DNA of 64,000 nt from Deferribacterales bacterium. Its GTDB lineage: Bacteria > Chrysiogenota > Deferribacteres > Deferribacterales > Geovibrionaceae. Under the pieces are notes generated by a model. That model saw nothing but the letters and a program-made list of their open reading frames with translations, ran no database searches and had not been told where the DNA came from. A program made the position numbers and the translations under genes. This document shows positions 1 to 64,000 of the stretch, one piece after another (the stretch's first letter is position 1; the number at the start of each line of letters is the position of its first letter). The stretch is taken from the NCBI GenBank assembly GCA_050253075.1, contig JBFWJS010000001.1, positions 448,001 through 512,000 of the forward strand. The letters run 5' to 3'.

Positions 1-210
1 CACCACAACGTCAGCCTTAACGCCGTATTTCTCGATATTTTCGATAGTTTCCAAAATGAGCGACAGCCTCAGACGCAGCTTTTTCCCTTCACCCTGATTC
101 AGGTCTACGACAAACTTAGCCGTATCCAGACCGGATATAGAAGCAGGCGCAGCCGCATATGCAGGGACTATCAGAGCCAGTGTTAAAAGAATAAATAAGA
201 GCTTTTTCAT
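1..210 (-). CDS. 5' part of an exported protein, possibly DsrE-like; runs off the window start
   Basis: ATG at 210 preceded by AGGTG. Reads MKKLLFILLTLALIVPAYAAAPASISGLDTAKFVVDLNQGEGKKLRLRLSLILETIENIEKYGVKADVVV, i.e. a signal peptide then an alpha/beta segment. Confidence 0.5.
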   Translation of the reverse strand, partial: MKKLLFILLTLALIVPAYAAAPASISGLDTAKFVVDLNQGEGKKLRLRLSLILETIENIEKYGVKADVVV

Positions 211-276
211 AGTCGCACCTCTAATAATACTTAATTTAAGAGGCGAACGGTTTTAAACAAGATTAATTTTATCTGA

Positions 277-1044
277 TTAGATGTCTATTCTGATGAGAGG
301 TGTTTCTCTGCGGAGTATTTCCGTGGGGACTTTATAGTTATTTGTACAGAAATCTGCGTATGTGCCGAGCAGGTCGTAGCAGTTGTTCTCGTCGCTCACA
401 TGGGCGAAGAATATGCGCCCTACCCCCGTGTCGCATATGGAGCCGACCAGCTTCAGGGCATCTCTGTTTGAGAGGTGTCCTTTATGGGACGATATCCTGT
501 TTTGAAGATATTTCGGGTATGGTCCGTTGGCGAGCATCTCAGGCTCGTAGTTAGACTCGAGCACTAGTAAGTCACTGCAGCAGAGGAAGTATTCAGTATC
601 TTTCGGTACGGTGCCGAGGTCTGTTGCGAAGGTGACTACCTTCTCCCCGAACTGAAAGCGGTATCCGAAGGGCTCTGCCGAGTCGTGGCTGATATTGAAA
701 GGATGAACGCTGAATCCGCCGAGCTCGTATTCTTCCCCTCCGTGGAGGATGTAAAAATGCGAAACGTCGTGCCCCTTTTCGCCTATGGCATCTGCTGTGC
801 CGTGGCTGAGGTAGACTTTCGGTTCGAACCTGTTCAGGAAAGGTTTCAGCCCTGCTATGTGGTCGTGGTGTTCGTGTGTGATGAAAAGGTGAACCTGTTT
901 CCCTGCGAAGGAATCAATGTCTACGCATTCCTTAATGGCTTTCAGCGGGATACCCACATCGACAAATACGACATGCTCGCCGTTTTCGATGAAGTAGCAG
1001 TTGCCAGAACTGCCCGATGACACACAGGAAAATGTGAGGCTCAA
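277..1044 (-). CDS. Metallo-beta-lactamase-fold hydrolase (YycJ/WalJ-like)
   Basis: SSGSSGNC, THEHHDH, SHD, TDLG, LESNY, GHLSN and AHVS motifs. Confidence 0.85.
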   Translation of the reverse strand: MSLTFSCVSSGSSGNCYFIENGEHVVFVDVGIPLKAIKECVDIDSFAGKQVHLFITHEHHDHIAGLKPFLNRFEPKVYLSHGTADAIGEKGHDVSHFYILHGGEEYELGGFSVHPFNISHDSAEPFGYRFQFGEKVVTFATDLGTVPKDTEYFLCCSDLLVLESNYEPEMLANGPYPKYLQNRISSHKGHLSNRDALKLVGSICDTGVGRIFFAHVSDENNCYDLLGTYADFCTNNYKVPTEILRRETPLIRIDI

Positions 1045-1607
1045 ACCAGTCCCTCGTTCTTTTTGAAAAATGTGACTGCGGATATGAACATGGCAGTTAA
1101 TCCTATGACGGCCTTTTCAGCGGGGTGGACATCCAGCCCGAAGAACGCCAGCCATAAAAATGCAGTGAGAAGCATGCTGCCGAAGGATATCCAGCGGTAA
1201 GTGCGAAGCCCCTTTATCTGCCAGAAGCCGCTGCGCACCGGGCGGAAATACATCACCTGTATGATAAAGATCATCATAACTGCGGCTATCCCCTTGTCCA
1301 TCCCCGATCCGTTCACGGCGTACAGTACCAGCACCCATAAGAGTATCAGGGTGAATACCAGCTTTGTCATAAACAGGAAAGGTCTGGATAACAGATAGTC
1401 GAGCATCTTCGTCACAGGGTTTCCAAAGGTTATCTCGGAATCTATGTATGCCTTTGACATTACGGTCAGAAGCAGGAGGAGAAGCATGGCCGGGATATCC
1501 GCACCCGCAGTGATGCCCAGTATCGGCACCCAGAAGGGTATCAGATAAAACACGAAGCAAAGACCGAATAGAGGATTTGAAATGATATATCCTAACAGCG
1601 GGCTCAC
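1041..1607 (-). CDS. Hypothetical multi-pass membrane protein
   Basis: About 6 hydrophobic segments; 4-bp overlaps with both neighbours. Confidence 0.7.
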   Translation of the reverse strand: MSPLLGYIISNPLFGLCFVFYLIPFWVPILGITAGADIPAMLLLLLLTVMSKAYIDSEITFGNPVTKMLDYLLSRPFLFMTKLVFTLILLWVLVLYAVNGSGMDKGIAAVMMIFIIQVMYFRPVRSGFWQIKGLRTYRWISFGSMLLTAFLWLAFFGLDVHPAEKAVIGLTAMFISAVTFFKKNEGLV

Positions 1608-4165
1608 TTGTTTGCCTTCTCCTTAAGCTCGTTTAATATGTTCAGCGCCTGTATGGGTGTCAGAGCGTTCACGTCGAGAGCTTTCAGCTCGTCTACAACG
1701 GGATGGTCGTCGAATACCAGCATGGTCTGCACAACGCCCGCCTCGTGCTTCTTCTTCTCTTTTTTCGGGGTGTTTGCCATCCCCTGCGGAGAGAGTTCGT
1801 TCTTTTCAAGGTTTCGCAGGATGTCGTTTGCCCTGCCGATAACTTCCTTCGGCAGTCCAGCCAGCTCCGCCACGTGGATACCGTAGCTTTTGTCTGCCGT
1901 TCCCGCACGCACCTTACGCATGAAGATAAGCTGTCCTTCGTGCTCCGCAACCTCTGTTGCACAGTTTTTTACGCCATCGGTGCTGTGGCTGATATCTGTC
2001 AGCTCGTGATAGTGGGTTGCGAAAAGGGTTTTGGCGTTTATGTGGTCGGCGATATATTCTGCGACGGACCATGCGATCGATACACCGTCGAATGTCGATG
2101 TACCCCGCCCGATCTCGTCTAGGATGATCAGTGATTTGTCTGTGGCATTGTTGAGGATGTTGGCTGTCTCCACCATCTCCACCATAAAGGTCGATTCGCC
2201 CCCTGCGAGGTTGTCGCTTGCTCCCACACGGGTGAAGATACGGTCCACAATGCCTATCTCCGCCTCGGAAGCAGGGACGTATGAGCCGATATGCGCCATA
2301 AGTGTTATGAGGGCGCACATGCGGAGGTAAGTCGATTTACCCGCCATGTTCGGCCCTGTGATGATGGTCAGACGGCTTTTGTCTATGTCCATCTCTATGT
2401 CGTTCGGCACGTATGCGGTGGATATATTCTTTTCCACCACGGGGTGACGCCCGTCTTTGATGATGATGTCGTCGAATGCGCCGACCAGCGGTTTGCGGTA
2501 GTCGTTTGCCACTGCTGCCTTCGCAAGGGAGAGCAGACAGTCCAGCTCGGACACTGTACCAGCGGATGCTCTCAGCCTCGCTGTGCTTTCGGCAACTTTC
2601 GTACGTATCTCGGAAAAGAGCTCATGCTCGAGGTTTACAAGCCTTGAGTCTGCGTGGAGGATCTTTTCCTCCAGATCTTTCAGCTCGGGGATAATGAAAC
2701 GCTCAGCGTTCACCAGCGTCTGTTTGCGGATGTAGTCGTCGGGCACACGGTTCAGGTGCGCTTTTGATATCTCTATATAGTATCCGAAAACCTTGTTGAA
2801 CTTCACTTTCAGGTTCGGGATGTTTGTCCTTGTCTTCTGCTCTGCTTCTATCTTCAGCAGTATCTGACGGCTGTTTTCTTTTATGTTTTTCAGCTCGTCC
2901 ACTTCGGCATTATAGCCCTTCTTTATCAGTCCGCCCTCTGTGATGGTCACCGGCGGTTCGTCCTCTATCGCCTCTTCTATCCGGTCTGTGATGTCCTTCA
3001 GGTCGTCAAAGGCTTCGTGCAGGTCTTTGATGTGCGGATTCTCACAGGATGAGAGCATGTATTTGATGGTGGGGAATGTCTCTGTGGAGTTCTTCAGCCA
3101 TACGAGGTCACGGGCGTTGCATCTGTTTGCGGACAGCCTTGTGGTGATGCGCTCAATGTCGTAAACACGCTCGAGCTGGTCACGCAGTGCTTCCGCCGTG
3201 GTCTGGCTGTTTATGAAGTATTCTATGATCTCCTGCCTGCGGAGGATAGCGTTTGTATTCCTTAGGGGGCTTATCAGCCACTTTTTCAGTGTGCGCGCAC
3301 CCATTGTGGTCTTCGTGTGGTTCAGCACGCTGTAAAGGGTGTCTTTCTCCGATCCGTCACGGCTGTTTCTGGTGAGCTCCAGCGTGGATACGGCCACGTT
3401 GTCGAGGTATACACGCTCTTCGTCCGTTACCAGCTTCGGCTTCAGCAGTGCGACGTCCAGCATCACCCTCTGCATGTACTTTATCGCCATATAGATAGGC
3501 GCAGCGTATGAGATATTGTCCAGCCCGAGTGACTTCATGGCACCCACGCTGTAGTGCTCCATTACCTCACGGGATGCGAGGGATTCGGAAAATGTTCCGC
3601 CGAATTCAAAAGCATTCGGTATGTCGGAGCGGTAGTTTGTGATTATCTCTTTCGGTGCGTATCTGCCGATGATGTCTCTTACACCGTCTGATTCGCATTT
3701 TTCAAGGTAGACCTCGCCTGTGGAGAGGTCTGTGAATGCGATATATGTTTTTTCGCCTTTGAATACGGTGGCGAGGTAGTTGTTATCCGTAGCGGGGAGA
3801 GCGGCATCGTCTATCACAGTGCCCGGTGTATGTACCTTTGTGACGCCCCTTTTCACTATCCCTTTCGCCTGTGCGGGGTCTTCGAGCTGGTCGCATATGG
3901 CGACGTTCTTACCCGCTTTCAGCATTTTCACCAGATAGTTCTGATAGCTGTGGTGTGGCACGCCGCACATGGGCATACCGCCGTCTTTATTTTTATCTCT
4001 GCTGGTGAGGGCTATGCCGAGTATCTTTGAGGCTTCGACGGCATCGTCACCGAACATCTCATAAAAGTCACCCATGCGGAAGAATATGATGGTTTCGGGA
4101 TACTGTTCCTTCACATCATAAAACTGCTGCATCATAGGGGTGATCTTTTCGGGTTTGTCAGACAT
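1604..4165 (-). CDS. mutS: DNA mismatch repair protein MutS
   Basis: TPMMQQ, FFRMGDFYEMF, Walker A TGPNMAGKST, STFMVEM, DEIGRGTST and SYGIHVA. Confidence 0.98.
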   Translation of the reverse strand: MSDKPEKITPMMQQFYDVKEQYPETIIFFRMGDFYEMFGDDAVEASKILGIALTSRDKNKDGGMPMCGVPHHSYQNYLVKMLKAGKNVAICDQLEDPAQAKGIVKRGVTKVHTPGTVIDDAALPATDNNYLATVFKGEKTYIAFTDLSTGEVYLEKCESDGVRDIIGRYAPKEIITNYRSDIPNAFEFGGTFSESLASREVMEHYSVGAMKSLGLDNISYAAPIYMAIKYMQRVMLDVALLKPKLVTDEERVYLDNVAVSTLELTRNSRDGSEKDTLYSVLNHTKTTMGARTLKKWLISPLRNTNAILRRQEIIEYFINSQTTAEALRDQLERVYDIERITTRLSANRCNARDLVWLKNSTETFPTIKYMLSSCENPHIKDLHEAFDDLKDITDRIEEAIEDEPPVTITEGGLIKKGYNAEVDELKNIKENSRQILLKIEAEQKTRTNIPNLKVKFNKVFGYYIEISKAHLNRVPDDYIRKQTLVNAERFIIPELKDLEEKILHADSRLVNLEHELFSEIRTKVAESTARLRASAGTVSELDCLLSLAKAAVANDYRKPLVGAFDDIIIKDGRHPVVEKNISTAYVPNDIEMDIDKSRLTIITGPNMAGKSTYLRMCALITLMAHIGSYVPASEAEIGIVDRIFTRVGASDNLAGGESTFMVEMVETANILNNATDKSLIILDEIGRGTSTFDGVSIAWSVAEYIADHINAKTLFATHYHELTDISHSTDGVKNCATEVAEHEGQLIFMRKVRAGTADKSYGIHVAELAGLPKEVIGRANDILRNLEKNELSPQGMANTPKKEKKKHEAGVVQTMLVFDDHPVVDELKALDVNALTPIQALNILNELKEKANK

Positions 4166-4179
4166 GTCATTCCTTTTTT

Positions 4180-4242
4180 CGTCATTCTGAGCTTTGCGAA
4201 TAATCTGTTATTATCAGATCCTTCACTTTGTTCAGGATGACG
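4180..4242. repeat. REP-like palindromic dimer, family A (copy A1)
   Basis: CGTCATTCTGAGC..GCGAATAATCTG..CAGATCCTTCAC..TTCAGGATGACG; inverted ends match the copies at 7350, 19520 and 38369. Confidence 0.85.
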
Positions 4243-4249
4243 TTAATAA

Positions 4250-5239
4250 TCATATTGGTTTTAAAGTTTCAAAGCCCTGACATTTAGGACAGGTATCGGT
4301 ATATTCCTTTGTGCCTTTTCCGCAGGAGGAACATTTGTACAGATCCGCATTCTCAAGGTATTTTGCGAGCATCGCATTCGGAGATACGGCGAGTGAAGCA
4401 CGGGCTATGTTGTTATTAAACCCGAACTTTTCGATATATCTGTCTATCATCTCCTGAGCCTTTTCACTATTTTGCCCGTGGAGAAATCGTGAGACTGCGT
4501 ATGTATAGATGAACGGGTTTGAAGAACCCGCCTGTATGCGTTTGATAACTATGCGCATGAGCTCCTCTGTGCGTCCGAGGTCGTAAAAAACAGACTGGAA
4601 TTTTGTCATGTCTGCGTCGGATGCGGGGAGGTCTGCGGAGAGGAAATGTTCTATCTCCACCATTGCCTTAGACTGCTTTGATATGCTGAGCATGTTGTCT
4701 ATCTGTATCATGCTGACACAGCGGGAGTTCGGTATGTATTTCTGTGCTGTTTTCAGGAATTTGCTCTGACGTGAGCCTGTGGAATCCATAGCACATCTGT
4801 AGAAGCAGTAGCCTATCTCAGGGTCGAGATTCATCCTTTCATTCTTAGCCAGGGCTTTATAAGTGTTTGCCGCTTCTTCATATTTATTCAGTTTTCTGAG
4901 GGTCTTCGCACGTAGCAGTATGCCCTCTCTGTCTGTTGTCATCTCGAGGAGCGAATGGGCTATGGTATAGTTGCCCGCTTCGAACATAACACGTCCGAGC
5001 TCCACGGTGAGAGCCCTTTTTGTGGATGAGTCTATGTCTGCACTGCGAAGTATGCTTTCGAGCACGTATGTGGCACGGTCGTACTGTTTATTCTTACGAA
5101 AGACGAGCCCCGCCGCAAAGTATGCCTCTATGCGGTCGCTCTTTTCCAGAGCGGCATTTTTGAGGTGAACGGAGGCTTTTTCATAGTTCCCCTCCGTCAG
5201 GGCAGAAAGTCCTTTGATGAATTCAATACTGTATTTCAA
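4250..5239 (-). CDS. TPR protein with C-terminal rubredoxin-like motif (LapB/YciM-like)
   Basis: TPR-like helices and C-terminal CSSCG...CPKC; lies directly downstream of the lapA-like gene. Confidence 0.75.
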   Translation of the reverse strand: MKYSIEFIKGLSALTEGNYEKASVHLKNAALEKSDRIEAYFAAGLVFRKNKQYDRATYVLESILRSADIDSSTKRALTVELGRVMFEAGNYTIAHSLLEMTTDREGILLRAKTLRKLNKYEEAANTYKALAKNERMNLDPEIGYCFYRCAMDSTGSRQSKFLKTAQKYIPNSRCVSMIQIDNMLSISKQSKAMVEIEHFLSADLPASDADMTKFQSVFYDLGRTEELMRIVIKRIQAGSSNPFIYTYAVSRFLHGQNSEKAQEMIDRYIEKFGFNNNIARASLAVSPNAMLAKYLENADLYKCSSCGKGTKEYTDTCPKCQGFETLKPI

Positions 5240-5556
5240 AGCACATCCTTCTTTTCGATATCTTTAGCTTCGGTGAAAGGTATGTTGCGGAGGCGTGTCA
5301 TCTCGTCCTCCTGCTTCTTTATGTGTTTCTTCATGCTGCCTATCTGTCTCTTCAGCCTGAATCTGTCGAGGGAGTAAAGCATCCCCGTGAGCAGAACACC
5401 AAAGAGCACGGCGCCGAGTATCACTATGAAAGCAGGGAGTTCCAGCGGCGGTCTGTTATAGAAATAGTTCACCTGCATGGGTGCCGTGTTTAATATGGCG
5501 AAGACGACTATGATGATTGTCGCCGCTATTTTTATTATTCCGCTTATTACTTTCAT
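5236..5556 (-). CDS. lapA: LPS assembly protein LapA-family membrane protein
   Basis: Two TM segments around FAILN...ELP, followed by a basic coiled-coil tail. Confidence 0.7.
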   Translation of the reverse strand: MKVISGIIKIAATIIIVVFAILNTAPMQVNYFYNRPPLELPAFIVILGAVLFGVLLTGMLYSLDRFRLKRQIGSMKKHIKKQEDEMTRLRNIPFTEAKDIEKKDVL

Positions 5557-6068
5557 TTCGCTGCCTCCAGATCGAACAGTGGTCTGAGTTTATCATAAGT
5601 ATCTGAAATATGCTCGGGCATTACCCTTGTTTCCCCTAGGACAGGCATAAAGTTTGTGTCGCCGTTCCATCTGGGGAGCACGTGAAAATGTATGTGCTGG
5701 CGTATGCCCGCACCTGCGGCCTTACCGAGGTTAAAGCCTGTGTTGAACCCTTCGGGGTTGAATGCTTTTTTGAATACTCTGAGAGCCATCTGTGCGAGCT
5801 GCATCATCTCGAGCAGTTCGTCGTCGTTCAGGTCGCAGAGGTCGCCTGTGTGCTTATATGGGACGACCATGAGGTGTCCGTTGTTGTATGGGTACAGGTT
5901 CATGATGATGAAGTTGTGCCTGCCCCTGTAGAGGATGAGGTTTTCTTTATCCTCTGCTGCGGGCTGTGAAGGGTGGTGGCAGAATACGCATCCGACATCT
6001 TCCTTCGGTTCTGAAATGTATGACATGCGCCATGGCGCCCAAAGTCTTTTTACTCCGCTCTCTTCCAT
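5553..6068 (-). CDS. HIT-family nucleotide hydrolase
   Basis: LWAPWR, CVFC, NLYPYNNGHLMVVP and histidine triad HIHFH, followed by PRWNGD. Confidence 0.92.
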   Translation of the reverse strand: MEESGVKRLWAPWRMSYISEPKEDVGCVFCHHPSQPAAEDKENLILYRGRHNFIIMNLYPYNNGHLMVVPYKHTGDLCDLNDDELLEMMQLAQMALRVFKKAFNPEGFNTGFNLGKAAGAGIRQHIHFHVLPRWNGDTNFMPVLGETRVMPEHISDTYDKLRPLFDLEAAK

Positions 6069-6820
6069 ATGCTGTCCAGCTCCGTAAATACTTCTCCGAT
6101 ACTTTTATTTATCACAATATCCGCTGTGTAGTCCAGCGGCGTTTCGGTCTGATTGATAATAACAAGCTCCGCACCGTGGTCCTTTGCGTATTTCGGCAAA
6201 AGGTTAGCCGGCATAACAGCCAGCGAAGACCCGACCACTATCATAAGCGTACACCCCGCAGCCAGCTCGAATGACTCAGCCAGCACATCCTGCGGGAGCG
6301 ACTCGCCGAAGAAGATGATGTCGGGCTTTATGATCCCTCCGCATGCGCACTCGGGGGTTGCTCCGTCCAGCATGAACTTATCAAACACGGAGTTCGTGTC
6401 GAACTCTGCCCCGCATGCGACGCATGACGCAGTGCTCATTGTGCCGTGGAGCTCCATGACGTTTTCCGACCCTGCTTTGCGGTGGAGCCCGTCTATGTTC
6501 TGTGTAATGACAGCTTTGCTGGCCTTTTGTTGCTCCAGTTTCGAAATAAATCTATGGGCAATGTTCGGCTCGGCGTGCGTGAACGGTGCGAAAAGGTCGC
6601 CTGAGAAGACCTGATAGAACTGTTTCGGGTTCATAAGGAAGCCGTCTATCTCTATCAGCTTGTCCGCATCCATCCTCTCCCACAGCCCGCTTTTGGGCGA
6701 GCGGTAGTCGGGGATGCCGCTTTCGGTGCTTATCCCTGCCCCTGTGAAGAAGATATTGTAAGGATTTTCGGCTATCATCTCAGCCAGCTTTTGTACGCTG
6801 TTCATATATTTATATAACAT
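6050..6820 (-). CDS. cobB: NAD-dependent protein deacylase (sirtuin, CobB-like)
   Basis: TGAGISTESGIPDYR, TQNIDGLH, ELHG, CxxC..CxC zinc site, KPDIIFFGE and GSSL. Confidence 0.9.
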   Translation of the reverse strand: MLYKYMNSVQKLAEMIAENPYNIFFTGAGISTESGIPDYRSPKSGLWERMDADKLIEIDGFLMNPKQFYQVFSGDLFAPFTHAEPNIAHRFISKLEQQKASKAVITQNIDGLHRKAGSENVMELHGTMSTASCVACGAEFDTNSVFDKFMLDGATPECACGGIIKPDIIFFGESLPQDVLAESFELAAGCTLMIVVGSSLAVMPANLLPKYAKDHGAELVIINQTETPLDYTADIVINKSIGEVFTELDSIWKRAE

Positions 6821-6877
6821 AGGGCGGGTTATCTATAAACACTATTAATTTCTACCCGTATCAGCTTAAAAAAATTC

Positions 6878-6906
6878 TTGATTTTTTACACGGCGGTATA
6901 TATAAA
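6878..6906 (+). promoter_or_regulatory. Putative sigma70 promoter of groESL
   Basis: TTGATT-N17-TATAAA immediately upstream of the CIRCE element. Confidence 0.6.
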
Positions 6907-6915
6907 TAAACACTG

Positions 6916-6942
6916 TTAGCACTCGACACGGCTGAGTGCTAA
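6916..6942. promoter_or_regulatory. CIRCE element (HrcA operator)
   Basis: Perfect TTAGCACTC-N9-GAGTGCTAA upstream of groES. Confidence 0.97.
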
Positions 6943-6964
6943 TAAGTCCGAAACAGAGTATAAA

Positions 6965-7000
6965 GTCATACTGGGATGTTTGGCTTACGCTCAGGATGAC
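6965..7000. repeat. Collapsed or degenerate family A REP-like element (A2)
   Basis: GTCATACTG...CGCTCAGGATGAC; the right end matches A4 and the interior is shortened. Confidence 0.6.
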
Positions 7001-7043
7001 AATAAATAAAATAAAAATAAACTAAGTATCAGGAGGAATGACA

Positions 7044-7337
7044 ATGGCATCTATCAGACCTTTACAGGACAGAATCATTGTTAAGCGTGTTGAAGCTGAA
7101 GAAAAGACTGCATCAGGAATTATCATCCCTGACAGTGCAAAAGAGAAACCTTTCGAAGGCGAGATCATAGCCGTAGGCCAGGGCAAGATCTTCGATAACG
7201 GCACAAGAGTAGAGCCTACTGTTAAAGTCGGCGACAAAGTGCTTTTCGCTAAGTATGCAGGCACAGATGTTAAATTTGACGGTGAGGACTACCTCATCAT
7301 GCGTGAAGACGATATCCTCGGTATCATCGAAGCGTAA
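7044..7337 (+). CDS. groES: Co-chaperonin GroES
   Basis: [27 protein letters not shown] and KYAGT; AGGAGG spaced correctly for ATG 7044. Confidence 0.98.
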
Positions 7338-7349
7338 TAAAGAAATTTC

Positions 7350-7412
7350 CGTCATCCTGAGCGGAGTGAAGGATCTGGTAATCACAGATTCTTCGGCTAG
7401 CCTCAGAATGAC
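7350..7412. repeat. REP-like palindromic dimer, family A (A3)
   Basis: CGTCATCCTGAGCGGAGTGAAGGATCT..AGATTCTTCGG..CCTCAGAATGAC between groES and groEL. Confidence 0.88.
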
Positions 7413-7429
7413 AAAATAGTAAATTATAA

Positions 7430-9097
<1,668 letters not shown>

Positions 9098-9134
9098 GGT
9101 TCATCCATACTTACACATTATAATTAACTATATG

Positions 9135-9174
9135 ATGCTGAGCTGTTATCTATTAATGGCTCAGCATTTTTTTT
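9135..9174 (+). terminator. Intrinsic terminator after groEL
   Basis: ATGCTGAGC...GCTCAGCAT stem followed by a T run. Confidence 0.8.
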
Positions 9175-9200
9175 GCCTAAATATACTCGTGACATCTGCA

Positions 9201-10139
9201 TATAGTGGACCGACGAATTGAGACAGTCAGAGTAGATTTCTAATTGTTTTTTAGCATAAAATACTAAGAGAAATCGGAGGTCCACATGAGCAAAAAGAGA
9301 CGGCAGTTTTCTGCCGAGCAGAAGACTAAGATCGTACTTGAAGTCCTTCAGAGTGATTTGACTCTGAACCAGATTGCCAGCAAATATGAAATATCTCCGA
9401 ACGTGATCCAGAACGGGAAGAAACAGTTTCTTGAGAACGCTTCTATCGCTATGGAGCCTTCTAAAGTCGTTAAAGAATATAAAGCTGAAATAGATGAGAA
9501 AGATAAAGAAATAGAAGCTCTGCATAAAGCTCTCGGTAAAGCGACCATTGAGCTGGAGTTTGTGCAAAAAAAGCTCGTCAGCTTGGGCTCATCAAATAAG
9601 AGTCTTGTGGAGCCTGAGCTGGAAAACATTAATATCGCAAGACAGTGTGCCCTTTTAAAAGTCAACAGGAGCACATTTTACTATAAGCATATCGATCGCA
9701 GCTTTGAGAATAGTCTCTTGAAACGTCGCATAAGCGAGTTGTACACAGAGCACCCAGAGCTCGGTTACCGCATGATCTAGCATCAGATTAAAGACGAGGG
9801 ATTCAAGATCGGCAAGAATAAAGTGCTGAAGCTCATGCAAGAACTAGGTATCAAATCTATTCATCCTAAGAAGAAAAAGCTTACCTCCATCAAAAGCATT
9901 GAGCATGAGACATATCCATATCTGCTTTCATTTTTACGCAATGATAAGAAGCAGGTTGTTGCCGAGTACGCCGATCAGGTGGCACAGCAAGGTTATTCTT
10001 GCCTGAAAGCTTTCAAATACTATGGATACATCGCTTGTATATGAAGTACATGGATGTGCATATGAATCAGGTGAGAATAGCGGCATAGAAACACATTAAG
10101 AAATCAACTTATGCTGTCTTGACAAGCGGTGGCACTATA
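9201..10139 (+). mobile_element. Internally deleted IS3-family element
   Basis: Imperfect 25-bp terminal IRs: TATAGTGGACCGACGAATTGAGACA (9201-9225) versus the reverse complement of 10115-10139, TATAGTGCCACCGCTTGTCAAGACA. They enclose transposase fragments. Confidence 0.8.
9286..10088 (+). pseudogene. IS3-family transposase pseudogene
   Basis: HTH N-terminus (RRQFSAEQKTKIVLEVL), RQCALLKVNRSTFYY and an in-frame TAG at 9778-9780. YPYLL..DQV then jumps to WHSKVILA*KLSNTMD (another frame, TGA at 10004) and then to a tail MDVHMNQVRIAA*. The DDE core is mostly missing. Confidence 0.85.
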
Positions 10140-11595
10140 ATTTTTTAAAATCAGCTATTTCATTCATGAATGAAGGTCTATTATTATATTTGAAGTTTTT
10201 GAGTACTACGTTGATTTTGTTTGTATCAATAAATTGGCACGCTGGAAGCCACTTGTTTATCAATTCTTTATACATAGCAGGGTTCCCTTGTATTGCCCCT
10301 ATAAAGTACAGAAGAATAATATGATCATCATGATAATTACGTTCAATATTTACGTATGAGCTTGTTTGAGCGTATACTTTATTAATAATTTCATTAGGTA
10401 GCTCAATCATTTTGCTAGCCCATTTGTCCGTAATGTCAAATTGGCTTACGGTATGATATTTCCTACCATCGTAAAGTTGTAAGAATGCTTTGTCAGCATC
10501 CATTTGATAGTTAATTTCTAAAGAGATATTGTTTGGGTCATTGAATGTAATTGAAAACGGAGCATGACGAAATTTACCGTTTTCTTTGAAAGCACTCCTA
10601 AAAGAGGTGCTGTTTTCAAGTTCAGGACTGCCCCATGTTTGAAAAGCAGGGTTATAATAAACAAAATTACTTCTTTTGTCGGTATCTTGCTTCGTTCCAA
10701 CATCTAGCACGGTTGATTTGTCATTAACTTTTATTATTATATCGTCTATAAAAAGTGCATTCGTTGCATTTCTAGGGCGAATAAACCTTAACAATAATCG
10801 AGGGACTTTTTTGCTAAGATTATAGCTACTCCACGCCACGCCTTTTTCGTCGATGATATCAAATTCGTTAATTTTGTCATTAAAAGCATTTAATCCATTT
10901 TCTAATAGTATTTCAATTTCTGGTATATTAATACCTTTTGATTTCAATAGCTCATTTGTTTCATATAGTCCTAACAAGCATACAGCGAATCCATTTAGAA
11001 CAAAAGTCGGTTTCGGGGTCGGGTACTCTTCGTACCACCATGAATTTTCGCTGATGGTTTGTTTAACACCGCCATCACTTACATCAATATAGAATATCTT
11101 AAGAGCTTTTATGATGTCATCCAAGTATTTGTCATCTTCAGTTATGTAGTAAGCGCGTGCCAGTACTGCTAAGTTTTGTCCTTGTGCCATACCGCTTGCC
11201 CAAGGCGAGTTCAGGTAGTAAACTTCATTTACGTGGTAATTGAAATTATACCACCAGCTATATATCCCGTCACGATTAGGTACTAGATTGTCATGTAACC
11301 AATTTGCATAATTCATAAACTTATTAATAGTGTCTTCATTAGCATCATTAATGTACTGGCTAAAGTTCATTAATGCATGTCGGCTAACTCCTTCAGGATT
11401 ATAGCTCCATCCTATACCGTAAGCAGTATAGTCTGTCATTATTATACCATTTTCATCTAATTTCTCTCGAGAGCTATTACCCAAGTAAATCCGATCTCCA
11501 TAATATTGAGTTAAGGGAAGAGAGAGAATGTAGTTTTTTTCGATGTTAAGTGACGAGAATATAGATATGATAAGTAAGAAAAATAGTTTATTCAT
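10135..11595 (-). CDS. Exported D-glucuronyl C5-epimerase-family protein with an inserted beta-rich domain
   Basis: Hydrophobic N-terminus; WASGMAQGQ, WWYEEYP, FVLNGFAVCLLGLYE, WSSYNL and YHDDHI match the GLCE-type catalytic barrel motifs. AT-rich. Confidence 0.8.
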   Translation of the reverse strand: MNKLFFLLIISIFSSLNIEKNYILSLPLTQYYGDRIYLGNSSREKLDENGIIMTDYTAYGIGWSYNPEGVSRHALMNFSQYINDANEDTINKFMNYANWLHDNLVPNRDGIYSWWYNFNYHVNEVYYLNSPWASGMAQGQNLAVLARAYYITEDDKYLDDIIKALKIFYIDVSDGGVKQTISENSWWYEEYPTPKPTFVLNGFAVCLLGLYETNELLKSKGINIPEIEILLENGLNAFNDKINEFDIIDEKGVAWSSYNLSKKVPRLLLRFIRPRNATNALFIDDIIIKVNDKSTVLDVGTKQDTDKRSNFVYYNPAFQTWGSPELENSTSFRSAFKENGKFRHAPFSITFNDPNNISLEINYQMDADKAFLQLYDGRKYHTVSQFDITDKWASKMIELPNEIINKVYAQTSSYVNIERNYHDDHIILLYFIGAIQGNPAMYKELINKWLPACQFIDTNKINVVLKNFKYNNRPSFMNEIADFKKL

Positions 11596-12155
11596 TAGGC
11601 ACCTTCGTCTTGTATTTAAGCGGATAATTCTTGTTATGTCAAGTCAGTAAAGGAGGTACTGCAAAGTTATCGTTGGCTTATAAAGTTGCAATAATTACTG
11701 GGAGTGATGGAGTGCTATAGAAAATATACTATGTTCAAAGATATTAGCTTGATAAAATATATTGAAAAGAGAATTTCGTCTGATTAACTGGAGACTTTGT
11801 CATTGATATAGTGCTAGATGAGGACATAATTAGAAATTACGTCGAATTACATAAACAAAAGAATCTAGGACAGGTCAAGCTTGAGTTTAAAAAAAACATA
11901 CGTCTAATATGTCAAAGCATAGAACCGCGGAGTTACCCAAAGGAATATATTTAAAAAAAGTTACATATTTATGAGATATTGCTATTATTTAGATACTGCA
12001 ATAAAATCAGTGTTATGGTAAATTGCACTTGTTCATGTAGTTTATAAAGTTAAAAATAAATTGATGAATAATCGTCACTTTAGTATTAATGTTATTATGG
12101 TTATGAAACTATCCGCCAAGTATGTTAATACAATCTTGTACCATGAGGTGTTTTC

Positions 12156-13466
12156 TTGAGTTCTTTCAATCATAAAATATGTATTATCGGTTTAGGATAT
12201 GTTGGCCTTCCATTGAGTGTTGCTTTTGCTCAGAAAGGCTACAGTGTCAAGGGTTTCGACATCGCACAATGGCGTATAGACGAGCTGTCCAAAGGGACAG
12301 ACCGCACGCTCGAAGTTTCAAGTGAAGACTTGAAATCAGTCTCTTCAGGAGACTCGGCAAAATTGAAATTTACAAATCAGCTCGAAGAGATAAAGGACTG
12401 CAACACATACATAGTTACTGTCCCGACTCCTATCGATGAATATAAAAACCCTGACCTCACGCCTCTGATCAAAGCGAGTGAGACAGTGGGCAAGGTCCTC
12501 TCCAAAGGGGATATAGTAATATATGAATCAACAGTTTATCCCGGCTGTACGGAGAATGACTGCGTGCCTGTTCTCGAGAAGTTCAGCGGTATGACATTCA
12601 ACAAAGATTTCTTCTGCGGATATTCTCCAGAGCGTGTGAACCCGGGTGATAAAAACAGACCTCTCACAAACATCATGAAGATCACCAGCGGAAGCACACC
12701 TGAGATCGCTGAAATTATCGATAATATGTATAAATCTATCATCACTGCGGGCACTCACAGAGCATCATGCATTATGGTTGCCGAGGCGGCGAAAGTTATC
12801 GAAAACACACAGCGGGACCTTAACATTGCACTGATGAACGAGCTCGCACTGATATTCGACAGAATGGGCATAAACACCAACGAAGTCATTGAAGCAGCAG
12901 GCACAAAGTGGAACTTCCTTAAGTTTCACCCGGGACTTGTAGGCGGTCACTGCATCGGCGTGGACCCTTACTATCTCACATTCAAATCACAGGCCATAGG
13001 TTATAACCCTGACATGATCATCTCAGGCAGAAGAGTAAACGACAGTATGGGTAAATTCATCGCTGAGAAAGCTACGAAAGAGATGATAAAAGCAGGAAAG
13101 AGGATAAAAGGCTCTAACGTTCTCATCGCAGGCTTTACATTCAAAGAGGACTGCCCTGACGTTAGAAACACAAAGGTAATAGACATCTATAACGAACTCA
13201 TTGAGTACGGCATGTGCATAGATGTGTATGACCCTGTGGCAGATGTTGACGCCATCGAGCATGAATACGACATAAAGCTCATGTCTGAGCTTAAAAATAA
13301 AGCCTACGACGCTATCATCATAGCCGTAAAACATAAATCATTTTACGAGCAGTTTAAGGCTGAGAAGCTGAATGATCTTTACAATGACTTCGGCATACTT
13401 ATAGACGTGAAGAGCATGATAGATAAGAATGATCTTCCGGAGAACATAAGCTACTGGTCTTTATAA
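12156..13466 (+). CDS. UDP-N-acetylhexosamine 6-dehydrogenase (WbpO/TviB/WbpA-like)
   Basis: TTG start after GAGGTG; GLGYVGLP, VPTP, YESTVYPG, YSPERVNPG, AKVIENTQRD, GGHCIGVDPYYL and FKEDCPDVRN. Confidence 0.93.
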   Translation: MSSFNHKICIIGLGYVGLPLSVAFAQKGYSVKGFDIAQWRIDELSKGTDRTLEVSSEDLKSVSSGDSAKLKFTNQLEEIKDCNTYIVTVPTPIDEYKNPDLTPLIKASETVGKVLSKGDIVIYESTVYPGCTENDCVPVLEKFSGMTFNKDFFCGYSPERVNPGDKNRPLTNIMKITSGSTPEIAEIIDNMYKSIITAGTHRASCIMVAEAAKVIENTQRDLNIALMNELALIFDRMGINTNEVIEAAGTKWNFLKFHPGLVGGHCIGVDPYYLTFKSQAIGYNPDMIISGRRVNDSMGKFIAEKATKEMIKAGKRIKGSNVLIAGFTFKEDCPDVRNTKVIDIYNELIEYGMCIDVYDPVADVDAIEHEYDIKLMSELKNKAYDAIIIAVKHKSFYEQFKAEKLNDLYNDFGILIDVKSMIDKNDLPENISYWSL

Positions 13467-13476
13467 GGGGTGACGA

Positions 13477-14127
13477 ATGTCTGATTTTTTCGTTCATGAA
13501 AGTTCATACGTCGATGACGGCGTATCCATTGGCGACGGTACTAAGATATGGCATTTCTGTCATGTGCTGAGCGGTACATCCATAGGCAAAGGCTGCTCTT
13601 TCGGGCAGAACTGCGTTGTGGGCCCCAATGTTCAGATAGGCAATAATGTTAAAGTACAGAATAACATCTCCATATACGAAGGGCTTGTGATAGAGGACGA
13701 TGTCTTCCTCGGGCCTTCATGTGTGCTTACAAACGTGACAAACCCAAGATCACAGGTGAACAGAAAGACCCTTTATGAAAAGACTCTCCTGCGCAAAGGC
13801 TGTTCCATAGGCGCCAATGCCACAGTAGTATGCGGTATTACCGTCGGCAGATACTCATTCGTCTCTGCTGGTGCGGTGGTTGTCAGCGACGTGCCTGACT
13901 ATGCTCTTATCATGGGTGTACCTGGCAAGTTTAAAGGCTGGATGAGCAGGCACGGACACATGCTTAAAAATCCTGATGCCGATGGCGTTATGACATGCCC
14001 TGAAAGCGGTCTCAGGTATAAAGAAGTAGAGCCTACGGTTTTGAAATGTCTCGATCTGGACGAAGAGGCTGAACTCTCCGCAGACCTTTCCGTGGGCAAG
14101 GTCACCTACGACGAGCTTAAAAAATAA
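13477..14127 (+). CDS. wbpD: Hexapeptide-repeat N-acetyltransferase, WbpD-like (UDP-GlcNAc3NA N-acetyltransferase)
   Basis: VHESSYVD, IWHFCHV, GQN, KVQNNISIYEG, GPSCVLTNVTNPRS, GWMS..G and CPESG. Confidence 0.88.
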   Translation: MSDFFVHESSYVDDGVSIGDGTKIWHFCHVLSGTSIGKGCSFGQNCVVGPNVQIGNNVKVQNNISIYEGLVIEDDVFLGPSCVLTNVTNPRSQVNRKTLYEKTLLRKGCSIGANATVVCGITVGRYSFVSAGAVVVSDVPDYALIMGVPGKFKGWMSRHGHMLKNPDADGVMTCPESGLRYKEVEPTVLKCLDLDEEAELSADLSVGKVTYDELKK

Positions 14128-14148
14128 ATAAACTGATAAGTTGTTCAG

Positions 14149-14178
14149 AGGGGCTTTCGAAAGAGGGCCCCTTTTTTT
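14149..14178 (+). terminator. Intrinsic terminator after wbpD
   Basis: AGGGGCTTTC-GAAA-GAGGGCCCCT followed by a T run. Confidence 0.85.
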
Positions 14179-14215
14179 GTTTACAATTTAAAAATAGAGG
14201 AATAATATCCACTTT

Positions 14216-14923
14216 ATGAGAAACATATACATTATCAAAGCGGGCGATACATTCGAGGAATTAGAGGCAAAACACGGCGGATTCGAGCAGTGGATCATAG
14301 ACAATATGAAAGGCTATGAAGACATCCTGAAGGTCGTGAATGTGGAAAAGGGCGAAGAGCTGCCAAACCACGCAGACTGCCTCGGTGTCATAATGACAGG
14401 CTCACACAGCATGGTGACAGAGCGTGAGGACTGGAGCGAAAAGACGGCTAAGTGGATACGTGAAGCTGTCCTCTCGGGTATGCCTTATTTCGGGATATGC
14501 TATGGTCATCAGCTCCTTGCAGATGCTATGGGGGGCGAAGCGGGATATAATCCTTTCGGGATGGAGATAGGCACTGTCGAGGTGTCTAAGCTGTCCGAAG
14601 CGTCGGAAGACCTGCTCTTCAAAGACATGCCCGATGTATTTAATGCCCATGTTATACATTCTCAGTCTGCTATGAAGCTCCCCGCAGGTGCTGTCTGCCT
14701 TGCGAAGAATAAGCACGAAAGCCACCATGCATTCCGTATCGGAGACCATGCGTGGGGTGTGCAGTTTCATCCTGAATTTGGCGAAGATGCCATGAGAGGT
14801 TATGTGGAGAGGTATCGTGAAAAGCTGGATAAGGCTTACGAGCTGACTCTGTCCGCCGTGAGGAAGACTCCCGAGGCTACATCGCTCCTTTCGGCTTTTG
14901 CGGAATACTGTAAAGGGCTTTAA
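14216..14923 (+). CDS. Class I glutamine amidotransferase (GMP-synthase-like, stand-alone)
   Basis: MTGSHSMV, GICYGHQLLA and GVQFHPE provide the Cys-His-Glu triad. Confidence 0.9.
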   Translation: MRNIYIIKAGDTFEELEAKHGGFEQWIIDNMKGYEDILKVVNVEKGEELPNHADCLGVIMTGSHSMVTEREDWSEKTAKWIREAVLSGMPYFGICYGHQLLADAMGGEAGYNPFGMEIGTVEVSKLSEASEDLLFKDMPDVFNAHVIHSQSAMKLPAGAVCLAKNKHESHHAFRIGDHAWGVQFHPEFGEDAMRGYVERYREKLDKAYELTLSAVRKTPEATSLLSAFAEYCKGL

Positions 14924-15753
14924 TCGCAGTCGTCACAATCGGGACAGTCGACACAGTCTTTTTTATCCATGACAAGTCTGGAGCATATGCCGTTCTTCCC
15001 TCTGTGTTTTGCGCAGTAAAGGTATTTGTCTGCTTCTACTATTATCTTTTCAAAGTTGTTTATGCTGCTGCCGTGTGCGACATCTATCACTCCTATGCTG
15101 AGTGTGATGCTTACGGTCGCTTTCCCGTGGGAAAATTTCAATGCCGCTACTTTGTCTTTTATCTTTTCCGCAACGATGATGGCATTGTTTAGGTCTGTGT
15201 ATGGGAGAATGATAGCGAATTCGTCCCCGCCGAAGCGTCCGCAGACGTCAGATTTCCTGACGGAGTTCAGCAGTGTTTCCCCCACTGTTTTCAGCACAAG
15301 GTCGCCGAGTCCGTGTCCGTAATTGTCGTTGATTAATTTGAAGTCGTCTATGTCGAAGAGGATGAAAGAGAAATGTCCGTCGGTGTCACGCTGGTTCCGT
15401 ATGAACTCCATCTCCAGAAGCTCCATGAGCGACCGCCTGTTGTATACCCGTGTGAGGAAGTCATATCTGGAGATATTCAGCATCACTCTGAAAAAGCGGA
15501 GCATCTCGATAAATCTGGCGAAGGAGAATATGGTGTAAACAAGAAATGCCGCCAATAGGAAGTTGATTATCATGTCGGTGTTGTAAAACTGGTGTCTGTA
15601 TCCGAACCGGTGGAAAACATTTACAACGTCGACCTTAGCCGCTATCCAGAAGATGATACCGCCGAAAATGAACGCAAGGACACTGTCTCTGTACAGAGCC
15701 TTCTTCATGGTTTGCACAATATTGAGTGTCGATTTGTTAATATCGTCGTTCAT
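14920..15753 (-). CDS. Membrane-anchored diguanylate cyclase (GGDEF)
   Basis: Two TM segments, DFLTRVYNRR, DIDDFKLINDNYGH, RKSD I-site, GGDEF and a Cys-rich tail. Confidence 0.92.
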   Translation of the reverse strand: MNDDINKSTLNIVQTMKKALYRDSVLAFIFGGIIFWIAAKVDVVNVFHRFGYRHQFYNTDMIINFLLAAFLVYTIFSFARFIEMLRFFRVMLNISRYDFLTRVYNRRSLMELLEMEFIRNQRDTDGHFSFILFDIDDFKLINDNYGHGLGDLVLKTVGETLLNSVRKSDVCGRFGGDEFAIILPYTDLNNAIIVAEKIKDKVAALKFSHGKATVSITLSIGVIDVAHGSSINNFEKIIVEADKYLYCAKHRGKNGICSRLVMDKKDCVDCPDCDDCD

Positions 15754-15869
15754 GTTATTAGTATCGTAAATAAAAATGAAATGGACAGCGATAAAAATAT
15801 AAATTTCATCATATCCATATAATTCAAAATATATTGCCTTATTTCTCTCTTGCTGTCAAAATTATATTT

Positions 15870-17348
15870 ATGAAAAGAAAACTGCCCGACGGAAGAATAC
15901 TAAATCTGCAGGTGAAGATATCCATCCTTATCTTTGTGATAATGATGGCGTTCAGCTTTGCCATCGGGCATAAGATGAACAACGACGTGAAACGTGAGAC
16001 ATATCAGATCACGTCGAACTACATCCAGTCCATTCCGTATCTGGTGAACAGCGCCATGTATAACTTCATGCTGAACGGCGACAGACAGTCGATAAAGCGG
16101 CTGGTTCTCCAGCTTCAGAACGACAGCAACATCATGGGCGTGCACGTTTTCAACAAAAACTGGGAGCTGACAAAGGCACTGCCTGAGCTTTTGAACATCT
16201 ACGACAAATCATACATCGACACCATAGTTAAAAATAAGGTGGACAACGGATTCCGTGAAAACGACTTCGACGGACGCCGTGTGATGTCATTCTATTCCCC
16301 GATAGCAAATTCACCCGAGTGCCGCATCTGCCACCTGAAAAGCGAGGGGGAGATACTCGGCCATATCAATATAAACATCGACCTGACATATCTGTCGGAC
16401 ATCCTCGGACAGGATGCCGCAAATGTGCGGAAGATCATCATGTTCATGGGCGTCATGCTCTTCGTAATAGTGGTCATTCTGGTGAATATACTCATCACCC
16501 GCCCTCTGCATAAGCTGGAAAAGGCGATGCAGGAGGTAGCTAATAACAACCTCGAAGTAAGGATGGATGTGGAGAGCGAAGACGAATTCGGGCGGATGTC
16601 ACGCCTGTTCAACTACATGGTCTACTCTCTGCGTAAGTCATTCAGCACCATCAGCAGTATTCATAAAAATATGATGCACAACGACCGCCTGATGACAATA
16701 GGTACGCTCACCGCTGCCGTCAGTCACGAGATAAAAAACCCGCTGAACTCCATCATGCTTCACTCCGATATCCTCGCCATGAAGTGCGGAGAGCATAAGG
16801 AATACTGTGAAAAGATACTCTCGGACGCAGACCGCATTAAGGATATAATAGACAACACTCTGAATTTCTCCCGCTTTGACGACGAACAGAATGTCAAAGA
16901 GGTGAATCTGAACAGCTTCATCGCAGATGTGCGCCTCTATGCAGACAGGACTATTCTGAAATGGACAGACATCCCCCTTGTGATGGATATACAGGACGAG
17001 CTGGGCACGCTCCGTGCGAACCCTGTGCATCTGGAGCAGATACTGCTGAACCTGATAAGGAACGCAGTGGACGCCGTGGAGGAATCCGAAAGTCCTATGA
17101 TGTGGCTGCGTGCAGGCAGAGACCACGAAAATGTGGTGATAAGCGTCAGCGACAACGGCAAAGGCATCCCCGAGCATATAAAGAAGCTGATATTCGACGA
17201 ATTCTATACCACAAAGGCGACCGGAACAGGCATCGGGCTCTACATAGTGAAAGAGCTGGTGAGCAAATACAACGGCACCATAGACCTGACATCCGAGCCC
17301 GGGCACGGCACCACATTCACCATAACACTGCCTGTGATGAAGGCTTAA
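15870..17348 (+). CDS. Membrane sensor histidine kinase (TM, periplasmic CxxCH domain, TM, HAMP, HisKA, HATPase)
   Basis: CRICH between the TMs; EDEFG HAMP motif, HEIKNPL, NLIRNAVDA, DNGKG and GTGIGL. Confidence 0.92.
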   Translation: MKRKLPDGRILNLQVKISILIFVIMMAFSFAIGHKMNNDVKRETYQITSNYIQSIPYLVNSAMYNFMLNGDRQSIKRLVLQLQNDSNIMGVHVFNKNWELTKALPELLNIYDKSYIDTIVKNKVDNGFRENDFDGRRVMSFYSPIANSPECRICHLKSEGEILGHININIDLTYLSDILGQDAANVRKIIMFMGVMLFVIVVILVNILITRPLHKLEKAMQEVANNNLEVRMDVESEDEFGRMSRLFNYMVYSLRKSFSTISSIHKNMMHNDRLMTIGTLTAAVSHEIKNPLNSIMLHSDILAMKCGEHKEYCEKILSDADRIKDIIDNTLNFSRFDDEQNVKEVNLNSFIADVRLYADRTILKWTDIPLVMDIQDELGTLRANPVHLEQILLNLIRNAVDAVEESESPMMWLRAGRDHENVVISVSDNGKGIPEHIKKLIFDEFYTTKATGTGIGLYIVKELVSKYNGTIDLTSEPGHGTTFTITLPVMKA

Positions 17349-17507
17349 AAGCTAAATCTAGTATGCCTGAACTTTTTTAAATTTAGCGGAACTTTTTTCT
17401 TTACATTCTCTTTCGTTTCGTATTATATTACACATCCCACATAAACAGCAGTTCATGTGCGTGACTGGATAAGGCAGTCGCAAACAAAAAATATAAAGGA
17501 GCACACT

Positions 17508-18905
17508 ATGGGAAAAAACCTTTTTAACAAGGTTTGGGAAAAACACGCAGTACGCGTTCTCCCTAACGGCCAAACCCAGCTTTTCATAGGCATGCACCTC
17601 ATCCATGAGGTCACAAGCCCACAGGCTTTCGCCATGCTTAGAGACTTAGACATCAAAGTTGCGTTCCCTGAGCGTACATTCGCTACAGTGGATCACATCA
17701 TTCCTACAGACGATAGATCGAGACCTTTCGCGGATCCTCTTGCTGAGGAGATGATGCAGGCTATCGAGAGCAATACAAAGGCTAACGGCATAACATTCTT
17801 CTCCCCTGAGTCCGAGAAGCAGGGTGTCGTACACATAGTCGGCCCTGAGCAGGGTCTCACACAGCCGGGCACAACTGTTGCCTGCGGTGACTCCCACACT
17901 GCCACACACGGCGCATTCGGTGCTATCGCTTTCGGTATCGGTACATCACAGGTGCGTGACGTCCTCGCCACACAGACAATGTCCATCGCTCCTTTCAAAG
18001 TGCGCAGGATAGAGATAAACGGCAAACTTAAAGCAGGCGTATACGCAAAAGACGTCATCCTTTACATCATCAGCAAGCTCGGCGTAGCAGGCGGTACAGG
18101 ATACGCATACGAATTCGCAGGGGATGTCATCGACTCCATGAGCATGGAAGGCCGTATGACAGTGTGCAACATGGCCATCGAAGGCGGCGCACGTGTAGGA
18201 TACATCAACCCTGACGAAACAACATTCGAATACATCAAAGGAAAGCCATACGCTCCTAAAGCAGATAAATGGGACGAAATGGTAGCATACTGGAAATCTG
18301 TGGCATCAGACGCAGATGCAGACTATGACGATATAGTTAAATTCGACGGTGCAGACATCGAGCCTATGGTCACTTGGGGTATCAACCCGGAGCAGACCAT
18401 CAAGATATCCGAAGAGATCCCAATGCCTAAGAACGCCGTAATGGAAGAAGCTCTGGAATACACAGGCTTCGCAGGCGGCGAAATGATGAAAGGCAAGAAA
18501 GTGGACGTTGTCTTCATCGGAAGCTGTACAAACGGACGTATCGAAGATTTCCGTGAGGCAGCGAAATACGCAAAAGGACAAAAGGTAGCTGAGGGTGTCA
18601 GAGCTCTCGCAGTACCGGGTTCCTTCGGCGTCAGAGATCAGGCAGTGGCAGAAGGTCTGGACAAGATATTCACCGAAGCAGGCTTTGAGTGGAGAGAGCC
18701 GGGATGCTCTATGTGTCTCGCCATGAACCCTGATAAACTCGTAGGCAGAGAGATATCTGCTTCCACATCAAACAGAAACTTTAAAGGCCGTCAGGGCTCG
18801 TCCACAGGACGTACGCTCCTTGTTTCGCCTGTTATGGCTGTTGCCGCAGCAGTTACGGGAACTATTAGCGACTGCCGTGAAGTTTTCGGCATAGAGGAGG
18901 CGTAA
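17508..18905 (+). CDS. leuC: 3-isopropylmalate dehydratase large subunit
   Basis: [32 protein letters not shown] and [18 protein letters not shown] before ATG 17508. Confidence 0.97.
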
Positions 18906-18906
18906 G

Positions 18907-19509
18907 ATGGCACTTGGCAAAATTGAAAAAGTAATCGGGAACGCAGTTCCTATCCCCGGTGACGATATAGATACAGACAGGATCATTCCTGCACGTTTCC
19001 TTAAATGCGTGACATTCGACGCCCTCGGCGGACAGCTCTTTTACGATGTGCGCTATGACGAGAAGGGAAATTCTCTGAACTTTCCTATCGATCAGGCACA
19101 GTACAAAGGCGCTAACATCATCGTCAGCGGTAACAACTTCGGATGCGGTTCATCCCGTGAGCACGCTCCGCAGTCTATCAAAAAAGCAGGTTTCGACGCT
19201 ATCATAGCAGGAAGCTATGCAGAGATATTCTTCGGCAACTGTACGACTCTCGGCATCGTATGTGCGGAAGCATCAGACGAGACAAGAACCGCTCTCATGG
19301 CAGAGATAGCTGCTAATCCTTCTGAAAAGATGGAGATAGATGTTGCTGCCAGCGTTGTGAAATTCAACGGAAAAGATTACGCAGTAAGCCTTAAGCCGAA
19401 CGCTCAGAAAGCATTCCTCGAGGGGAGCTATGATTCCCTCGCAGAGCTGCTGAACGGTCTGGACGAAGTGAAAAAGCTCGAAGCGGCACTTCCTTACTCG
19501 TTTAAATAA
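18907..19509 (+). CDS. leuD: 3-isopropylmalate dehydratase small subunit
   Basis: DIDTDRIIPARFL and NFGCGSSREHAP. Confidence 0.97.
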   Translation: MALGKIEKVIGNAVPIPGDDIDTDRIIPARFLKCVTFDALGGQLFYDVRYDEKGNSLNFPIDQAQYKGANIIVSGNNFGCGSSREHAPQSIKKAGFDAIIAGSYAEIFFGNCTTLGIVCAEASDETRTALMAEIAANPSEKMEIDVAASVVKFNGKDYAVSLKPNAQKAFLEGSYDSLAELLNGLDEVKKLEAALPYSFK

Positions 19510-19519
19510 CCGATCTTAA

Positions 19520-19600
19520 CGTCATTCTGAGCGGAAGCGAAGAATCTGATATCTCTGATTTATCAAGTGGTTTCAGATCCTTCGCCATGCTCAGGATGAC
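19520..19600. repeat. REP-like palindromic dimer, family A (A4)
   Basis: CGTCATTCTGAGCGGAAGCGAAGAATCTGA..TCAGATCCTTCGCCATGCTCAGGATGAC. Confidence 0.9.
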
Positions 19601-19854
19601 TTTTGAAATACTGCTGTGAGGCTTGTGAAACAAGCCGATATGAGGGGTGGTTCAGGGTGTGATTCACAGTCTTGTGTATCGCTTCAATGTGCCAACCTTG
19701 TATATTCCTACCTTTTTAGTATAGAATACTGAAATAATGCTATAGAAATCGTCTATAATGCCTCTATAATCTATTGTTCTTTCTGATAAACTTCTTGAAA
19801 TAACGACAAATAATATATAGGATGTACGGGTAAAATTATATATATGAGGTCATC

Positions 19855-21918
19855 ATGCCGGATTTTCTATTAGAAATAGGAAGCGAGGAGATACCCGCCG
19901 GATTTATCACCGGTGCGTGTGAGTATCTTAAAAACGAGTTCAATAAAAGACTTACCGATGCAGGTATAGGTTTTGAAAATATAGAATCAGACGGGACGCC
20001 GAGAAGGCTCTACGTTTATATAAAAGGTCTGGAAGAGCAGCAGAAAGACAAGGAAGAGACAATTGTCGGACCTCCGGCAAATATCGCCTTTGATGCTGAC
20101 GGCGGACTGACCAAAGCAGGCGCAGGATTTGTTAAGTCCAAAGGGCTCGACGAATCCACCCTTACAAAGGTTGAAACTGATAAGGGTGTTTACCTTTCAG
20201 GTGTGAAAAAGACGAAAGGTGTGCCTACACGTGATTTCATCGAGGGTATCCTTGTGGATATCATCAACAGCATCCCATTCCGCAAGTCTATGCGCTGGGG
20301 GGATAGATCCTTCCGCTTCGCAAGACCTGTGCATTGGTTCCTCTCCCTCTTCGGCGGAGACGTCATAAGCTTTGAGATAGACGGCATCAAGAGCGGAAAC
20401 AAGACAATGGGACACCGCATCCACGCAAACGAATACTTCGAGGTCAAAGACTTCGCAGATTATAAATCTAAGCTGAAGGCAGCCAGAGTAGCGACTACAA
20501 AGGCTGACCGTATCCAGCAGACACGTGAGCAGATAGCACAGATAGAGAAAGACACAGGCTATAAGGTCGACGTGGACGAGGATCTCCTCGACACTGTTGC
20601 GGGTCTTGTGGAATACCCTGTTGCTCTCATGGGCGAATTCGAGGAAAAATACCTCGACATCCCTGCTGAGGTGCTCATCACTTCCATGAAGTATCACCAG
20701 AAATACTTTTATGTAACCGACAAAGACGGAAATCTTGTTAATAAATTCATCGGTGTGTCCAACACCGAGCCGAACGACCCCGAGCTTGTGAAAACAGGCT
20801 ACGCCAGAGTTCTCCGTGCGAGACTGGCGGATGCGGCATTCTTCTGGCAGAATGACCAGAAATACCCTCTGGAAAAGAGAGTGGAAGAGCTGAAAAAGGT
20901 CGTTTATCAGGAAAAGATCGGTACTTCATACGAGAAGATGGAGCGTTTCCGCAAGCTCGCCGTATTTTTCGCTGAAAACCTTAACCCCGCTGTTAAGGCT
21001 GATACAGAAAGAGCTGCGACACTCTGCAAGGCTGACCTGCTGAGCGAGATGGTCTACGAATTCCCTGAACTGCAGGGTATCATGGGACGCAGATACGCAA
21101 AACTTCAGGGCGAGAACGACACAGTGGCTCAGGCTATCGAAGAGCACTATATGCCTAGATTCGCAGGGGACGACCTCCCGTCAGGCGATACAGGCTCTTT
21201 CGTCTCCATGGCGGACAAGCTCGACACTATATGCGGATGCTTCGCCATCAATCTCATCCCTACGGGAAGCCAGGATCCATACGCCCTCAGAAGAGGCGCT
21301 ATCGGTATACTCTCCATCATAAAGGAGAAGGGCTACCGCATCGGGCTGAATAAAATCATAGGCGAGAGCCTCTCAAACCTTGAAAACTATATTAAATTCG
21401 ATAAAGAGAAAACAGCCGGGCTGGTTTATGAATTCATCATCCAGCGTTTCCGCCAGATACTTTCAGACGAGGGGATCCCTGCTGACTGTGTAGATGCTGC
21501 ATGCGACATATCCGACGATATCATCGCAATAGAGAAGCTGGCGAAAGCTCTCGGCGAATACAAGCAGACACCTGAGTTTGCCAGTATCGCTGCGGGATAT
21601 AAACGTATCAACAACATACTCAAAAAGAGCGGACACACATCCGACGTGTACGACAATGCTCTCTTTGAGACAGATTACGAGAGGGAACTGGCAACCCTTA
21701 TCGCAGATAAGGCGGACCAGATAAATAGAGAGGTGAGTGAAGAGAACTTCACAGTGGCGATGACCCAGCTGCTTACTTTCAGCGGGCCTGTGGATAACTT
21801 CTTTGAGAATGTCATGGTTATGGCAGAGGACGAGAAGGTCAAGCTCAACAGGCTTAGTTTGCTTAATAAGCTGAAAGGAGTGTTCAACATGCTGGGAGAC
21901 CTGACAAAAATAATTTAA
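19855..21918 (+). CDS. glyS: Glycyl-tRNA synthetase beta subunit
   Basis: FLLEIGSEEIP, TPRRL, KSMRWG..FARP, GLVEYP, EFPELQGIMG, GSQDPYALRR and FFENVMVM. Confidence 0.96.
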   Translation: MPDFLLEIGSEEIPAGFITGACEYLKNEFNKRLTDAGIGFENIESDGTPRRLYVYIKGLEEQQKDKEETIVGPPANIAFDADGGLTKAGAGFVKSKGLDESTLTKVETDKGVYLSGVKKTKGVPTRDFIEGILVDIINSIPFRKSMRWGDRSFRFARPVHWFLSLFGGDVISFEIDGIKSGNKTMGHRIHANEYFEVKDFADYKSKLKAARVATTKADRIQQTREQIAQIEKDTGYKVDVDEDLLDTVAGLVEYPVALMGEFEEKYLDIPAEVLITSMKYHQKYFYVTDKDGNLVNKFIGVSNTEPNDPELVKTGYARVLRARLADAAFFWQNDQKYPLEKRVEELKKVVYQEKIGTSYEKMERFRKLAVFFAENLNPAVKADTERAATLCKADLLSEMVYEFPELQGIMGRRYAKLQGENDTVAQAIEEHYMPRFAGDDLPSGDTGSFVSMADKLDTICGCFAINLIPTGSQDPYALRRGAIGILSIIKEKGYRIGLNKIIGESLSNLENYIKFDKEKTAGLVYEFIIQRFRQILSDEGIPADCVDAACDISDDIIAIEKLAKALGEYKQTPEFASIAAGYKRINNILKKSGHTSDVYDNALFETDYERELATLIADKADQINREVSEENFTVAMTQLLTFSGPVDNFFENVMVMAEDEKVKLNRLSLLNKLKGVFNMLGDLTKII

Positions 21919-21934
21919 CTTGGGGGTTATCCTT

Positions 21935-24562
21935 ATGGGCGCCAAATGGGTGTATTTCTTTGGAAAAGACCGCACGGAAGGTGACGGTAAAGACAAAAAT
22001 CTTCTCGGTGGTAAAGGTGCAGGCCTTGCTGAGATGACAAGTATCGGCATTCCTGTTCCGCCGGGCTTCACTATCACTACAGAGGCTTGTATCGAGTACT
22101 ATAACAACGGGAAAAAGTATCCCGCAGGACTCTGGGATCAGGCTAAAGCCGCACTCGCTACTCTGGAAGAAGCAATGGGCAAAAAATTCGGAGATGTGGA
22201 GAATCCTCTCCTCGTATCCGTACGCTCAGGTGCGAGAGTTTCCATGCCGGGTATGATGGACACTGTTCTCAACCTCGGTCTCACAGACGAAAGTGTTAAA
22301 GGACTTGCTAAATCTTCAGGCAATGAAAGATTTGCATACGACAGCTACAGAAGATTCATACAGATGTTCTCCGATGTTGTTCTCGAAATACAGCATCATA
22401 AATTTGAGCACATTCTCTCTGACATGAAAAAGGCGAGAGGCGTTGAGGAAGATACACTCCTTTCCGCTGAAGATATGAAAGAACTCGTTATGAAGTTCAA
22501 AGACCTTGTTTCCAAAGAACTCGGTTCACCCTTTCCGCAGGATCCTATGCTCCAGCTTGAGTATGCGGTTAATGCGGTTTTCGACTCATGGAATAATCAG
22601 AGAGCTAAAACATATAGAAAGATCAATAAGATGTCCGACGACTGGGGTACTGCCGTAAACGTACAGTCAATGGTTTTCGGTAACATGGGCGACGACTGCG
22701 GTACAGGCGTTGCATTCACAAGAGACCCTTCCACAGGCGAGAAAGTCTTCTTCGGCGAATACCTTGTAAACGCTCAGGGTGAGGACGTTGTTGCCGGTAT
22801 CAGAACTCCCGAGCCGATAGCGAAACTCGCAGAGCAGATGCCTGAGAGCTTCAAACAGCTTGAGGAAGTTTATAAGACACTTGAGAACCATTACAAAGAT
22901 GTTCAGGACATCGAGTTCACAATAGAGAGAGGTACACTCTACATGCTTCAGACCAGAAGCGGTAAGCGTACTGCGAAAGCTGCCGTTAAGATAGCTTTCG
23001 ACATGGTTGAGGAAGGACTGATCGACAAGAAGACTGCTGTTCTTCGTGTTGAGCCTGATCAGATCGACCAGCTTCTCCACCCGATGATCGACACATCCAT
23101 CAAATACGACATCCTCGCAAAAGGTCTCCCTGCATCTCCGGGTGCTGCGGTTGGTAAGGTCGTATTTTCTGCAGAGGATGCAGAGGCTGCCGCCGAAAAA
23201 GGCGAAGCAGTCATCCTTGTCAGAGCCGAGACATCCCCTGAGGACATCGGCGGTATGCACGCTGCAAAGGGTATCCTCACTGCCACAGGCGGTATGACAT
23301 CCCATGCGGCTGTTGTTGCCCGTGGTATGGGTAAGTGCTGTGTCGCAGGATGCGGTGCCGTAAAGATCGATGAAAAAGCTAAAACATTCAAAGTGGGTTC
23401 CACGACTATCAGCGAAGGTGACATCATAACCATCAATGGATCCACGGGTGAAGTGATAAACGGAGCTGCGAAGCTCATCGAGCCTGAGCTTTCAGGCGAA
23501 TTTGCTACTATTCTTGACTGGGCCGACGAGTTCCGCACAATGGGCGTACGCACAAATGCAGATACTCCTGCGGACTCTAAGACAGCTAGAGATTTCGGTG
23601 CCGAAGGTATCGGACTCTGCCGTACAGAACACATGTTCTTCGACGGTGACCGTATCGATGCAGTGCGCGAGATGATCCTCTCCGAAAACGAAGACGGACG
23701 CAGAAGAGCACTGACAAAGATCAAGCCTTACCAGAAAGAGGATTTCCTCGGTCTGTTCGAGGCTATGGAAGGTCTTCCTGTTACTATCCGTCTGCTCGAC
23801 CCGCCTCTTCACGAGTTCATTCCTCATACCGACGATGAAGTTGAGCGTGTGGCAAAGGCTTCTGGTCTGCCTATGGCACAGCTGAAAGCTAAAGCTGTTG
23901 AGCTCCATGAGTTTAACCCTATGCTCGGACACAGAGGATGCCGTCTCGGTATCACATATCCTGAGGTCTACGAGATGCAGGTTTACGCTATCATGGAAGC
24001 TGCGTGTGAGCTTAAAAAAGCAGGTAAAGACATTCAGCCTGAGATCATGATTCCTCTCGTAGGACACGTGAAAGAGCTTCAGGAGCTCGAAGAGATGACA
24101 CGCAAGGTTTGCGATGAAGTTATCGCTTCATACGATGTCGAGATAGACTACCTTGTGGGTACAATGATAGAGCTTCCGAGAGCAGCCCTCACGGCAGACG
24201 AGATAGCTGAAGTGGCTGAGTTCTTCTCATTTGGAACAAACGACCTTACACAGACTTGTCTCGGTCTTTCCCGTGACGACTCCGGTAAGTTTCTCCCTCT
24301 CTATGTAGACAAGGGAATATACAAAGAAGACCCATTCGTTTCCATAGATGTTTCCGGTGTGGGACAGCTTGTGGAGATGGGTGTTCAGAAGGGACGTTCT
24401 AAACGTGCCGGTCTTAAGACAGGTATATGCGGAGAGCACGGCGGTGACCCTGCATCTATTTACTTCTGTCAGAAAGCAGGACTGAACTATGTGAGCTGCT
24501 CACCGTTCAGAGTACCTGTTGCCCGTCTTGCCGCAGCACACGCTGCCATCAAGGGCGTATAG
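21935..24562 (+). CDS. ppdK: Pyruvate, phosphate dikinase
   Basis: LLGGKGAGLAEM, SMPGMMDT, GGMTSHAAVVARG, GIGLCRTEHMF, FSFGTNDLTQ and GICGEHGG. Confidence 0.98.
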   Translation: MGAKWVYFFGKDRTEGDGKDKNLLGGKGAGLAEMTSIGIPVPPGFTITTEACIEYYNNGKKYPAGLWDQAKAALATLEEAMGKKFGDVENPLLVSVRSGARVSMPGMMDTVLNLGLTDESVKGLAKSSGNERFAYDSYRRFIQMFSDVVLEIQHHKFEHILSDMKKARGVEEDTLLSAEDMKELVMKFKDLVSKELGSPFPQDPMLQLEYAVNAVFDSWNNQRAKTYRKINKMSDDWGTAVNVQSMVFGNMGDDCGTGVAFTRDPSTGEKVFFGEYLVNAQGEDVVAGIRTPEPIAKLAEQMPESFKQLEEVYKTLENHYKDVQDIEFTIERGTLYMLQTRSGKRTAKAAVKIAFDMVEEGLIDKKTAVLRVEPDQIDQLLHPMIDTSIKYDILAKGLPASPGAAVGKVVFSAEDAEAAAEKGEAVILVRAETSPEDIGGMHAAKGILTATGGMTSHAAVVARGMGKCCVAGCGAVKIDEKAKTFKVGSTTISEGDIITINGSTGEVINGAAKLIEPELSGEFATILDWADEFRTMGVRTNADTPADSKTARDFGAEGIGLCRTEHMFFDGDRIDAVREMILSENEDGRRRALTKIKPYQKEDFLGLFEAMEGLPVTIRLLDPPLHEFIPHTDDEVERVAKASGLPMAQLKAKAVELHEFNPMLGHRGCRLGITYPEVYEMQVYAIMEAACELKKAGKDIQPEIMIPLVGHVKELQELEEMTRKVCDEVIASYDVEIDYLVGTMIELPRAALTADEIAEVAEFFSFGTNDLTQTCLGLSRDDSGKFLPLYVDKGIYKEDPFVSIDVSGVGQLVEMGVQKGRSKRAGLKTGICGEHGGDPASIYFCQKAGLNYVSCSPFRVPVARLAAAHAAIKGV

Positions 24563-24576
24563 ATAAAAACTTAAAC

Positions 24577-24605
24577 GGGCGTGTCTTCGGGCACGCCCTA
24601 TTCTT
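24577..24605 (+). terminator. Stable hairpin, probable terminator after ppdK
   Basis: GGGCGTGTC-TTCG-GGCACGCCC with a cUUCGg loop; the U tract is weak. Confidence 0.6.
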
Positions 24606-24632
24606 CTCTTCAATGAGTTCGGGGTGTGGTAA

Positions 24633-26078
24633 ATGGGCTCAGTATCTGAAGATCTGTATCAGCTGGTAGAGGAAACTCTCGGCTGTGAGCTTATTGGTAT
24701 GAAGGTCATGCAAGGTGACCGCATCATTGCCGATATGGGCATACAGGACACCTCTGCTCATTTTCTAGAAATCCCGGGAAGCTGCTTCAGCGCCAACCTT
24801 TATCTAAAAAAAACTATTATTCCTAACGAAAAAGAGTTAAATCATATAAGGAAGATATTTAATATATATTCCGGCGCCCATGCGGGAAGTACGGGAAATA
24901 TATTTTCCGGTGCAGAGATACTGGAGACCATCACCAGCAAAAAGACCATAGACGCCGTTATGAGCCAGCTGGTGGACGTTCTGGTGAACAGGGGCGGGTT
25001 CTGCTGTGCGGGGATAATGTTCCTTAACGAGGCTCTGCTGGAGCTCAGGGGCGTTATTTATGCATCAGCGGGGAATACCGACAGGAACGGGTTTAAAAAT
25101 GTTAAGCTCACCTTCCCCACAAAGAATCAGCTCTCGGACATCATGTTCTATGACCGGACTGAGGTCGTGGATATAGAAAAGAGCGACGAGCTGGGTATCC
25201 TTGCGGATTATTTCTGTGACGACGTACTCGTCACCGGGCTGGGTATAGGCGACAGACCCATCGGCATACTGCTGGCGTGTAAAGACAGCTATTCGGATGC
25301 GGATAAGGAGTCTCTGCTGCTGTATGGTAATATATGCTCGCTCTCCATCGAGTTTTCACGCACGATGAAGCAGCTGGAGCTGACAATGGCAGACCTGGGT
25401 AATCTGAGGAAATCGACGATGAACGCCGAAAACCTCGTTAAGATGGGCAGGCTGTCGGCGACTGTGGCGCACGAGCTGAAGAATCCGCTGGTTGCCATCG
25501 GCGGCTTTACAAAGCGGATGGAGCAGACAGCGGTGAACCCGCAGACGAAGAACTATATAAAGATAGTGCAGTCTGAGGTGCACAGGCTTGAGAGGATTGT
25601 TGGGGACATCCTCGTTTATTCCAGAAAAGTTGATCTGGATATCAAGAAGGTGAACCTGAGACAGATACTGGATGAAGTGATGGAGGTTGTCAAAGGCTGC
25701 CTCTGCTTCAGTATGATACATGTCACGATGAAAGTTCCGAGCGATATGGAAGTTTCGGCTGACAGAGATAAGCTGAAACAGGTTATTATGAACCTTGTGT
25801 CCAACAGTGTACAGGAGATGGCGGAAGGGGGAGACCTTCGGATAGAATCATCCGAAAGTGAGCGACACGTCACAATCTCCGTTTCAGACACAGGGGGAGG
25901 AATACCCGAAGATAAACGTGAAAAAATATTCGAACCGTTCTATACTCTTAAAAAGAGTGGTACAGGGCTCGGTCTTCCGCTATGTAAGAAGATTATGACG
26001 GCACACGGCGGGGACATTGTCGTGGGCGACTGTGCTGACGGTGCTGTTTTCACATTGATTTTGCCAAAAAGAGGATAA
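24633..26078 (+). CDS. Cytoplasmic sensor histidine kinase with a GAF-like input domain
   Basis: No clear TM; HELKNPL, QVIMNLVSNS, DTGGG, FEPFYT and GTGLGL. Confidence 0.9.
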   Translation: MGSVSEDLYQLVEETLGCELIGMKVMQGDRIIADMGIQDTSAHFLEIPGSCFSANLYLKKTIIPNEKELNHIRKIFNIYSGAHAGSTGNIFSGAEILETITSKKTIDAVMSQLVDVLVNRGGFCCAGIMFLNEALLELRGVIYASAGNTDRNGFKNVKLTFPTKNQLSDIMFYDRTEVVDIEKSDELGILADYFCDDVLVTGLGIGDRPIGILLACKDSYSDADKESLLLYGNICSLSIEFSRTMKQLELTMADLGNLRKSTMNAENLVKMGRLSATVAHELKNPLVAIGGFTKRMEQTAVNPQTKNYIKIVQSEVHRLERIVGDILVYSRKVDLDIKKVNLRQILDEVMEVVKGCLCFSMIHVTMKVPSDMEVSADRDKLKQVIMNLVSNSVQEMAEGGDLRIESSESERHVTISVSDTGGGIPEDKREKIFEPFYTLKKSGTGLGLPLCKKIMTAHGGDIVVGDCADGAVFTLILPKRG

Positions 26079-26079
26079 C

Positions 26080-26436
26080 ATGAAGAAAATTCTTATTGTT
26101 GATGACGAGGAGCACATCAGGGCGCATTATACCGATCTTCTCAGCGAGAAAGGTTTCGATGTAAGCTCTGCCGTGGACGGCACCAGCGGGATCAAAGCAT
26201 ATAAGGAAGGTCAGTTCGACCTTGTGCTGCTTGATGTGAATATGCCGGACAAATCAGGTCTTGAAGTTCTGAAAGAGATCAAATCCATGAAGGACTCTCA
26301 GGTGGTCTTTCTGCTTACTGCTTTTGACGAGTATAAGAGAAACTTTGCATCTCTGTATGCAGAGGAATACTTTACAAAGGATAAGAAGATAGACATTCTG
26401 CTCCGCAGGATAGCCGAGCATCTCGAGGACGACTAA
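26080..26436 (+). CDS. Single-domain response regulator (CheY-like receiver)
   Basis: ILIVDDE, LLDVNMPDKSG and LLTA; immediately follows the kinase. Confidence 0.92.
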   Translation: MKKILIVDDEEHIRAHYTDLLSEKGFDVSSAVDGTSGIKAYKEGQFDLVLLDVNMPDKSGLEVLKEIKSMKDSQVVFLLTAFDEYKRNFASLYAEEYFTKDKKIDILLRRIAEHLEDD

Positions 26437-26444
26437 AGCAGCCG

Positions 26445-26717
26445 TTACTGCTTTTTTAATTTATTATTGATCTTATAGATTTCTGCCAAAAGATAAGCGA
26501 CGACCCTGTATAGTTCTTCGGGGATCTCATCATACAGATCAAGGGTGGATAGAGCCTCGACAAGGTCACGGTCCTCTGTGATGTGGACATCATGCTCCTT
26601 TGCCTTTTCTATGATCTTTTCCGCTATAATACCCTGCCCTTTTGCGACCAGTTTAGGTACTTTATCGACCTCTTTGTCATAGCGGATGGCTGCTGCCTTT
26701 TTTCTGGTAAATTTCAA
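26445..26717 (-). CDS. FlhB C-terminal-like small protein (EscU/YscU-related)
   Basis: KKAAAIRYD..PKLVAKGQG..AEKII..IPEELYRVVA; TTG at 26717 preceded by GAGGGG. Confidence 0.88.
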   Translation of the reverse strand: MKFTRKKAAAIRYDKEVDKVPKLVAKGQGIIAEKIIEKAKEHDVHITEDRDLVEALSTLDLYDEIPEELYRVVAYLLAEIYKINNKLKKQ

Positions 26718-26727
26718 CGGACGCCCC

Positions 26728-28020
26728 TCAGCAGAGTTCCAGCACCTCAAAGCTCTTTATGTAAGCCTGCTTAATATATTCTATCGTCTCAGGTGCCAGA
26801 TGTCTGAAGGACAAAGCGCCCCCTGAGTGCATAGTAAATACATTATTGATCAGCATAGCTATCTTGAAACTCTCCTCTGTCTTTTTATCAGAGGTGGTCA
26901 TCATGGTGTGCGGAGTTATTTCTGCGGGTTTTTCCGTGAGGAAATGCAGGTTAAAGTATGAACCGTAGCCTGTGGCAACGGCAGGTGTCTTCAGCTTTGC
27001 AGCTTCGGCACTAAGGAAAGCCCTGACGCCGTCCCCTGCTTTGTTCAGGCTTTCATAGTCTGCTGTTTTAAGAGCTTTCAGCGTCTCTATGCCGATGGCC
27101 ATAGACAGTGGATTTGCGGAGTATGTTCCCCCGCCGGTGAAGAGCTTTTGTGTGGTGATGGTGTTCATCACGTCTTCGCGTCCGCCGTATATGCCTATGT
27201 GCATACCGCCCGCTGTCGCCTTGCCGAAGGTGAACATGTCGGGGCGAACATCGCTGAGCAGAGGATATATCGAGCCGTATCTGAAACGGAAGCCTGTGAT
27301 GACCTCGTCGAAGATGAGCAGCGTGCCCGTCTCGTCACAGTATTTACGGAGGGCTTTCAGGTAGTTCGCATTTGCGGGGATACCGCCGCCCGCTCCGAGC
27401 ATCGGCTCTATTATAATGGCTGCTGTTTCGCCTTTATATTCGTCTAATATCTCAAGTGTCTTTTCGGGATTGTTGTAAGGGACGGAGATTGTCTTGTGCC
27501 CTTCGGGTGCATTCTTACGCTTTACGAATGGAGGCACGACGCCGTTGGAGAGAACAGAGTTTCCTCCGTGCCATCCGCCCTCGGCTTTGACTATAACGTC
27601 CTTACCTGTGAATGCACGTGCCACACGGGTCACATACATCGTTGCCTCTGTGCCTGATGTGCATAGGCGCATCTTTTCCAGCTCGGGCACTGCCGTCTGG
27701 ATGATCTCTGCGAATTCGAGCTGCATGGTGTTCAGCGTTCCGTGGTGTATCCCTGCCTGCAGTCCTCTTTCGGCACCTTTCAGCTGTGCGGGGCTGCCGT
27801 GTCCTAGAAGGAGCGCATAATGCCCCATCCACAGATCCAGTATCTTATTACCGTCGGTGTCATACATATAGATGTCTTCACAACGTTCGGTGACGACAGG
27901 GAAAGGGGGATAGCTGCGTATGTCGTGGCATACGCCGTTGGGGAAGAAGTTCTTTGCTTTGTCAAAAAGGTTTTTAGAGGAGAAATACTTCTCTTCATAA
28001 ACTCTGTAGAGACTACTCAC
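26728..28020 (-). CDS. Class III PLP aminotransferase (glutamate-1-semialdehyde aminomutase-like)
   Basis: LLLGH, SGTEATM, GGWHG, IFDEVITGFR, TFGK (PLP lysine) and GTYSANP. Confidence 0.85.
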   Translation of the reverse strand: MSSLYRVYEEKYFSSKNLFDKAKNFFPNGVCHDIRSYPPFPVVTERCEDIYMYDTDGNKILDLWMGHYALLLGHGSPAQLKGAERGLQAGIHHGTLNTMQLEFAEIIQTAVPELEKMRLCTSGTEATMYVTRVARAFTGKDVIVKAEGGWHGGNSVLSNGVVPPFVKRKNAPEGHKTISVPYNNPEKTLEILDEYKGETAAIIIEPMLGAGGGIPANANYLKALRKYCDETGTLLIFDEVITGFRFRYGSIYPLLSDVRPDMFTFGKATAGGMHIGIYGGREDVMNTITTQKLFTGGGTYSANPLSMAIGIETLKALKTADYESLNKAGDGVRAFLSAEAAKLKTPAVATGYGSYFNLHFLTEKPAEITPHTMMTTSDKKTEESFKIAMLINNVFTMHSGGALSFRHLAPETIEYIKQAYIKSFEVLELC

Positions 28021-28804
28021 AATTTTTATCCCTCACCATTTTGGAAAGCTGCATTGCGTTTCTCGCCGCATATCCGTTTGCAGAGTTGCAGAAGGATATG
28101 AAGACGTTATCTGAAATAGAGCTGAGCACCTGAGCATCTTTGATGATGCGCTCGAGTTCACGCTCTTTATATTCGTATTCTAGGTTCTTTTTGTCGTGTG
28201 TCTGCCACTTTTTACTGTTTCCGTAGAGGCGGAAGTAGGCATTGCGCTCGAATGCCTGTACGAAATAAGGCGCAAGTCCGCTGGAGTGCGGATATTCACA
28301 GACCACTATGCCCACGCCGAGGTTTTTAAGCTCTTCGATGTATTTCTGCTTATACCAGCCGCGGTTTGCAAGCTCTACAAAGAAAGGCTTGTCTGCGAAT
28401 CTGTCACGCAGTGCTGCTATGTGGTCGAGGTTTGCACGGGAAGGCGCAAAAGCGTAAAAGAAATCTGCGAAGTATGCCTTCACCCTGTCATAAATAGGTG
28501 AAAGACCGTTCTTCATTCTGTTTGCATCGAATATTGATGAAGGATGTTTGAGAAAGCGTTTAGGCAGACGGACGGAAAATGAGAGATCCTCTGCGGAGTT
28601 TTCGGCGATGTTTGCGGTTATCTCTTCTGTGGGGTCGGTATAAAAAGTGAATGTAAGCTCAAGAAATTTCAGCCCCTGATATTTGCTGTAGTGTCCGAGC
28701 ATATTTTCATTGCTTATGCCGTGAGGATAGAAATTTCCTATCCAGTCGTCAAACTTATAGCCCGCAGTCCCTATATAGAAGGGTGTGTCGTCGTACATTA
28801 TCAT
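28013..28804 (-). CDS. DUF72-family protein
   Basis: YIGTAGYKFDDWIGNFYP, ELTFTFY, YFRLYG and YEYKEREL; ATG 28804 with AAGGA upstream. Confidence 0.8.
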   Translation of the reverse strand: MIMYDDTPFYIGTAGYKFDDWIGNFYPHGISNENMLGHYSKYQGLKFLELTFTFYTDPTEEITANIAENSAEDLSFSVRLPKRFLKHPSSIFDANRMKNGLSPIYDRVKAYFADFFYAFAPSRANLDHIAALRDRFADKPFFVELANRGWYKQKYIEELKNLGVGIVVCEYPHSSGLAPYFVQAFERNAYFRLYGNSKKWQTHDKKNLEYEYKERELERIIKDAQVLSSISDNVFISFCNSANGYAARNAMQLSKMVRDKNCE

Positions 28805-28921
28805 TCTTTCGTATCCTTTCTCCGGTGCTGATTTCACCGTGTTTATCAATATATTAAATTTAATAAGCCGAAAACGCATCTATGGCAAGCGGTAACTTGC
28901 AAAAAAAAAATAAAAATGGTA

Positions 28922-28950
28922 TTGACTTGTTCGAACTCTTTTGATAGATT
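28922..28950 (+). promoter_or_regulatory. Putative sigma70 promoter of the tRNA cluster
   Basis: TTGACT-N17-TAGATT with TG just upstream of the -10 and an A-tract upstream of the -35. Confidence 0.65.
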
Positions 28951-28973
28951 TCGTGATTCGTAAAGCAACCGAT

Positions 28974-29047
<74 letters not shown>

Positions 29048-29061
29048 TTACTTTGGAATAC

Positions 29062-29135
29062 GGTGAATGTAGCTCAGTTGGTAGAGCCCTGGATTGTGGT
29101 TCCAGTTGTCGCGGGTTCAATCCCCGTCATTCACC
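29062..29135 (+). tRNA. tRNA-His(GTG)
   Basis: G-1 plus GTGAATG/CATTCAC and discriminator C; CTGGA-TTGTGGT-TCCAG anticodon arm; no encoded CCA. Confidence 0.97.
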
Positions 29136-29152
29136 TTTTCTTTTTTAGCTTT

Positions 29153-29234
29153 GCGAGTGTGGCGGAATTGGTAGACGCGCTGGACTTAGGATCCAGTGTC
29201 TTACGACGTGGGGGTTCAAGTCCCTTCACTCGCA
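29153..29234 (+). tRNA. tRNA-Leu(TAG)
   Basis: GCGAGTG/CACTCGC acceptor stem, CTGGA-CTTAGGA-TCCAG anticodon arm and a long variable arm; no encoded CCA. Confidence 0.97.
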
Positions 29235-29259
29235 TCCAGCCCTTTCAAAAGTTAGTCAA

Positions 29260-29332
29260 GCGGGTGTAGCTCAGCTGGTAGAGCGCGACCTTGCCAAGGT
29301 TGAGGTCGCCGGTTCGAGTCCGGTCACCCGCT
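29260..29332 (+). tRNA. tRNA-Gly(GCC)
   Basis: GCGGGTG/CACCCGC acceptor stem and CGACC-TTGCCAA-GGTTG anticodon arm; no encoded CCA. Confidence 0.97.
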
Positions 29333-29359
29333 TTTCCATATATCTAAGGAGAAATTATC

Positions 29360-30718
29360 ATGAAAGTTACTGTAGCAGATGGGGAGAAGTCTCAAAAAAT
29401 ACTCGACGTAGAGATTCCTGCTGAAACATACAAAGAAGTATTCGAAGCAGAGCTCAAAAAAGTTATAAAAGACATAAAGATCCAGGGATTCCGCCAGGGT
29501 AAAGCTCCTAGAGAAGTTGTCCTTAAAGAAAAAGGTCACGTTGTTCGTGTTCAGGCTCTTGAGATGGTTGTTAACGACTCTGTTAAGAACGCTATCGAGC
29601 AGAACGAGATCAGAGCAATGGGACAGCCCGAAGTAAAAGACGTTAAATTCGAAGACGATGACAGCCCGATATCTTTCAAAGTATACGTGGATGTCTTCCC
29701 TGCATTCGAAGTTACAAACTATAAAGGTTTCGAATTTACAAAAGAGATGAACGAAGTTACAGACGAAGACCTCGACACAGTTCTTCAGAACCTTCGTGAC
29801 CGTCAGGGCGCATTCGAGCCACTCGAAGGCGAAGGCGTAGAAGTTGCAATGGGCGATCAGGCTCTTATGGACTTCGAAGGCTCTATGAACGGCGAGATCA
29901 TCCCTAATGCATGTGCTAAAGACTTCGCTCTTGAGATCGGTTCCGGACAGTTCGTTCCCGGATTCGAAGAGCAGTGTGTAGGCATCAAAAAAGGCGAGAC
30001 AAAAGACATCGTCGTAACATTCCCTGAGCAGTATCAGGAACCATCAATGGCAGGCCAGCCTGTTACATTTAAAATAACAATCAACGAAGTTAAAAGAAAA
30101 GTCACTCCTGAGCTTGATGATGAATTTGCTAAAGATGTTAACGAGAAGTATGAAACTCTCGCAGACCTCAAAGCAGACATCAAAAAAGACCTCGAGATGG
30201 AAGCTGAAGAGATGGCTAAAGACTCCGTTTACAATAATATGCTCGATAAGCTGATCGAAGAGAACCCTTTTGAGGTTCCGGCTGTCATGGTTAGAGAGCA
30301 GGCTGAAAGACTCGTCGATCAGCAGCTTCGTCAGTACGCTATGTACGGCATCGATCCGGCTCAGATGGGCATAGATAAAAGAGCTCTCGTAGAGCAGAGC
30401 TTACCTATCGCTGAAAAGCAGGTTAAGTCCGCTCTTATCATAAACAAAGTCGGTGATGTTGAGAAAATCAACCCTACTGACGAAGATGTCGAGAAATCTC
30501 TCGATGAATACGCTGAAAAGTATGGTAAAACTAAAGATGAACTGAAAAAGGAACTGGAACAGTACGGCGGTCTGCAGTCATTCCAGAACACTGTGTTCAC
30601 AAACATGGTCTATGATCTCCTTCAGAAAGAGAACAAGGTCGTGGAAAAAGTAATAACTAAAGCCGAAAGAGATGCCAAAGTGGCTGCGGCTGCTAAAGAG
30701 GCCGGCAAGGAAGCGTAA
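29360..30718 (+). CDS. tig: Trigger factor
   Basis: [12 protein letters not shown] domain ([21 protein letters not shown]) and position upstream of clpP. Confidence 0.96.
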
Positions 30719-30722
30719 AACT

Positions 30723-31310
30723 ATGAGCTACTACGTACCTTACGTAATAGAGCAGACAGGCAGGGGCGAAAGGTCTTACGACATTTATTCCCGTCTGCTT
30801 AAAGACAGAATCATATTCTTAGGCTCTCAGGTAGAGAGCAACATGGCTAACTCCATCGTTGCACAGCTTCTCTTCCTGGAGGCGGACGATCCAGATAAAG
30901 ATATTTTTCTTTATATAAACTCACCGGGCGGTTCTGTCAGCGACGGACTCGCTATATTCGATACTATGCAGTACATAAAACCGGATGTATCAACTATATG
31001 CATCGGTCAGGCTGCCAGTATGGGAGCTGTTCTGCTTGCGGCAGGGGCAAAGGGCAAAAGATTTGCCGTGCCTAACGCCAGAGTAATGATCCATCAGGTG
31101 ATGGGCGGTGCTCAGGGGCAGGCTACGGATATAGAGATCCAGGCAAAAGAGATACTTCGCATCAAAAAAGTTCTTAACGACATACTTGTTGATGCCACAG
31201 GCAAAAGCTATGAGCAGATAGAGAAAGATTCCGACAGGGATTACTTCATGTCTGCAGAAGAGGCTAAAGCATATGGCATTATAGACGATGTTATCACCAA
31301 TAGAGCTTGA
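30723..31310 (+). CDS. clpP: ATP-dependent Clp protease proteolytic subunit
   Basis: [32 protein letters not shown] and MIHQ. Confidence 0.98.
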
Positions 31311-31372
31311 TATTTTGATATTAGAACTTATCTTAATTGAGAAATTCTAGCATTTACCCGAGGTGAACATTT

Positions 31373-32620
31373 ATGGCTAAAGGAAAAAAAGAGACTCTCT
31401 CCTGTTCTTTCTGCGGAAAGAGCCAGGACGAGGTTAAAAAACTCATAGCAGGTCCGAACGTATTCATTTGTAATGAGTGCATCGAGCTCTGTAATGAGAT
31501 ACTGAAAGAAGACCTCGAGGAAATCGGCGGCGACGAACAAGTTTTCAATCTGCTCACACCGGCAGAATTAAAGAATAAACTGGACGAATACGTTATCGGT
31601 CAGCAGTCTGCGAAGAAGATACTCTCTGTCGCAGTGCACAACCACTACAAGCGTGTTCTCCACGGTAAAAAATCAGAAGTGGAGCTCGAAAAGAGCAACA
31701 TCCTTCTCCTCGGACCTACAGGTACGGGTAAGACACTCCTTGCGAGAACACTTGCACGTATACTGAATGTTCCGTTCGCTATAGCAGACGCTACAACACT
31801 CACAGAGGCAGGATATGTCGGTGAGGATGTTGAGAACGTTGTGCTTAAGCTCCTTCAGAATGCCGATTATGATGTTGAGCGTACCCAGAAGGGTATCATC
31901 TTCATTGACGAGATAGACAAGATTTCCAAGAAAGGTGATTCCCCTTCTATCACTCGCGACGTTTCAGGCGAGGGTGTTCAGCAGGCTCTGCTGAAGATCA
32001 TCGAGGGAACTATCGCTAATGTTCCGCCACAGGGCGGACGCAAGCACCCTCAGCAGGACTATATACAGGTGGATACATCAAACATCCTCTTCATAGTCGG
32101 CGGTGCTTTCGACATGATAGACGAAGTGATCAAAAGACGTGTTGGTAAGAAATCTCTCGGTTTCGCCAGCAAAGAAGCAAACGAAGAGAAGAAAGAATTC
32201 AGCAGATTTGAGCTGCTTAGCCAGCTTCAGCCGGCTGACCTTGTCAGATACGGTCTTATCCCTGAGTTCGTAGGTCGTCTCCCCGTTGCTGCAGCTCTTG
32301 AGGACCTTGACGAGGAAGCACTCGTCCGCATCCTTCAGGAGCCGAAAAACAGCCTTATCAGACAGTACGAGCAGATGTTTAAGTTTGACGATGTGAAGCT
32401 CACATTTACAAACAGCGCTCTCAAAGCTGTTGCGAAAAAGGCTCTCGAACGCAAGACAGGTGCACGCGGTCTCCGCTCCATACTGGAAGAATCGATGATG
32501 GAGATCATGTACTCCATCCCATCCGAAGAGGGTGTAAAAGAGTGCATCATTAACGAAGATGTCATCAATGACGGGGCTAAGCCGATTCTTATGTTCGAAA
32601 ACAAGAAAGAAACCGCCTGA
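31373..32620 (+). CDS. clpX: Clp protease ATP-binding subunit ClpX
   Basis: CSFCGK zinc finger, [26 protein letters not shown] and TGARGLR. Confidence 0.98.
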
Positions 32621-32770
32621 TTACAATAAACTGCGCATCTCAGCGTTGCTGTTTCAGGAAAAGATGACTCACAGCGCCTTAACCTGCTTCCTGCTTGTTT
32701 ATGGAAATCAGGAACGAAACGACAGATATGTCTACATAGTCCGCACTATTTTATGCGGGTTAATATATAT

Positions 32771-32796
32771 AAGGGGTACTTTGGTACCCCTTTTTT
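32771..32796 (+). terminator. Intrinsic terminator downstream of clpX
   Basis: AAGGGGTAC..GTACCCCTT followed by a T run, about 150 nt after the clpX stop. Confidence 0.8.
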
Positions 32797-32952
32797 ATTT
32801 AGTGCACATAGCCGCCTAATGGCAATACGGAACGTCACAATGCATAATCTTTGTGGATTGTAGCGTTTTTGGTATTTAAACTATTGGTCTTAGGGACTAT
32901 AATATTATTTCGAAACAAGTGATAACTACTCAAATCGCAAAAGGAGTTTCCT

Positions 32953-35259
32953 TTGGATAGAATAGAGCAATATACACTCATCCCGCTCAGGGACATGGTT
33001 ATTTTTCCTTATATGATATCCCCTGTCTTTGTCGGCAGGGATAAATCTGTCAATGCTGTCACTATTGCAGAAGGTTCGAGCAAGCACATCTTCTTTGCTC
33101 TGCAAAAGGATGACGAGCTTGACGAACCGGAGATGGAAGATCTTTACGCTACGGGCGTAGTGGCTAAACTGCTGCAGGTTCTAAAGCTCCCTGACGGCAC
33201 GGTAAAGCTGCTTGTGGAAGGTGTCGACAGAGCCCGTCTGCTGAGCGTGGCTGACGAAGGGGACAGTCTCTTCGCTAATGTAGAGATACTCGAAGACAAT
33301 GATGTGGATAAATCTGAAGAGCCCGCACTTTTTAAGATGCTGGCGGACAGCTTTAACACCTATGCAGATATTTCCAAAAAGATAAATGATAATGTTCTCG
33401 CATCCATTAAAGAGATAGACGAGATAGACAGGCTGACATACTCCGTAGCCGCCAATATGCCTATGCGCAACGAAGAGCACCAGACCATCCTTGAGATGGA
33501 CGACACCACGGCAAGGGTGGAAAAGGTGATAGAGCTTGTGCAGACATACATCGAGCTCACAAAGATGGATACACGCATCAGACAGAAGGTTAAAAACCAG
33601 ATGTCCAAAGCGCAGAAGGAATACTATCTCGGCGAACAGGTTAAGGCGATAAATGAAGAACTCGGCAAAGACGACGACTTCAAAGCCGATATGGACGAGA
33701 TAGAGGAAAAGATAAAGGGCGCAAAACTTGCGGATAATGTCCGTGAGCGTGCCGAAAGAGAATTCAAAAAGCTGAAGCTGATGTCGCCTATGTCGGCTGA
33801 GGCGACTGTTGTGCGTAACTACCTCGACTGGCTCTTAAGTATGCCGTGGGGTGAATATACAGAGGATGACCTCGAGCTTGGCAATGCGGAAAAGATACTG
33901 AACCGTGACCACTTCGGTCTGGAAAAGCCGAAGGAACGCATCCTCGAATTTCTCGCCGTGAAGAAGATAGCCGACAATATAAAAGGCCCCATCATATGCT
34001 TCACCGGCCCTCCGGGGGTGGGTAAGACATCTCTGGCGAAATCCATAGCCGAATCTATGAACCGCAAGTTTGTCCGTATGTCCCTCGGCGGTATGCGTGA
34101 CGAAGCGGAGATTCGTGGACACCGAAAGACATACATAGGCTCAATGCCCGGTAAGATACTGCAGTCCCTTAAAAAGGCTGGCAGTTCGAACCCTGTCTTC
34201 CTCCTGGATGAGATAGACAAGCTCGGCTCAGATTTCAGAGGCGATCCGTCGTCTGCGCTCCTTGAGGTTTTAGACCCCGAGCAGAACAGCACATTTATGG
34301 ATCATTACCTCGAGCTGGAGTACGACCTTTCAAAGGTGTTCTTCATCACCACTGCGAACAACCTCGGCAACATCCCGAGACCTCTTCTGGACAGAATGGA
34401 GGTCATACACGTCAGCGGATACACTGAAAAGGAAAAGCTGCAGATAGCGAAGCAGTTCCTTGTACCGAAGCTGATAAAAGAACACAACGTAGAAGAAAAG
34501 GTGACACTGGCCGACACTGCCATCCTCGAGATCATTAGAGGATATACCAAAGAGGCGGGCGTGCGTAACCTCGAGCGTGAGATAGCCTCCGTTGTGCGTA
34601 AATGCGTTAAAAAGATAGTAGAAAAGCCGGAAAAAGATTCGGTGAAAGTAAATAAAGGTACGATAGAAAAATTTCTCGGCATACCTAAATTCAGAGATTC
34701 TGATATCCCTAATGCAAGGGAGATCGGCGTTGCTACAGGTCTTGCATGGACTCCGTACGGCGGAGATATCCTTCAGATAGAGGTCGCCGTGTCAAAGGGG
34801 AAGGGCGCAATGCTCGTTACCGGTAAGCTCGGAGACGTGATGCAGGAGTCTGCAAAGACAGCATTCACTGTTGTGAAAAGTCATGCATCAAAATTTAAAG
34901 TGCCTGCTAACATGTTCTCAGATATGGATATACATGTGCATGTCCCCGAGGGTGCCGTGCCCAAGGACGGCCCTAGTGCGGGTATAACCCTCGCCACTGC
35001 ACTTATGTCTGCCATGTCGGGCAGAGAGGTGCGGTGTGACGTCGCCATGACGGGGGAGATAACCCTGCGTGGTCGTGTGCTCGCCATAGGCGGTGTGAAA
35101 GAAAAGGTGCTGGCCGCTCACAGAGCAGGCGTGAAGGAGATCATCCTTCCGAAGGCCAATGATAAGGACTTGACAGAAGTCCCCGCCGATGTTAAAAGTG
35201 TAGTTCAATTTCACCTCGTTGATAATATCGAAGAGGTTTTTGAAATTGTCATAATTTAA
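32953..35259 (+). CDS. lon: Lon protease
   Basis: [31 protein letters not shown] (catalytic Ser) and GGVKEK; TTG start after AAGGAG. Confidence 0.98.
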
Positions 35260-35276
35260 GAAAGGATGTGATTACT

Positions 35277-35495
35277 GTGGCAGTAAACGCAGTAGTTCGC
35301 GTCGACGGTGATAACGTCGACTACGCCCTCAAACTTCTCAAGAAGAAGATAGAGCGCGAAGGTCTCATCAGAGAGATCAAAAAGTATACTTACTACGAGA
35401 AACCAACTGAGGTTCGTCGTAAAAAGCTTCTTAAAGCTCGCAGAAAGCAGCAGAAGCTTCAGCGTAAGATCGCTGAAAAGTACAAATACTATTAA
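35277..35495 (+). CDS. rpsU: 30S ribosomal protein S21
   Basis: ALKLLKKKIEREGLIREIKK..YEKPTEVRRKK. Confidence 0.93.
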   Translation: MAVNAVVRVDGDNVDYALKLLKKKIEREGLIREIKKYTYYEKPTEVRRKKLLKARRKQQKLQRKIAEKYKYY

Positions 35496-35573
35496 TAGGT
35501 CATTTGTGCGCATCACCGACAGGTGTAAAATTGTTTATGAATGGTCGCTTGTATAAGCGGTCGTCTTTATAGG

Positions 35574-35607
35574 AAACCGGTAGAGCGAGGCCTTTACCGG
35601 TTTTTTT
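35574..35607 (+). terminator. Intrinsic terminator after rpsU
   Basis: AAACCGGTAGAG..CTTTACCGGTTT followed by a T run. Confidence 0.8.
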
Positions 35608-35687
35608 ATTTCTCTTCTTTCTATAAACTTCGTATTTCTTCGTGCTTATTTTGTCTGCTTGGGTCACATACCAAACTATAATTACCT

Positions 35688-35705
35688 GTCATTGCGAGCA
35701 GAGCA
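35688..35705. repeat. Truncated half of a family B REP-like element (B1)
   Basis: GTCATTGCGAGCAGAGC; left end only, abutting the secA terminator. Confidence 0.5.
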
Positions 35706-35706
35706 G

Positions 35707-35732
35707 AAAAAAAGCGGAGCACTGAGCTCCGC
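35707..35732 (-). terminator. Intrinsic terminator after secA
   Basis: GCGGAGC-N5-GCTCCGC with an A7 tract, which is a U run on the minus strand. Confidence 0.85.
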
Positions 35733-35739
35733 CTTATGA

Positions 35740-38340
35740 TTAATCTTCTGTCTCTTCCGCAGAGTCTTCGCTGCGTCCGTGGCACTTCTTATATTTCAGT
35801 CCGCTGCCGCACGGGCATGGGTCGTTTCGGCCTACTTTCGGCATAGACCTTGTCTGAGGCTGTTTCTTCTTTTCTTCCTTTTTCTGTTCGGCGAAGATAT
35901 CTCTGTGCTCTTCTGTTGTCTGCACTTTTTCCTTCTTCTGTGCTTCGGCAACGTCTGATTCCGCCTGTACCTGTACATGGAAGAGGAATTTTACTACGTC
36001 GGAGTTGATCTTGTTCATCATCTCGAGGAAGAGGTTGAACGCCTCGCGTTTATATTCATTGAGCGGGTCTTTCTGTCCGTATCCTCTGAGTCCCACGGAG
36101 TCACGCAGGTAATCCATCTGGAGGAGGTTTTCCTTCCATTTGGTGTCGAGGATGTTTATGTAGAGGAATCTGATAACATCCGCAAAGTATCCGCCGAACT
36201 GATCACGTTTCTCATCGAGTTTTTCATTGATGAGCTTTTTGAGCCTTTCGAGGTCTGCGGGTATCTCTTTCTTATCAGCAGAAAGTTTGAATTCTATGTC
36301 GAATGTATCTTCGACATCTTTCTCAAATGCCTCATAGTCGGGCTTGTCTGTGGCGTTGATGTACACCTCATACATGGTGTCGAGAACATTCTCGATGGTC
36401 TCGAGGATGATGTCCTCTGTCGCCTCGCCCGATATTATATCCTTACGCAGGGAATAGATGACATTCCTCTGCTGGTTCATTACGTTGTCATAGTCGAGCA
36501 GGTGCTTTCTTATCTCAAAGTGGAAAGCCTCGACCTTTTTCTGTGCGCCCTCGATAGATTTGCTGATGATAGGGTGCTCGATGGATTCGCCCTCTTTCAT
36601 GCCGAGTTTCTGCATGATGTTGGATATCTTTTCCGAGCCGAAGATGCGCATAAGGTCGTCTTCGAGGGAAACGAAGAAACGTGAAGACCCCGGGTCACCC
36701 TGACGTCCGGCACGTCCACGGAGCTGGTTGTCGATACGTCTGGACTCGTGTCTGTCTGTACCAAGGATATGCAGACCGCCGAGCTCGGCAACGCCTTCGC
36801 CCAGCTTAATATCCGTACCACGACCGGCCATGTTTGTGGCGATGGTCACGGCGCCTTTCTTACCTGCGTCTATGATGATCTCAGCCTCACGCTCGTGGTT
36901 TTTGGCGTTGAGCACTTCGTGCTTTATGTTCCTTTTGGAAAGGAATGAGCTGATGATCTCTGTTTTTTCGATGGAGCTTGTACCGACGAGAACAGGTCTG
37001 CCTGATTTATGCATCTCTTCTATCTCGTCAACGATAGCTATGAGCTTCTCCTGAACGGTGCGGAAGATAATGTCTGAGTGGTCCTTACGTATCATGTTCA
37101 TGTGTGTAGGGATAACAGCGACCTCCAGCCCGTAGATAGAGAGGAATTCCTGTGCCTCTGTGAGGGCTGTACCTGTCATACCGGAGAGGTTCTTATACAT
37201 TCTGAAGTAGTTCTGGAATGTGATGGATGCCAGCGTCTGGTTCTCGCTCTGGATAGTGATGTTCTCCTTTGCTTCCAGTGCCTGGTGCATGCCGTCTGCG
37301 TAGCGTCTTCCCGGCTGAAGTCGTCCGGTGAATTCGTCTACGATGACAACCTCGCCGTCTTTGACAACATAGTCCACGTCTTTCTTATAAAGAGAGTGTG
37401 CCTTGATAGAGTTGTTAAAGTGATGGAGCATATCGACGTATTTGATGTCGAAGAGGTTGTCTATACCCAGTGCTGCTTCGATGGCGTTGATGCCTTCGTC
37501 ATTGAGCTGGGCCGATTTATTCTTTTCATCGAGTTTATAGTGTTTATGAGGCTCGAGGTCTTTAACGATGTTATTTACTTCGTAATAATGGTCTGTCCCG
37601 CGCTCTGTCGGGCCGGATATGATGAGCGGTGTTCTCGCTTCGTCGATGAGGATGGAGTCCACCTCATCCACAATGGCGAAGTTCAGCGTGCGCTGTGCGA
37701 GGGGCTCATCGGGAGATTTCATGTTATCACGGAGGTAGTCAAATCCGAATTCGTTGTTTGTACCGTATGTGATATCTGCGGCGTATGCTTCGTTCCTTGC
37801 GCATGGGGTCAGCTTTGTGGTGAGCTCGGCTTCGTTGTCCCATTCGATGAGGAATGAAGACATGTGCTGTATAACACCCACTGTAAGTCCGAGATAAAGG
37901 TAAACAGGAGCCATCCACTGAGCATCTCGTCTGGCGAGGTAGTCGTTCACTGTGACGAGGTGTGCGCCTTTTGCCTCGATACCGTTCAGGTAGAGTGCCA
38001 GCGTCGCAACGAGTGTTTTACCTTCACCGGTTTTCATCTCAGCTATCTTTCCGGCGTTCAGAGCATAACCACCCATCATCTGAACATCATAGTGTCTCAT
38101 GCCCAGTGTTCTGGTGGATGCTTCTCTGGCAACGGCGAATGCTTCAGGGAGCAGGTCGTCCAGAGTCTTTCCGTTTGCGAGAGCAGCCCTGAACTCGGCT
38201 GTTTTAGCCTTGAGCTGTTCGTCGGAAAGTGCTTTTATGCCTTCCTCCAGACTATTTATTTTATCGACCACAGGCTGCAGCTTTTTTGCGTATCTGTCAG
38301 TGTATGAGCCGAATATCTTTTTAGCGACGCTTTTTAACAT
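35740..38340 (-). CDS. secA: Preprotein translocase ATPase SecA
   Basis: [52 protein letters not shown] and [23 protein letters not shown]. Confidence 0.99.
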
Positions 38341-38368
38341 TTAAATCTCCATAATAAATATAATGTAA

Positions 38369-38447
38369 GTCACTCTGAACATAGTGAAGAGTCTGAAACA
38401 GAAAGAAAAGTTCATAAAAACAGATCCTTCGCAGGCTCAGCATGACG
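38369..38447. repeat. REP-like palindromic dimer, family A (A5)
   Basis: GTCACTCTGAAC..GTGAAGAGTCTG..CAGATCCTTCGCAGGCTCAGCATGACG. Confidence 0.78.
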
Positions 38448-38459
38448 TAAATATCAGTC

Positions 38460-39353
38460 TTAGTCTTTCCCCTCGGTGCGGACTATCAGCCAGAATATCA
38501 TACCGAGTACAAGAATGGCGGAAAGTATGAATCCGTGCTGGAACATATTCCCCTGTTCGTGCTTCAGCGTGATGATGAGTAGGTCTCTGATGAAAGCTAT
38601 CAGAGCCACACTGATGAACACCGAGGTCTTGAACTTGCCCCCTCGGATGATCTGTACCTCCGTGTGCAGCAGCTCCACCAAAACCCAGATGATCAGGAGC
38701 GAGCCCAATGCCGTGATAAGCATAGCCTCCACATGCCCCTGCAGCAGGTGAACTATGTCCTGTGCGAATATCCATACGGAAACAACCGTAAGCCCCATAA
38801 GCACCAGAACGAGTATCGAGTGCATCACAAGGGAGAAAAACTCGGAAAAGTCTATTATGATCCTCTGCCAGCTGAATACCGTGCTGTATTTGCTGACGGT
38901 CTTGTCGTAATAGGCTCCGAGCATTATCTCGTTGTTTATGTCGAGCAGTTTATGCAGAGAAAGGAGTATAGCCTTTCTTTTATAATCGTCGTCTATGATC
39001 TGAAATACCTTTTCGTGAAGCCACAGCCTCGCAAAGCTGATCATGGCAGTGAGGAAATCAGGTTCGAATTCGTATTTATAAAGCCCCGTCCCCTGCTTAT
39101 AGAGAAAGTTGTAATAGGCAGTCTTCGGGCATCCTTCGAAAAGGAATTCATACCAGCGCTCCAGCTTCGCCACATTGGCTTCCATAGCCTTCTGCTGTAT
39201 ATCCGTAAGGCTGAATTTAGACTTCACGGCTTCGTAATAGTCCTCTATGAACTCTTCTTTGTGTCTTTGCATATATGGCTGAATATAAAGAAGATTTTCG
39301 ATATCGTTTTCTGAAAGGTCGTAGTGCTTCTGAAGACTTTTGTGGTATCTCAT
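38460..39353 (-). CDS. Protoglobin-like domain fused to a PsiE-like 4-TM domain
   Basis: N-terminus LSENDIENL..FIEDYYE..WYEFLFEG..LHKLLDIN; C-terminus LLIIWVLVELL..FISVALIAFIRDLLI. Confidence 0.75.
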   Translation of the reverse strand: MRYHKSLQKHYDLSENDIENLLYIQPYMQRHKEEFIEDYYEAVKSKFSLTDIQQKAMEANVAKLERWYEFLFEGCPKTAYYNFLYKQGTGLYKYEFEPDFLTAMISFARLWLHEKVFQIIDDDYKRKAILLSLHKLLDINNEIMLGAYYDKTVSKYSTVFSWQRIIIDFSEFFSLVMHSILVLVLMGLTVVSVWIFAQDIVHLLQGHVEAMLITALGSLLIIWVLVELLHTEVQIIRGGKFKTSVFISVALIAFIRDLLIITLKHEQGNMFQHGFILSAILVLGMIFWLIVRTEGKD

Positions 39354-39481
39354 GAAAACCTCGCCTGTTTACGGCATATTTTGTATCTTAAGCCATTACA
39401 GGGAAATGGATATTTATCTCTTGCTATGTTAGGATAAAATAAGTAGAAAATAAAGTAAAATAAAAGTCTGAGGTGTAAGCT

Positions 39482-40063
39482 GTGGAGCGTAAAGCAACAA
39501 TCGAGCGAAAAACAACAGAAACAGACATCAGCATCAGCCTGAATGTCGACGGCACTGGCGAGTATAAGGTAGAGACGGGCGTAGGCTTTCTCAACCACAT
39601 GCTGGAGCTCTTTTCACGTCACGGTTCATTCGACCTGACTGTTAAGGCAGACGGCGATACACACATAGACGCACACCACACCGCAGAGGACATAGGCATT
39701 GTGCTTGGCGATGCATTCGTTCAGGCTCTCGGGGACAAGAGGGGCATCCGCAGATACGGCTTTTTCCTCCTCCCTATGGACGAGACACTCATCGAGTGCG
39801 CCGTGGATTTCTCCGGCAGGACATACCTGAATTTTGACGCACCGATAGCATCGGCAAAGGTCGGCGATTTCGACACCGAGCTCGTAGAGGAGTTCTTCAA
39901 GGCGTTCGCAGACAGAGCAGGCATCAACCTGCACATAGTGAAACGCTACGGGCGCAACACTCACCACATCATAGAGGGCATCTTCAAATGTGTGGCGAGA
40001 GCCATCAAGGACGCCGTTAAGATAGAGGGTGACAAGATACCTTCCACTAAAGGCATGATATAA
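39482..40063 (+). CDS. hisB: Imidazoleglycerol-phosphate dehydratase
   Basis: RKTTETDI, FLNHML, DAHHTAED, PMDE, NTHHIIE and PSTKG. Confidence 0.97.
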   Translation: MERKATIERKTTETDISISLNVDGTGEYKVETGVGFLNHMLELFSRHGSFDLTVKADGDTHIDAHHTAEDIGIVLGDAFVQALGDKRGIRRYGFFLLPMDETLIECAVDFSGRTYLNFDAPIASAKVGDFDTELVEEFFKAFADRAGINLHIVKRYGRNTHHIIEGIFKCVARAIKDAVKIEGDKIPSTKGMI

Positions 40064-40069
40064 TTTTTC

Positions 40070-40166
40070 CGTCATTGCGAACCCGTTAGGGTGAAGCAAT
40101 CTTCCAACGTATTGCATCACAGCATTCGGGCTAAGATTACTTCGTCGCTCTGCTCCTCGTAATGAC
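40070..40166. repeat. REP-like palindromic dimer, family B (B2)
   Basis: CGTCATTGCGAACC..GTGAAGCAATCT..AGATTACTTCGTCG..CTCCTCGTAATGAC. Confidence 0.88.
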
Positions 40167-40189
40167 ATTAAATATTAGCGAGGAATTTA

Positions 40190-40810
40190 ATGATTTCTGT
40201 AATTGATTATGGAATGGGAAACCTGAAAAGTGTGGAGAAAGCTCTCCAGTCTCTCGGTTTCGACGCAAAGATAACATCAGACCCTGACGAGGTTCGTAAA
40301 TCTGAAAGAGCTGTTCTGCCGGGCGTAGGCGCATTCGGCGACTGCCGTAAAGGGTTGAAGGACAGCGGGCTGGAGGAAGCGGCTCTCGAGATAATAAAAT
40401 CCGGTAAACCCCTCCTCGGTATCTGCGTGGGCATGCAGATGCTCTTTGAAAAAGACTATGAATTCGGCGAACACGACGGATTCGGATATTTCAAAGGCTC
40501 TGTGAGAAAATTCCCCGATGAGATAGTCAGAGACGGGCTGAAGATCCCCCAGATAGGCTGGAACCAGATCATTAAGAAATTCGAACACCCACTGCTGGAA
40601 GGTATCAGCACGGGTGATTATTTTTACTTTGTACACTCTTACCGTGCAAAGTCTGAAAACCCCGAGGCGGAAGCACTCACATGTGTTTACGGTGAGGAAT
40701 TCACCGCTATGGCCATCAGGGATAATGTTGCCGCTACGCAGTTTCACCCTGAAAAGAGCCAGAAGCTCGGGCTGCATCTTTTAAACAACTTTGCCAACTG
40801 GAAGATTTAG
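40190..40810 (+). CDS. hisH: Imidazole glycerol phosphate synthase glutaminase subunit
   Basis: IDYGMGNL, LPGVGAF, GICVGMQ, YFVHSY and QFHPEKS. Confidence 0.97.
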   Translation: MISVIDYGMGNLKSVEKALQSLGFDAKITSDPDEVRKSERAVLPGVGAFGDCRKGLKDSGLEEAALEIIKSGKPLLGICVGMQMLFEKDYEFGEHDGFGYFKGSVRKFPDEIVRDGLKIPQIGWNQIIKKFEHPLLEGISTGDYFYFVHSYRAKSENPEAEALTCVYGEEFTAMAIRDNVAATQFHPEKSQKLGLHLLNNFANWKI

Positions 40811-40831
40811 CAACCTGAGGCGAACGAGTCA

Positions 40832-40908
40832 GTCATTGCGAGGAGAGCTATGCTCGACGCGGCAATCTTAGGCTAAGATTACTTCGTCATTTCATTCCTC
40901 GTAATGAC
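40832..40908. repeat. REP-like palindromic dimer, family B (B3)
   Basis: GTCATTGCGAGGAGAGC..GACGCGGCAATCT..AGATTACTTCGTC..CCTCGTAATGAC. Confidence 0.88.
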
Positions 40909-40936
40909 CAATTACTTTTTCTGAAAGGAGATTTTA

Positions 40937-41653
40937 ATGCTTATATTACCTGCGATAGACCTGCTCGGCGGAAAAGCTGTCCGCCTGAAACAGGGCGACA
41001 TGGACGACTTCACAGTCTATTACGATAACCCTCTGGATGCGGCAAAGATGTTTGCCGATATGGGAGTAAAGAGACTTCATATAGTAGACCTCGACGGAGC
41101 CAGAAAGGGCGAAGCGACCAACTTCGGGCTTATCGAAAAGATCGTCGCTCAGGCCGGGATGGAGATTGAAGTGGGCGGAGGCATCCGAAATATGGAGCGC
41201 CTCGAAGCATACTTTAATATCGGCGTGAAATACGGCATCCTCGGGACAGTGGTGGTGAAAGACCCGCAGTTCGTAAAGGACGCTATGAAGAAATTCCCGG
41301 GACGCATCATCCTCGGCGTGGATTCCAAAGAGGGATACGTTGCCACCGAAGGCTGGTATGAAAAGAGTGAACTCACAGCCGTCGAACTCATCAATAGCTA
41401 TGAGGGATACGCAGCAGAGTCTGTCATCTATACAGATATCATGCGTGACGGTATGCTCTCAGGGATAAACCTCGAGGCGACCATCAGCCTTGCGGAAAAT
41501 ATAAGCTATCCTGTCATCGCATCAGGCGGTCTGAAAGGCATAGAGGACATCAAAGCCCTTCAGGGTAAAAAGAATATTCTCGGAGCTATCACAGGCAAAG
41601 CCTTTTACGAAGGGAAGATAGACCTCGAAGAAGCACTTAAACTGCAGGGGTAA
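40937..41653 (+). CDS. hisA: ProFAR isomerase
   Basis: PAIDLLGGKAVRLKQG, HIVDLDGA, VGGGIR, TDIMRDGML and IASGG. Confidence 0.97.
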   Translation: MLILPAIDLLGGKAVRLKQGDMDDFTVYYDNPLDAAKMFADMGVKRLHIVDLDGARKGEATNFGLIEKIVAQAGMEIEVGGGIRNMERLEAYFNIGVKYGILGTVVVKDPQFVKDAMKKFPGRIILGVDSKEGYVATEGWYEKSELTAVELINSYEGYAAESVIYTDIMRDGMLSGINLEATISLAENISYPVIASGGLKGIEDIKALQGKKNILGAITGKAFYEGKIDLEEALKLQG

Positions 41654-41657
41654 TTCC

Positions 41658-42125
41658 ATGCATAAATTATATATGTTCATCGCTCTCGGATTCGGCTCAG
41701 GGAAAGCACCCTTTGCACCCGGGACATTCGGCACACTGGCGGGCATAATCCCCGTTCTGCTCACAATGGGAGCTCCGTACTGGGTGAAGGCTCTCGTCTT
41801 CGTCGGCATCATGATGCTCGGCACTATGTCTGCACAGTATCACGGCACATACACAGGGGAGAAAGATGCCTCTGAGGTAGTCATTGACGAGATAGCCGCT
41901 TACTACATGATATTTCTCGTTTTCCCCGTCAGCACCTTTACGCTGATAGCGGGATTCGTACTTTTCAGACTTTTCGACATTACAAAACCCTATCCGATAA
42001 AGAAACTGGAAAAGCTCGAAGGCGGTGTCGGCGTCATGATAGACGACATTGTAGCAGGGCTTTACAGCATGGTCGCTCTGGCTGTGGTCTATTTCGGATA
42101 CATAATGATATTTGCGCATAAATAA
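41658..42125 (+). CDS. pgpA: Phosphatidylglycerophosphatase A
   Basis: GSGKAPFAPGTFGT, VVIDE, FRLFDITKPYPI and GVMIDDIVAG. Confidence 0.95.
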   Translation: MHKLYMFIALGFGSGKAPFAPGTFGTLAGIIPVLLTMGAPYWVKALVFVGIMMLGTMSAQYHGTYTGEKDASEVVIDEIAAYYMIFLVFPVSTFTLIAGFVLFRLFDITKPYPIKKLEKLEGGVGVMIDDIVAGLYSMVALAVVYFGYIMIFAHK

Positions 42126-42131
42126 ACTTTT

Positions 42132-42225
42132 GTCATTGCGAGAAGCGAAGCGACGAAGCAATCTTCTACGCTCAGTAATGCAGCATAGGCGGAAGATCAC
42201 TTCGGCTTATCAGCCTCGTGATGAC
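42132..42225. repeat. REP-like palindromic dimer, family B (B4)
   Basis: GTCATTGCGAGAAGCGAAGCGACGAAGCAATCTTC..GAAGATCACTTCGG..CCTCGTGATGAC. Confidence 0.88.
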
Positions 42226-42248
42226 TCATGAATTTTAGAGGTGGGAAC

Positions 42249-43484
42249 ATGGTCAAAGTAGCCATATACGCGATCGGAAGCGAGCTCCTTGAAGGAAGCA
42301 TCGTGGATACTAACTCTGCTTGGCTTGGTAAAAAGCTGACGAAAGCGGGTTTCGACGTGGTAGATGTCAGGCTTATCCCCGACCATAAAGAAAAGATCGT
42401 CAGACTGCTGAGGGAAGGGATGGATGCTTACGACGTTATCCTTACCACAGGCGGACTCGGACCTACATTTGACGACCTCACCGCTGAGACACTCGCCGAG
42501 GCATCCGGCAGAGAGTGGGTTATGCACGAAGAGGCAAGAGCCCACATGATCAAATGGCTCGAAAAGCGCAAAGTAACCATAAAACCCGCCCACGAGCGTC
42601 AGGCTCTCCTGCCGAAGGACTGCATAGTTTTCCCCAATACGAAAGGAACGGCACTCGGCTTCGGAGTGGAGGAGAAGAACTGTATAGTCATCTCCATGCC
42701 GGGCGTGCCTTATGAAATGTACACCATGTTCGAAGATTATGTTATGCCGTTCATGCTTAAAAGGTTTGAGCTGAATGAACGTTTCAGCATAGACGTCCGC
42801 ATCGGCGGACTCCCCGAAAGCGACATAGACGATGTAGTCCGTGCCATGAATCTGCCCGAAAATGTCGAATGCATTATAAATGTTTCCAAAGGCGAATGTC
42901 TTGTAAAACTGAGAGGCTTTGACAGCAGCATCCTCGAAGGATACGCCGCCCACATTAAAGACAGCTTTCCAGATCATTTCGTAGGATTCGGCGAAGACGG
43001 GCTGGCGCATATGCTCATCCGCACGCTGAAGGATAAAGGAATGACTATCTCCGTCGCAGAGAGCTGCACTGGGGGAATGATAGGTCAGGAACTGACGACC
43101 GTATCAGGAGCGAGCGAAGTTTTTATGGGGGGCGTGATATCCTACAGCAATGACGTGAAGGAACGCATCCTCCGTGTGCCTAAGAATATTATGATAAACC
43201 ACGGCGCAGTGAGTGAAGAAACAGCGAAAGCTATGGCTGTCGGCGCTGCAAACACATTACAGACCAGATGCGCAATATCCGTCACAGGCGTCGCAGGCCC
43301 CGACGGCGGAACACCCGAAAAGCCTGTCGGCACAGTCTGCATAGGCTACTGCATAGACAGAGAGGTCGAGACCAGAAAGCACTTCTTCGCAGGGGACAGA
43401 GAAGCCATCCGCACCCGAGCCATGAAGACAGCCCTCCGTGAGATGACAGAACTTCTTAAGAAAAAGTACACAATAGATAAATAG
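42249..43484 (+). CDS. cinA: CinA-family protein (MoCF-like domain plus PncC NMN deamidase)
   Basis: IGSELLEG..DTN, TTGGLGPTFDDLT, MPGVPYEM, AESCTGG, HGAVS and TGVAGPDGG. Confidence 0.95.
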   Translation: MVKVAIYAIGSELLEGSIVDTNSAWLGKKLTKAGFDVVDVRLIPDHKEKIVRLLREGMDAYDVILTTGGLGPTFDDLTAETLAEASGREWVMHEEARAHMIKWLEKRKVTIKPAHERQALLPKDCIVFPNTKGTALGFGVEEKNCIVISMPGVPYEMYTMFEDYVMPFMLKRFELNERFSIDVRIGGLPESDIDDVVRAMNLPENVECIINVSKGECLVKLRGFDSSILEGYAAHIKDSFPDHFVGFGEDGLAHMLIRTLKDKGMTISVAESCTGGMIGQELTTVSGASEVFMGGVISYSNDVKERILRVPKNIMINHGAVSEETAKAMAVGAANTLQTRCAISVTGVAGPDGGTPEKPVGTVCIGYCIDREVETRKHFFAGDREAIRTRAMKTALREMTELLKKKYTIDK

Positions 43485-43598
43485 TAATTTTACCTTGCAA
43501 TATAATTTGCATAAGTATAGGATTCAGAAGTCTTAATATACAAATTTTCAGATTTCTGGATCTAAGCCACGCTAATTAGGCTAATAAAAATAGGTTGA

Positions 43599-44555
<957 letters not shown>

Positions 44556-44566
44556 AAGGATATGTT

Positions 44567-45649
44567 ATGAAAATCATTACCGTTGTCGGTGCACGACCGC
44601 AATTTGTGAAAGCTGCTGCAGTTAGCAGAGAGATAGCTCGTCAAAAAACACTAGGCAAAGATATTGAAGAGGTTATAGTTCATACGGGGCAGCACTTTGA
44701 CCCGAATATGAGTGATGTTTTCTTTGAAGAAATGTCTATCCCTAGACCAGATTACAACCTTAATATACACGGTCTTTCTCATGGTGCGATGACAGGCCAA
44801 ATGCTTGAGAAGATCGAGGAAGTGCTATTAAAGGAAAAGCCTGACTGGGTTCTTGTATATGGTGATACGAACTCGACCATTGCCGGAGCCTTAGCTGCCA
44901 AGAAATTACATATCAAAGTTGCACATGTTGAAGCAGGTTTGAGATCCTTCAATATGAAAATGCCTGAAGAAATTAACCGTATCCTCACTGATAGAATAAG
45001 CGATCTCCTTTTTCCGCCTACTGATACTGCGGTGGAAAATCTAATGACTGAAGGATTTGATAAAATTGGAGTGAGCATTGTGAAATGCGGCGATGTTATG
45101 TGTGATGCAAGTGTCTATTACGCCCCTTTCGCAAAACAGCCTTCGTTTATGGATAATGCAGACGAACAGTTTGTTCTCTGCACGATACATAGAGCAGAAA
45201 ACACTGATGACAAGGATAGAATAACTTCAATTATTGAGGCACTCAACGAGGTGGCTAAAGATAAGCGTGTTGTTCTGCCTTTGCATCCTAGAACAAAGAA
45301 TATATTAGCAAAACTTGGACTTAATGTTGAAAAACTTACTATAGTCGAGCCTGTAGGTTATTTTGAGATGATATGGCTTCTGCAGCATTGTGACTTAGTC
45401 CTTACGGATAGCGGAGGTTTACAGAAGGAAGCATTTTTCTTTGGTAAATACTGCGTGACTATGAGGGATGAAACAGAATGGACAGAGCTTGTTAAAAGCG
45501 GAGTCAACTGTCTGGTCGGTGCAGATAAAGATTCTATAGTCAAGATTGTGACTAGCGGTAAAGCTCTGTCTGACGAGGTCAAGCAGCTTGACCTTTACGG
45601 CAGAGGGGATGCCAGTGAGAAAATAATCGAAGGATTGTTAAGACAATGA
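44567..45649 (+). CDS. wecB: Non-hydrolysing UDP-sugar 2-epimerase (WecB/WbpI-like)
   Basis: VGARPQFVK, HTGQHFD, YGDTNST, HVEAGLRS, MPEEINR, HRAEN, TDSGGLQKEA and ETEW. Confidence 0.92.
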   Translation: MKIITVVGARPQFVKAAAVSREIARQKTLGKDIEEVIVHTGQHFDPNMSDVFFEEMSIPRPDYNLNIHGLSHGAMTGQMLEKIEEVLLKEKPDWVLVYGDTNSTIAGALAAKKLHIKVAHVEAGLRSFNMKMPEEINRILTDRISDLLFPPTDTAVENLMTEGFDKIGVSIVKCGDVMCDASVYYAPFAKQPSFMDNADEQFVLCTIHRAENTDDKDRITSIIEALNEVAKDKRVVLPLHPRTKNILAKLGLNVEKLTIVEPVGYFEMIWLLQHCDLVLTDSGGLQKEAFFFGKYCVTMRDETEWTELVKSGVNCLVGADKDSIVKIVTSGKALSDEVKQLDLYGRGDASEKIIEGLLRQ

Positions 45650-46428
45650 ACCCATTCAAGCAGATTTATTTGTATAGGAAATTGATTTGGGCGACCACTT
45701 TATATGATATTAAAGTAAAAAACGCCGGATCGATGCTAGGGCAAATATGGCTTATATTATACCCCCTGCTTTTTTTGGGAATGTATGCCGTCGTTTATCT
45801 GATGATTTTTAAAATAAGGCTTCAGATAATGTCGCCTTACGAATATGTTTTGCTTATCTTTTGTGGTTTGATACCCTTCCTGTCATTTGCTGACGCAATA
45901 GGCAGAGGAGTAACTTCTGTTACCTCAAATGCTAATCTAATTAAAAACACGTTGTTCCCCATAGAATTCATACCGATTAATATCGTTTTGTCCTCGCAGG
46001 TTATATTGATCGTCGGTTTTAGTATACTGTCAGTTATATTATTTTTCATGGGTCGGCTTGGCTGGTTTTATTGGGTTGGGATTCTATTATTTTTTGAACA
46101 GATAATTTTTACGATTGGTCTTGTATGGATTCTAGCCTCGCTAAATGTATTTTTCAGAGATTTAGGGCAGATAATATCAGTGGTGATACTTATGCTGATG
46201 ATGATCAGCCCGATTGCTTATACTGAAGATATGATACCTGAAACATTGCGCACGGTGCTTTATTTCAATCCACTGTACTATCTTATAATGCTTTACCAGA
46301 AAGCATTTATGTTTAACACCTTAGATGTGAAACTGTTCATTGTTTTCACAATACTTTCTTTTGGACATTTTTTGATTGGATACCATGTTTTTGTAAAACT
46401 TAAAGGGGTTTTTAGCGATTATGTATGA
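45646..46428 (+). CDS. wzm: Polysaccharide ABC exporter permease
   Basis: GSMLGQIW, about 6 TMs, NVFFRDL, PIAY and NPLYY. Confidence 0.92.
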   Translation: MNPFKQIYLYRKLIWATTLYDIKVKNAGSMLGQIWLILYPLLFLGMYAVVYLMIFKIRLQIMSPYEYVLLIFCGLIPFLSFADAIGRGVTSVTSNANLIKNTLFPIEFIPINIVLSSQVILIVGFSILSVILFFMGRLGWFYWVGILLFFEQIIFTIGLVWILASLNVFFRDLGQIISVVILMLMMISPIAYTEDMIPETLRTVLYFNPLYYLIMLYQKAFMFNTLDVKLFIVFTILSFGHFLIGYHVFVKLKGVFSDYV

Positions 46429-48205
46429 TCAATTGTCAATAAGTGTCAAAAATGTCTCTAAAATGTATAAAATGTATAAAAATAATTTTGCTAAGATTAT
46501 GGATCTCCTGGGATTTCCTAGCAGTAAGAATTATAAAGAATTTTGGCCACTTAGAGATATTAATTTAGATATTAAAAAGGGTGAGAAGGTTGGCATAATT
46601 GGTCAGAATGGAGCAGGTAAAACGACTTTGCTCAGCATAATTTCGAATAATATCAGACCCACTGAAGGGATGATAGATGTGCATGGTCATGTAAATGCTC
46701 TTTTTACTTTGGGCACTGGATTTCATCCGGAATTTTCAGGTAGGAAAAACATAAGATCCTCTCTTGCTTTTCAAGGAGTAATCGGTGCTGATGTTGTGCG
46801 TATAGAGAATGAGATCATAGAGTTTGCAGAACTGGAAAACTTTATCGATCAGCCTGTTAAGACATATTCAGCCGGTATGTATGCCCGACTCGCTTTCACT
46901 GTGGCAACTGCAATAGAACCGGATATTCTTATAATTGATGAAATACTAGGTGCAGGAGATGCATATTTTGCGTCAAAAGCATTAGATAGAATGAAAAAGC
47001 TGACAGGAGGAGGGACAACGGTTCTTTTTGTCTCTCATGATTTATCGTCAGTGCAGAGAGTTTGTGACAGGTGTATTTGGATAGATAAAGGTAAAATTAG
47101 AGAAGACGGTGCAACTTTAGACGTAATTAAATCATATAATGCCGATGTTAGGAAAAGGGAAGAACTTAGGCTCCTTTCACATAATAGCGGCGTAAAAATG
47201 AATAATATAGACAGTAATTCCAGTCAGCTGCTTTTTAGGTTTATTACATCCGATCAAAGAGCACCTGAAACAAAAGGGCTATTCATACATAAAATCAGTT
47301 TGTTTGTTAAAAATAAACTTTATGCAGAAATTAATGTCGGTGACTCAATGGATAACTCTAAAGAATATGACGGTTATATAATTACAGATGATAAGATAAA
47401 CTGGTCTGATAGTATTAAGAAAGAAGGCTTATGGGCAAGGGAATTTAGAGATTTTGGCGCTGAGTATGTCCATGCCATAGGTGTTTTTGTTGTACCAAGC
47501 GTAATAGACTATAGAAATATCAGCTTTGCTATTGAGTATTTTGACGATTTTGTTGATGAAGTAAATTTTGAGTTTTTTGATACTAACAAAAACAGTTATG
47601 TCAATTTAGCTAATTTAAACTCATCAGGTACAGAAAAATGGCTCTCTCAAACTGATATATCTTTAAAACCGAAGGCTCTTTGTGAAGAGAGTAATTCCGG
47701 TGATGCCCCGCAAACTGAAGAAGACAAGCTGTTTAGTACTGATGTCTACGGCACAGAAGAAATGATGATTACCAATGTCAGTTTTCTGTGTAAAGATTTA
47801 GAAGAGAGATTCGTATTTACTCTTGGTGATGCTCTAACTATTCGGGTTGATTATAAATGTTTTGAAGAAATTTATAATCCGGTTTTTGTGGCTGCAATAT
47901 ATAACAGTGAAGGTGTAGCAGTATCGCAACTGATAGATAAACAAGCAGGATATAGCCTTGCCCGTGCACAAAAACGAGGTTTTGTCGAATTCATTATTGA
48001 TAATTTAAGAATCGGACAAGGGGAGTATTTAGTTTCAGTAGCAATATTTCACGATGTAGATCTTGCAAATCCGGTTGAACAGAGAACATATTGTTTACAT
48101 GATAGGAAATATAAATTCAAAATTGTTCAGCCACACGGGCTTAATATGAACTTAGGGCTTTTGCAACAAGATTTTAAGGTGGAATACAAAGATGGAAATG
48201 ATTAA
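46421..48205 (+). CDS. wzt: Polysaccharide ABC exporter ATPase with an extra central domain and a Wzt C-terminal domain
   Basis: GQNGAGKTT, YSAGMYARLAF, IIDEIL and VSH; the C-terminal YGT..ITNV..GEYLVSVAI segment is Wzt_C-like; 594 aa. Confidence 0.92.
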   Translation: MYDQLSISVKNVSKMYKMYKNNFAKIMDLLGFPSSKNYKEFWPLRDINLDIKKGEKVGIIGQNGAGKTTLLSIISNNIRPTEGMIDVHGHVNALFTLGTGFHPEFSGRKNIRSSLAFQGVIGADVVRIENEIIEFAELENFIDQPVKTYSAGMYARLAFTVATAIEPDILIIDEILGAGDAYFASKALDRMKKLTGGGTTVLFVSHDLSSVQRVCDRCIWIDKGKIREDGATLDVIKSYNADVRKREELRLLSHNSGVKMNNIDSNSSQLLFRFITSDQRAPETKGLFIHKISLFVKNKLYAEINVGDSMDNSKEYDGYIITDDKINWSDSIKKEGLWAREFRDFGAEYVHAIGVFVVPSVIDYRNISFAIEYFDDFVDEVNFEFFDTNKNSYVNLANLNSSGTEKWLSQTDISLKPKALCEESNSGDAPQTEEDKLFSTDVYGTEEMMITNVSFLCKDLEERFVFTLGDALTIRVDYKCFEEIYNPVFVAAIYNSEGVAVSQLIDKQAGYSLARAQKRGFVEFIIDNLRIGQGEYLVSVAIFHDVDLANPVEQRTYCLHDRKYKFKIVQPHGLNMNLGLLQQDFKVEYKDGND

Positions 48206-51200
48206 TTATTATGAGCAAAAAGAACTATGGGATAGAGACTTAACCCCACAAGAAGCTGAAAGGATTGATTTAGTGAAGAAAATCATTCCTGAGGATGTGG
48301 TCACTATTCTAGATGTGGGTTGTGGCAACGGCGCACTTACTAACGGATTAGAAGGATACGATATTACAGGCTTAGATAAAAGTGTCGAAGCATTGAAATA
48401 TTATAAACATAAAAAACAACACGGGAGTATTGATGAGCTCCCTTTCGAAGATAACTCATTTGACTTTTTAATATGCAGTGATGTGCTTGAGCACTTGGAT
48501 GCTAATGCTTTTATTAGTGCTATCAATGAATTAAAGAGAGTTTCAAAAAAATATATACTTATTATCTCGCCAAATGAAGAAGATCTTGCCGCTAATTTTG
48601 TCAAATGCCATACATGTAGTCATATATTCAATATCAACCTTCATGAAAGAAGTTTAGGCTTTAATGATTTGGTAAGTCTGTTTAGCAGCGATTTTGTTAA
48701 CTTGTTATATACATATTTCGGAGATAAATGGGCCAATGAGCCAGAGGTAAAATATAAGTTCAAGAGGGCTTATAATAAAGGATACAAGAGCTGGGAACAC
48801 TCTGTATGTCCATGTTGTGGAACAAAACAGAAAACTATTACAGATAAATCTGATCCAGCGACTGATATTGTAGTGAACCCACATGTCATGGGATACTACA
48901 ACCACTCTACAGAGGTTATGATCTTATTTTGTGATGCTGCCCAGTCGGGTGAATTTTATAATAACAATATTGAAGACAGTAAAATCGTTGTTTTGAATGA
49001 TAGTGCCAATAAGGATATAACTTTTATCCATAGGCAGTATATAGACTGTAGAAAGCCTCTTATTAAACAATATGCAGAGGCATATCCTCAAATTGCTTAC
49101 CTTTTAAACACTGATAGAGATTCATGGAGCTCAGCAGATGGGCAAACAGTATTAAAAATAGGTGAGAACAATAACTTTGCACAAGTGTATTTCCCTGCAG
49201 AAGAAGGGATGAAGTTCCTGCACCTGAAAGTGAAATTTGAGACCTATAGCAAAGTTAATGTGAATGTATACGATGCTATAGACTCATACAGAAGATTAGG
49301 TGTTATAAGCAACACCGAACTAGATAACTTTGTTGAGTATAGATTCGAATTGCCTTCTGATCTGGTATTGCCGAACGAGGGCTTAATTATAGAATTTGCT
49401 GTTGCAACCGGTAAAGGTGAGATCAGACTTGTCTTCGATAAACTTTACATTGATCATGATTTATATAGTGTTAAATGTGAAAAAGATTTCAAAAGTAATG
49501 TTTTCGGAAAAAAGATGATTGGACATGTTGTAGGTGACAAGATCCATATATCAAGTGGTTACTATGCCGATCTCGGATTAGATGATTATTTATTAATTGA
49601 TGGAAACCTATATTGGAATGTTAGCAATTCATTTGAAGTGTTTAATAAAAATAAACCAATACATGACAAAGATTACTTCTTTTATCGACTTATAGGTCAT
49701 TATGACGAATCATTTAGAGAGCTAGAAGCTAAATTGGCAGGAGCATTTAAAGCTCGTGAGGATGATAGTGTTGATTACGCTAAATATATGCAGAGCAATA
49801 CCGAGATCCTCCAAAAAATGACTGCTTTCAGATCAGATGTTAGCCAATCTATGGGCGAGTTTGAAAATAGCTTATCCAGCATACGGGCCAATGTGGAGCA
49901 GTTTGAAAATGCCATATCTGCAATTAAGGCGAGCACTTTAGATGCTGATTCTAAAATGCAGAATAATCTTGATTCAGCTGTGAAGCAGTTCGAAGACACC
50001 TTATCCAAAATGCAGGCAAATATTATAGATGCTGATTCCAAAATCAAAGATAAATTGGAGACTGTTGAACATCAGGTAGAAAGTAAAATAAACTCTGTTA
50101 ATCGTAAACTTGCGTGGTTGGAAGAGGCCTATTCAAATGTTCTAATAAGTGAAGAAAGCTACGATCAATTACGATCACAAATATTCACAATATCCAACAA
50201 TCTACAAAATGCCATATCTGCAATTAAGGCGAGCACTTTAGATGCTGATTCTAAAATGCAGAATAATCTTGATTCAGCTGTGAAGCAGTTCGAAGACACC
50301 TTATCCAAAATGCAGGCAAATATTATAGATGCTGATTCCAAAATCAAAGATAAATTGGAGACTGTTGAACATCAGGTAGAAAGTAAAATAAACTCTGTTA
50401 ATCGTAAACTTGCGTGGTTGGAAGAGGCCTATTCAAATGTTCTAATAAGTGAAGAAAGCTACGATCAATTACGATCACAAATATTCACAATATCCAACAA
50501 TCTACAAAATGCCATAGACAACAAAGCAGTGTTTAATTACAGGATTGGTTTAGTCGACGAGCAGCTAAAAGACGCTCAGCAATATTATGAAAAGATACCG
50601 GATGTGGAAAAGCAGATATATGAGCTTCAGTCACAAGTTTATACGTTATCTAATACGTTACAGCAGAGTATAGATAATCGCTCAATACTCAGCTATGACA
50701 TGTCTGTCATCTCAGATAGATTTAAAAATACAGCGTGCAAGATCAAGTCAAAACTTTCAAGATTTGTCAAAAAGACCATTTCGGCAACTCGGCAAATGAA
50801 AGTAGTAGCACTGGCTCAACGGACACATGTTGACACATCTATGAAGCATTTATTAATCCTCACTCCGGATGTTAGGATTGATAGGCGTACTGTGCAGATG
50901 TGCGAAAGTATGATCAAAGAGTTTGGTATTAGATGTACTATTATCGCTGCCTTGGAAGCCGACGATGATTTTGTTTCAGACAACCTCATTGTTAAGAGGA
51001 TTTCCCCTTATGATATTTGTGGTGACGGCGGAACAGACTGCTCTTGGCAGGCATCCAAGTGTTTCGACTTAGAGAAATTCTACTGGCTTCATAGCAAATA
51101 CTTAACAAAGGCTTTAGAAGAGCAAGCAGACTATGTTATGTGCTGTGATCTGCCTGTGCTGCCATGTGCAGTGCATGTCGCAAAACATATGGGTGTTCCG

Positions 51201-52007
51201 TTAATATACGATGCCCATGAGCTATACCCCGAGCAGGCATGTTTCTCAGATGAACAGAGAAGTCTTTATAAGAGTATAGAAAAGTACTACATAGGCTTAC
51301 CTGATTTAGTAATAACAGTGAATGATAGTATCGCCATAGAAATGGGCGAAAGGTATGGCATAGAAAAACCTAGTGTTATACTTAATGCCATTGATGCTCC
51401 GCAGAACTTTGATGTAGACAGAAAGTATGACTACTTCAGAGAGCAATTACCAATAAGAAGTGATCAAAAGATCGTACTCTTTCAAGGCGGTTATTCCCCA
51501 AATCGTAATCTTGAGCTTTTTGTCAGATCGGCAAGACACATAAAAGACAGCAGTGTTGTTCTTGTGCTGATGGGATTTGGAGATTTTGGTGCTGAGCTTG
51601 AAAAGATTGCAAAAGAAGACAAAACAATAAACGAGAAAGTCTTCTTCTTTCCTGCCGTTGAGCAATCAGTGCTCCTAGAGTACTCTGCCTCTGCAGATGT
51701 GGGTATAATTCCATATCCTCACGTTGATCTTAACAGCTATTACTGCACTCCTAATAAGCTTTTTGAGTTTATACAGGCAGGACTGCCAATAATTGCCAAT
51801 GATTCTCCTGAACTGAATAGATTTGTTAAAGAAAATAATATTGGATACTCCGGTACTATATTGTCCGAAGAGGATATTGCGTCTCTTATAGATGAATATT
51901 TTGAACAAAATATAGATTATAAGGATAATATAAAAGAGGTAAGGCCGAAAATAAACTGGCAGACGGAAGAAAAGAAATTTATTAGAGTTATCAAGGAGCT
52001 GTTGTGA
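48192..52007 (+). CDS. Multidomain protein: class I SAM methyltransferase, beta-rich module, long coiled coil and GT4-type glycosyltransferase
   Basis: ILDVGCGNG..LPFEDNSFD..SDVLEHL; CHTC and CPCC motifs; heptad-rich region; C-terminal DRR, YDAHELYPEQ, FQGG..NRNLE and TPNKLFEF. Confidence 0.88.
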   Translation: MEMINYYEQKELWDRDLTPQEAERIDLVKKIIPEDVVTILDVGCGNGALTNGLEGYDITGLDKSVEALKYYKHKKQHGSIDELPFEDNSFDFLICSDVLEHLDANAFISAINELKRVSKKYILIISPNEEDLAANFVKCHTCSHIFNINLHERSLGFNDLVSLFSSDFVNLLYTYFGDKWANEPEVKYKFKRAYNKGYKSWEHSVCPCCGTKQKTITDKSDPATDIVVNPHVMGYYNHSTEVMILFCDAAQSGEFYNNNIEDSKIVVLNDSANKDITFIHRQYIDCRKPLIKQYAEAYPQIAYLLNTDRDSWSSADGQTVLKIGENNNFAQVYFPAEEGMKFLHLKVKFETYSKVNVNVYDAIDSYRRLGVISNTELDNFVEYRFELPSDLVLPNEGLIIEFAVATGKGEIRLVFDKLYIDHDLYSVKCEKDFKSNVFGKKMIGHVVGDKIHISSGYYADLGLDDYLLIDGNLYWNVSNSFEVFNKNKPIHDKDYFFYRLIGHYDESFRELEAKLAGAFKAREDDSVDYAKYMQSNTEILQKMTAFRSDVSQSMGEFENSLSSIRANVEQFENAISAIKASTLDADSKMQNNLDSAVKQFEDTLSKMQANIIDADSKIKDKLETVEHQVESKINSVNRKLAWLEEAYSNVLISEESYDQLRSQIFTISNNLQNAISAIKASTLDADSKMQNNLDSAVKQFEDTLSKMQANIIDADSKIKDKLETVEHQVESKINSVNRKLAWLEEAYSNVLISEESYDQLRSQIFTISNNLQNAIDNKAVFNYRIGLVDEQLKDAQQYYEKIPDVEKQIYELQSQVYTLSNTLQQSIDNRSILSYDMSVISDRFKNTACKIKSKLSRFVKKTISATRQMKVVALAQRTHVDTSMKHLLILTPDVRIDRRTVQMCESMIKEFGIRCTIIAALEADDDFVSDNLIVKRISPYDICGDGGTDCSWQASKCFDLEKFYWLHSKYLTKALEEQADYVMCCDLPVLPCAVHVAKHMGVPLIYDAHELYPEQACFSDEQRSLYKSIEKYYIGLPDLVITVNDSIAIEMGERYGIEKPSVILNAIDAPQNFDVDRKYDYFREQLPIRSDQKIVLFQGGYSPNRNLELFVRSARHIKDSSVVLVLMGFGDFGAELEKIAKEDKTINEKVFFFPAVEQSVLLEYSASADVGIIPYPHVDLNSYYCTPNKLFEFIQAGLPIIANDSPELNRFVKENNIGYSGTILSEEDIASLIDEYFEQNIDYKDNIKEVRPKINWQTEEKKFIRVIKELL
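49906..50516 (+). repeat. Exact 300-bp tandem duplication within the 1271-aa gene
   Basis: 49906-50216 is identical to 50206-50516; AAAATGCCATA occurs at 49906, 50206 and 50506; in frame (100 aa). Confidence 0.97.
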
Positions 52008-55000
52008 AAAAAATATTTATATTGTTTATATTGTTTGTTGTAACATCTGTATTCGGGCAGGGCCTTGATGTTAATTTGAAGGGCGAATTAGTCAATTATA
52101 ATTTCCATTATAAAGCAGGCAGCACAATTATGCCTGTGTCTATAACACCGTATGCGGATGGATATTATTTAATTGCAAATTACACGGATGTGTTTTTACT
52201 AAATACCGATACCGGTGATATGTATAAATTTGACATAATTCGTAATGCAGATGAATCAAAAAATTTAGACAGTTTCCATAAATATATTAGAAGTGCTAGC
52301 ACTAATTCGAATGATTTACAGTCACCAAATGTATTATTTATGCCAACAGGATTATTTTATTCCCGAAAATATGAAAAACTGTATGTTGCCAACTATAAGG
52401 GGGATAATATTTTGATATTCAATGTTGACTTGGCTTCGAAAACATTACTTTATCAAGGTGAAATTCAAACAAAAAATACAAAAGGACCAGAAAATGTTTT
52501 TGTAACCAATGACGGAAATTATTTAGCGTGTGCTAATTATGATGGAAGTAGTGTTTCTTTGTTTGAACTTAGTACATATAAAAAGTTTAAAGAGATATGG
52601 AGCACAGATATAGGTCAGGCGCATGGTGTTACAGTTCAAGATGGGTTTGTATATGCTACGGGACTGACAAAAAGGAAAATATACAAGCTAGACATTAAAA
52701 ATGGAAAAATAGTAAAATCTATTGGAAAAATTGGTTCAGACCCTTCAGAAAACGGTTTTTTGTGGCCGACTTCAATAAACAATTTAGACGATGAAAGCCT
52801 TGTAGTGAGTGATGCACATACTGGATACATTTATATTTTAGATAAAGATAGCCTTCATATAAAGTCATACTTTGGTGGGAACTCTCTGGGTTATAATTAC
52901 TTGCATATGCCATATTGTGTTGTTGTTGATGGAGAGAGATATCTTATTGCAAGTACTTTCCAAGATCGAATTGTAGAGGGAAGCATAAAAAACTGGGCTG
53001 CTGAAAAAAGTTTTATTTTTTCAGGTAGGAAATGGGCGTCATTAGATAATAAAGAAATAAATGCATATATAGATAATTATGATGTGTATATTTATAAAAA
53101 AGGGCCAAAACTAAAAATATTAGGCAAAGAATACACTATGGGTTTTGGACACCTGTATCCTGTTGATAAAGATATACCTATATTGAGGTTACCAGATACT
53201 AAATCAATTAATAATAACTCTGGATACTTTTACTTTACAGATTTATTGAAAATTAAGAATTCTAATGTCTTATTTAGTCCTCAATCTAAAGCTGCATTGT
53301 ATATAAAAGAAGTAAAAGGCGTTAATTATGTATTTCCTTTTGAGCTAGATTCAACTGATTATTGGCTGTATGATGGTGCTTTAATTAATTCTATTGGACA
53401 ATTTGACTTATCCACTGTTATGGATGTATTTGATTCTAAAATAGATAATATAGAAAAGTCTAGACATAAGAATGGATTATTGGAACTAATGGACTTCTAC
53501 CAAATATATAATAATGAGAAATGGCCTTTTGTTGATTTTAGTTTTGACGAATTCAATATAAAATTTCAGGAAGTATTTAATACAGCTGCTGGGAAAGAGT
53601 TTTTAAAAGCTTATAATCAAATGTCTATTGATACGTTGCCTGCTGAGATAAAAAATATAGCCGCAAAGTACTACCGAACAGTATTAAGAAATAATTATGT
53701 TGATATGAATGAGTTTTGTATTGTGCAAATGCTAACGGGCTTTGTTACTGATGCTCAAATATTCCAATATAACAGATACATTTTTGAAGGCTGTCAGGGC
53801 ACTAACTATTATGCTGGCTATAGTCCCAAGGCACTTGAAACCGTGTCTATAAACGATTATGTGTCAGCAAATTCTATTCAAGATTCATGTTTTCTTGTTG
53901 AAAATATGAATTATTATGGAGATTTAAAGATAAATATCACATGGTATGATTTAGATCATTACGGTGTAAATTTTGATATTTATGGTTTTAGTGAAAATAA
54001 TAATGAATTTTTATTATTGCCCGTAAAGAATAATGAACCAAGAAATGATAACGGACTAGCAGTAAATACATACCATATTAAAACTAAAAATAAAATTACT
54101 AAACTTAAGTTTATTCTTAAAAGCGCTAATAAGCAAAATCGCTTAATAATGAGAGAATTTGCTATAGCCGAGGACGATAAACAGAATAAAAAAAATACTA
54201 GTAATGCATTTAGCTTAAATGAGCTAATATCTTTAAATAAAAAAGTGAATCAGACAATTATATATGGAACAGGGAAAGATTTTAGAGAGGATCTAATAAA
54301 TGGTAAAGATTATGCCAGTTTGATAAAGGAACTCGGAAGTGGCCATTGTGGTTATTATACTTACCTTTTAATGAGAGAGATTAAGTCTAATAATGAATGG
54401 CGTGGTTATGATATAAAAACATATGATAATAGAGTTCATAGCGTTATAGAAGTAAATATTGGAGGTAAATGGCTAACATTTGATCCAACTCTAGGAATTT
54501 ACTATGACAAGAGTATTAATGAGCTGATTAGTAATAATGAGACTCAACTGAATGGTAGTATTTGTGATCAAGTAGAGATGAGGTTTAAAGGATATTGCGG
54601 CAACTTTTTCTTCAAAGCTGTAGAAAGTTTGAAAATGTATAATTCGTTTGCTGGATATGAGTATAATAAACTTATTAAGAGTAACGTGTTAGTAGGCTCT
54701 GCTGATAGAGTAGCTAAAGGTCACGAACTTGAAAAACTTTATGATGGTAATGCAAACACTTACTTCTCTTCAGCGGGTAATAAAATAGATATCAAACTGA
54801 ATAAAATGCAAGTGTACAAAATTACACTAGAAGCATTGAGGTATTATGATAAGGAAAAAAATGATGAAATCATTATATCGCCTAAGGAAATGGTCTTAAA
54901 TTTATACTGTGATGGTGTTTTAGTTGGGAATTATAAACTTGTAGCTCAGGAACCAAAACTAATGAGTGAGATATATTTTGATAATTCTACTTTGATAGAT

Positions 55001-55075
55001 CAAATAGAGTTGAAAATGGACAAAATGTATAATACGAACTTAGGTTTTGTCCTTAAAAGCATAGATTTATTTTAA
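52004..55075 (+). CDS. Large exported protein: signal peptide, NHL/YVTN-like beta-propeller, discoidin-like domains and a transglutaminase-like core
   Basis: MKKIFILFILFVVTSVFG; PTGL..LYVANY, GPENV..ACANY and WPTSI..VVSD repeats; GHCG..HSVIEV..GKWLTFDPT; LYDGNANTYFSS. Very AT-rich. Confidence 0.7.
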   Translation: MKKIFILFILFVVTSVFGQGLDVNLKGELVNYNFHYKAGSTIMPVSITPYADGYYLIANYTDVFLLNTDTGDMYKFDIIRNADESKNLDSFHKYIRSASTNSNDLQSPNVLFMPTGLFYSRKYEKLYVANYKGDNILIFNVDLASKTLLYQGEIQTKNTKGPENVFVTNDGNYLACANYDGSSVSLFELSTYKKFKEIWSTDIGQAHGVTVQDGFVYATGLTKRKIYKLDIKNGKIVKSIGKIGSDPSENGFLWPTSINNLDDESLVVSDAHTGYIYILDKDSLHIKSYFGGNSLGYNYLHMPYCVVVDGERYLIASTFQDRIVEGSIKNWAAEKSFIFSGRKWASLDNKEINAYIDNYDVYIYKKGPKLKILGKEYTMGFGHLYPVDKDIPILRLPDTKSINNNSGYFYFTDLLKIKNSNVLFSPQSKAALYIKEVKGVNYVFPFELDSTDYWLYDGALINSIGQFDLSTVMDVFDSKIDNIEKSRHKNGLLELMDFYQIYNNEKWPFVDFSFDEFNIKFQEVFNTAAGKEFLKAYNQMSIDTLPAEIKNIAAKYYRTVLRNNYVDMNEFCIVQMLTGFVTDAQIFQYNRYIFEGCQGTNYYAGYSPKALETVSINDYVSANSIQDSCFLVENMNYYGDLKINITWYDLDHYGVNFDIYGFSENNNEFLLLPVKNNEPRNDNGLAVNTYHIKTKNKITKLKFILKSANKQNRLIMREFAIAEDDKQNKKNTSNAFSLNELISLNKKVNQTIIYGTGKDFREDLINGKDYASLIKELGSGHCGYYTYLLMREIKSNNEWRGYDIKTYDNRVHSVIEVNIGGKWLTFDPTLGIYYDKSINELISNNETQLNGSICDQVEMRFKGYCGNFFFKAVESLKMYNSFAGYEYNKLIKSNVLVGSADRVAKGHELEKLYDGNANTYFSSAGNKIDIKLNKMQVYKITLEALRYYDKEKNDEIIISPKEMVLNLYCDGVLVGNYKLVAQEPKLMSEIYFDNSTLIDQIELKMDKMYNTNLGFVLKSIDLF

Positions 55076-55078
55076 TAA

Positions 55079-56281
55079 ATGAAAAGTATTATTTTTATAA
55101 CATATGATTCTCCATATATTGATAGGCGTATTTTGTTAAATGCAAAAATCGCCACAAATATGGGTTATAAAGTGGATATTGTTTGTCCTTGTGCAGATAG
55201 CTCTGTCGACTACGGAGATATCGGGATAATCAACTTGTTTGATACTGTGAATAAAAATAATATTATTCATATTAAGGACCGGATTAAAAAATTTGCCCCT
55301 AACTGGTTCTTCAGATTTGCAAGATTATGCTATAAAAACTTTCTCAATAAAGGCGAGCATATTCCGTTTAAAGAAGCGATGATTGAAAAGGTACTTACTT
55401 TGAAAGCGGATGTCTATGTTGCTAATGATCTTACAACCTTGCCTGCCGGCGTCGCAGCTAAAAAGAAATTTTCTGCAAAGCTAGTTTATGATGCCCATGA
55501 GTTTTATACGGAGCAGATCACTTTGTCAGAAAAGGACAAACACATATTGTCCGAAGTTGAAAAAGATTTAATACATGAGGCAGATAGTATAATTACAGTT
55601 AATGAAGATATTGCTGGACTTTTTACGGAACGCTACGGATGTGCAGGCATAACAGTGATACAAAATATCGTTATATGCGATAAACCGTCTGTACTCTATC
55701 TACATGACCTGATAGGACTTGAAAGAACAGCTAAGATTGTTTTATTTCAAGGTGGTTTGATAGGAAACAGAAACCTTGAAAGTTTAATACATATTGCATC
55801 GAGACTTCATTCGGCTGTTGTCGTGCTCGCAGGGTGGGGAGATAAAGAGAAACAGCTTAAAAAATTAGCTGAGTCGATGAAGATATTGAATAGTAAAGTG
55901 TTTTTTGTCGGTAAAATTTCTCAGGAAGATCTGGTCGCATACGCCGGTTCGGCATCAATTGGTTTAATACCTTATTCAGCGATTGATATTAATACGCAGT
56001 ATTGTACCCCAAATAAACTATATGAATACCTTTGTGCAGAGGTGCCAATTGTTGCGAATACAGGGCTCAAAACGGTTGACCGCATAATTAAAACACTAGA
56101 TTTGGGCATTGCAATCGATTTTAGTAGTTATGATGAAGCAGCCGTTGCCATTGAGAAATTGGTTAAGGATGACGATAAACTTGCCAGATTTAAAGATAAT
56201 ATTAAAAATAATAAAGAATTGTTTTCTTATAATACGCTTGAAAAAGCCTTTGTAGAAATAGTGAAATCATTGGAGATATAA
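55079..56281 (+). CDS. GT4-family glycosyltransferase
   Basis: DRR, ANDL, VYDAHEFYTEQ, FQGG..NRNLE and CTPNKLYEY. Confidence 0.9.
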   Translation: MKSIIFITYDSPYIDRRILLNAKIATNMGYKVDIVCPCADSSVDYGDIGIINLFDTVNKNNIIHIKDRIKKFAPNWFFRFARLCYKNFLNKGEHIPFKEAMIEKVLTLKADVYVANDLTTLPAGVAAKKKFSAKLVYDAHEFYTEQITLSEKDKHILSEVEKDLIHEADSIITVNEDIAGLFTERYGCAGITVIQNIVICDKPSVLYLHDLIGLERTAKIVLFQGGLIGNRNLESLIHIASRLHSAVVVLAGWGDKEKQLKKLAESMKILNSKVFFVGKISQEDLVAYAGSASIGLIPYSAIDINTQYCTPNKLYEYLCAEVPIVANTGLKTVDRIIKTLDLGIAIDFSSYDEAAVAIEKLVKDDDKLARFKDNIKNNKELFSYNTLEKAFVEIVKSLEI

Positions 56282-58174
56282 ATGTGTGGATACCTTTCTT
56301 GGATTTCTAAAACAGAAATAAATGATGAGAATTTTAGAGCTTCTCTCAGAAAAATGGATCATAGAGGTCCGGATGATGAAGGCTTTTTCTTTACTGACGA
56401 CAGACATGTTGCTTTCGGACATAAGCGACTTAGCATCATAGATCCGAAGGCTGGTCAGCAGCCAATGAAAAATAGCACCGGTGATATTGTTGTGATATTC
56501 AATGGTGCTGTTTATAACTTTCTTGAGATCAGACAAGAGCTTATTAGCGAAGGGTATCCTCTTAAGACATTTTCAGACACGGAAGTAATTATATATGCTT
56601 ATGAGAAATGGGGCGAAGGATGCGTTGAAAGATTTAACGGTATGTTTTCGTTCGTCATTTATGACAAGAAGAAGCAAAGGATATTCGCAGCTAGGGATAG
56701 AGTGGGGATTAAACCTTTCTATTACTACTCTTCAGGCAAAGACCTTATAATCGCATCTGAAATTAAAGCGATACTTGAGTGTGATGCTGTCGATACGGCA
56801 GTTGATCAAAAGGGGCTCGTAGACTATTTATCATTTCAGTTCTATTTAAGAGATAAAACGCTTTTTAGAAGTATAAACAGGTTGGAACCGGGTCATAGAA
56901 TGCTCGTTGACCTTACAAAAGACGAGATAAAGCCGGAAATATCCAAATACTGGGACGTGCGGATCAAAAATGATAATTCGCTTAAAACGGAAGAGGACTA
57001 TCTTGAAATCTTTATGGAGCTTCTGAATGATTCCATAAGGCTACGTCTTCGGGCTGATGTCCCTCTGGGAGCTCACCTTAGCGGTGGTCTGGATTCATCA
57101 ACTGTGGCTTCTTTAAATGCTGCAATGCTTGATGGTAAACAGATACAGACATTTACAGGCCGCTTTGATGAAGGTACTGCTTTCGATGAAAGCTATTATG
57201 CTAAAATGGTTGCAAATAAAATCAATGCTCAGTACCACGATATCCTTATCGATCATCAGCAGTTCAGGGATAATTTTGAAAAGATCGTCTGGCATATGGA
57301 TGAGCCTGAAGCCGGTCCCGGTGTATTTCCACAGTTCATGGTATCGCAGTATGCGAAAGATCATGTTAAGGTTATCCTCGGAGGACAGGGCGGGGATGAG
57401 CTTTGTGTTGGTTATGTCAGGTACCTTGTTGCCTATTATGAGGAACAAATGCGTGATGCGATCCTCGGAGATAATGCCGCAGTGAATAATATCAGCAATC
57501 TGTCAGAAATGCTGTATCAGCTGGATGGTTATCAGCCTATGATGAAAGAGCAATACGCATCAGGCTTATTTGGCGAATCTTTTGACCGATATTACAAACT
57601 TGTAAACAGGATGGATTCATTGCAAGGGCTCATCAATGGAGATGTTTTCAGCGCAGCCAACTATTCTCCTTATGAAGAGATGTCAGGCTTGTTGGATCAG
57701 TCCGACTTCAAGAACAGCTCCTATGTGAACCAGATGACATATCTTGACTTTAAAACGTCGCTGCAAGGCCTGCTGCATGTTGAAGACAGGACGAGTATGG
57801 CCAGCTCGATTGAATCCAGAGTCCCTCTCTTAGATCATCGTATAGCAGAATTTATATTTAATCTTCCTATGGATATAAAGTTCAAGAATGGGGAACTCAA
57901 ATATTTCTTTAAAAAAGCGATTAAGAATATTCTTCCCGATGAAGTACTGAACAGAAAAGACAAGAAAGGCTTCCCCACACCGTTGAATATCTGGCTCAAA
58001 GGGCCGCTGAATGACTGGGTGAAAGAGATATTAAACGACAAGAGGACAAAAGAAAGAGGCATATTTGAAAGGAAAAGCCTTGAAACAATGGTGGAGTCAG
58101 AAGGCATGTTTAACAGGTCTGTCTGGGGCGTTCTTAATTTAGAGCTCTGGCACAGGCAGTTTATAGATAAATAA
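56282..58174 (+). CDS. asnB: Asparagine synthetase-like glutamine amidotransferase (probable sugar-carboxyl amidotransferase)
   Basis: N-terminal MCG, HRGPD, RLSIID, FNG, LSGGLDSS, GGDE, DRTSMASSIESRVPLLD and KKGF; located inside the glycan operon. Confidence 0.92.
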   Translation: MCGYLSWISKTEINDENFRASLRKMDHRGPDDEGFFFTDDRHVAFGHKRLSIIDPKAGQQPMKNSTGDIVVIFNGAVYNFLEIRQELISEGYPLKTFSDTEVIIYAYEKWGEGCVERFNGMFSFVIYDKKKQRIFAARDRVGIKPFYYYSSGKDLIIASEIKAILECDAVDTAVDQKGLVDYLSFQFYLRDKTLFRSINRLEPGHRMLVDLTKDEIKPEISKYWDVRIKNDNSLKTEEDYLEIFMELLNDSIRLRLRADVPLGAHLSGGLDSSTVASLNAAMLDGKQIQTFTGRFDEGTAFDESYYAKMVANKINAQYHDILIDHQQFRDNFEKIVWHMDEPEAGPGVFPQFMVSQYAKDHVKVILGGQGGDELCVGYVRYLVAYYEEQMRDAILGDNAAVNNISNLSEMLYQLDGYQPMMKEQYASGLFGESFDRYYKLVNRMDSLQGLINGDVFSAANYSPYEEMSGLLDQSDFKNSSYVNQMTYLDFKTSLQGLLHVEDRTSMASSIESRVPLLDHRIAEFIFNLPMDIKFKNGELKYFFKKAIKNILPDEVLNRKDKKGFPTPLNIWLKGPLNDWVKEILNDKRTKERGIFERKSLETMVESEGMFNRSVWGVLNLELWHRQFIDK

Positions 58175-59385
58175 TGAAAATACTATTTGTTAACGAGTAT
58201 ATAGGAACACCATACCACGGCATGGTGTACAGACAGTACTATCTCGCGAGAGAAATGGTGGCAAGAGGGCATGAGGTCTGGATAGTTACAGCCTCTAATA
58301 CCCATTTGCTGCTTTCACCTCCTAAGGTTGATAAAAACCTTACTCATGATGTTATAGACGGTATAAACTACCTTTGGGTGAAAATGCCGTATTATAAATA
58401 CTCGAAAAGTTTCGCAAGGATACGTAATATGTTCCTATTCATGATAAAACTGCTGCGCCTCGATATCAGTAGGTTTGTCGTGCCTGACTTCATAATAGCT
58501 TCCAGCCCTTCAGTTTTTTCTATAAAAACAGCTCTAAGGTGGAAAAAAAGCACAAATGCAAAAGTTGTATTCGAGATAATGGACATCTGGCCGTTAACGC
58601 TCACGGAGTTTACCGGATTGTCTAAACGGAATCCGCTTATACGCTATATGAAGAGCTGTGAAGAGACTGGTTATCGCAATGCCGATGCAGTTGTTTCGGT
58701 TCTGGGCGGTTTTACCAGATATCTATCTGAGAATGGATACAGTGTGAAAGCCTATGAGTGTATCCCAAACGGCGTCTATCTTAACGAGGATTCGTTTGAA
58801 ACAAGTACAGACTCTAACGACAAGCTGTCAAAGATAGACGGCAACAAGATCACAGTCGGGTATGTCGGTACTCTCGGTATCGCAAATTCGCTGGATAGTT
58901 TTATTAATGCTGCGCTTCTGCTTAAAGAGGACAAACGCTTTCAGTTTGTTCTAGTCGGTGACGGAGGCGAGAGGAGCAGACTCGAAGAGCTCGCCGACGG
59001 TGCAGAGAATATTGTTTTTACAGGTTCTGTGGACAGGAGCGATGTTAAAGCAGTTTATGAGAAACTGGATATATGCTATTTCGGAGTATTGAAAAAGAAA
59101 GTGTTTGAATACGGCATCAGCCCGACCAAGCTACCTGATTACATGTATTCGGGGAAACCTGTGATAGGGGCTGTCTCTGATTATACTGATCTTATCGAAC
59201 GTTCCCGCTGCGGGCTCACAGTTGAGGCCGAGAATATCGAAGAAATAGTATCCGCCATAAAGAAATTAGCGAATGACAAAGAATACTGCAAAGAGATGGG
59301 GGCAAGAGGCCGTTCATACGTCGCTGAGTACTTGTCTTATCCTGCCTTGTCAGAAAAGTTTATTAAATTTCTTCAAAGCCTATAA
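58174..59385 (+). CDS. GT4-family glycosyltransferase (WbuB-like)
   Basis: LAREMVARGHEV, DIWPLTL, IPNG, YVGTLGIAN and SPTKLPDYMYSGKP. Confidence 0.9.
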   Translation: MKILFVNEYIGTPYHGMVYRQYYLAREMVARGHEVWIVTASNTHLLLSPPKVDKNLTHDVIDGINYLWVKMPYYKYSKSFARIRNMFLFMIKLLRLDISRFVVPDFIIASSPSVFSIKTALRWKKSTNAKVVFEIMDIWPLTLTEFTGLSKRNPLIRYMKSCEETGYRNADAVVSVLGGFTRYLSENGYSVKAYECIPNGVYLNEDSFETSTDSNDKLSKIDGNKITVGYVGTLGIANSLDSFINAALLLKEDKRFQFVLVGDGGERSRLEELADGAENIVFTGSVDRSDVKAVYEKLDICYFGVLKKKVFEYGISPTKLPDYMYSGKPVIGAVSDYTDLIERSRCGLTVEAENIEEIVSAIKKLANDKEYCKEMGARGRSYVAEYLSYPALSEKFIKFLQSL

Positions 59386-59503
59386 ACGATATATTTGACA
59401 ATATTATGACACTGTCTAAAAAAAACAACAGTGCTATTAATTAAATCTGTTGCATTTTGTCCACAATTTTATTACAAATAACTGTTTTGAGCGGAAATTT
59501 AGT

Positions 59504-59519
59504 TGGCATGTTAATTGCT
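59504..59519 (+). promoter_or_regulatory. Putative sigma54 (-24/-12) promoter of lpxC
   Basis: TGGCAT-GTTAA-TTGCT with correct GG/GC spacing, 25 nt upstream of the lpxC ATG. Confidence 0.7.
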
Positions 59520-59544
59520 TTTAAAACATGCTAGCGGAGGCGTA

Positions 59545-60450
59545 ATGAAACAGAGAACCTTAAAGAATGTAATAGAGATGGAGAGCGTAGGACTTCACAC
59601 CGGTGAAATGATGCGTGTTACTATCCATCCTGCATACCCTGATACAGGTATCTGCTTCAGAAGGACAGACGTAGACTGTGAGTACACAAGAGTCTCTCCT
59701 TACAACGTTTCATCCACTACACTTGCGACTACTATCCAATGCGGGAATCATACTATCAGCACAATAGAGCACCTTAAAGCAGCCCTTTACGGACTCGGTG
59801 TAGACAATGCTAAGGTAGATGTATCCGGACCTGAAATACCGGTTTTCGACGGTTCTGCGGTTCCTTTCGTTGAAGCTATCCTTAACACTGGAATAGTAGA
59901 ACAGGCAAAAGCAAGAAAATTCATCAAATTTAAAAAGCGCATAAGACTTGAGAAAGACGGCAAGTGGATAGAGATCATCCCTTCCAGATTTTTCAAAGTT
60001 ACATTCGATATAGATTTCGACAACGAATCAATAGGCCAGCAGAAGGCTTACTTCAATGTTACCCCCGATGCATTCGCTAAAGATATAGCTCCTGCGAGGA
60101 CATTCGGCTTCAGACAGGAAGTAGAGCAGCTCTGGGCTATGGGGCTCGCAAAGGGCGGCAGTCTCGACACTGCAGTCGTAATTGACGGCTCTGACGTTAT
60201 GAACCCTGAAGGTCTTAGATTCCGTGACGAATTCGTAAGACACAAGATACTCGACCTCGTGGGTGATATATCTCTGCTCGGATATCCTATATTCGGTCAT
60301 ATCAGAGCATATAAATCAGGTCACAACCTGAACAACCTGTTTGCCAGAACTCTTATCGAGTCTGCAAATTTTTACTCAATAGTCGAACTTCCGGACAACG
60401 ATCCGGCTGTTATAAATAATCTAGAACTCAAACCACAGGGGATATCCTGA
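59545..60450 (+). CDS. lpxC: UDP-3-O-acyl-GlcNAc deacetylase
   Basis: KQRTL, GLHTG, TIEHL, EIPVFDGSA, ARTFGF, HKILDLVGD and GHNLN; GGAGG before ATG 59545. Confidence 0.97.
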   Translation: MKQRTLKNVIEMESVGLHTGEMMRVTIHPAYPDTGICFRRTDVDCEYTRVSPYNVSSTTLATTIQCGNHTISTIEHLKAALYGLGVDNAKVDVSGPEIPVFDGSAVPFVEAILNTGIVEQAKARKFIKFKKRIRLEKDGKWIEIIPSRFFKVTFDIDFDNESIGQQKAYFNVTPDAFAKDIAPARTFGFRQEVEQLWAMGLAKGGSLDTAVVIDGSDVMNPEGLRFRDEFVRHKILDLVGDISLLGYPIFGHIRAYKSGHNLNNLFARTLIESANFYSIVELPDNDPAVINNLELKPQGIS

Positions 60451-60513
60451 TAACCGAAGATGAAAAGCAGCGTTTTCGGTTTTCAGGTGTCCTGATCAAA
60501 TTCTAACTTATCA

Positions 60514-62634
60514 CTATTTTGTTTTGATATTTTCCATAAGCATTGCTGTCTGAGCATAGCTGTGGCTGCGCACGTCATAGCCCTTGTGCTCAAATTTCGA
60601 TGCCATGGCATATAGGGTTGAAGCGTAGGCGCCTGTTATCTGATCGATGTTGTACCCTGCGATACGGACATCCTTAGCACCTGTAATATTGATCTTGGTC
60701 AGCTTGCTCAGTATCGGTTCCACTGTCGCATAAAAGTCCTCGACAAGGTCAGGAAACATCGTGAGGAACTCTCTCAGGTATTCATTGGACTGTTGTAAAT
60801 CTCCTGCAAGAAGTGAATCCAGCACGAGGTTGGAGTATATCTTTGCTCCTTCTGCCTGATAGATCTTTTTCATCAGAGCTAAAGGAGCTTTTCTCTCATA
60901 ACAGACAAGCAGCTGGCGGCCTGCTTTGAATTCTTCATTTCTAGCATACTTCTTGAGCTCTGCTTTAACATGCATAGGAGTCATGGAAATAGGGCTGTCA
61001 TGAGAGTAAAGTATGTTTGTAAAGCTGATGACAGACAGCAATATGAGGAAAGAAGTAAGCACTCCGGTGTATGTGTAATTCAGCCTGCTCTTCTCAGTGA
61101 AGAAGAACTTATTAGAGTAGTAAATTATAAAAGCAGAAAGTGTGATTGCAAAGAAATCGACAGCTTTGATTTCGCTGAAAAGATATATCTGCAGAAGACA
61201 GAAGCACATTATCAGCTCCATCGGATTAGAAATGAAGAGGTCTAAACGTTTCTGCATAAATGTCTTCAGCACGACACATACGCCAAGTATTGAGATGCAT
61301 ACAATGTGCAGCTGGTTGAAACCGTTATAATAAGCTGTCATTAGCATGTAAAAGAAAAGCCAGAAAAAGCTGAATGACACAAACTGGTTCTTTATATTTG
61401 ATACACGCTTATACGCAAGAGTTATCAGGATAGATAGTACAAACAATACCGCAATGATCAGCTGATAATAATCTGTAAGTACATGGGTAAATATGAAGTT
61501 TATGATCATAACTGATGTGGTGATGGCAATAATTACGTCCAGCCCTTTTGTCTGTATGGTCTTTTCGTTGTTATATTTGCTTATTCTTAGAGCAGCCTGC
61601 CTCATGTTTTCGTTGATATCCCTGATCTTTGTGCCGACATCAAAGAGATGAAAGAGCTTTAATATCAGGAAGAATGAATACAAAACTAAAAATATTATAG
61701 TAGCTCCCCATATGAACTGCTGTCTGAGTGAGAGCAGTGAGACGGCGATAAGTACAAGTGAAAGACTGTAGAATATCATAAGTGTCTGAACCGAAGAAAA
61801 CTCAAGACTGAGCAGTCTGTGGTGCAGATGTTCTTTATCCGCAGCCATGAGATTCTGCCCTTTTAGTGCACGTCTCATAATAGCGAGAAAAGTGTCAAAC
61901 AGAGGGAGCGAAATGAACATTACGGGGATCAGCACGGAGAGGAGTGTCCCGCTCTTGTGTGATGTCGCAATGGACATGATGGCTATGTTGAACCCGAGGA
62001 AAAGACTCCCTGTATCCCCCATGAAAACCTTTGCCGGGGGGATGTTGTATCTGAGGAACCCGAGGGTTGCCCCCATCAGTCCCATACAGATGTAGGCATT
62101 TAGTTCAAATCCTTTTACGTAGGCTGCATACCCCATAGCACCGAAAGCCATGAAAGCGATACCGCCGGCGAGCCCGTCCATGCCGTCGATAAGGTTAAGA
62201 GCGTTTGTTACTAACACTACCCACGCATATGTAAAGAGGACATTAGCAAATGGATTGCTTAGAAAAGGTATATTGAGAGACATTATAGAAAATCTGAAAT
62301 CCGTAAAGACAATGATGATGGTGGTGGCGACGAGCTGCAGTATCAGCTTTTGATAAGCACGCAGGTCGTGGATGTCGTCGATCATGCCCGTGATGATTAT
62401 CAGCAGGTTTGCACATATCATCGCATACATCTTTGTGGAAAATGAGTCTATGAAGAAAATTATGACGCAGTAAGCTATAAAAATACCGAGCCCTCCCAGA
62501 AGGGGGGTGTTATCGATATGGATTTTCCTCTCATTCGGAACATCGACAATATGCGCTTTCGCCGCAAATGTCGTTATAAACGGCACAGTAGCCAGACTGA
62601 CGATAAAACCTGTCAGCATATATATCAATAACAT
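60514..62634 (-). CDS. WecA/TagO-like undecaprenyl-phosphate HexNAc-1-P transferase with a long C-terminal extension
   Basis: DVPNERKIH..PLLGG, GMIDD, NALNLIDGMDGLA, FMGDTGS, DTFLAIMRR and DKEHLHH. Confidence 0.88.
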   Translation of the reverse strand: MLLIYMLTGFIVSLATVPFITTFAAKAHIVDVPNERKIHIDNTPLLGGLGIFIAYCVIIFFIDSFSTKMYAMICANLLIIITGMIDDIHDLRAYQKLILQLVATTIIIVFTDFRFSIMSLNIPFLSNPFANVLFTYAWVVLVTNALNLIDGMDGLAGGIAFMAFGAMGYAAYVKGFELNAYICMGLMGATLGFLRYNIPPAKVFMGDTGSLFLGFNIAIMSIATSHKSGTLLSVLIPVMFISLPLFDTFLAIMRRALKGQNLMAADKEHLHHRLLSLEFSSVQTLMIFYSLSLVLIAVSLLSLRQQFIWGATIIFLVLYSFFLILKLFHLFDVGTKIRDINENMRQAALRISKYNNEKTIQTKGLDVIIAITTSVMIINFIFTHVLTDYYQLIIAVLFVLSILITLAYKRVSNIKNQFVSFSFFWLFFYMLMTAYYNGFNQLHIVCISILGVCVVLKTFMQKRLDLFISNPMELIMCFCLLQIYLFSEIKAVDFFAITLSAFIIYYSNKFFFTEKSRLNYTYTGVLTSFLILLSVISFTNILYSHDSPISMTPMHVKAELKKYARNEEFKAGRQLLVCYERKAPLALMKKIYQAEGAKIYSNLVLDSLLAGDLQQSNEYLREFLTMFPDLVEDFYATVEPILSKLTKINITGAKDVRIAGYNIDQITGAYASTLYAMASKFEHKGYDVRSHSYAQTAMLMENIKTK

Positions 62635-62762
62635 TAATTGCCTCGCCTGTTTATGTGTTTACGGGCTTTCGGCGGTATAACCGCTGCATATTAAATTTAT
62701 AAAAGTTTCTATTACAAACCATTATAAATCATAATATTTGAAAAGTTAAAGGTAATTTTACA

Positions 62763-64000
62763 CTAATGTGTATAAAAAATAGTTTGACAGATATCGCAAT
62801 GCCTTAAAAACAGGGCACATCTGTCGTCCTTTAGACTTGTTTGATCAGGTTTCGGCATTCCAAATGTTTCGTCATTAGTGAAAAAATCATTTTCCGAAAG
62901 ATCCATCGGTGTGCCGTCGCCGTGTTTGAGCTTGAGTTCATTATGAAGCCCCAGCAGGAAAGCGAGAGCGTTGTTGCGCATCTCGATGCTGTTGCCTTCG
63001 GCCATGAATGTCAGCTTAGGGGATGTATTTGACATGCCGTACATGATAAACCCTTCGGGGAAATCCACTCTTATCTGTCCGTCAAAGAGTGTGATGTCGA
63101 AGCCTTCTTTATCTTTGAAGGCCTTCTCTATCATTTCTACGGCATCTTTTGTGATCGCGTCTTTACTGTCGTTGTCCTTTGCTACTGTGCGTATCTCTTT
63201 AGTGGTGAATCTCTTCGGCATTGTGTCAAAGTATTCTTCGAGAGAGCCTATGCCGAGCTCGTCTATTATCTGCTCGAGGATGAAGATGTTCTCTACGGCG
63301 TCGTCTCTGGGGATGCCGTCCTCTGTGTCAGTGGCGAACATGTGCAGGCTCGCTTCAATCTGAAGGTCTCTGTAGCCTGTCTCAGCGACAAATTTCTTTA
63401 TATCCGTGTATCCTGCGAGGGATGCCACGGTCTTCATGTTTTCTGTTATGGTCTCTTTCCAGAGGGAATGCCCCTTCGGATGGAAAATTGTCGATCCTCC
63501 CATAGACTCCACATACTGCTTCACTGCGCCTGTATATCTTGCGTCTATGTAGAATCTGCTGCATACGCTTTTTACCGCTCTGAGGGTTCTTTCGCTGTAT
63601 ATCTTCTCTTTCAGCTTTTCTATCAATGCAGGGATGGCAACTTTCATCTTATAATCTGCGAGGATAAATGCGAGAGCATCGCCGAGGTAATGCCCTGTGG
63701 CGGTGGATTCGAGAGCCTTTGCCCCCTCGGTCAGCGATCCTCTGTCGGCGTCGAGGTCGAATGAGTGCACACGCTTGCCCGCTTTCAGCGCTTCGGAGAG
63801 TCCCGGTACTTTCGCTAGCATCTCTTTGCGTGTGGGGTCTGCGAGTACGGCACCGCTGTTTACGTCTATGTCGGTGCCTATGATGGTGCACTTGTCGCCG
63901 AGTATATCTTTAAAGAGCGACTCATACTGAAGCCCTGTGCCTCCGAAGAGGTTTACGGCTACTTTAGAGTTGTCCCTGTTTTTGAAATAGTCTGCATATA
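62763..64000 (-). CDS. 3' part of a divergent phosphohexomutase (PGM/PMM superfamily); 5' end lies outside the window
   Basis: The frame stays open to the window end (YADYFKNRDNSKVAVNLFGGTG...). FDLDADR metal loop, KGHS, DG..VDF and SNTSP are present. Confidence 0.7.
   Translation of the reverse strand, partial: YADYFKNRDNSKVAVNLFGGTGLQYESLFKDILGDKCTIIGTDIDVNSGAVLADPTRKEMLAKVPGLSEALKAGKRVHSFDLDADRGSLTEGAKALESTATGHYLGDALAFILADYKMKVAIPALIEKLKEKIYSERTLRAVKSVCSRFYIDARYTGAVKQYVESMGGSTIFHPKGHSLWKETITENMKTVASLAGYTDIKKFVAETGYRDLQIEASLHMFATDTEDGIPRDDAVENIFILEQIIDELGIGSLEEYFDTMPKRFTTKEIRTVAKDNDSKDAITKDAVEMIEKAFKDKEGFDITLFDGQIRVDFPEGFIMYGMSNTSPKLTFMAEGNSIEMRNNALAFLLGLHNELKLKHGDGTPMDLSENDFFTNDETFGMPKPDQTSLKDDRCALFLRHCDICQTIFYTH

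Follow-up and report, generated by a model that had tools for sequence, protein, structure and literature searches.

The DNA analyzed here, a stretch of 64,000 nucleotides from a Deferribacterales genome (hereafter the window), carries two groups of genes for a surface glycan, and all of the ORFs listed in the original prediction were present at the coordinates given there. In locus 1, the gene of a GlcE-family C5-epimerase-like protein of 486 aa (10135..11595, minus strand; PF06662) is divergent from two precursor genes on the plus strand. These encode a WbpA/TviB-like UDP-HexNAc 6-dehydrogenase (12156..13466; Pfam and family profiles), of which the genome has no second close copy, and a WbpD/WlbB-type 3-N-acetyltransferase (13477..14127; top PDB match 3mqg, E 2e-65). 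A promoter scan of this locus stayed near the shuffle level (24 against 16.5 ± 3.9). Locus 2 begins with a WbpB 3-dehydrogenase (43608..44555, plus; PDB 3oa2, E 3e-119) and a WbpI-type UDP-diacetamido-uronate 2-epimerase (44567..45649, plus; PDB 8sxv), which matched UDP-2,3-diacetamido-glucuronate 2-epimerases with E 3e-117 and the plain UDP-GlcNAc 2-epimerase 1f6d with E 8e-46. The WbpE-like gene was located outside the window, on contig C2 (G000:C2:556453-557589), and scored about 300 bits to the DegT genes carried in clusters of other genomes. The proposed division into two loci thus held in that both exist, but the pathway is spread over three places. The five enzymes of the expected route WbpA-WbpB-WbpE-WbpD-WbpI, which leads to UDP-D-ManNAc3NAcA, were all found; WbpB, WbpD and WbpI match solved structures, and the TviB-like WbpA lies just below its cut-off (579 bits against 592).

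Downstream, an ABC permease, Wzm (45646..46428, plus; PF01061, six hydrophobic peaks), is followed by a Wzt of three domains, an ATPase, an insert and a Wzt_C binding module (46421..48205, plus; PF00005, PF14524). The next gene (48192..52007, plus) encodes a methyltransferase (aa 40-120), an unknown middle domain, a long Pro-poor predicted coiled coil (about aa 501-883) and a GT4 glycosyltransferase (aa 1082-1248), the enzymatic domains being assigned by Pfam and the coiled coil being judged from composition (1 Pro and 4 Gly in 383 aa) and a weak SMC match over aa 628-868. Both this architecture and the Wzm/Wzt pair were as first named, and the protein is likely, from its domains, to act as a terminator, ruler and polymerase in one. 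Inside the predicted coiled coil there is an exact tandem duplication of 300 bp, or 100 aa (49906..50505, plus), for which a repeat unitig and a junction unitig were obtained in two runs that are a possible source of this DNA. Further genes on the same strand encode a GT4-like glycosyltransferase 36% identical to that of the ruler protein (55079..56281), an AsnB-like glutamine amidotransferase (56282..58174) and a WcaI-like GT4 glycosyltransferase, likely for an adaptor step (58174..59385), the last two identified by Pfam and family profiles. No SDR epimerase like the Bordetella WbmF/G/H trio, responsible for nucleotide-level 3,5-epimerization, was detected among the 45 window proteins scanned. 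A WecA-like initiating transferase with a long membrane extension (60514..62634, minus; PF00953, TIGR02380 below cut-off) also adjoins lpxC in genomes of the same genus and is therefore a host gene. The genome additionally contains a WaaL-like ligase gene, and other low-GC islands occur in it. In ABC-dependent O-antigen systems with a ruler, the chain must be capped to be exported and is joined to the lipid A core.

Epimerase, propeller protein and shared insert

The epimerase matched PF06662 with E 2e-35 (122 bits against a cut-off of 23.3) and the GlcE structures 4pw2/6hzz with E 2e-18. The catalytic residues of GlcE are E499, Y500, N510, Y560 and Y578 (PMC13308652). Their equivalents E190, Y191, N201 and Y421 were aligned to 6hzz, and Y258 was assigned by motif and family alignment only. 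The GlcE catalytic residues are thus kept in the window protein, for which C5 inversion on a polymer is predicted, and the Tyr500 equivalent is replaced by Val, Ile or Leu in eight of ten insert-bearing epimerase proteins. The gene has a GC content of 0.34 and lies 32 kb from locus 2, beside an IS remnant and in a variable slot.

Both this enzyme and the 1023-aa protein of locus 2 had been called secreted; each does have an N-terminal hydrophobic segment, and these segments are the whole basis for the term. Such a segment was found in 5/10 epimerases, with three more just under the cut, and in 95/122 homologs of the 1023-aa protein, against 0/87 cytoplasmic controls. It was absent from two of the ten epimerases, one of them in Lawsonia. 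No clear cleavage motif was seen in the N-terminus of the window epimerase, and some members of the family show clear AxA or lipobox-like ends after signal-like N-termini. The family is also fused to propeller, transglutaminase-like (TG) and F5/8-type domains.

The 1023-aa protein (52004..55075, plus), described earlier as a transglutaminase-fold protein, does contain a TG-like module with a C-H-D triad, but most of it belongs to an unnamed NHL-propeller family that had been overlooked. From the structure model (mean pLDDT 86) and the homologs, the domain order is an NHL propeller (19-340), beta and helical domains to about 585, a beta-sandwich (588-725), the TG-like module and a last beta domain. 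The propeller is six-bladed and matched an NHL structure with Z 29.3 and rmsd 2.7 over 256 aligned residues. Fold searches with the whole model gave matches to the propeller only, and the Atlas feature search returned only generic NHL clusters, under 0.9. The papain/transglutaminase-like module of about 140 aa (54218..54628, plus; C782-H812-D827) was recognized by its conserved triad, found in 27 of 30 aligned domains, and by transitive profile matches. Cys-His-Asp in TG core order, Gly two before Cys and an aromatic residue before Asp are features of the TG superfamily (PMC2615507, Fig. 2 legend); the window module has G780-H-C782, H812 and F826-D827. It gave no direct match in Pfam (PF01841) or PDB, although its HMM reached PF01841-positive domains transitively (E 1e-6 and 3e-5) and the best PDB row for its profile was 3isr (E 0.05). 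The module was present in 26 of 151 propeller homologs; by sequence it is an add-on, the propeller being the conserved core of the gene. Glycan genes were absent beside 16/29 propeller loci, and the propeller part was also found alone or in phage DNA, with no match in the annotated phage set. Weak loci were dropped as generic propellers in the successive scans (6/16, 4/21 and 1/2). For the editors, the propeller probably serves as a platform that binds glycan.

The unusual domain suspected to be common to both loci proved to be a beta-sandwich of ~140 aa, which interrupts the epimerase barrel at aa 265-402 (10390..10803, minus; hhalign and reciprocal HMM matches) and occupies aa 268-416 of Wzt (47222..47668, plus; all-beta model, pLDDT 94, weakly CBM-like). 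Alignment of four against four sequences by hhalign gave 96.6% and E 5e-10. Pairwise signals were weak (BLAST E 0.2; phmmer E 0.004 among 13 proteins), and the shared domain was accepted because the profile tests support it, which pairwise BLAST alone does not. With an HMM of the epimerase inserts, the window Wzt was the best non-training match among 5797 ORFs, and the reverse search behaved likewise; these two proteins hold the only clear copies in the genome. The insert was absent from seven plain PF06662 homologs, and its fold recurs (TM 0.84) in an ESM Atlas cluster that comprises 451 Wzt proteins. In the fold search the best Z was 6.4, with CBM rows tied; CBM rows dominated at Z 5-6.4 and rmsd 3-3.9, values below the tool's level of trust, and Foldseek with the insert model gave no match at E<=0.001. 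The middle domain of the methyltransferase protein was tried as a third copy and not counted (insert HMM, E 0.06-0.2). The additional module of Wzt is likely a second glycan-binding module.

Occurrence in other genomes

A first genome scan with a single protein query found nothing. In the co-occurrence analysis proposed with the original prediction, the insert-bearing epimerase adjoined a methyltransferase/GT gene in all four of the other genomes with DNA context, namely two gammaproteobacteria, Lawsonia and Adiutrix (G043, G047, G050 and G085), with a TG-like module that was adjacent to the ruler-gene/epimerase pair, fused, or broken just behind it. The refuting condition set with the original prediction, that epimerase homologs are never found with this wzm/wzt cluster, therefore did not hold, and epimerase-TG fusions exist as well. 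One single-locus arrangement was L014 of G043, in which wbpE, wbpB-D, wzm, wzt with insert, MT, GT, propeller+TG, epimerase with insert, asnB and wbpI were present. The locus of G085 contains wbpA,B,D,E,I, wzm, wzt with insert, MT, GT and a double epimerase, then a broken TG remnant. G047 has wzm, wzt with insert, epimerase, MT/GT and an epimerase-epimerase-TG protein, and at another contig end TG, asnB, wbpI and wbpB; in G050 a 2017-aa epimerase-propeller-TG-TG fusion stands beside MT/GT. One further protein, P0163, combines PF06662 twice with PF01841. A WbpD ortholog (51-54%) was found in all four genomes, and AsnB adjoined the TG module in three of four propeller-TG loci. Two candidates were discarded as TG domains: the C-terminal part of P0002, with a C-H-D motif but hhalign 0.6% and no Pfam match, and a small protein beside the L014 epimerase, which has an F5/8 domain and a TG-like score of only E 0.08.

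Three of the four supporting genomes were reached via the propeller search, only G085 being independent of the propeller, and G085 was the one match among 399 randomly drawn Gammaproteobacteria. Searches of 400 Desulfobacterota and 400 Alphaproteobacteria, sampled beside the centre genomes, gave no insert. The system is rare and recurs in several unrelated bacteria. PF06662 occurred in 3/10 propeller genomes, against 7/399 random Gammaproteobacteria and 0/40 relatives. A plasmid of P. frederiksbergensis carries the same cluster with no epimerase in it (the search covered the plasmid cluster), and the epimerase was not found in G041, G045, G048 and G049, all of them MAGs with propeller clusters that may be incomplete. 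Since in G085 an intact epimerase has only a TG remnant next to it, and the module occurs in only 26/151 homologs, deamidation by it is not always needed. Therefore, the two editors, regarded at first as part of the system, are linked to the cluster in 4/4 genomes but are accessory rather than defining, most propellers having no TG; both are optional add-ons to a core cluster.

Proposed pathway and alternative explanations

The reading that we favor, at a probability of about 0.55, is that the two loci and the distant WbpE form a horizontally moving cassette for a methyl-capped, ruler-measured diacetamido-uronate O-antigen, exported by Wzm/Wzt and, in the periplasm, deamidated and then C5-epimerized. 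The chemistry, location and order of editing, with deamidation and C5-epimerization outside the membrane, are what we infer from the genes. By orthology, WbpA, WbpB, WbpE, WbpD and WbpI would supply UDP-D-ManNAc3NAcA. Judging from the analogous Bordetella wbmC/I/Z, AsnB probably turns C6 into an amide while the sugar is still bound to its nucleotide. The WecA-like primer, one adaptor GT and the two paralogous GTs likely extend the chain; once it reaches ruler length, it would be capped by the methyltransferase, which sits at the distant end of the coiled coil. Wzt_C may then read the cap, with the insert as the probable second glycan-binding module. Outside, the TG-like module would, like WbmE, hydrolyze some of the amides. 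The acids set free would then have their C5 inverted, from beta-D-manno to alpha-L-gulo, by the GlcE-type enzyme, which carries the insert also found in Wzt. Deamidation is placed before epimerization because GlcE acts on acids and epimerase-TG fusions exist.

Several other explanations were weighed. It is improbable that the system is a plain Bordetella-like one, with amidation, ABC export and WbmE-like deamidation, and that the epimerase is inactive on the chain or serves another glycan. The position of its gene in a variable slot beside an IS remnant, 32 kb off, the core cluster without it and the further low-GC islands would fit; however, its insert is shared only with this Wzt, it is divergent from wbpA/wbpD, which locus 2 needs, its catalytic residues are kept and it lies within the cluster in 4/4 other genomes with context. 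The TG-like module might instead be a transamidase that exchanges the C6 amide for another amine, such as an amino acid, or attaches the chain to a protein or peptide, in a superfamily that both forms and breaks amide bonds (PMC2615507) and to whose Pfam cores the window module is only distantly related. The proximity of AsnB in three of four propeller-TG loci, the sole characterized O-antigen case being a deamidase, and the fusion to a uronic-acid-acting enzyme family, which fits the production of free acids, make this rather unlikely.

Epimerization might also take place ahead of export, while the chain is still bound to lipid on the cytoplasmic side, with the N-terminal segment as an anchor and the insert working in one compartment, as suggested by the insert in the cytoplasmic Wzt, the Agl32 working model from archaea (PMC12624080) and the Lawsonia epimerase without a hydrophobic N-terminus. 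Against this, most N-termini in the family are signal-like, some with AxA or lipobox-like ends, the fusion partners are propeller, TG and F5/8-type domains, and Agl32 belongs to a different family (PMC13308652), so that we consider it the least probable of these alternatives. That the propeller is the real enzyme, a glycan hydrolase, lyase or transferase with a role in trimming, clearing or attaching the exported chain, and that the product is perhaps not LPS but another glycan linked to protein or lipid, is unlikely to a lesser degree and compatible with the favored reading rather than exclusive. It is the conserved core, it lacks TG in most loci, it occurs alone or in phage DNA and it has conserved Tyr, Glu and His residues; its nearest folds, on the other hand, are NHL domains that bind without catalyzing, many of its invariant residues fall at positions usual for the NHL repeat, and WaaL-like and WecA-like genes are present.

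Returning to the periplasmically edited O-antigen, a broader and more tentative extension is a mobile periplasmic editing kit. The cytoplasmic amide would mask the uronate, TG would unmask chosen residues and an adjacent or fused GlcE-type enzyme would flip them to L-gulo, with one module reading the same glycan on both membrane sides; the bacterial GlcE family would be the source of L-GulNAc3NAcA, and the propeller a new glycan-active family that is also found in phages.

Relation to known systems

The closest parallel is the wbm O antigen of Bordetella bronchiseptica, a diacetamido-uronate polymer with Wzm/Wzt, glutamine amidotransferases and a periplasmic Cys-His-Asp transglutaminase-fold enzyme acting after assembly (PMC2615507, PMC2279256). 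There, L-GalNAc3NAcA is made on the nucleotide by SDR 3,5-epimerization, whereas here a polymer-level GlcE-type enzyme is predicted, with no SDR in either locus, the TG module shares one protein with an NHL propeller or with epimerases, and the predicted cap is a methyl group. E. coli O9a WbdD, K. pneumoniae O12 WbbB and O7 ORF6 likewise join an N-terminal methyltransferase, a coiled coil and a C-terminal GT in one protein, and such coiled-coil ruler ABC systems have a Wzt with a C-terminal binding module (PMC11231755). Differences from them are the predicted uronate/uronamide sugars, the GT4-like modules, the extra Wzt insert and the predicted periplasmic editors.

With the GlcE family (human and zebrafish GlcE, the Bermanella RED65 enzyme, E. 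coli O112ab Gae and the Raedts 2011 candidates) the window epimerase shares fold, catalytic residues, a predicted N-terminal signal and proximity to type-specific polysaccharide genes (PMC3068255, PMC13308652, PMC7685785). It differs in the 140-aa barrel insert common to Wzt, the link to an ABC-ruler cluster, the TG/propeller fusions and a predicted substrate of diacetamido-mannuronate instead of GlcA. Alginate AlgG also inverts D-manno to L-gulo residues in the periplasm, on a polymer already exported, as is predicted here; its fold is unrelated and its pathway is of the synthase type (PMC2615507, PMC13308652). PMC3849452 contained nothing on gene function. Each part has a precedent. The literature searched described neither the combination nor the shared module or the fusions, although a Wzt/terminator survey may already mention Wzt with an extra domain.

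According to PMC13308652, activity has been shown for a single bacterial GlcE-type enzyme, on heparin, and the only other cases of hexuronate epimerization at the polymer level are glycosaminoglycans, alginate and one archaeal glycan. The present system offers a candidate natural substrate for a bacterial GlcE-type enzyme, together with a natural control pair of clusters with the epimerase (this genome, G043 and G085) and without it (the P. frederiksbergensis plasmid). The Wzt/epimerase insert and the propeller, both uncharacterized as domain families, are candidate glycan binders or enzymes, and new C5-epimerase specificities would be useful for chemo-enzymatic synthesis. L-gulo diacetamido-uronates occur in polymers of Pseudomonas, Vibrio and actinomycetes. 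If the favored reading is true, an O-antigen would undergo sequential editing like that of heparan sulfate, being unmasked and then epimerized, the enzyme family behind these L-gulo sugars would be named, and a rare L-sugar of bacterial coats would have a testable origin.

Gene content and origin of the two loci

All of the genes listed in the original prediction were found in place in the genome under study (3.04 Mb, 99.9% complete), of which the window covers C1:448001-512000. In locus 1 (10.1-14.1 kb of the window), the gene of a GlcE-family C5-epimerase-like protein (10135..11595, minus strand), with a low GC of 0.34, is divergent from wbpA and wbpD. This locus adjoins a disrupted IS that has a transposase HTH and an in-frame stop (9200-10130), located between groEL and the epimerase gene; copies at 94% and 85% identity were detected in two relatives. 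Locus 2 (43.6-59.4 kb) spans 16 kb, with all genes on one strand and a GC of 0.30-0.43 versus 0.475 for the contig. Both loci occupy slots that are variable among same-genus genomes (groEL to a GATase gene, and cinA to lpxC), and a search of 40 relatives turned up no member of the epimerase family and no true homolog of the 1023-aa protein of locus 2, one weak propeller match apart. Therefore, the cassette is strain-specific and was probably acquired. Between the loci, a PsiE membrane domain fused to a protoglobin domain was observed (38460-39353).

For WbpB, WbpD and WbpI, the match to solved structures of the respective enzyme was far stronger than that to the general family, and the dehydrogenase of locus 1 was TviB/WbpA-like, with no second close copy in the genome. 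No WbpE was found within the window; a DegT gene on another contig (C2:556453-557589), scoring 265-327 bits against the DegT genes of related clusters, is the candidate. Since locus 2 has a WecA-like gene next to it and the genome also encodes a WaaL-like protein (C1:549363-550514, on the contig of the window), LPS is favoured as the carrier of the glycan. The WecA-like protein (60514-62634, 706 aa) is extended at its C-terminus by a long additional stretch, part membrane and part soluble, that matches no Pfam family.

The epimerase and the insert shared with Wzt

The epimerase matched PF06662 and GlcE structures. The catalytic residues listed in PMC13308652 are E499, Y500, N510, Y560 and Y578; E190, Y191, N201 and Y421 of the epimerase aligned directly with four of them, and Y258 was assigned by motif. 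The Tyr500 equivalent was missing in 8 of 10 insert-bearing epimerase proteins. An insert of 138 aa, absent from seven plain homologs, lies between Y258 and Y421.

The same insert is carried by Wzt, between its ATPase and Wzt_C domains. The pairwise comparison of the two inserts was weak, and the alignment of profiles built from four epimerase and four Wzt sequences reached 96.6% (E 5e-10). Each insert HMM found the other window protein as its best non-training match among 5797 ORFs, bearing out the domain predicted to be common to both loci, and a second HMM round detected it in Wzt proteins and epimerases only. The insert was modelled as an all-beta sandwich (pLDDT 94) whose nearest solved folds were mostly CBMs, but at Z <=6.4, and a Foldseek search with this model gave no match; a glycan-binding role is likely. 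In the ESM Atlas, 451 Wzt proteins having the insert fold form one cluster, which indicates that the three-domain Wzt is more widely spread than the epimerase. In a Lawsonia MAG, a Wzt with a radical SAM/SPASM domain fused after Wzt_C was also observed (L055:8374-11253).

The 1023-aa protein and the predicted ruler protein

Residues 19-340 of the 1023-aa protein (52004..55075, plus strand) form a six-bladed NHL propeller in the predicted model, followed by a transglutaminase-like (TG-like) module (C782-H812-D827). This module has both of the triad-flanking features given in PMC2615507 for WbmE, the periplasmic O-antigen deamidase of Bordetella. The transglutaminase fold originally predicted was upheld in part: the Cys-His-Asp triad is kept in 27 of 30 aligned domains and an HMM built from 23 copies in propeller proteins picks up domains called Transglut_core by Pfam, but direct Pfam and PDB searches with the window module gave no match and the N-terminus is an NHL propeller. 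Among the best 150 of 387 homologs (E<=0.001), most were proteins of 500-620 aa comprising the N-terminal part only; the module was present in 26/151 and a neighbouring beta-sandwich in 31/151. By a crude hydrophobicity test, which is not SignalP, an N-terminal hydrophobic segment was detected in 95/122 long homologs versus 0/87 cytoplasmic controls.

The predicted ruler protein (48192..52007, plus strand; 1271 aa) comprises an N-terminal methyltransferase, a 383-aa stretch with one Pro and a C-terminal GT4-like domain, a layout like that described for Klebsiella O7 and O12 (PMC11231755). In relatives, the methyltransferase and the GT are either fused or separate. The position of a middle domain without a family match (48972-49721) is kept in relatives, and Cys pairs come after the methyltransferase domain. 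The 383-aa stretch contains an exact in-frame 300-bp tandem duplication (49906-50505), which exists as DNA. In Logan contigs of two runs that are possibly the source of the DNA, the repeat unitig showed 1.8 and 1.7x flank depth and the junction unitig 0.7 and 0.6x, a weak hint of mixed one-copy and two-copy cells, as contig depth is not copy number. The two forms could possibly act as a chain-length switch.

Recurrence of the cluster and the proposed pathway

After 11 weak loci were dropped, 29 propeller loci were examined, including the near-duplicates L019/L020 and L033/L034. Thirteen lie amid homologs of the wzt, methyltransferase, GT, asnB or wbp genes of the window; 16 have no such neighbours, two of these being phage DNA and several lying on short contigs. 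Stand-alone propeller genes were observed near a tail gene (L013:9509-11461), on a viral contig (L060:4095-6434) and in a context merely prophage-like in look (L015:9839-11197); such genes may serve phages in binding or converting surface glycans. All four propeller loci with a fused TG module were in glycan clusters, with asnB in view in three. A 2017-aa fusion of epimerase, propeller and two near-identical F5/8-TG units was also observed (L021:4444-10494).

Insert-bearing epimerases with DNA context were available from four other genomes: MAGs of Pseudomonadales (G043), Lawsonia (G047) and Adiutrix (G050), and G085. The predicted co-occurrence with the cluster was recovered: in all four the epimerase lies by methyltransferase/GT genes, in three it also lies beside a Wzt with the same insert (none was found in G050), WbpD (51-54%) and AsnB-like genes are present in all four genomes, and in all four a TG module is adjacent, fused or, in G085, broken. 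The broken module (L106:1291-1822, at the end of G085:C19), directly behind a double epimerase, carries a stop, a frameshift and IS-like sequence, and the double-epimerase frame is intact despite this. G085 is the sole case found independently of the propeller (1/399 randomly drawn Gammaproteobacteria). Pfam identifies P0163, for which no DNA context was available, as a fusion of two epimerases and a TG domain. The system is real, rare and mobile.

The best reading, at a probability of roughly 55%, builds on the genes and domains observed, on their catalytic residues, on the insert common to Wzt and the epimerase, and on the linkage and fusions that recur in other genomes. The precursor would be amidated in the cytoplasm, where the chain would be measured by the ruler and methyl-capped; the capped chain would leave by ABC export, and deamidation followed by C5 inversion would take place in the periplasm. 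From these genes we infer the substrates, the compartment, the order and an L-gulo product. WbpI is an equilibrium enzyme, so that a D-gluco to L-ido inversion is a possible alternative. Against this reading, most insert-bearing epimerases lack the Tyr500 equivalent, as noted above, and related clusters also occur with no epimerase found. The P. frederiksbergensis plasmid NZ_CP017887.1 carries wbpA,B,D,E,I, wzm, wzt with the insert, methyltransferase, coiled-coil protein, GT, propeller-TG, asnB and two further GTs, and no PF06662 within the plasmid sequence. In G041, G045, G048 and G049 propeller clusters were present and no epimerase was found, nor a TG module in the first three; G041 has two SDR genes in place of an epimerase, like the nucleotide-level route described for Bordetella (PMC2279256).

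Parts of periplasmic editing by inversion and deamidation have precedents. A polymer-level origin of L-gulo residues has already been proposed in the carbohydrate literature, and both rulers and the WbmE-type deamidation of a diacetamido-uronamide chain after its assembly, in an ABC-export system, are already known. PF06662 genes of prokaryotes that encode a signal peptide and lie close to O-antigen genes were catalogued in 2011 (PMC3068255), and a C5-epimerase gene together with IdoA is described for E. coli O112ab (PMC7685785). A literature search covering few subscription carbohydrate journals found no paper on this combination of parts, on the insert common to Wzt and the epimerase, on fusions of epimerase and TG or on the propeller family.

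PF06662 was found in 3/10 propeller genomes versus 7/399 of the random draw, sets that differ in taxa, so that the comparison is an informal one. Four of the six other PF06662 genomes of this draw were examined, and the gene was located in wbpD/E/I clusters of Wzx/Wzy look (two), among asnB and formyltransferase genes (one) and outside glycan genes (one). Therefore, the link between GlcE-like genes and diacetamido-uronates extends past ABC systems, and the two plain PF06662 genes within wbpD/E/I clusters (L082:9503-10513 and L084:9564-10559) are good targets to tie the family to L-gulo diacetamido-uronates.
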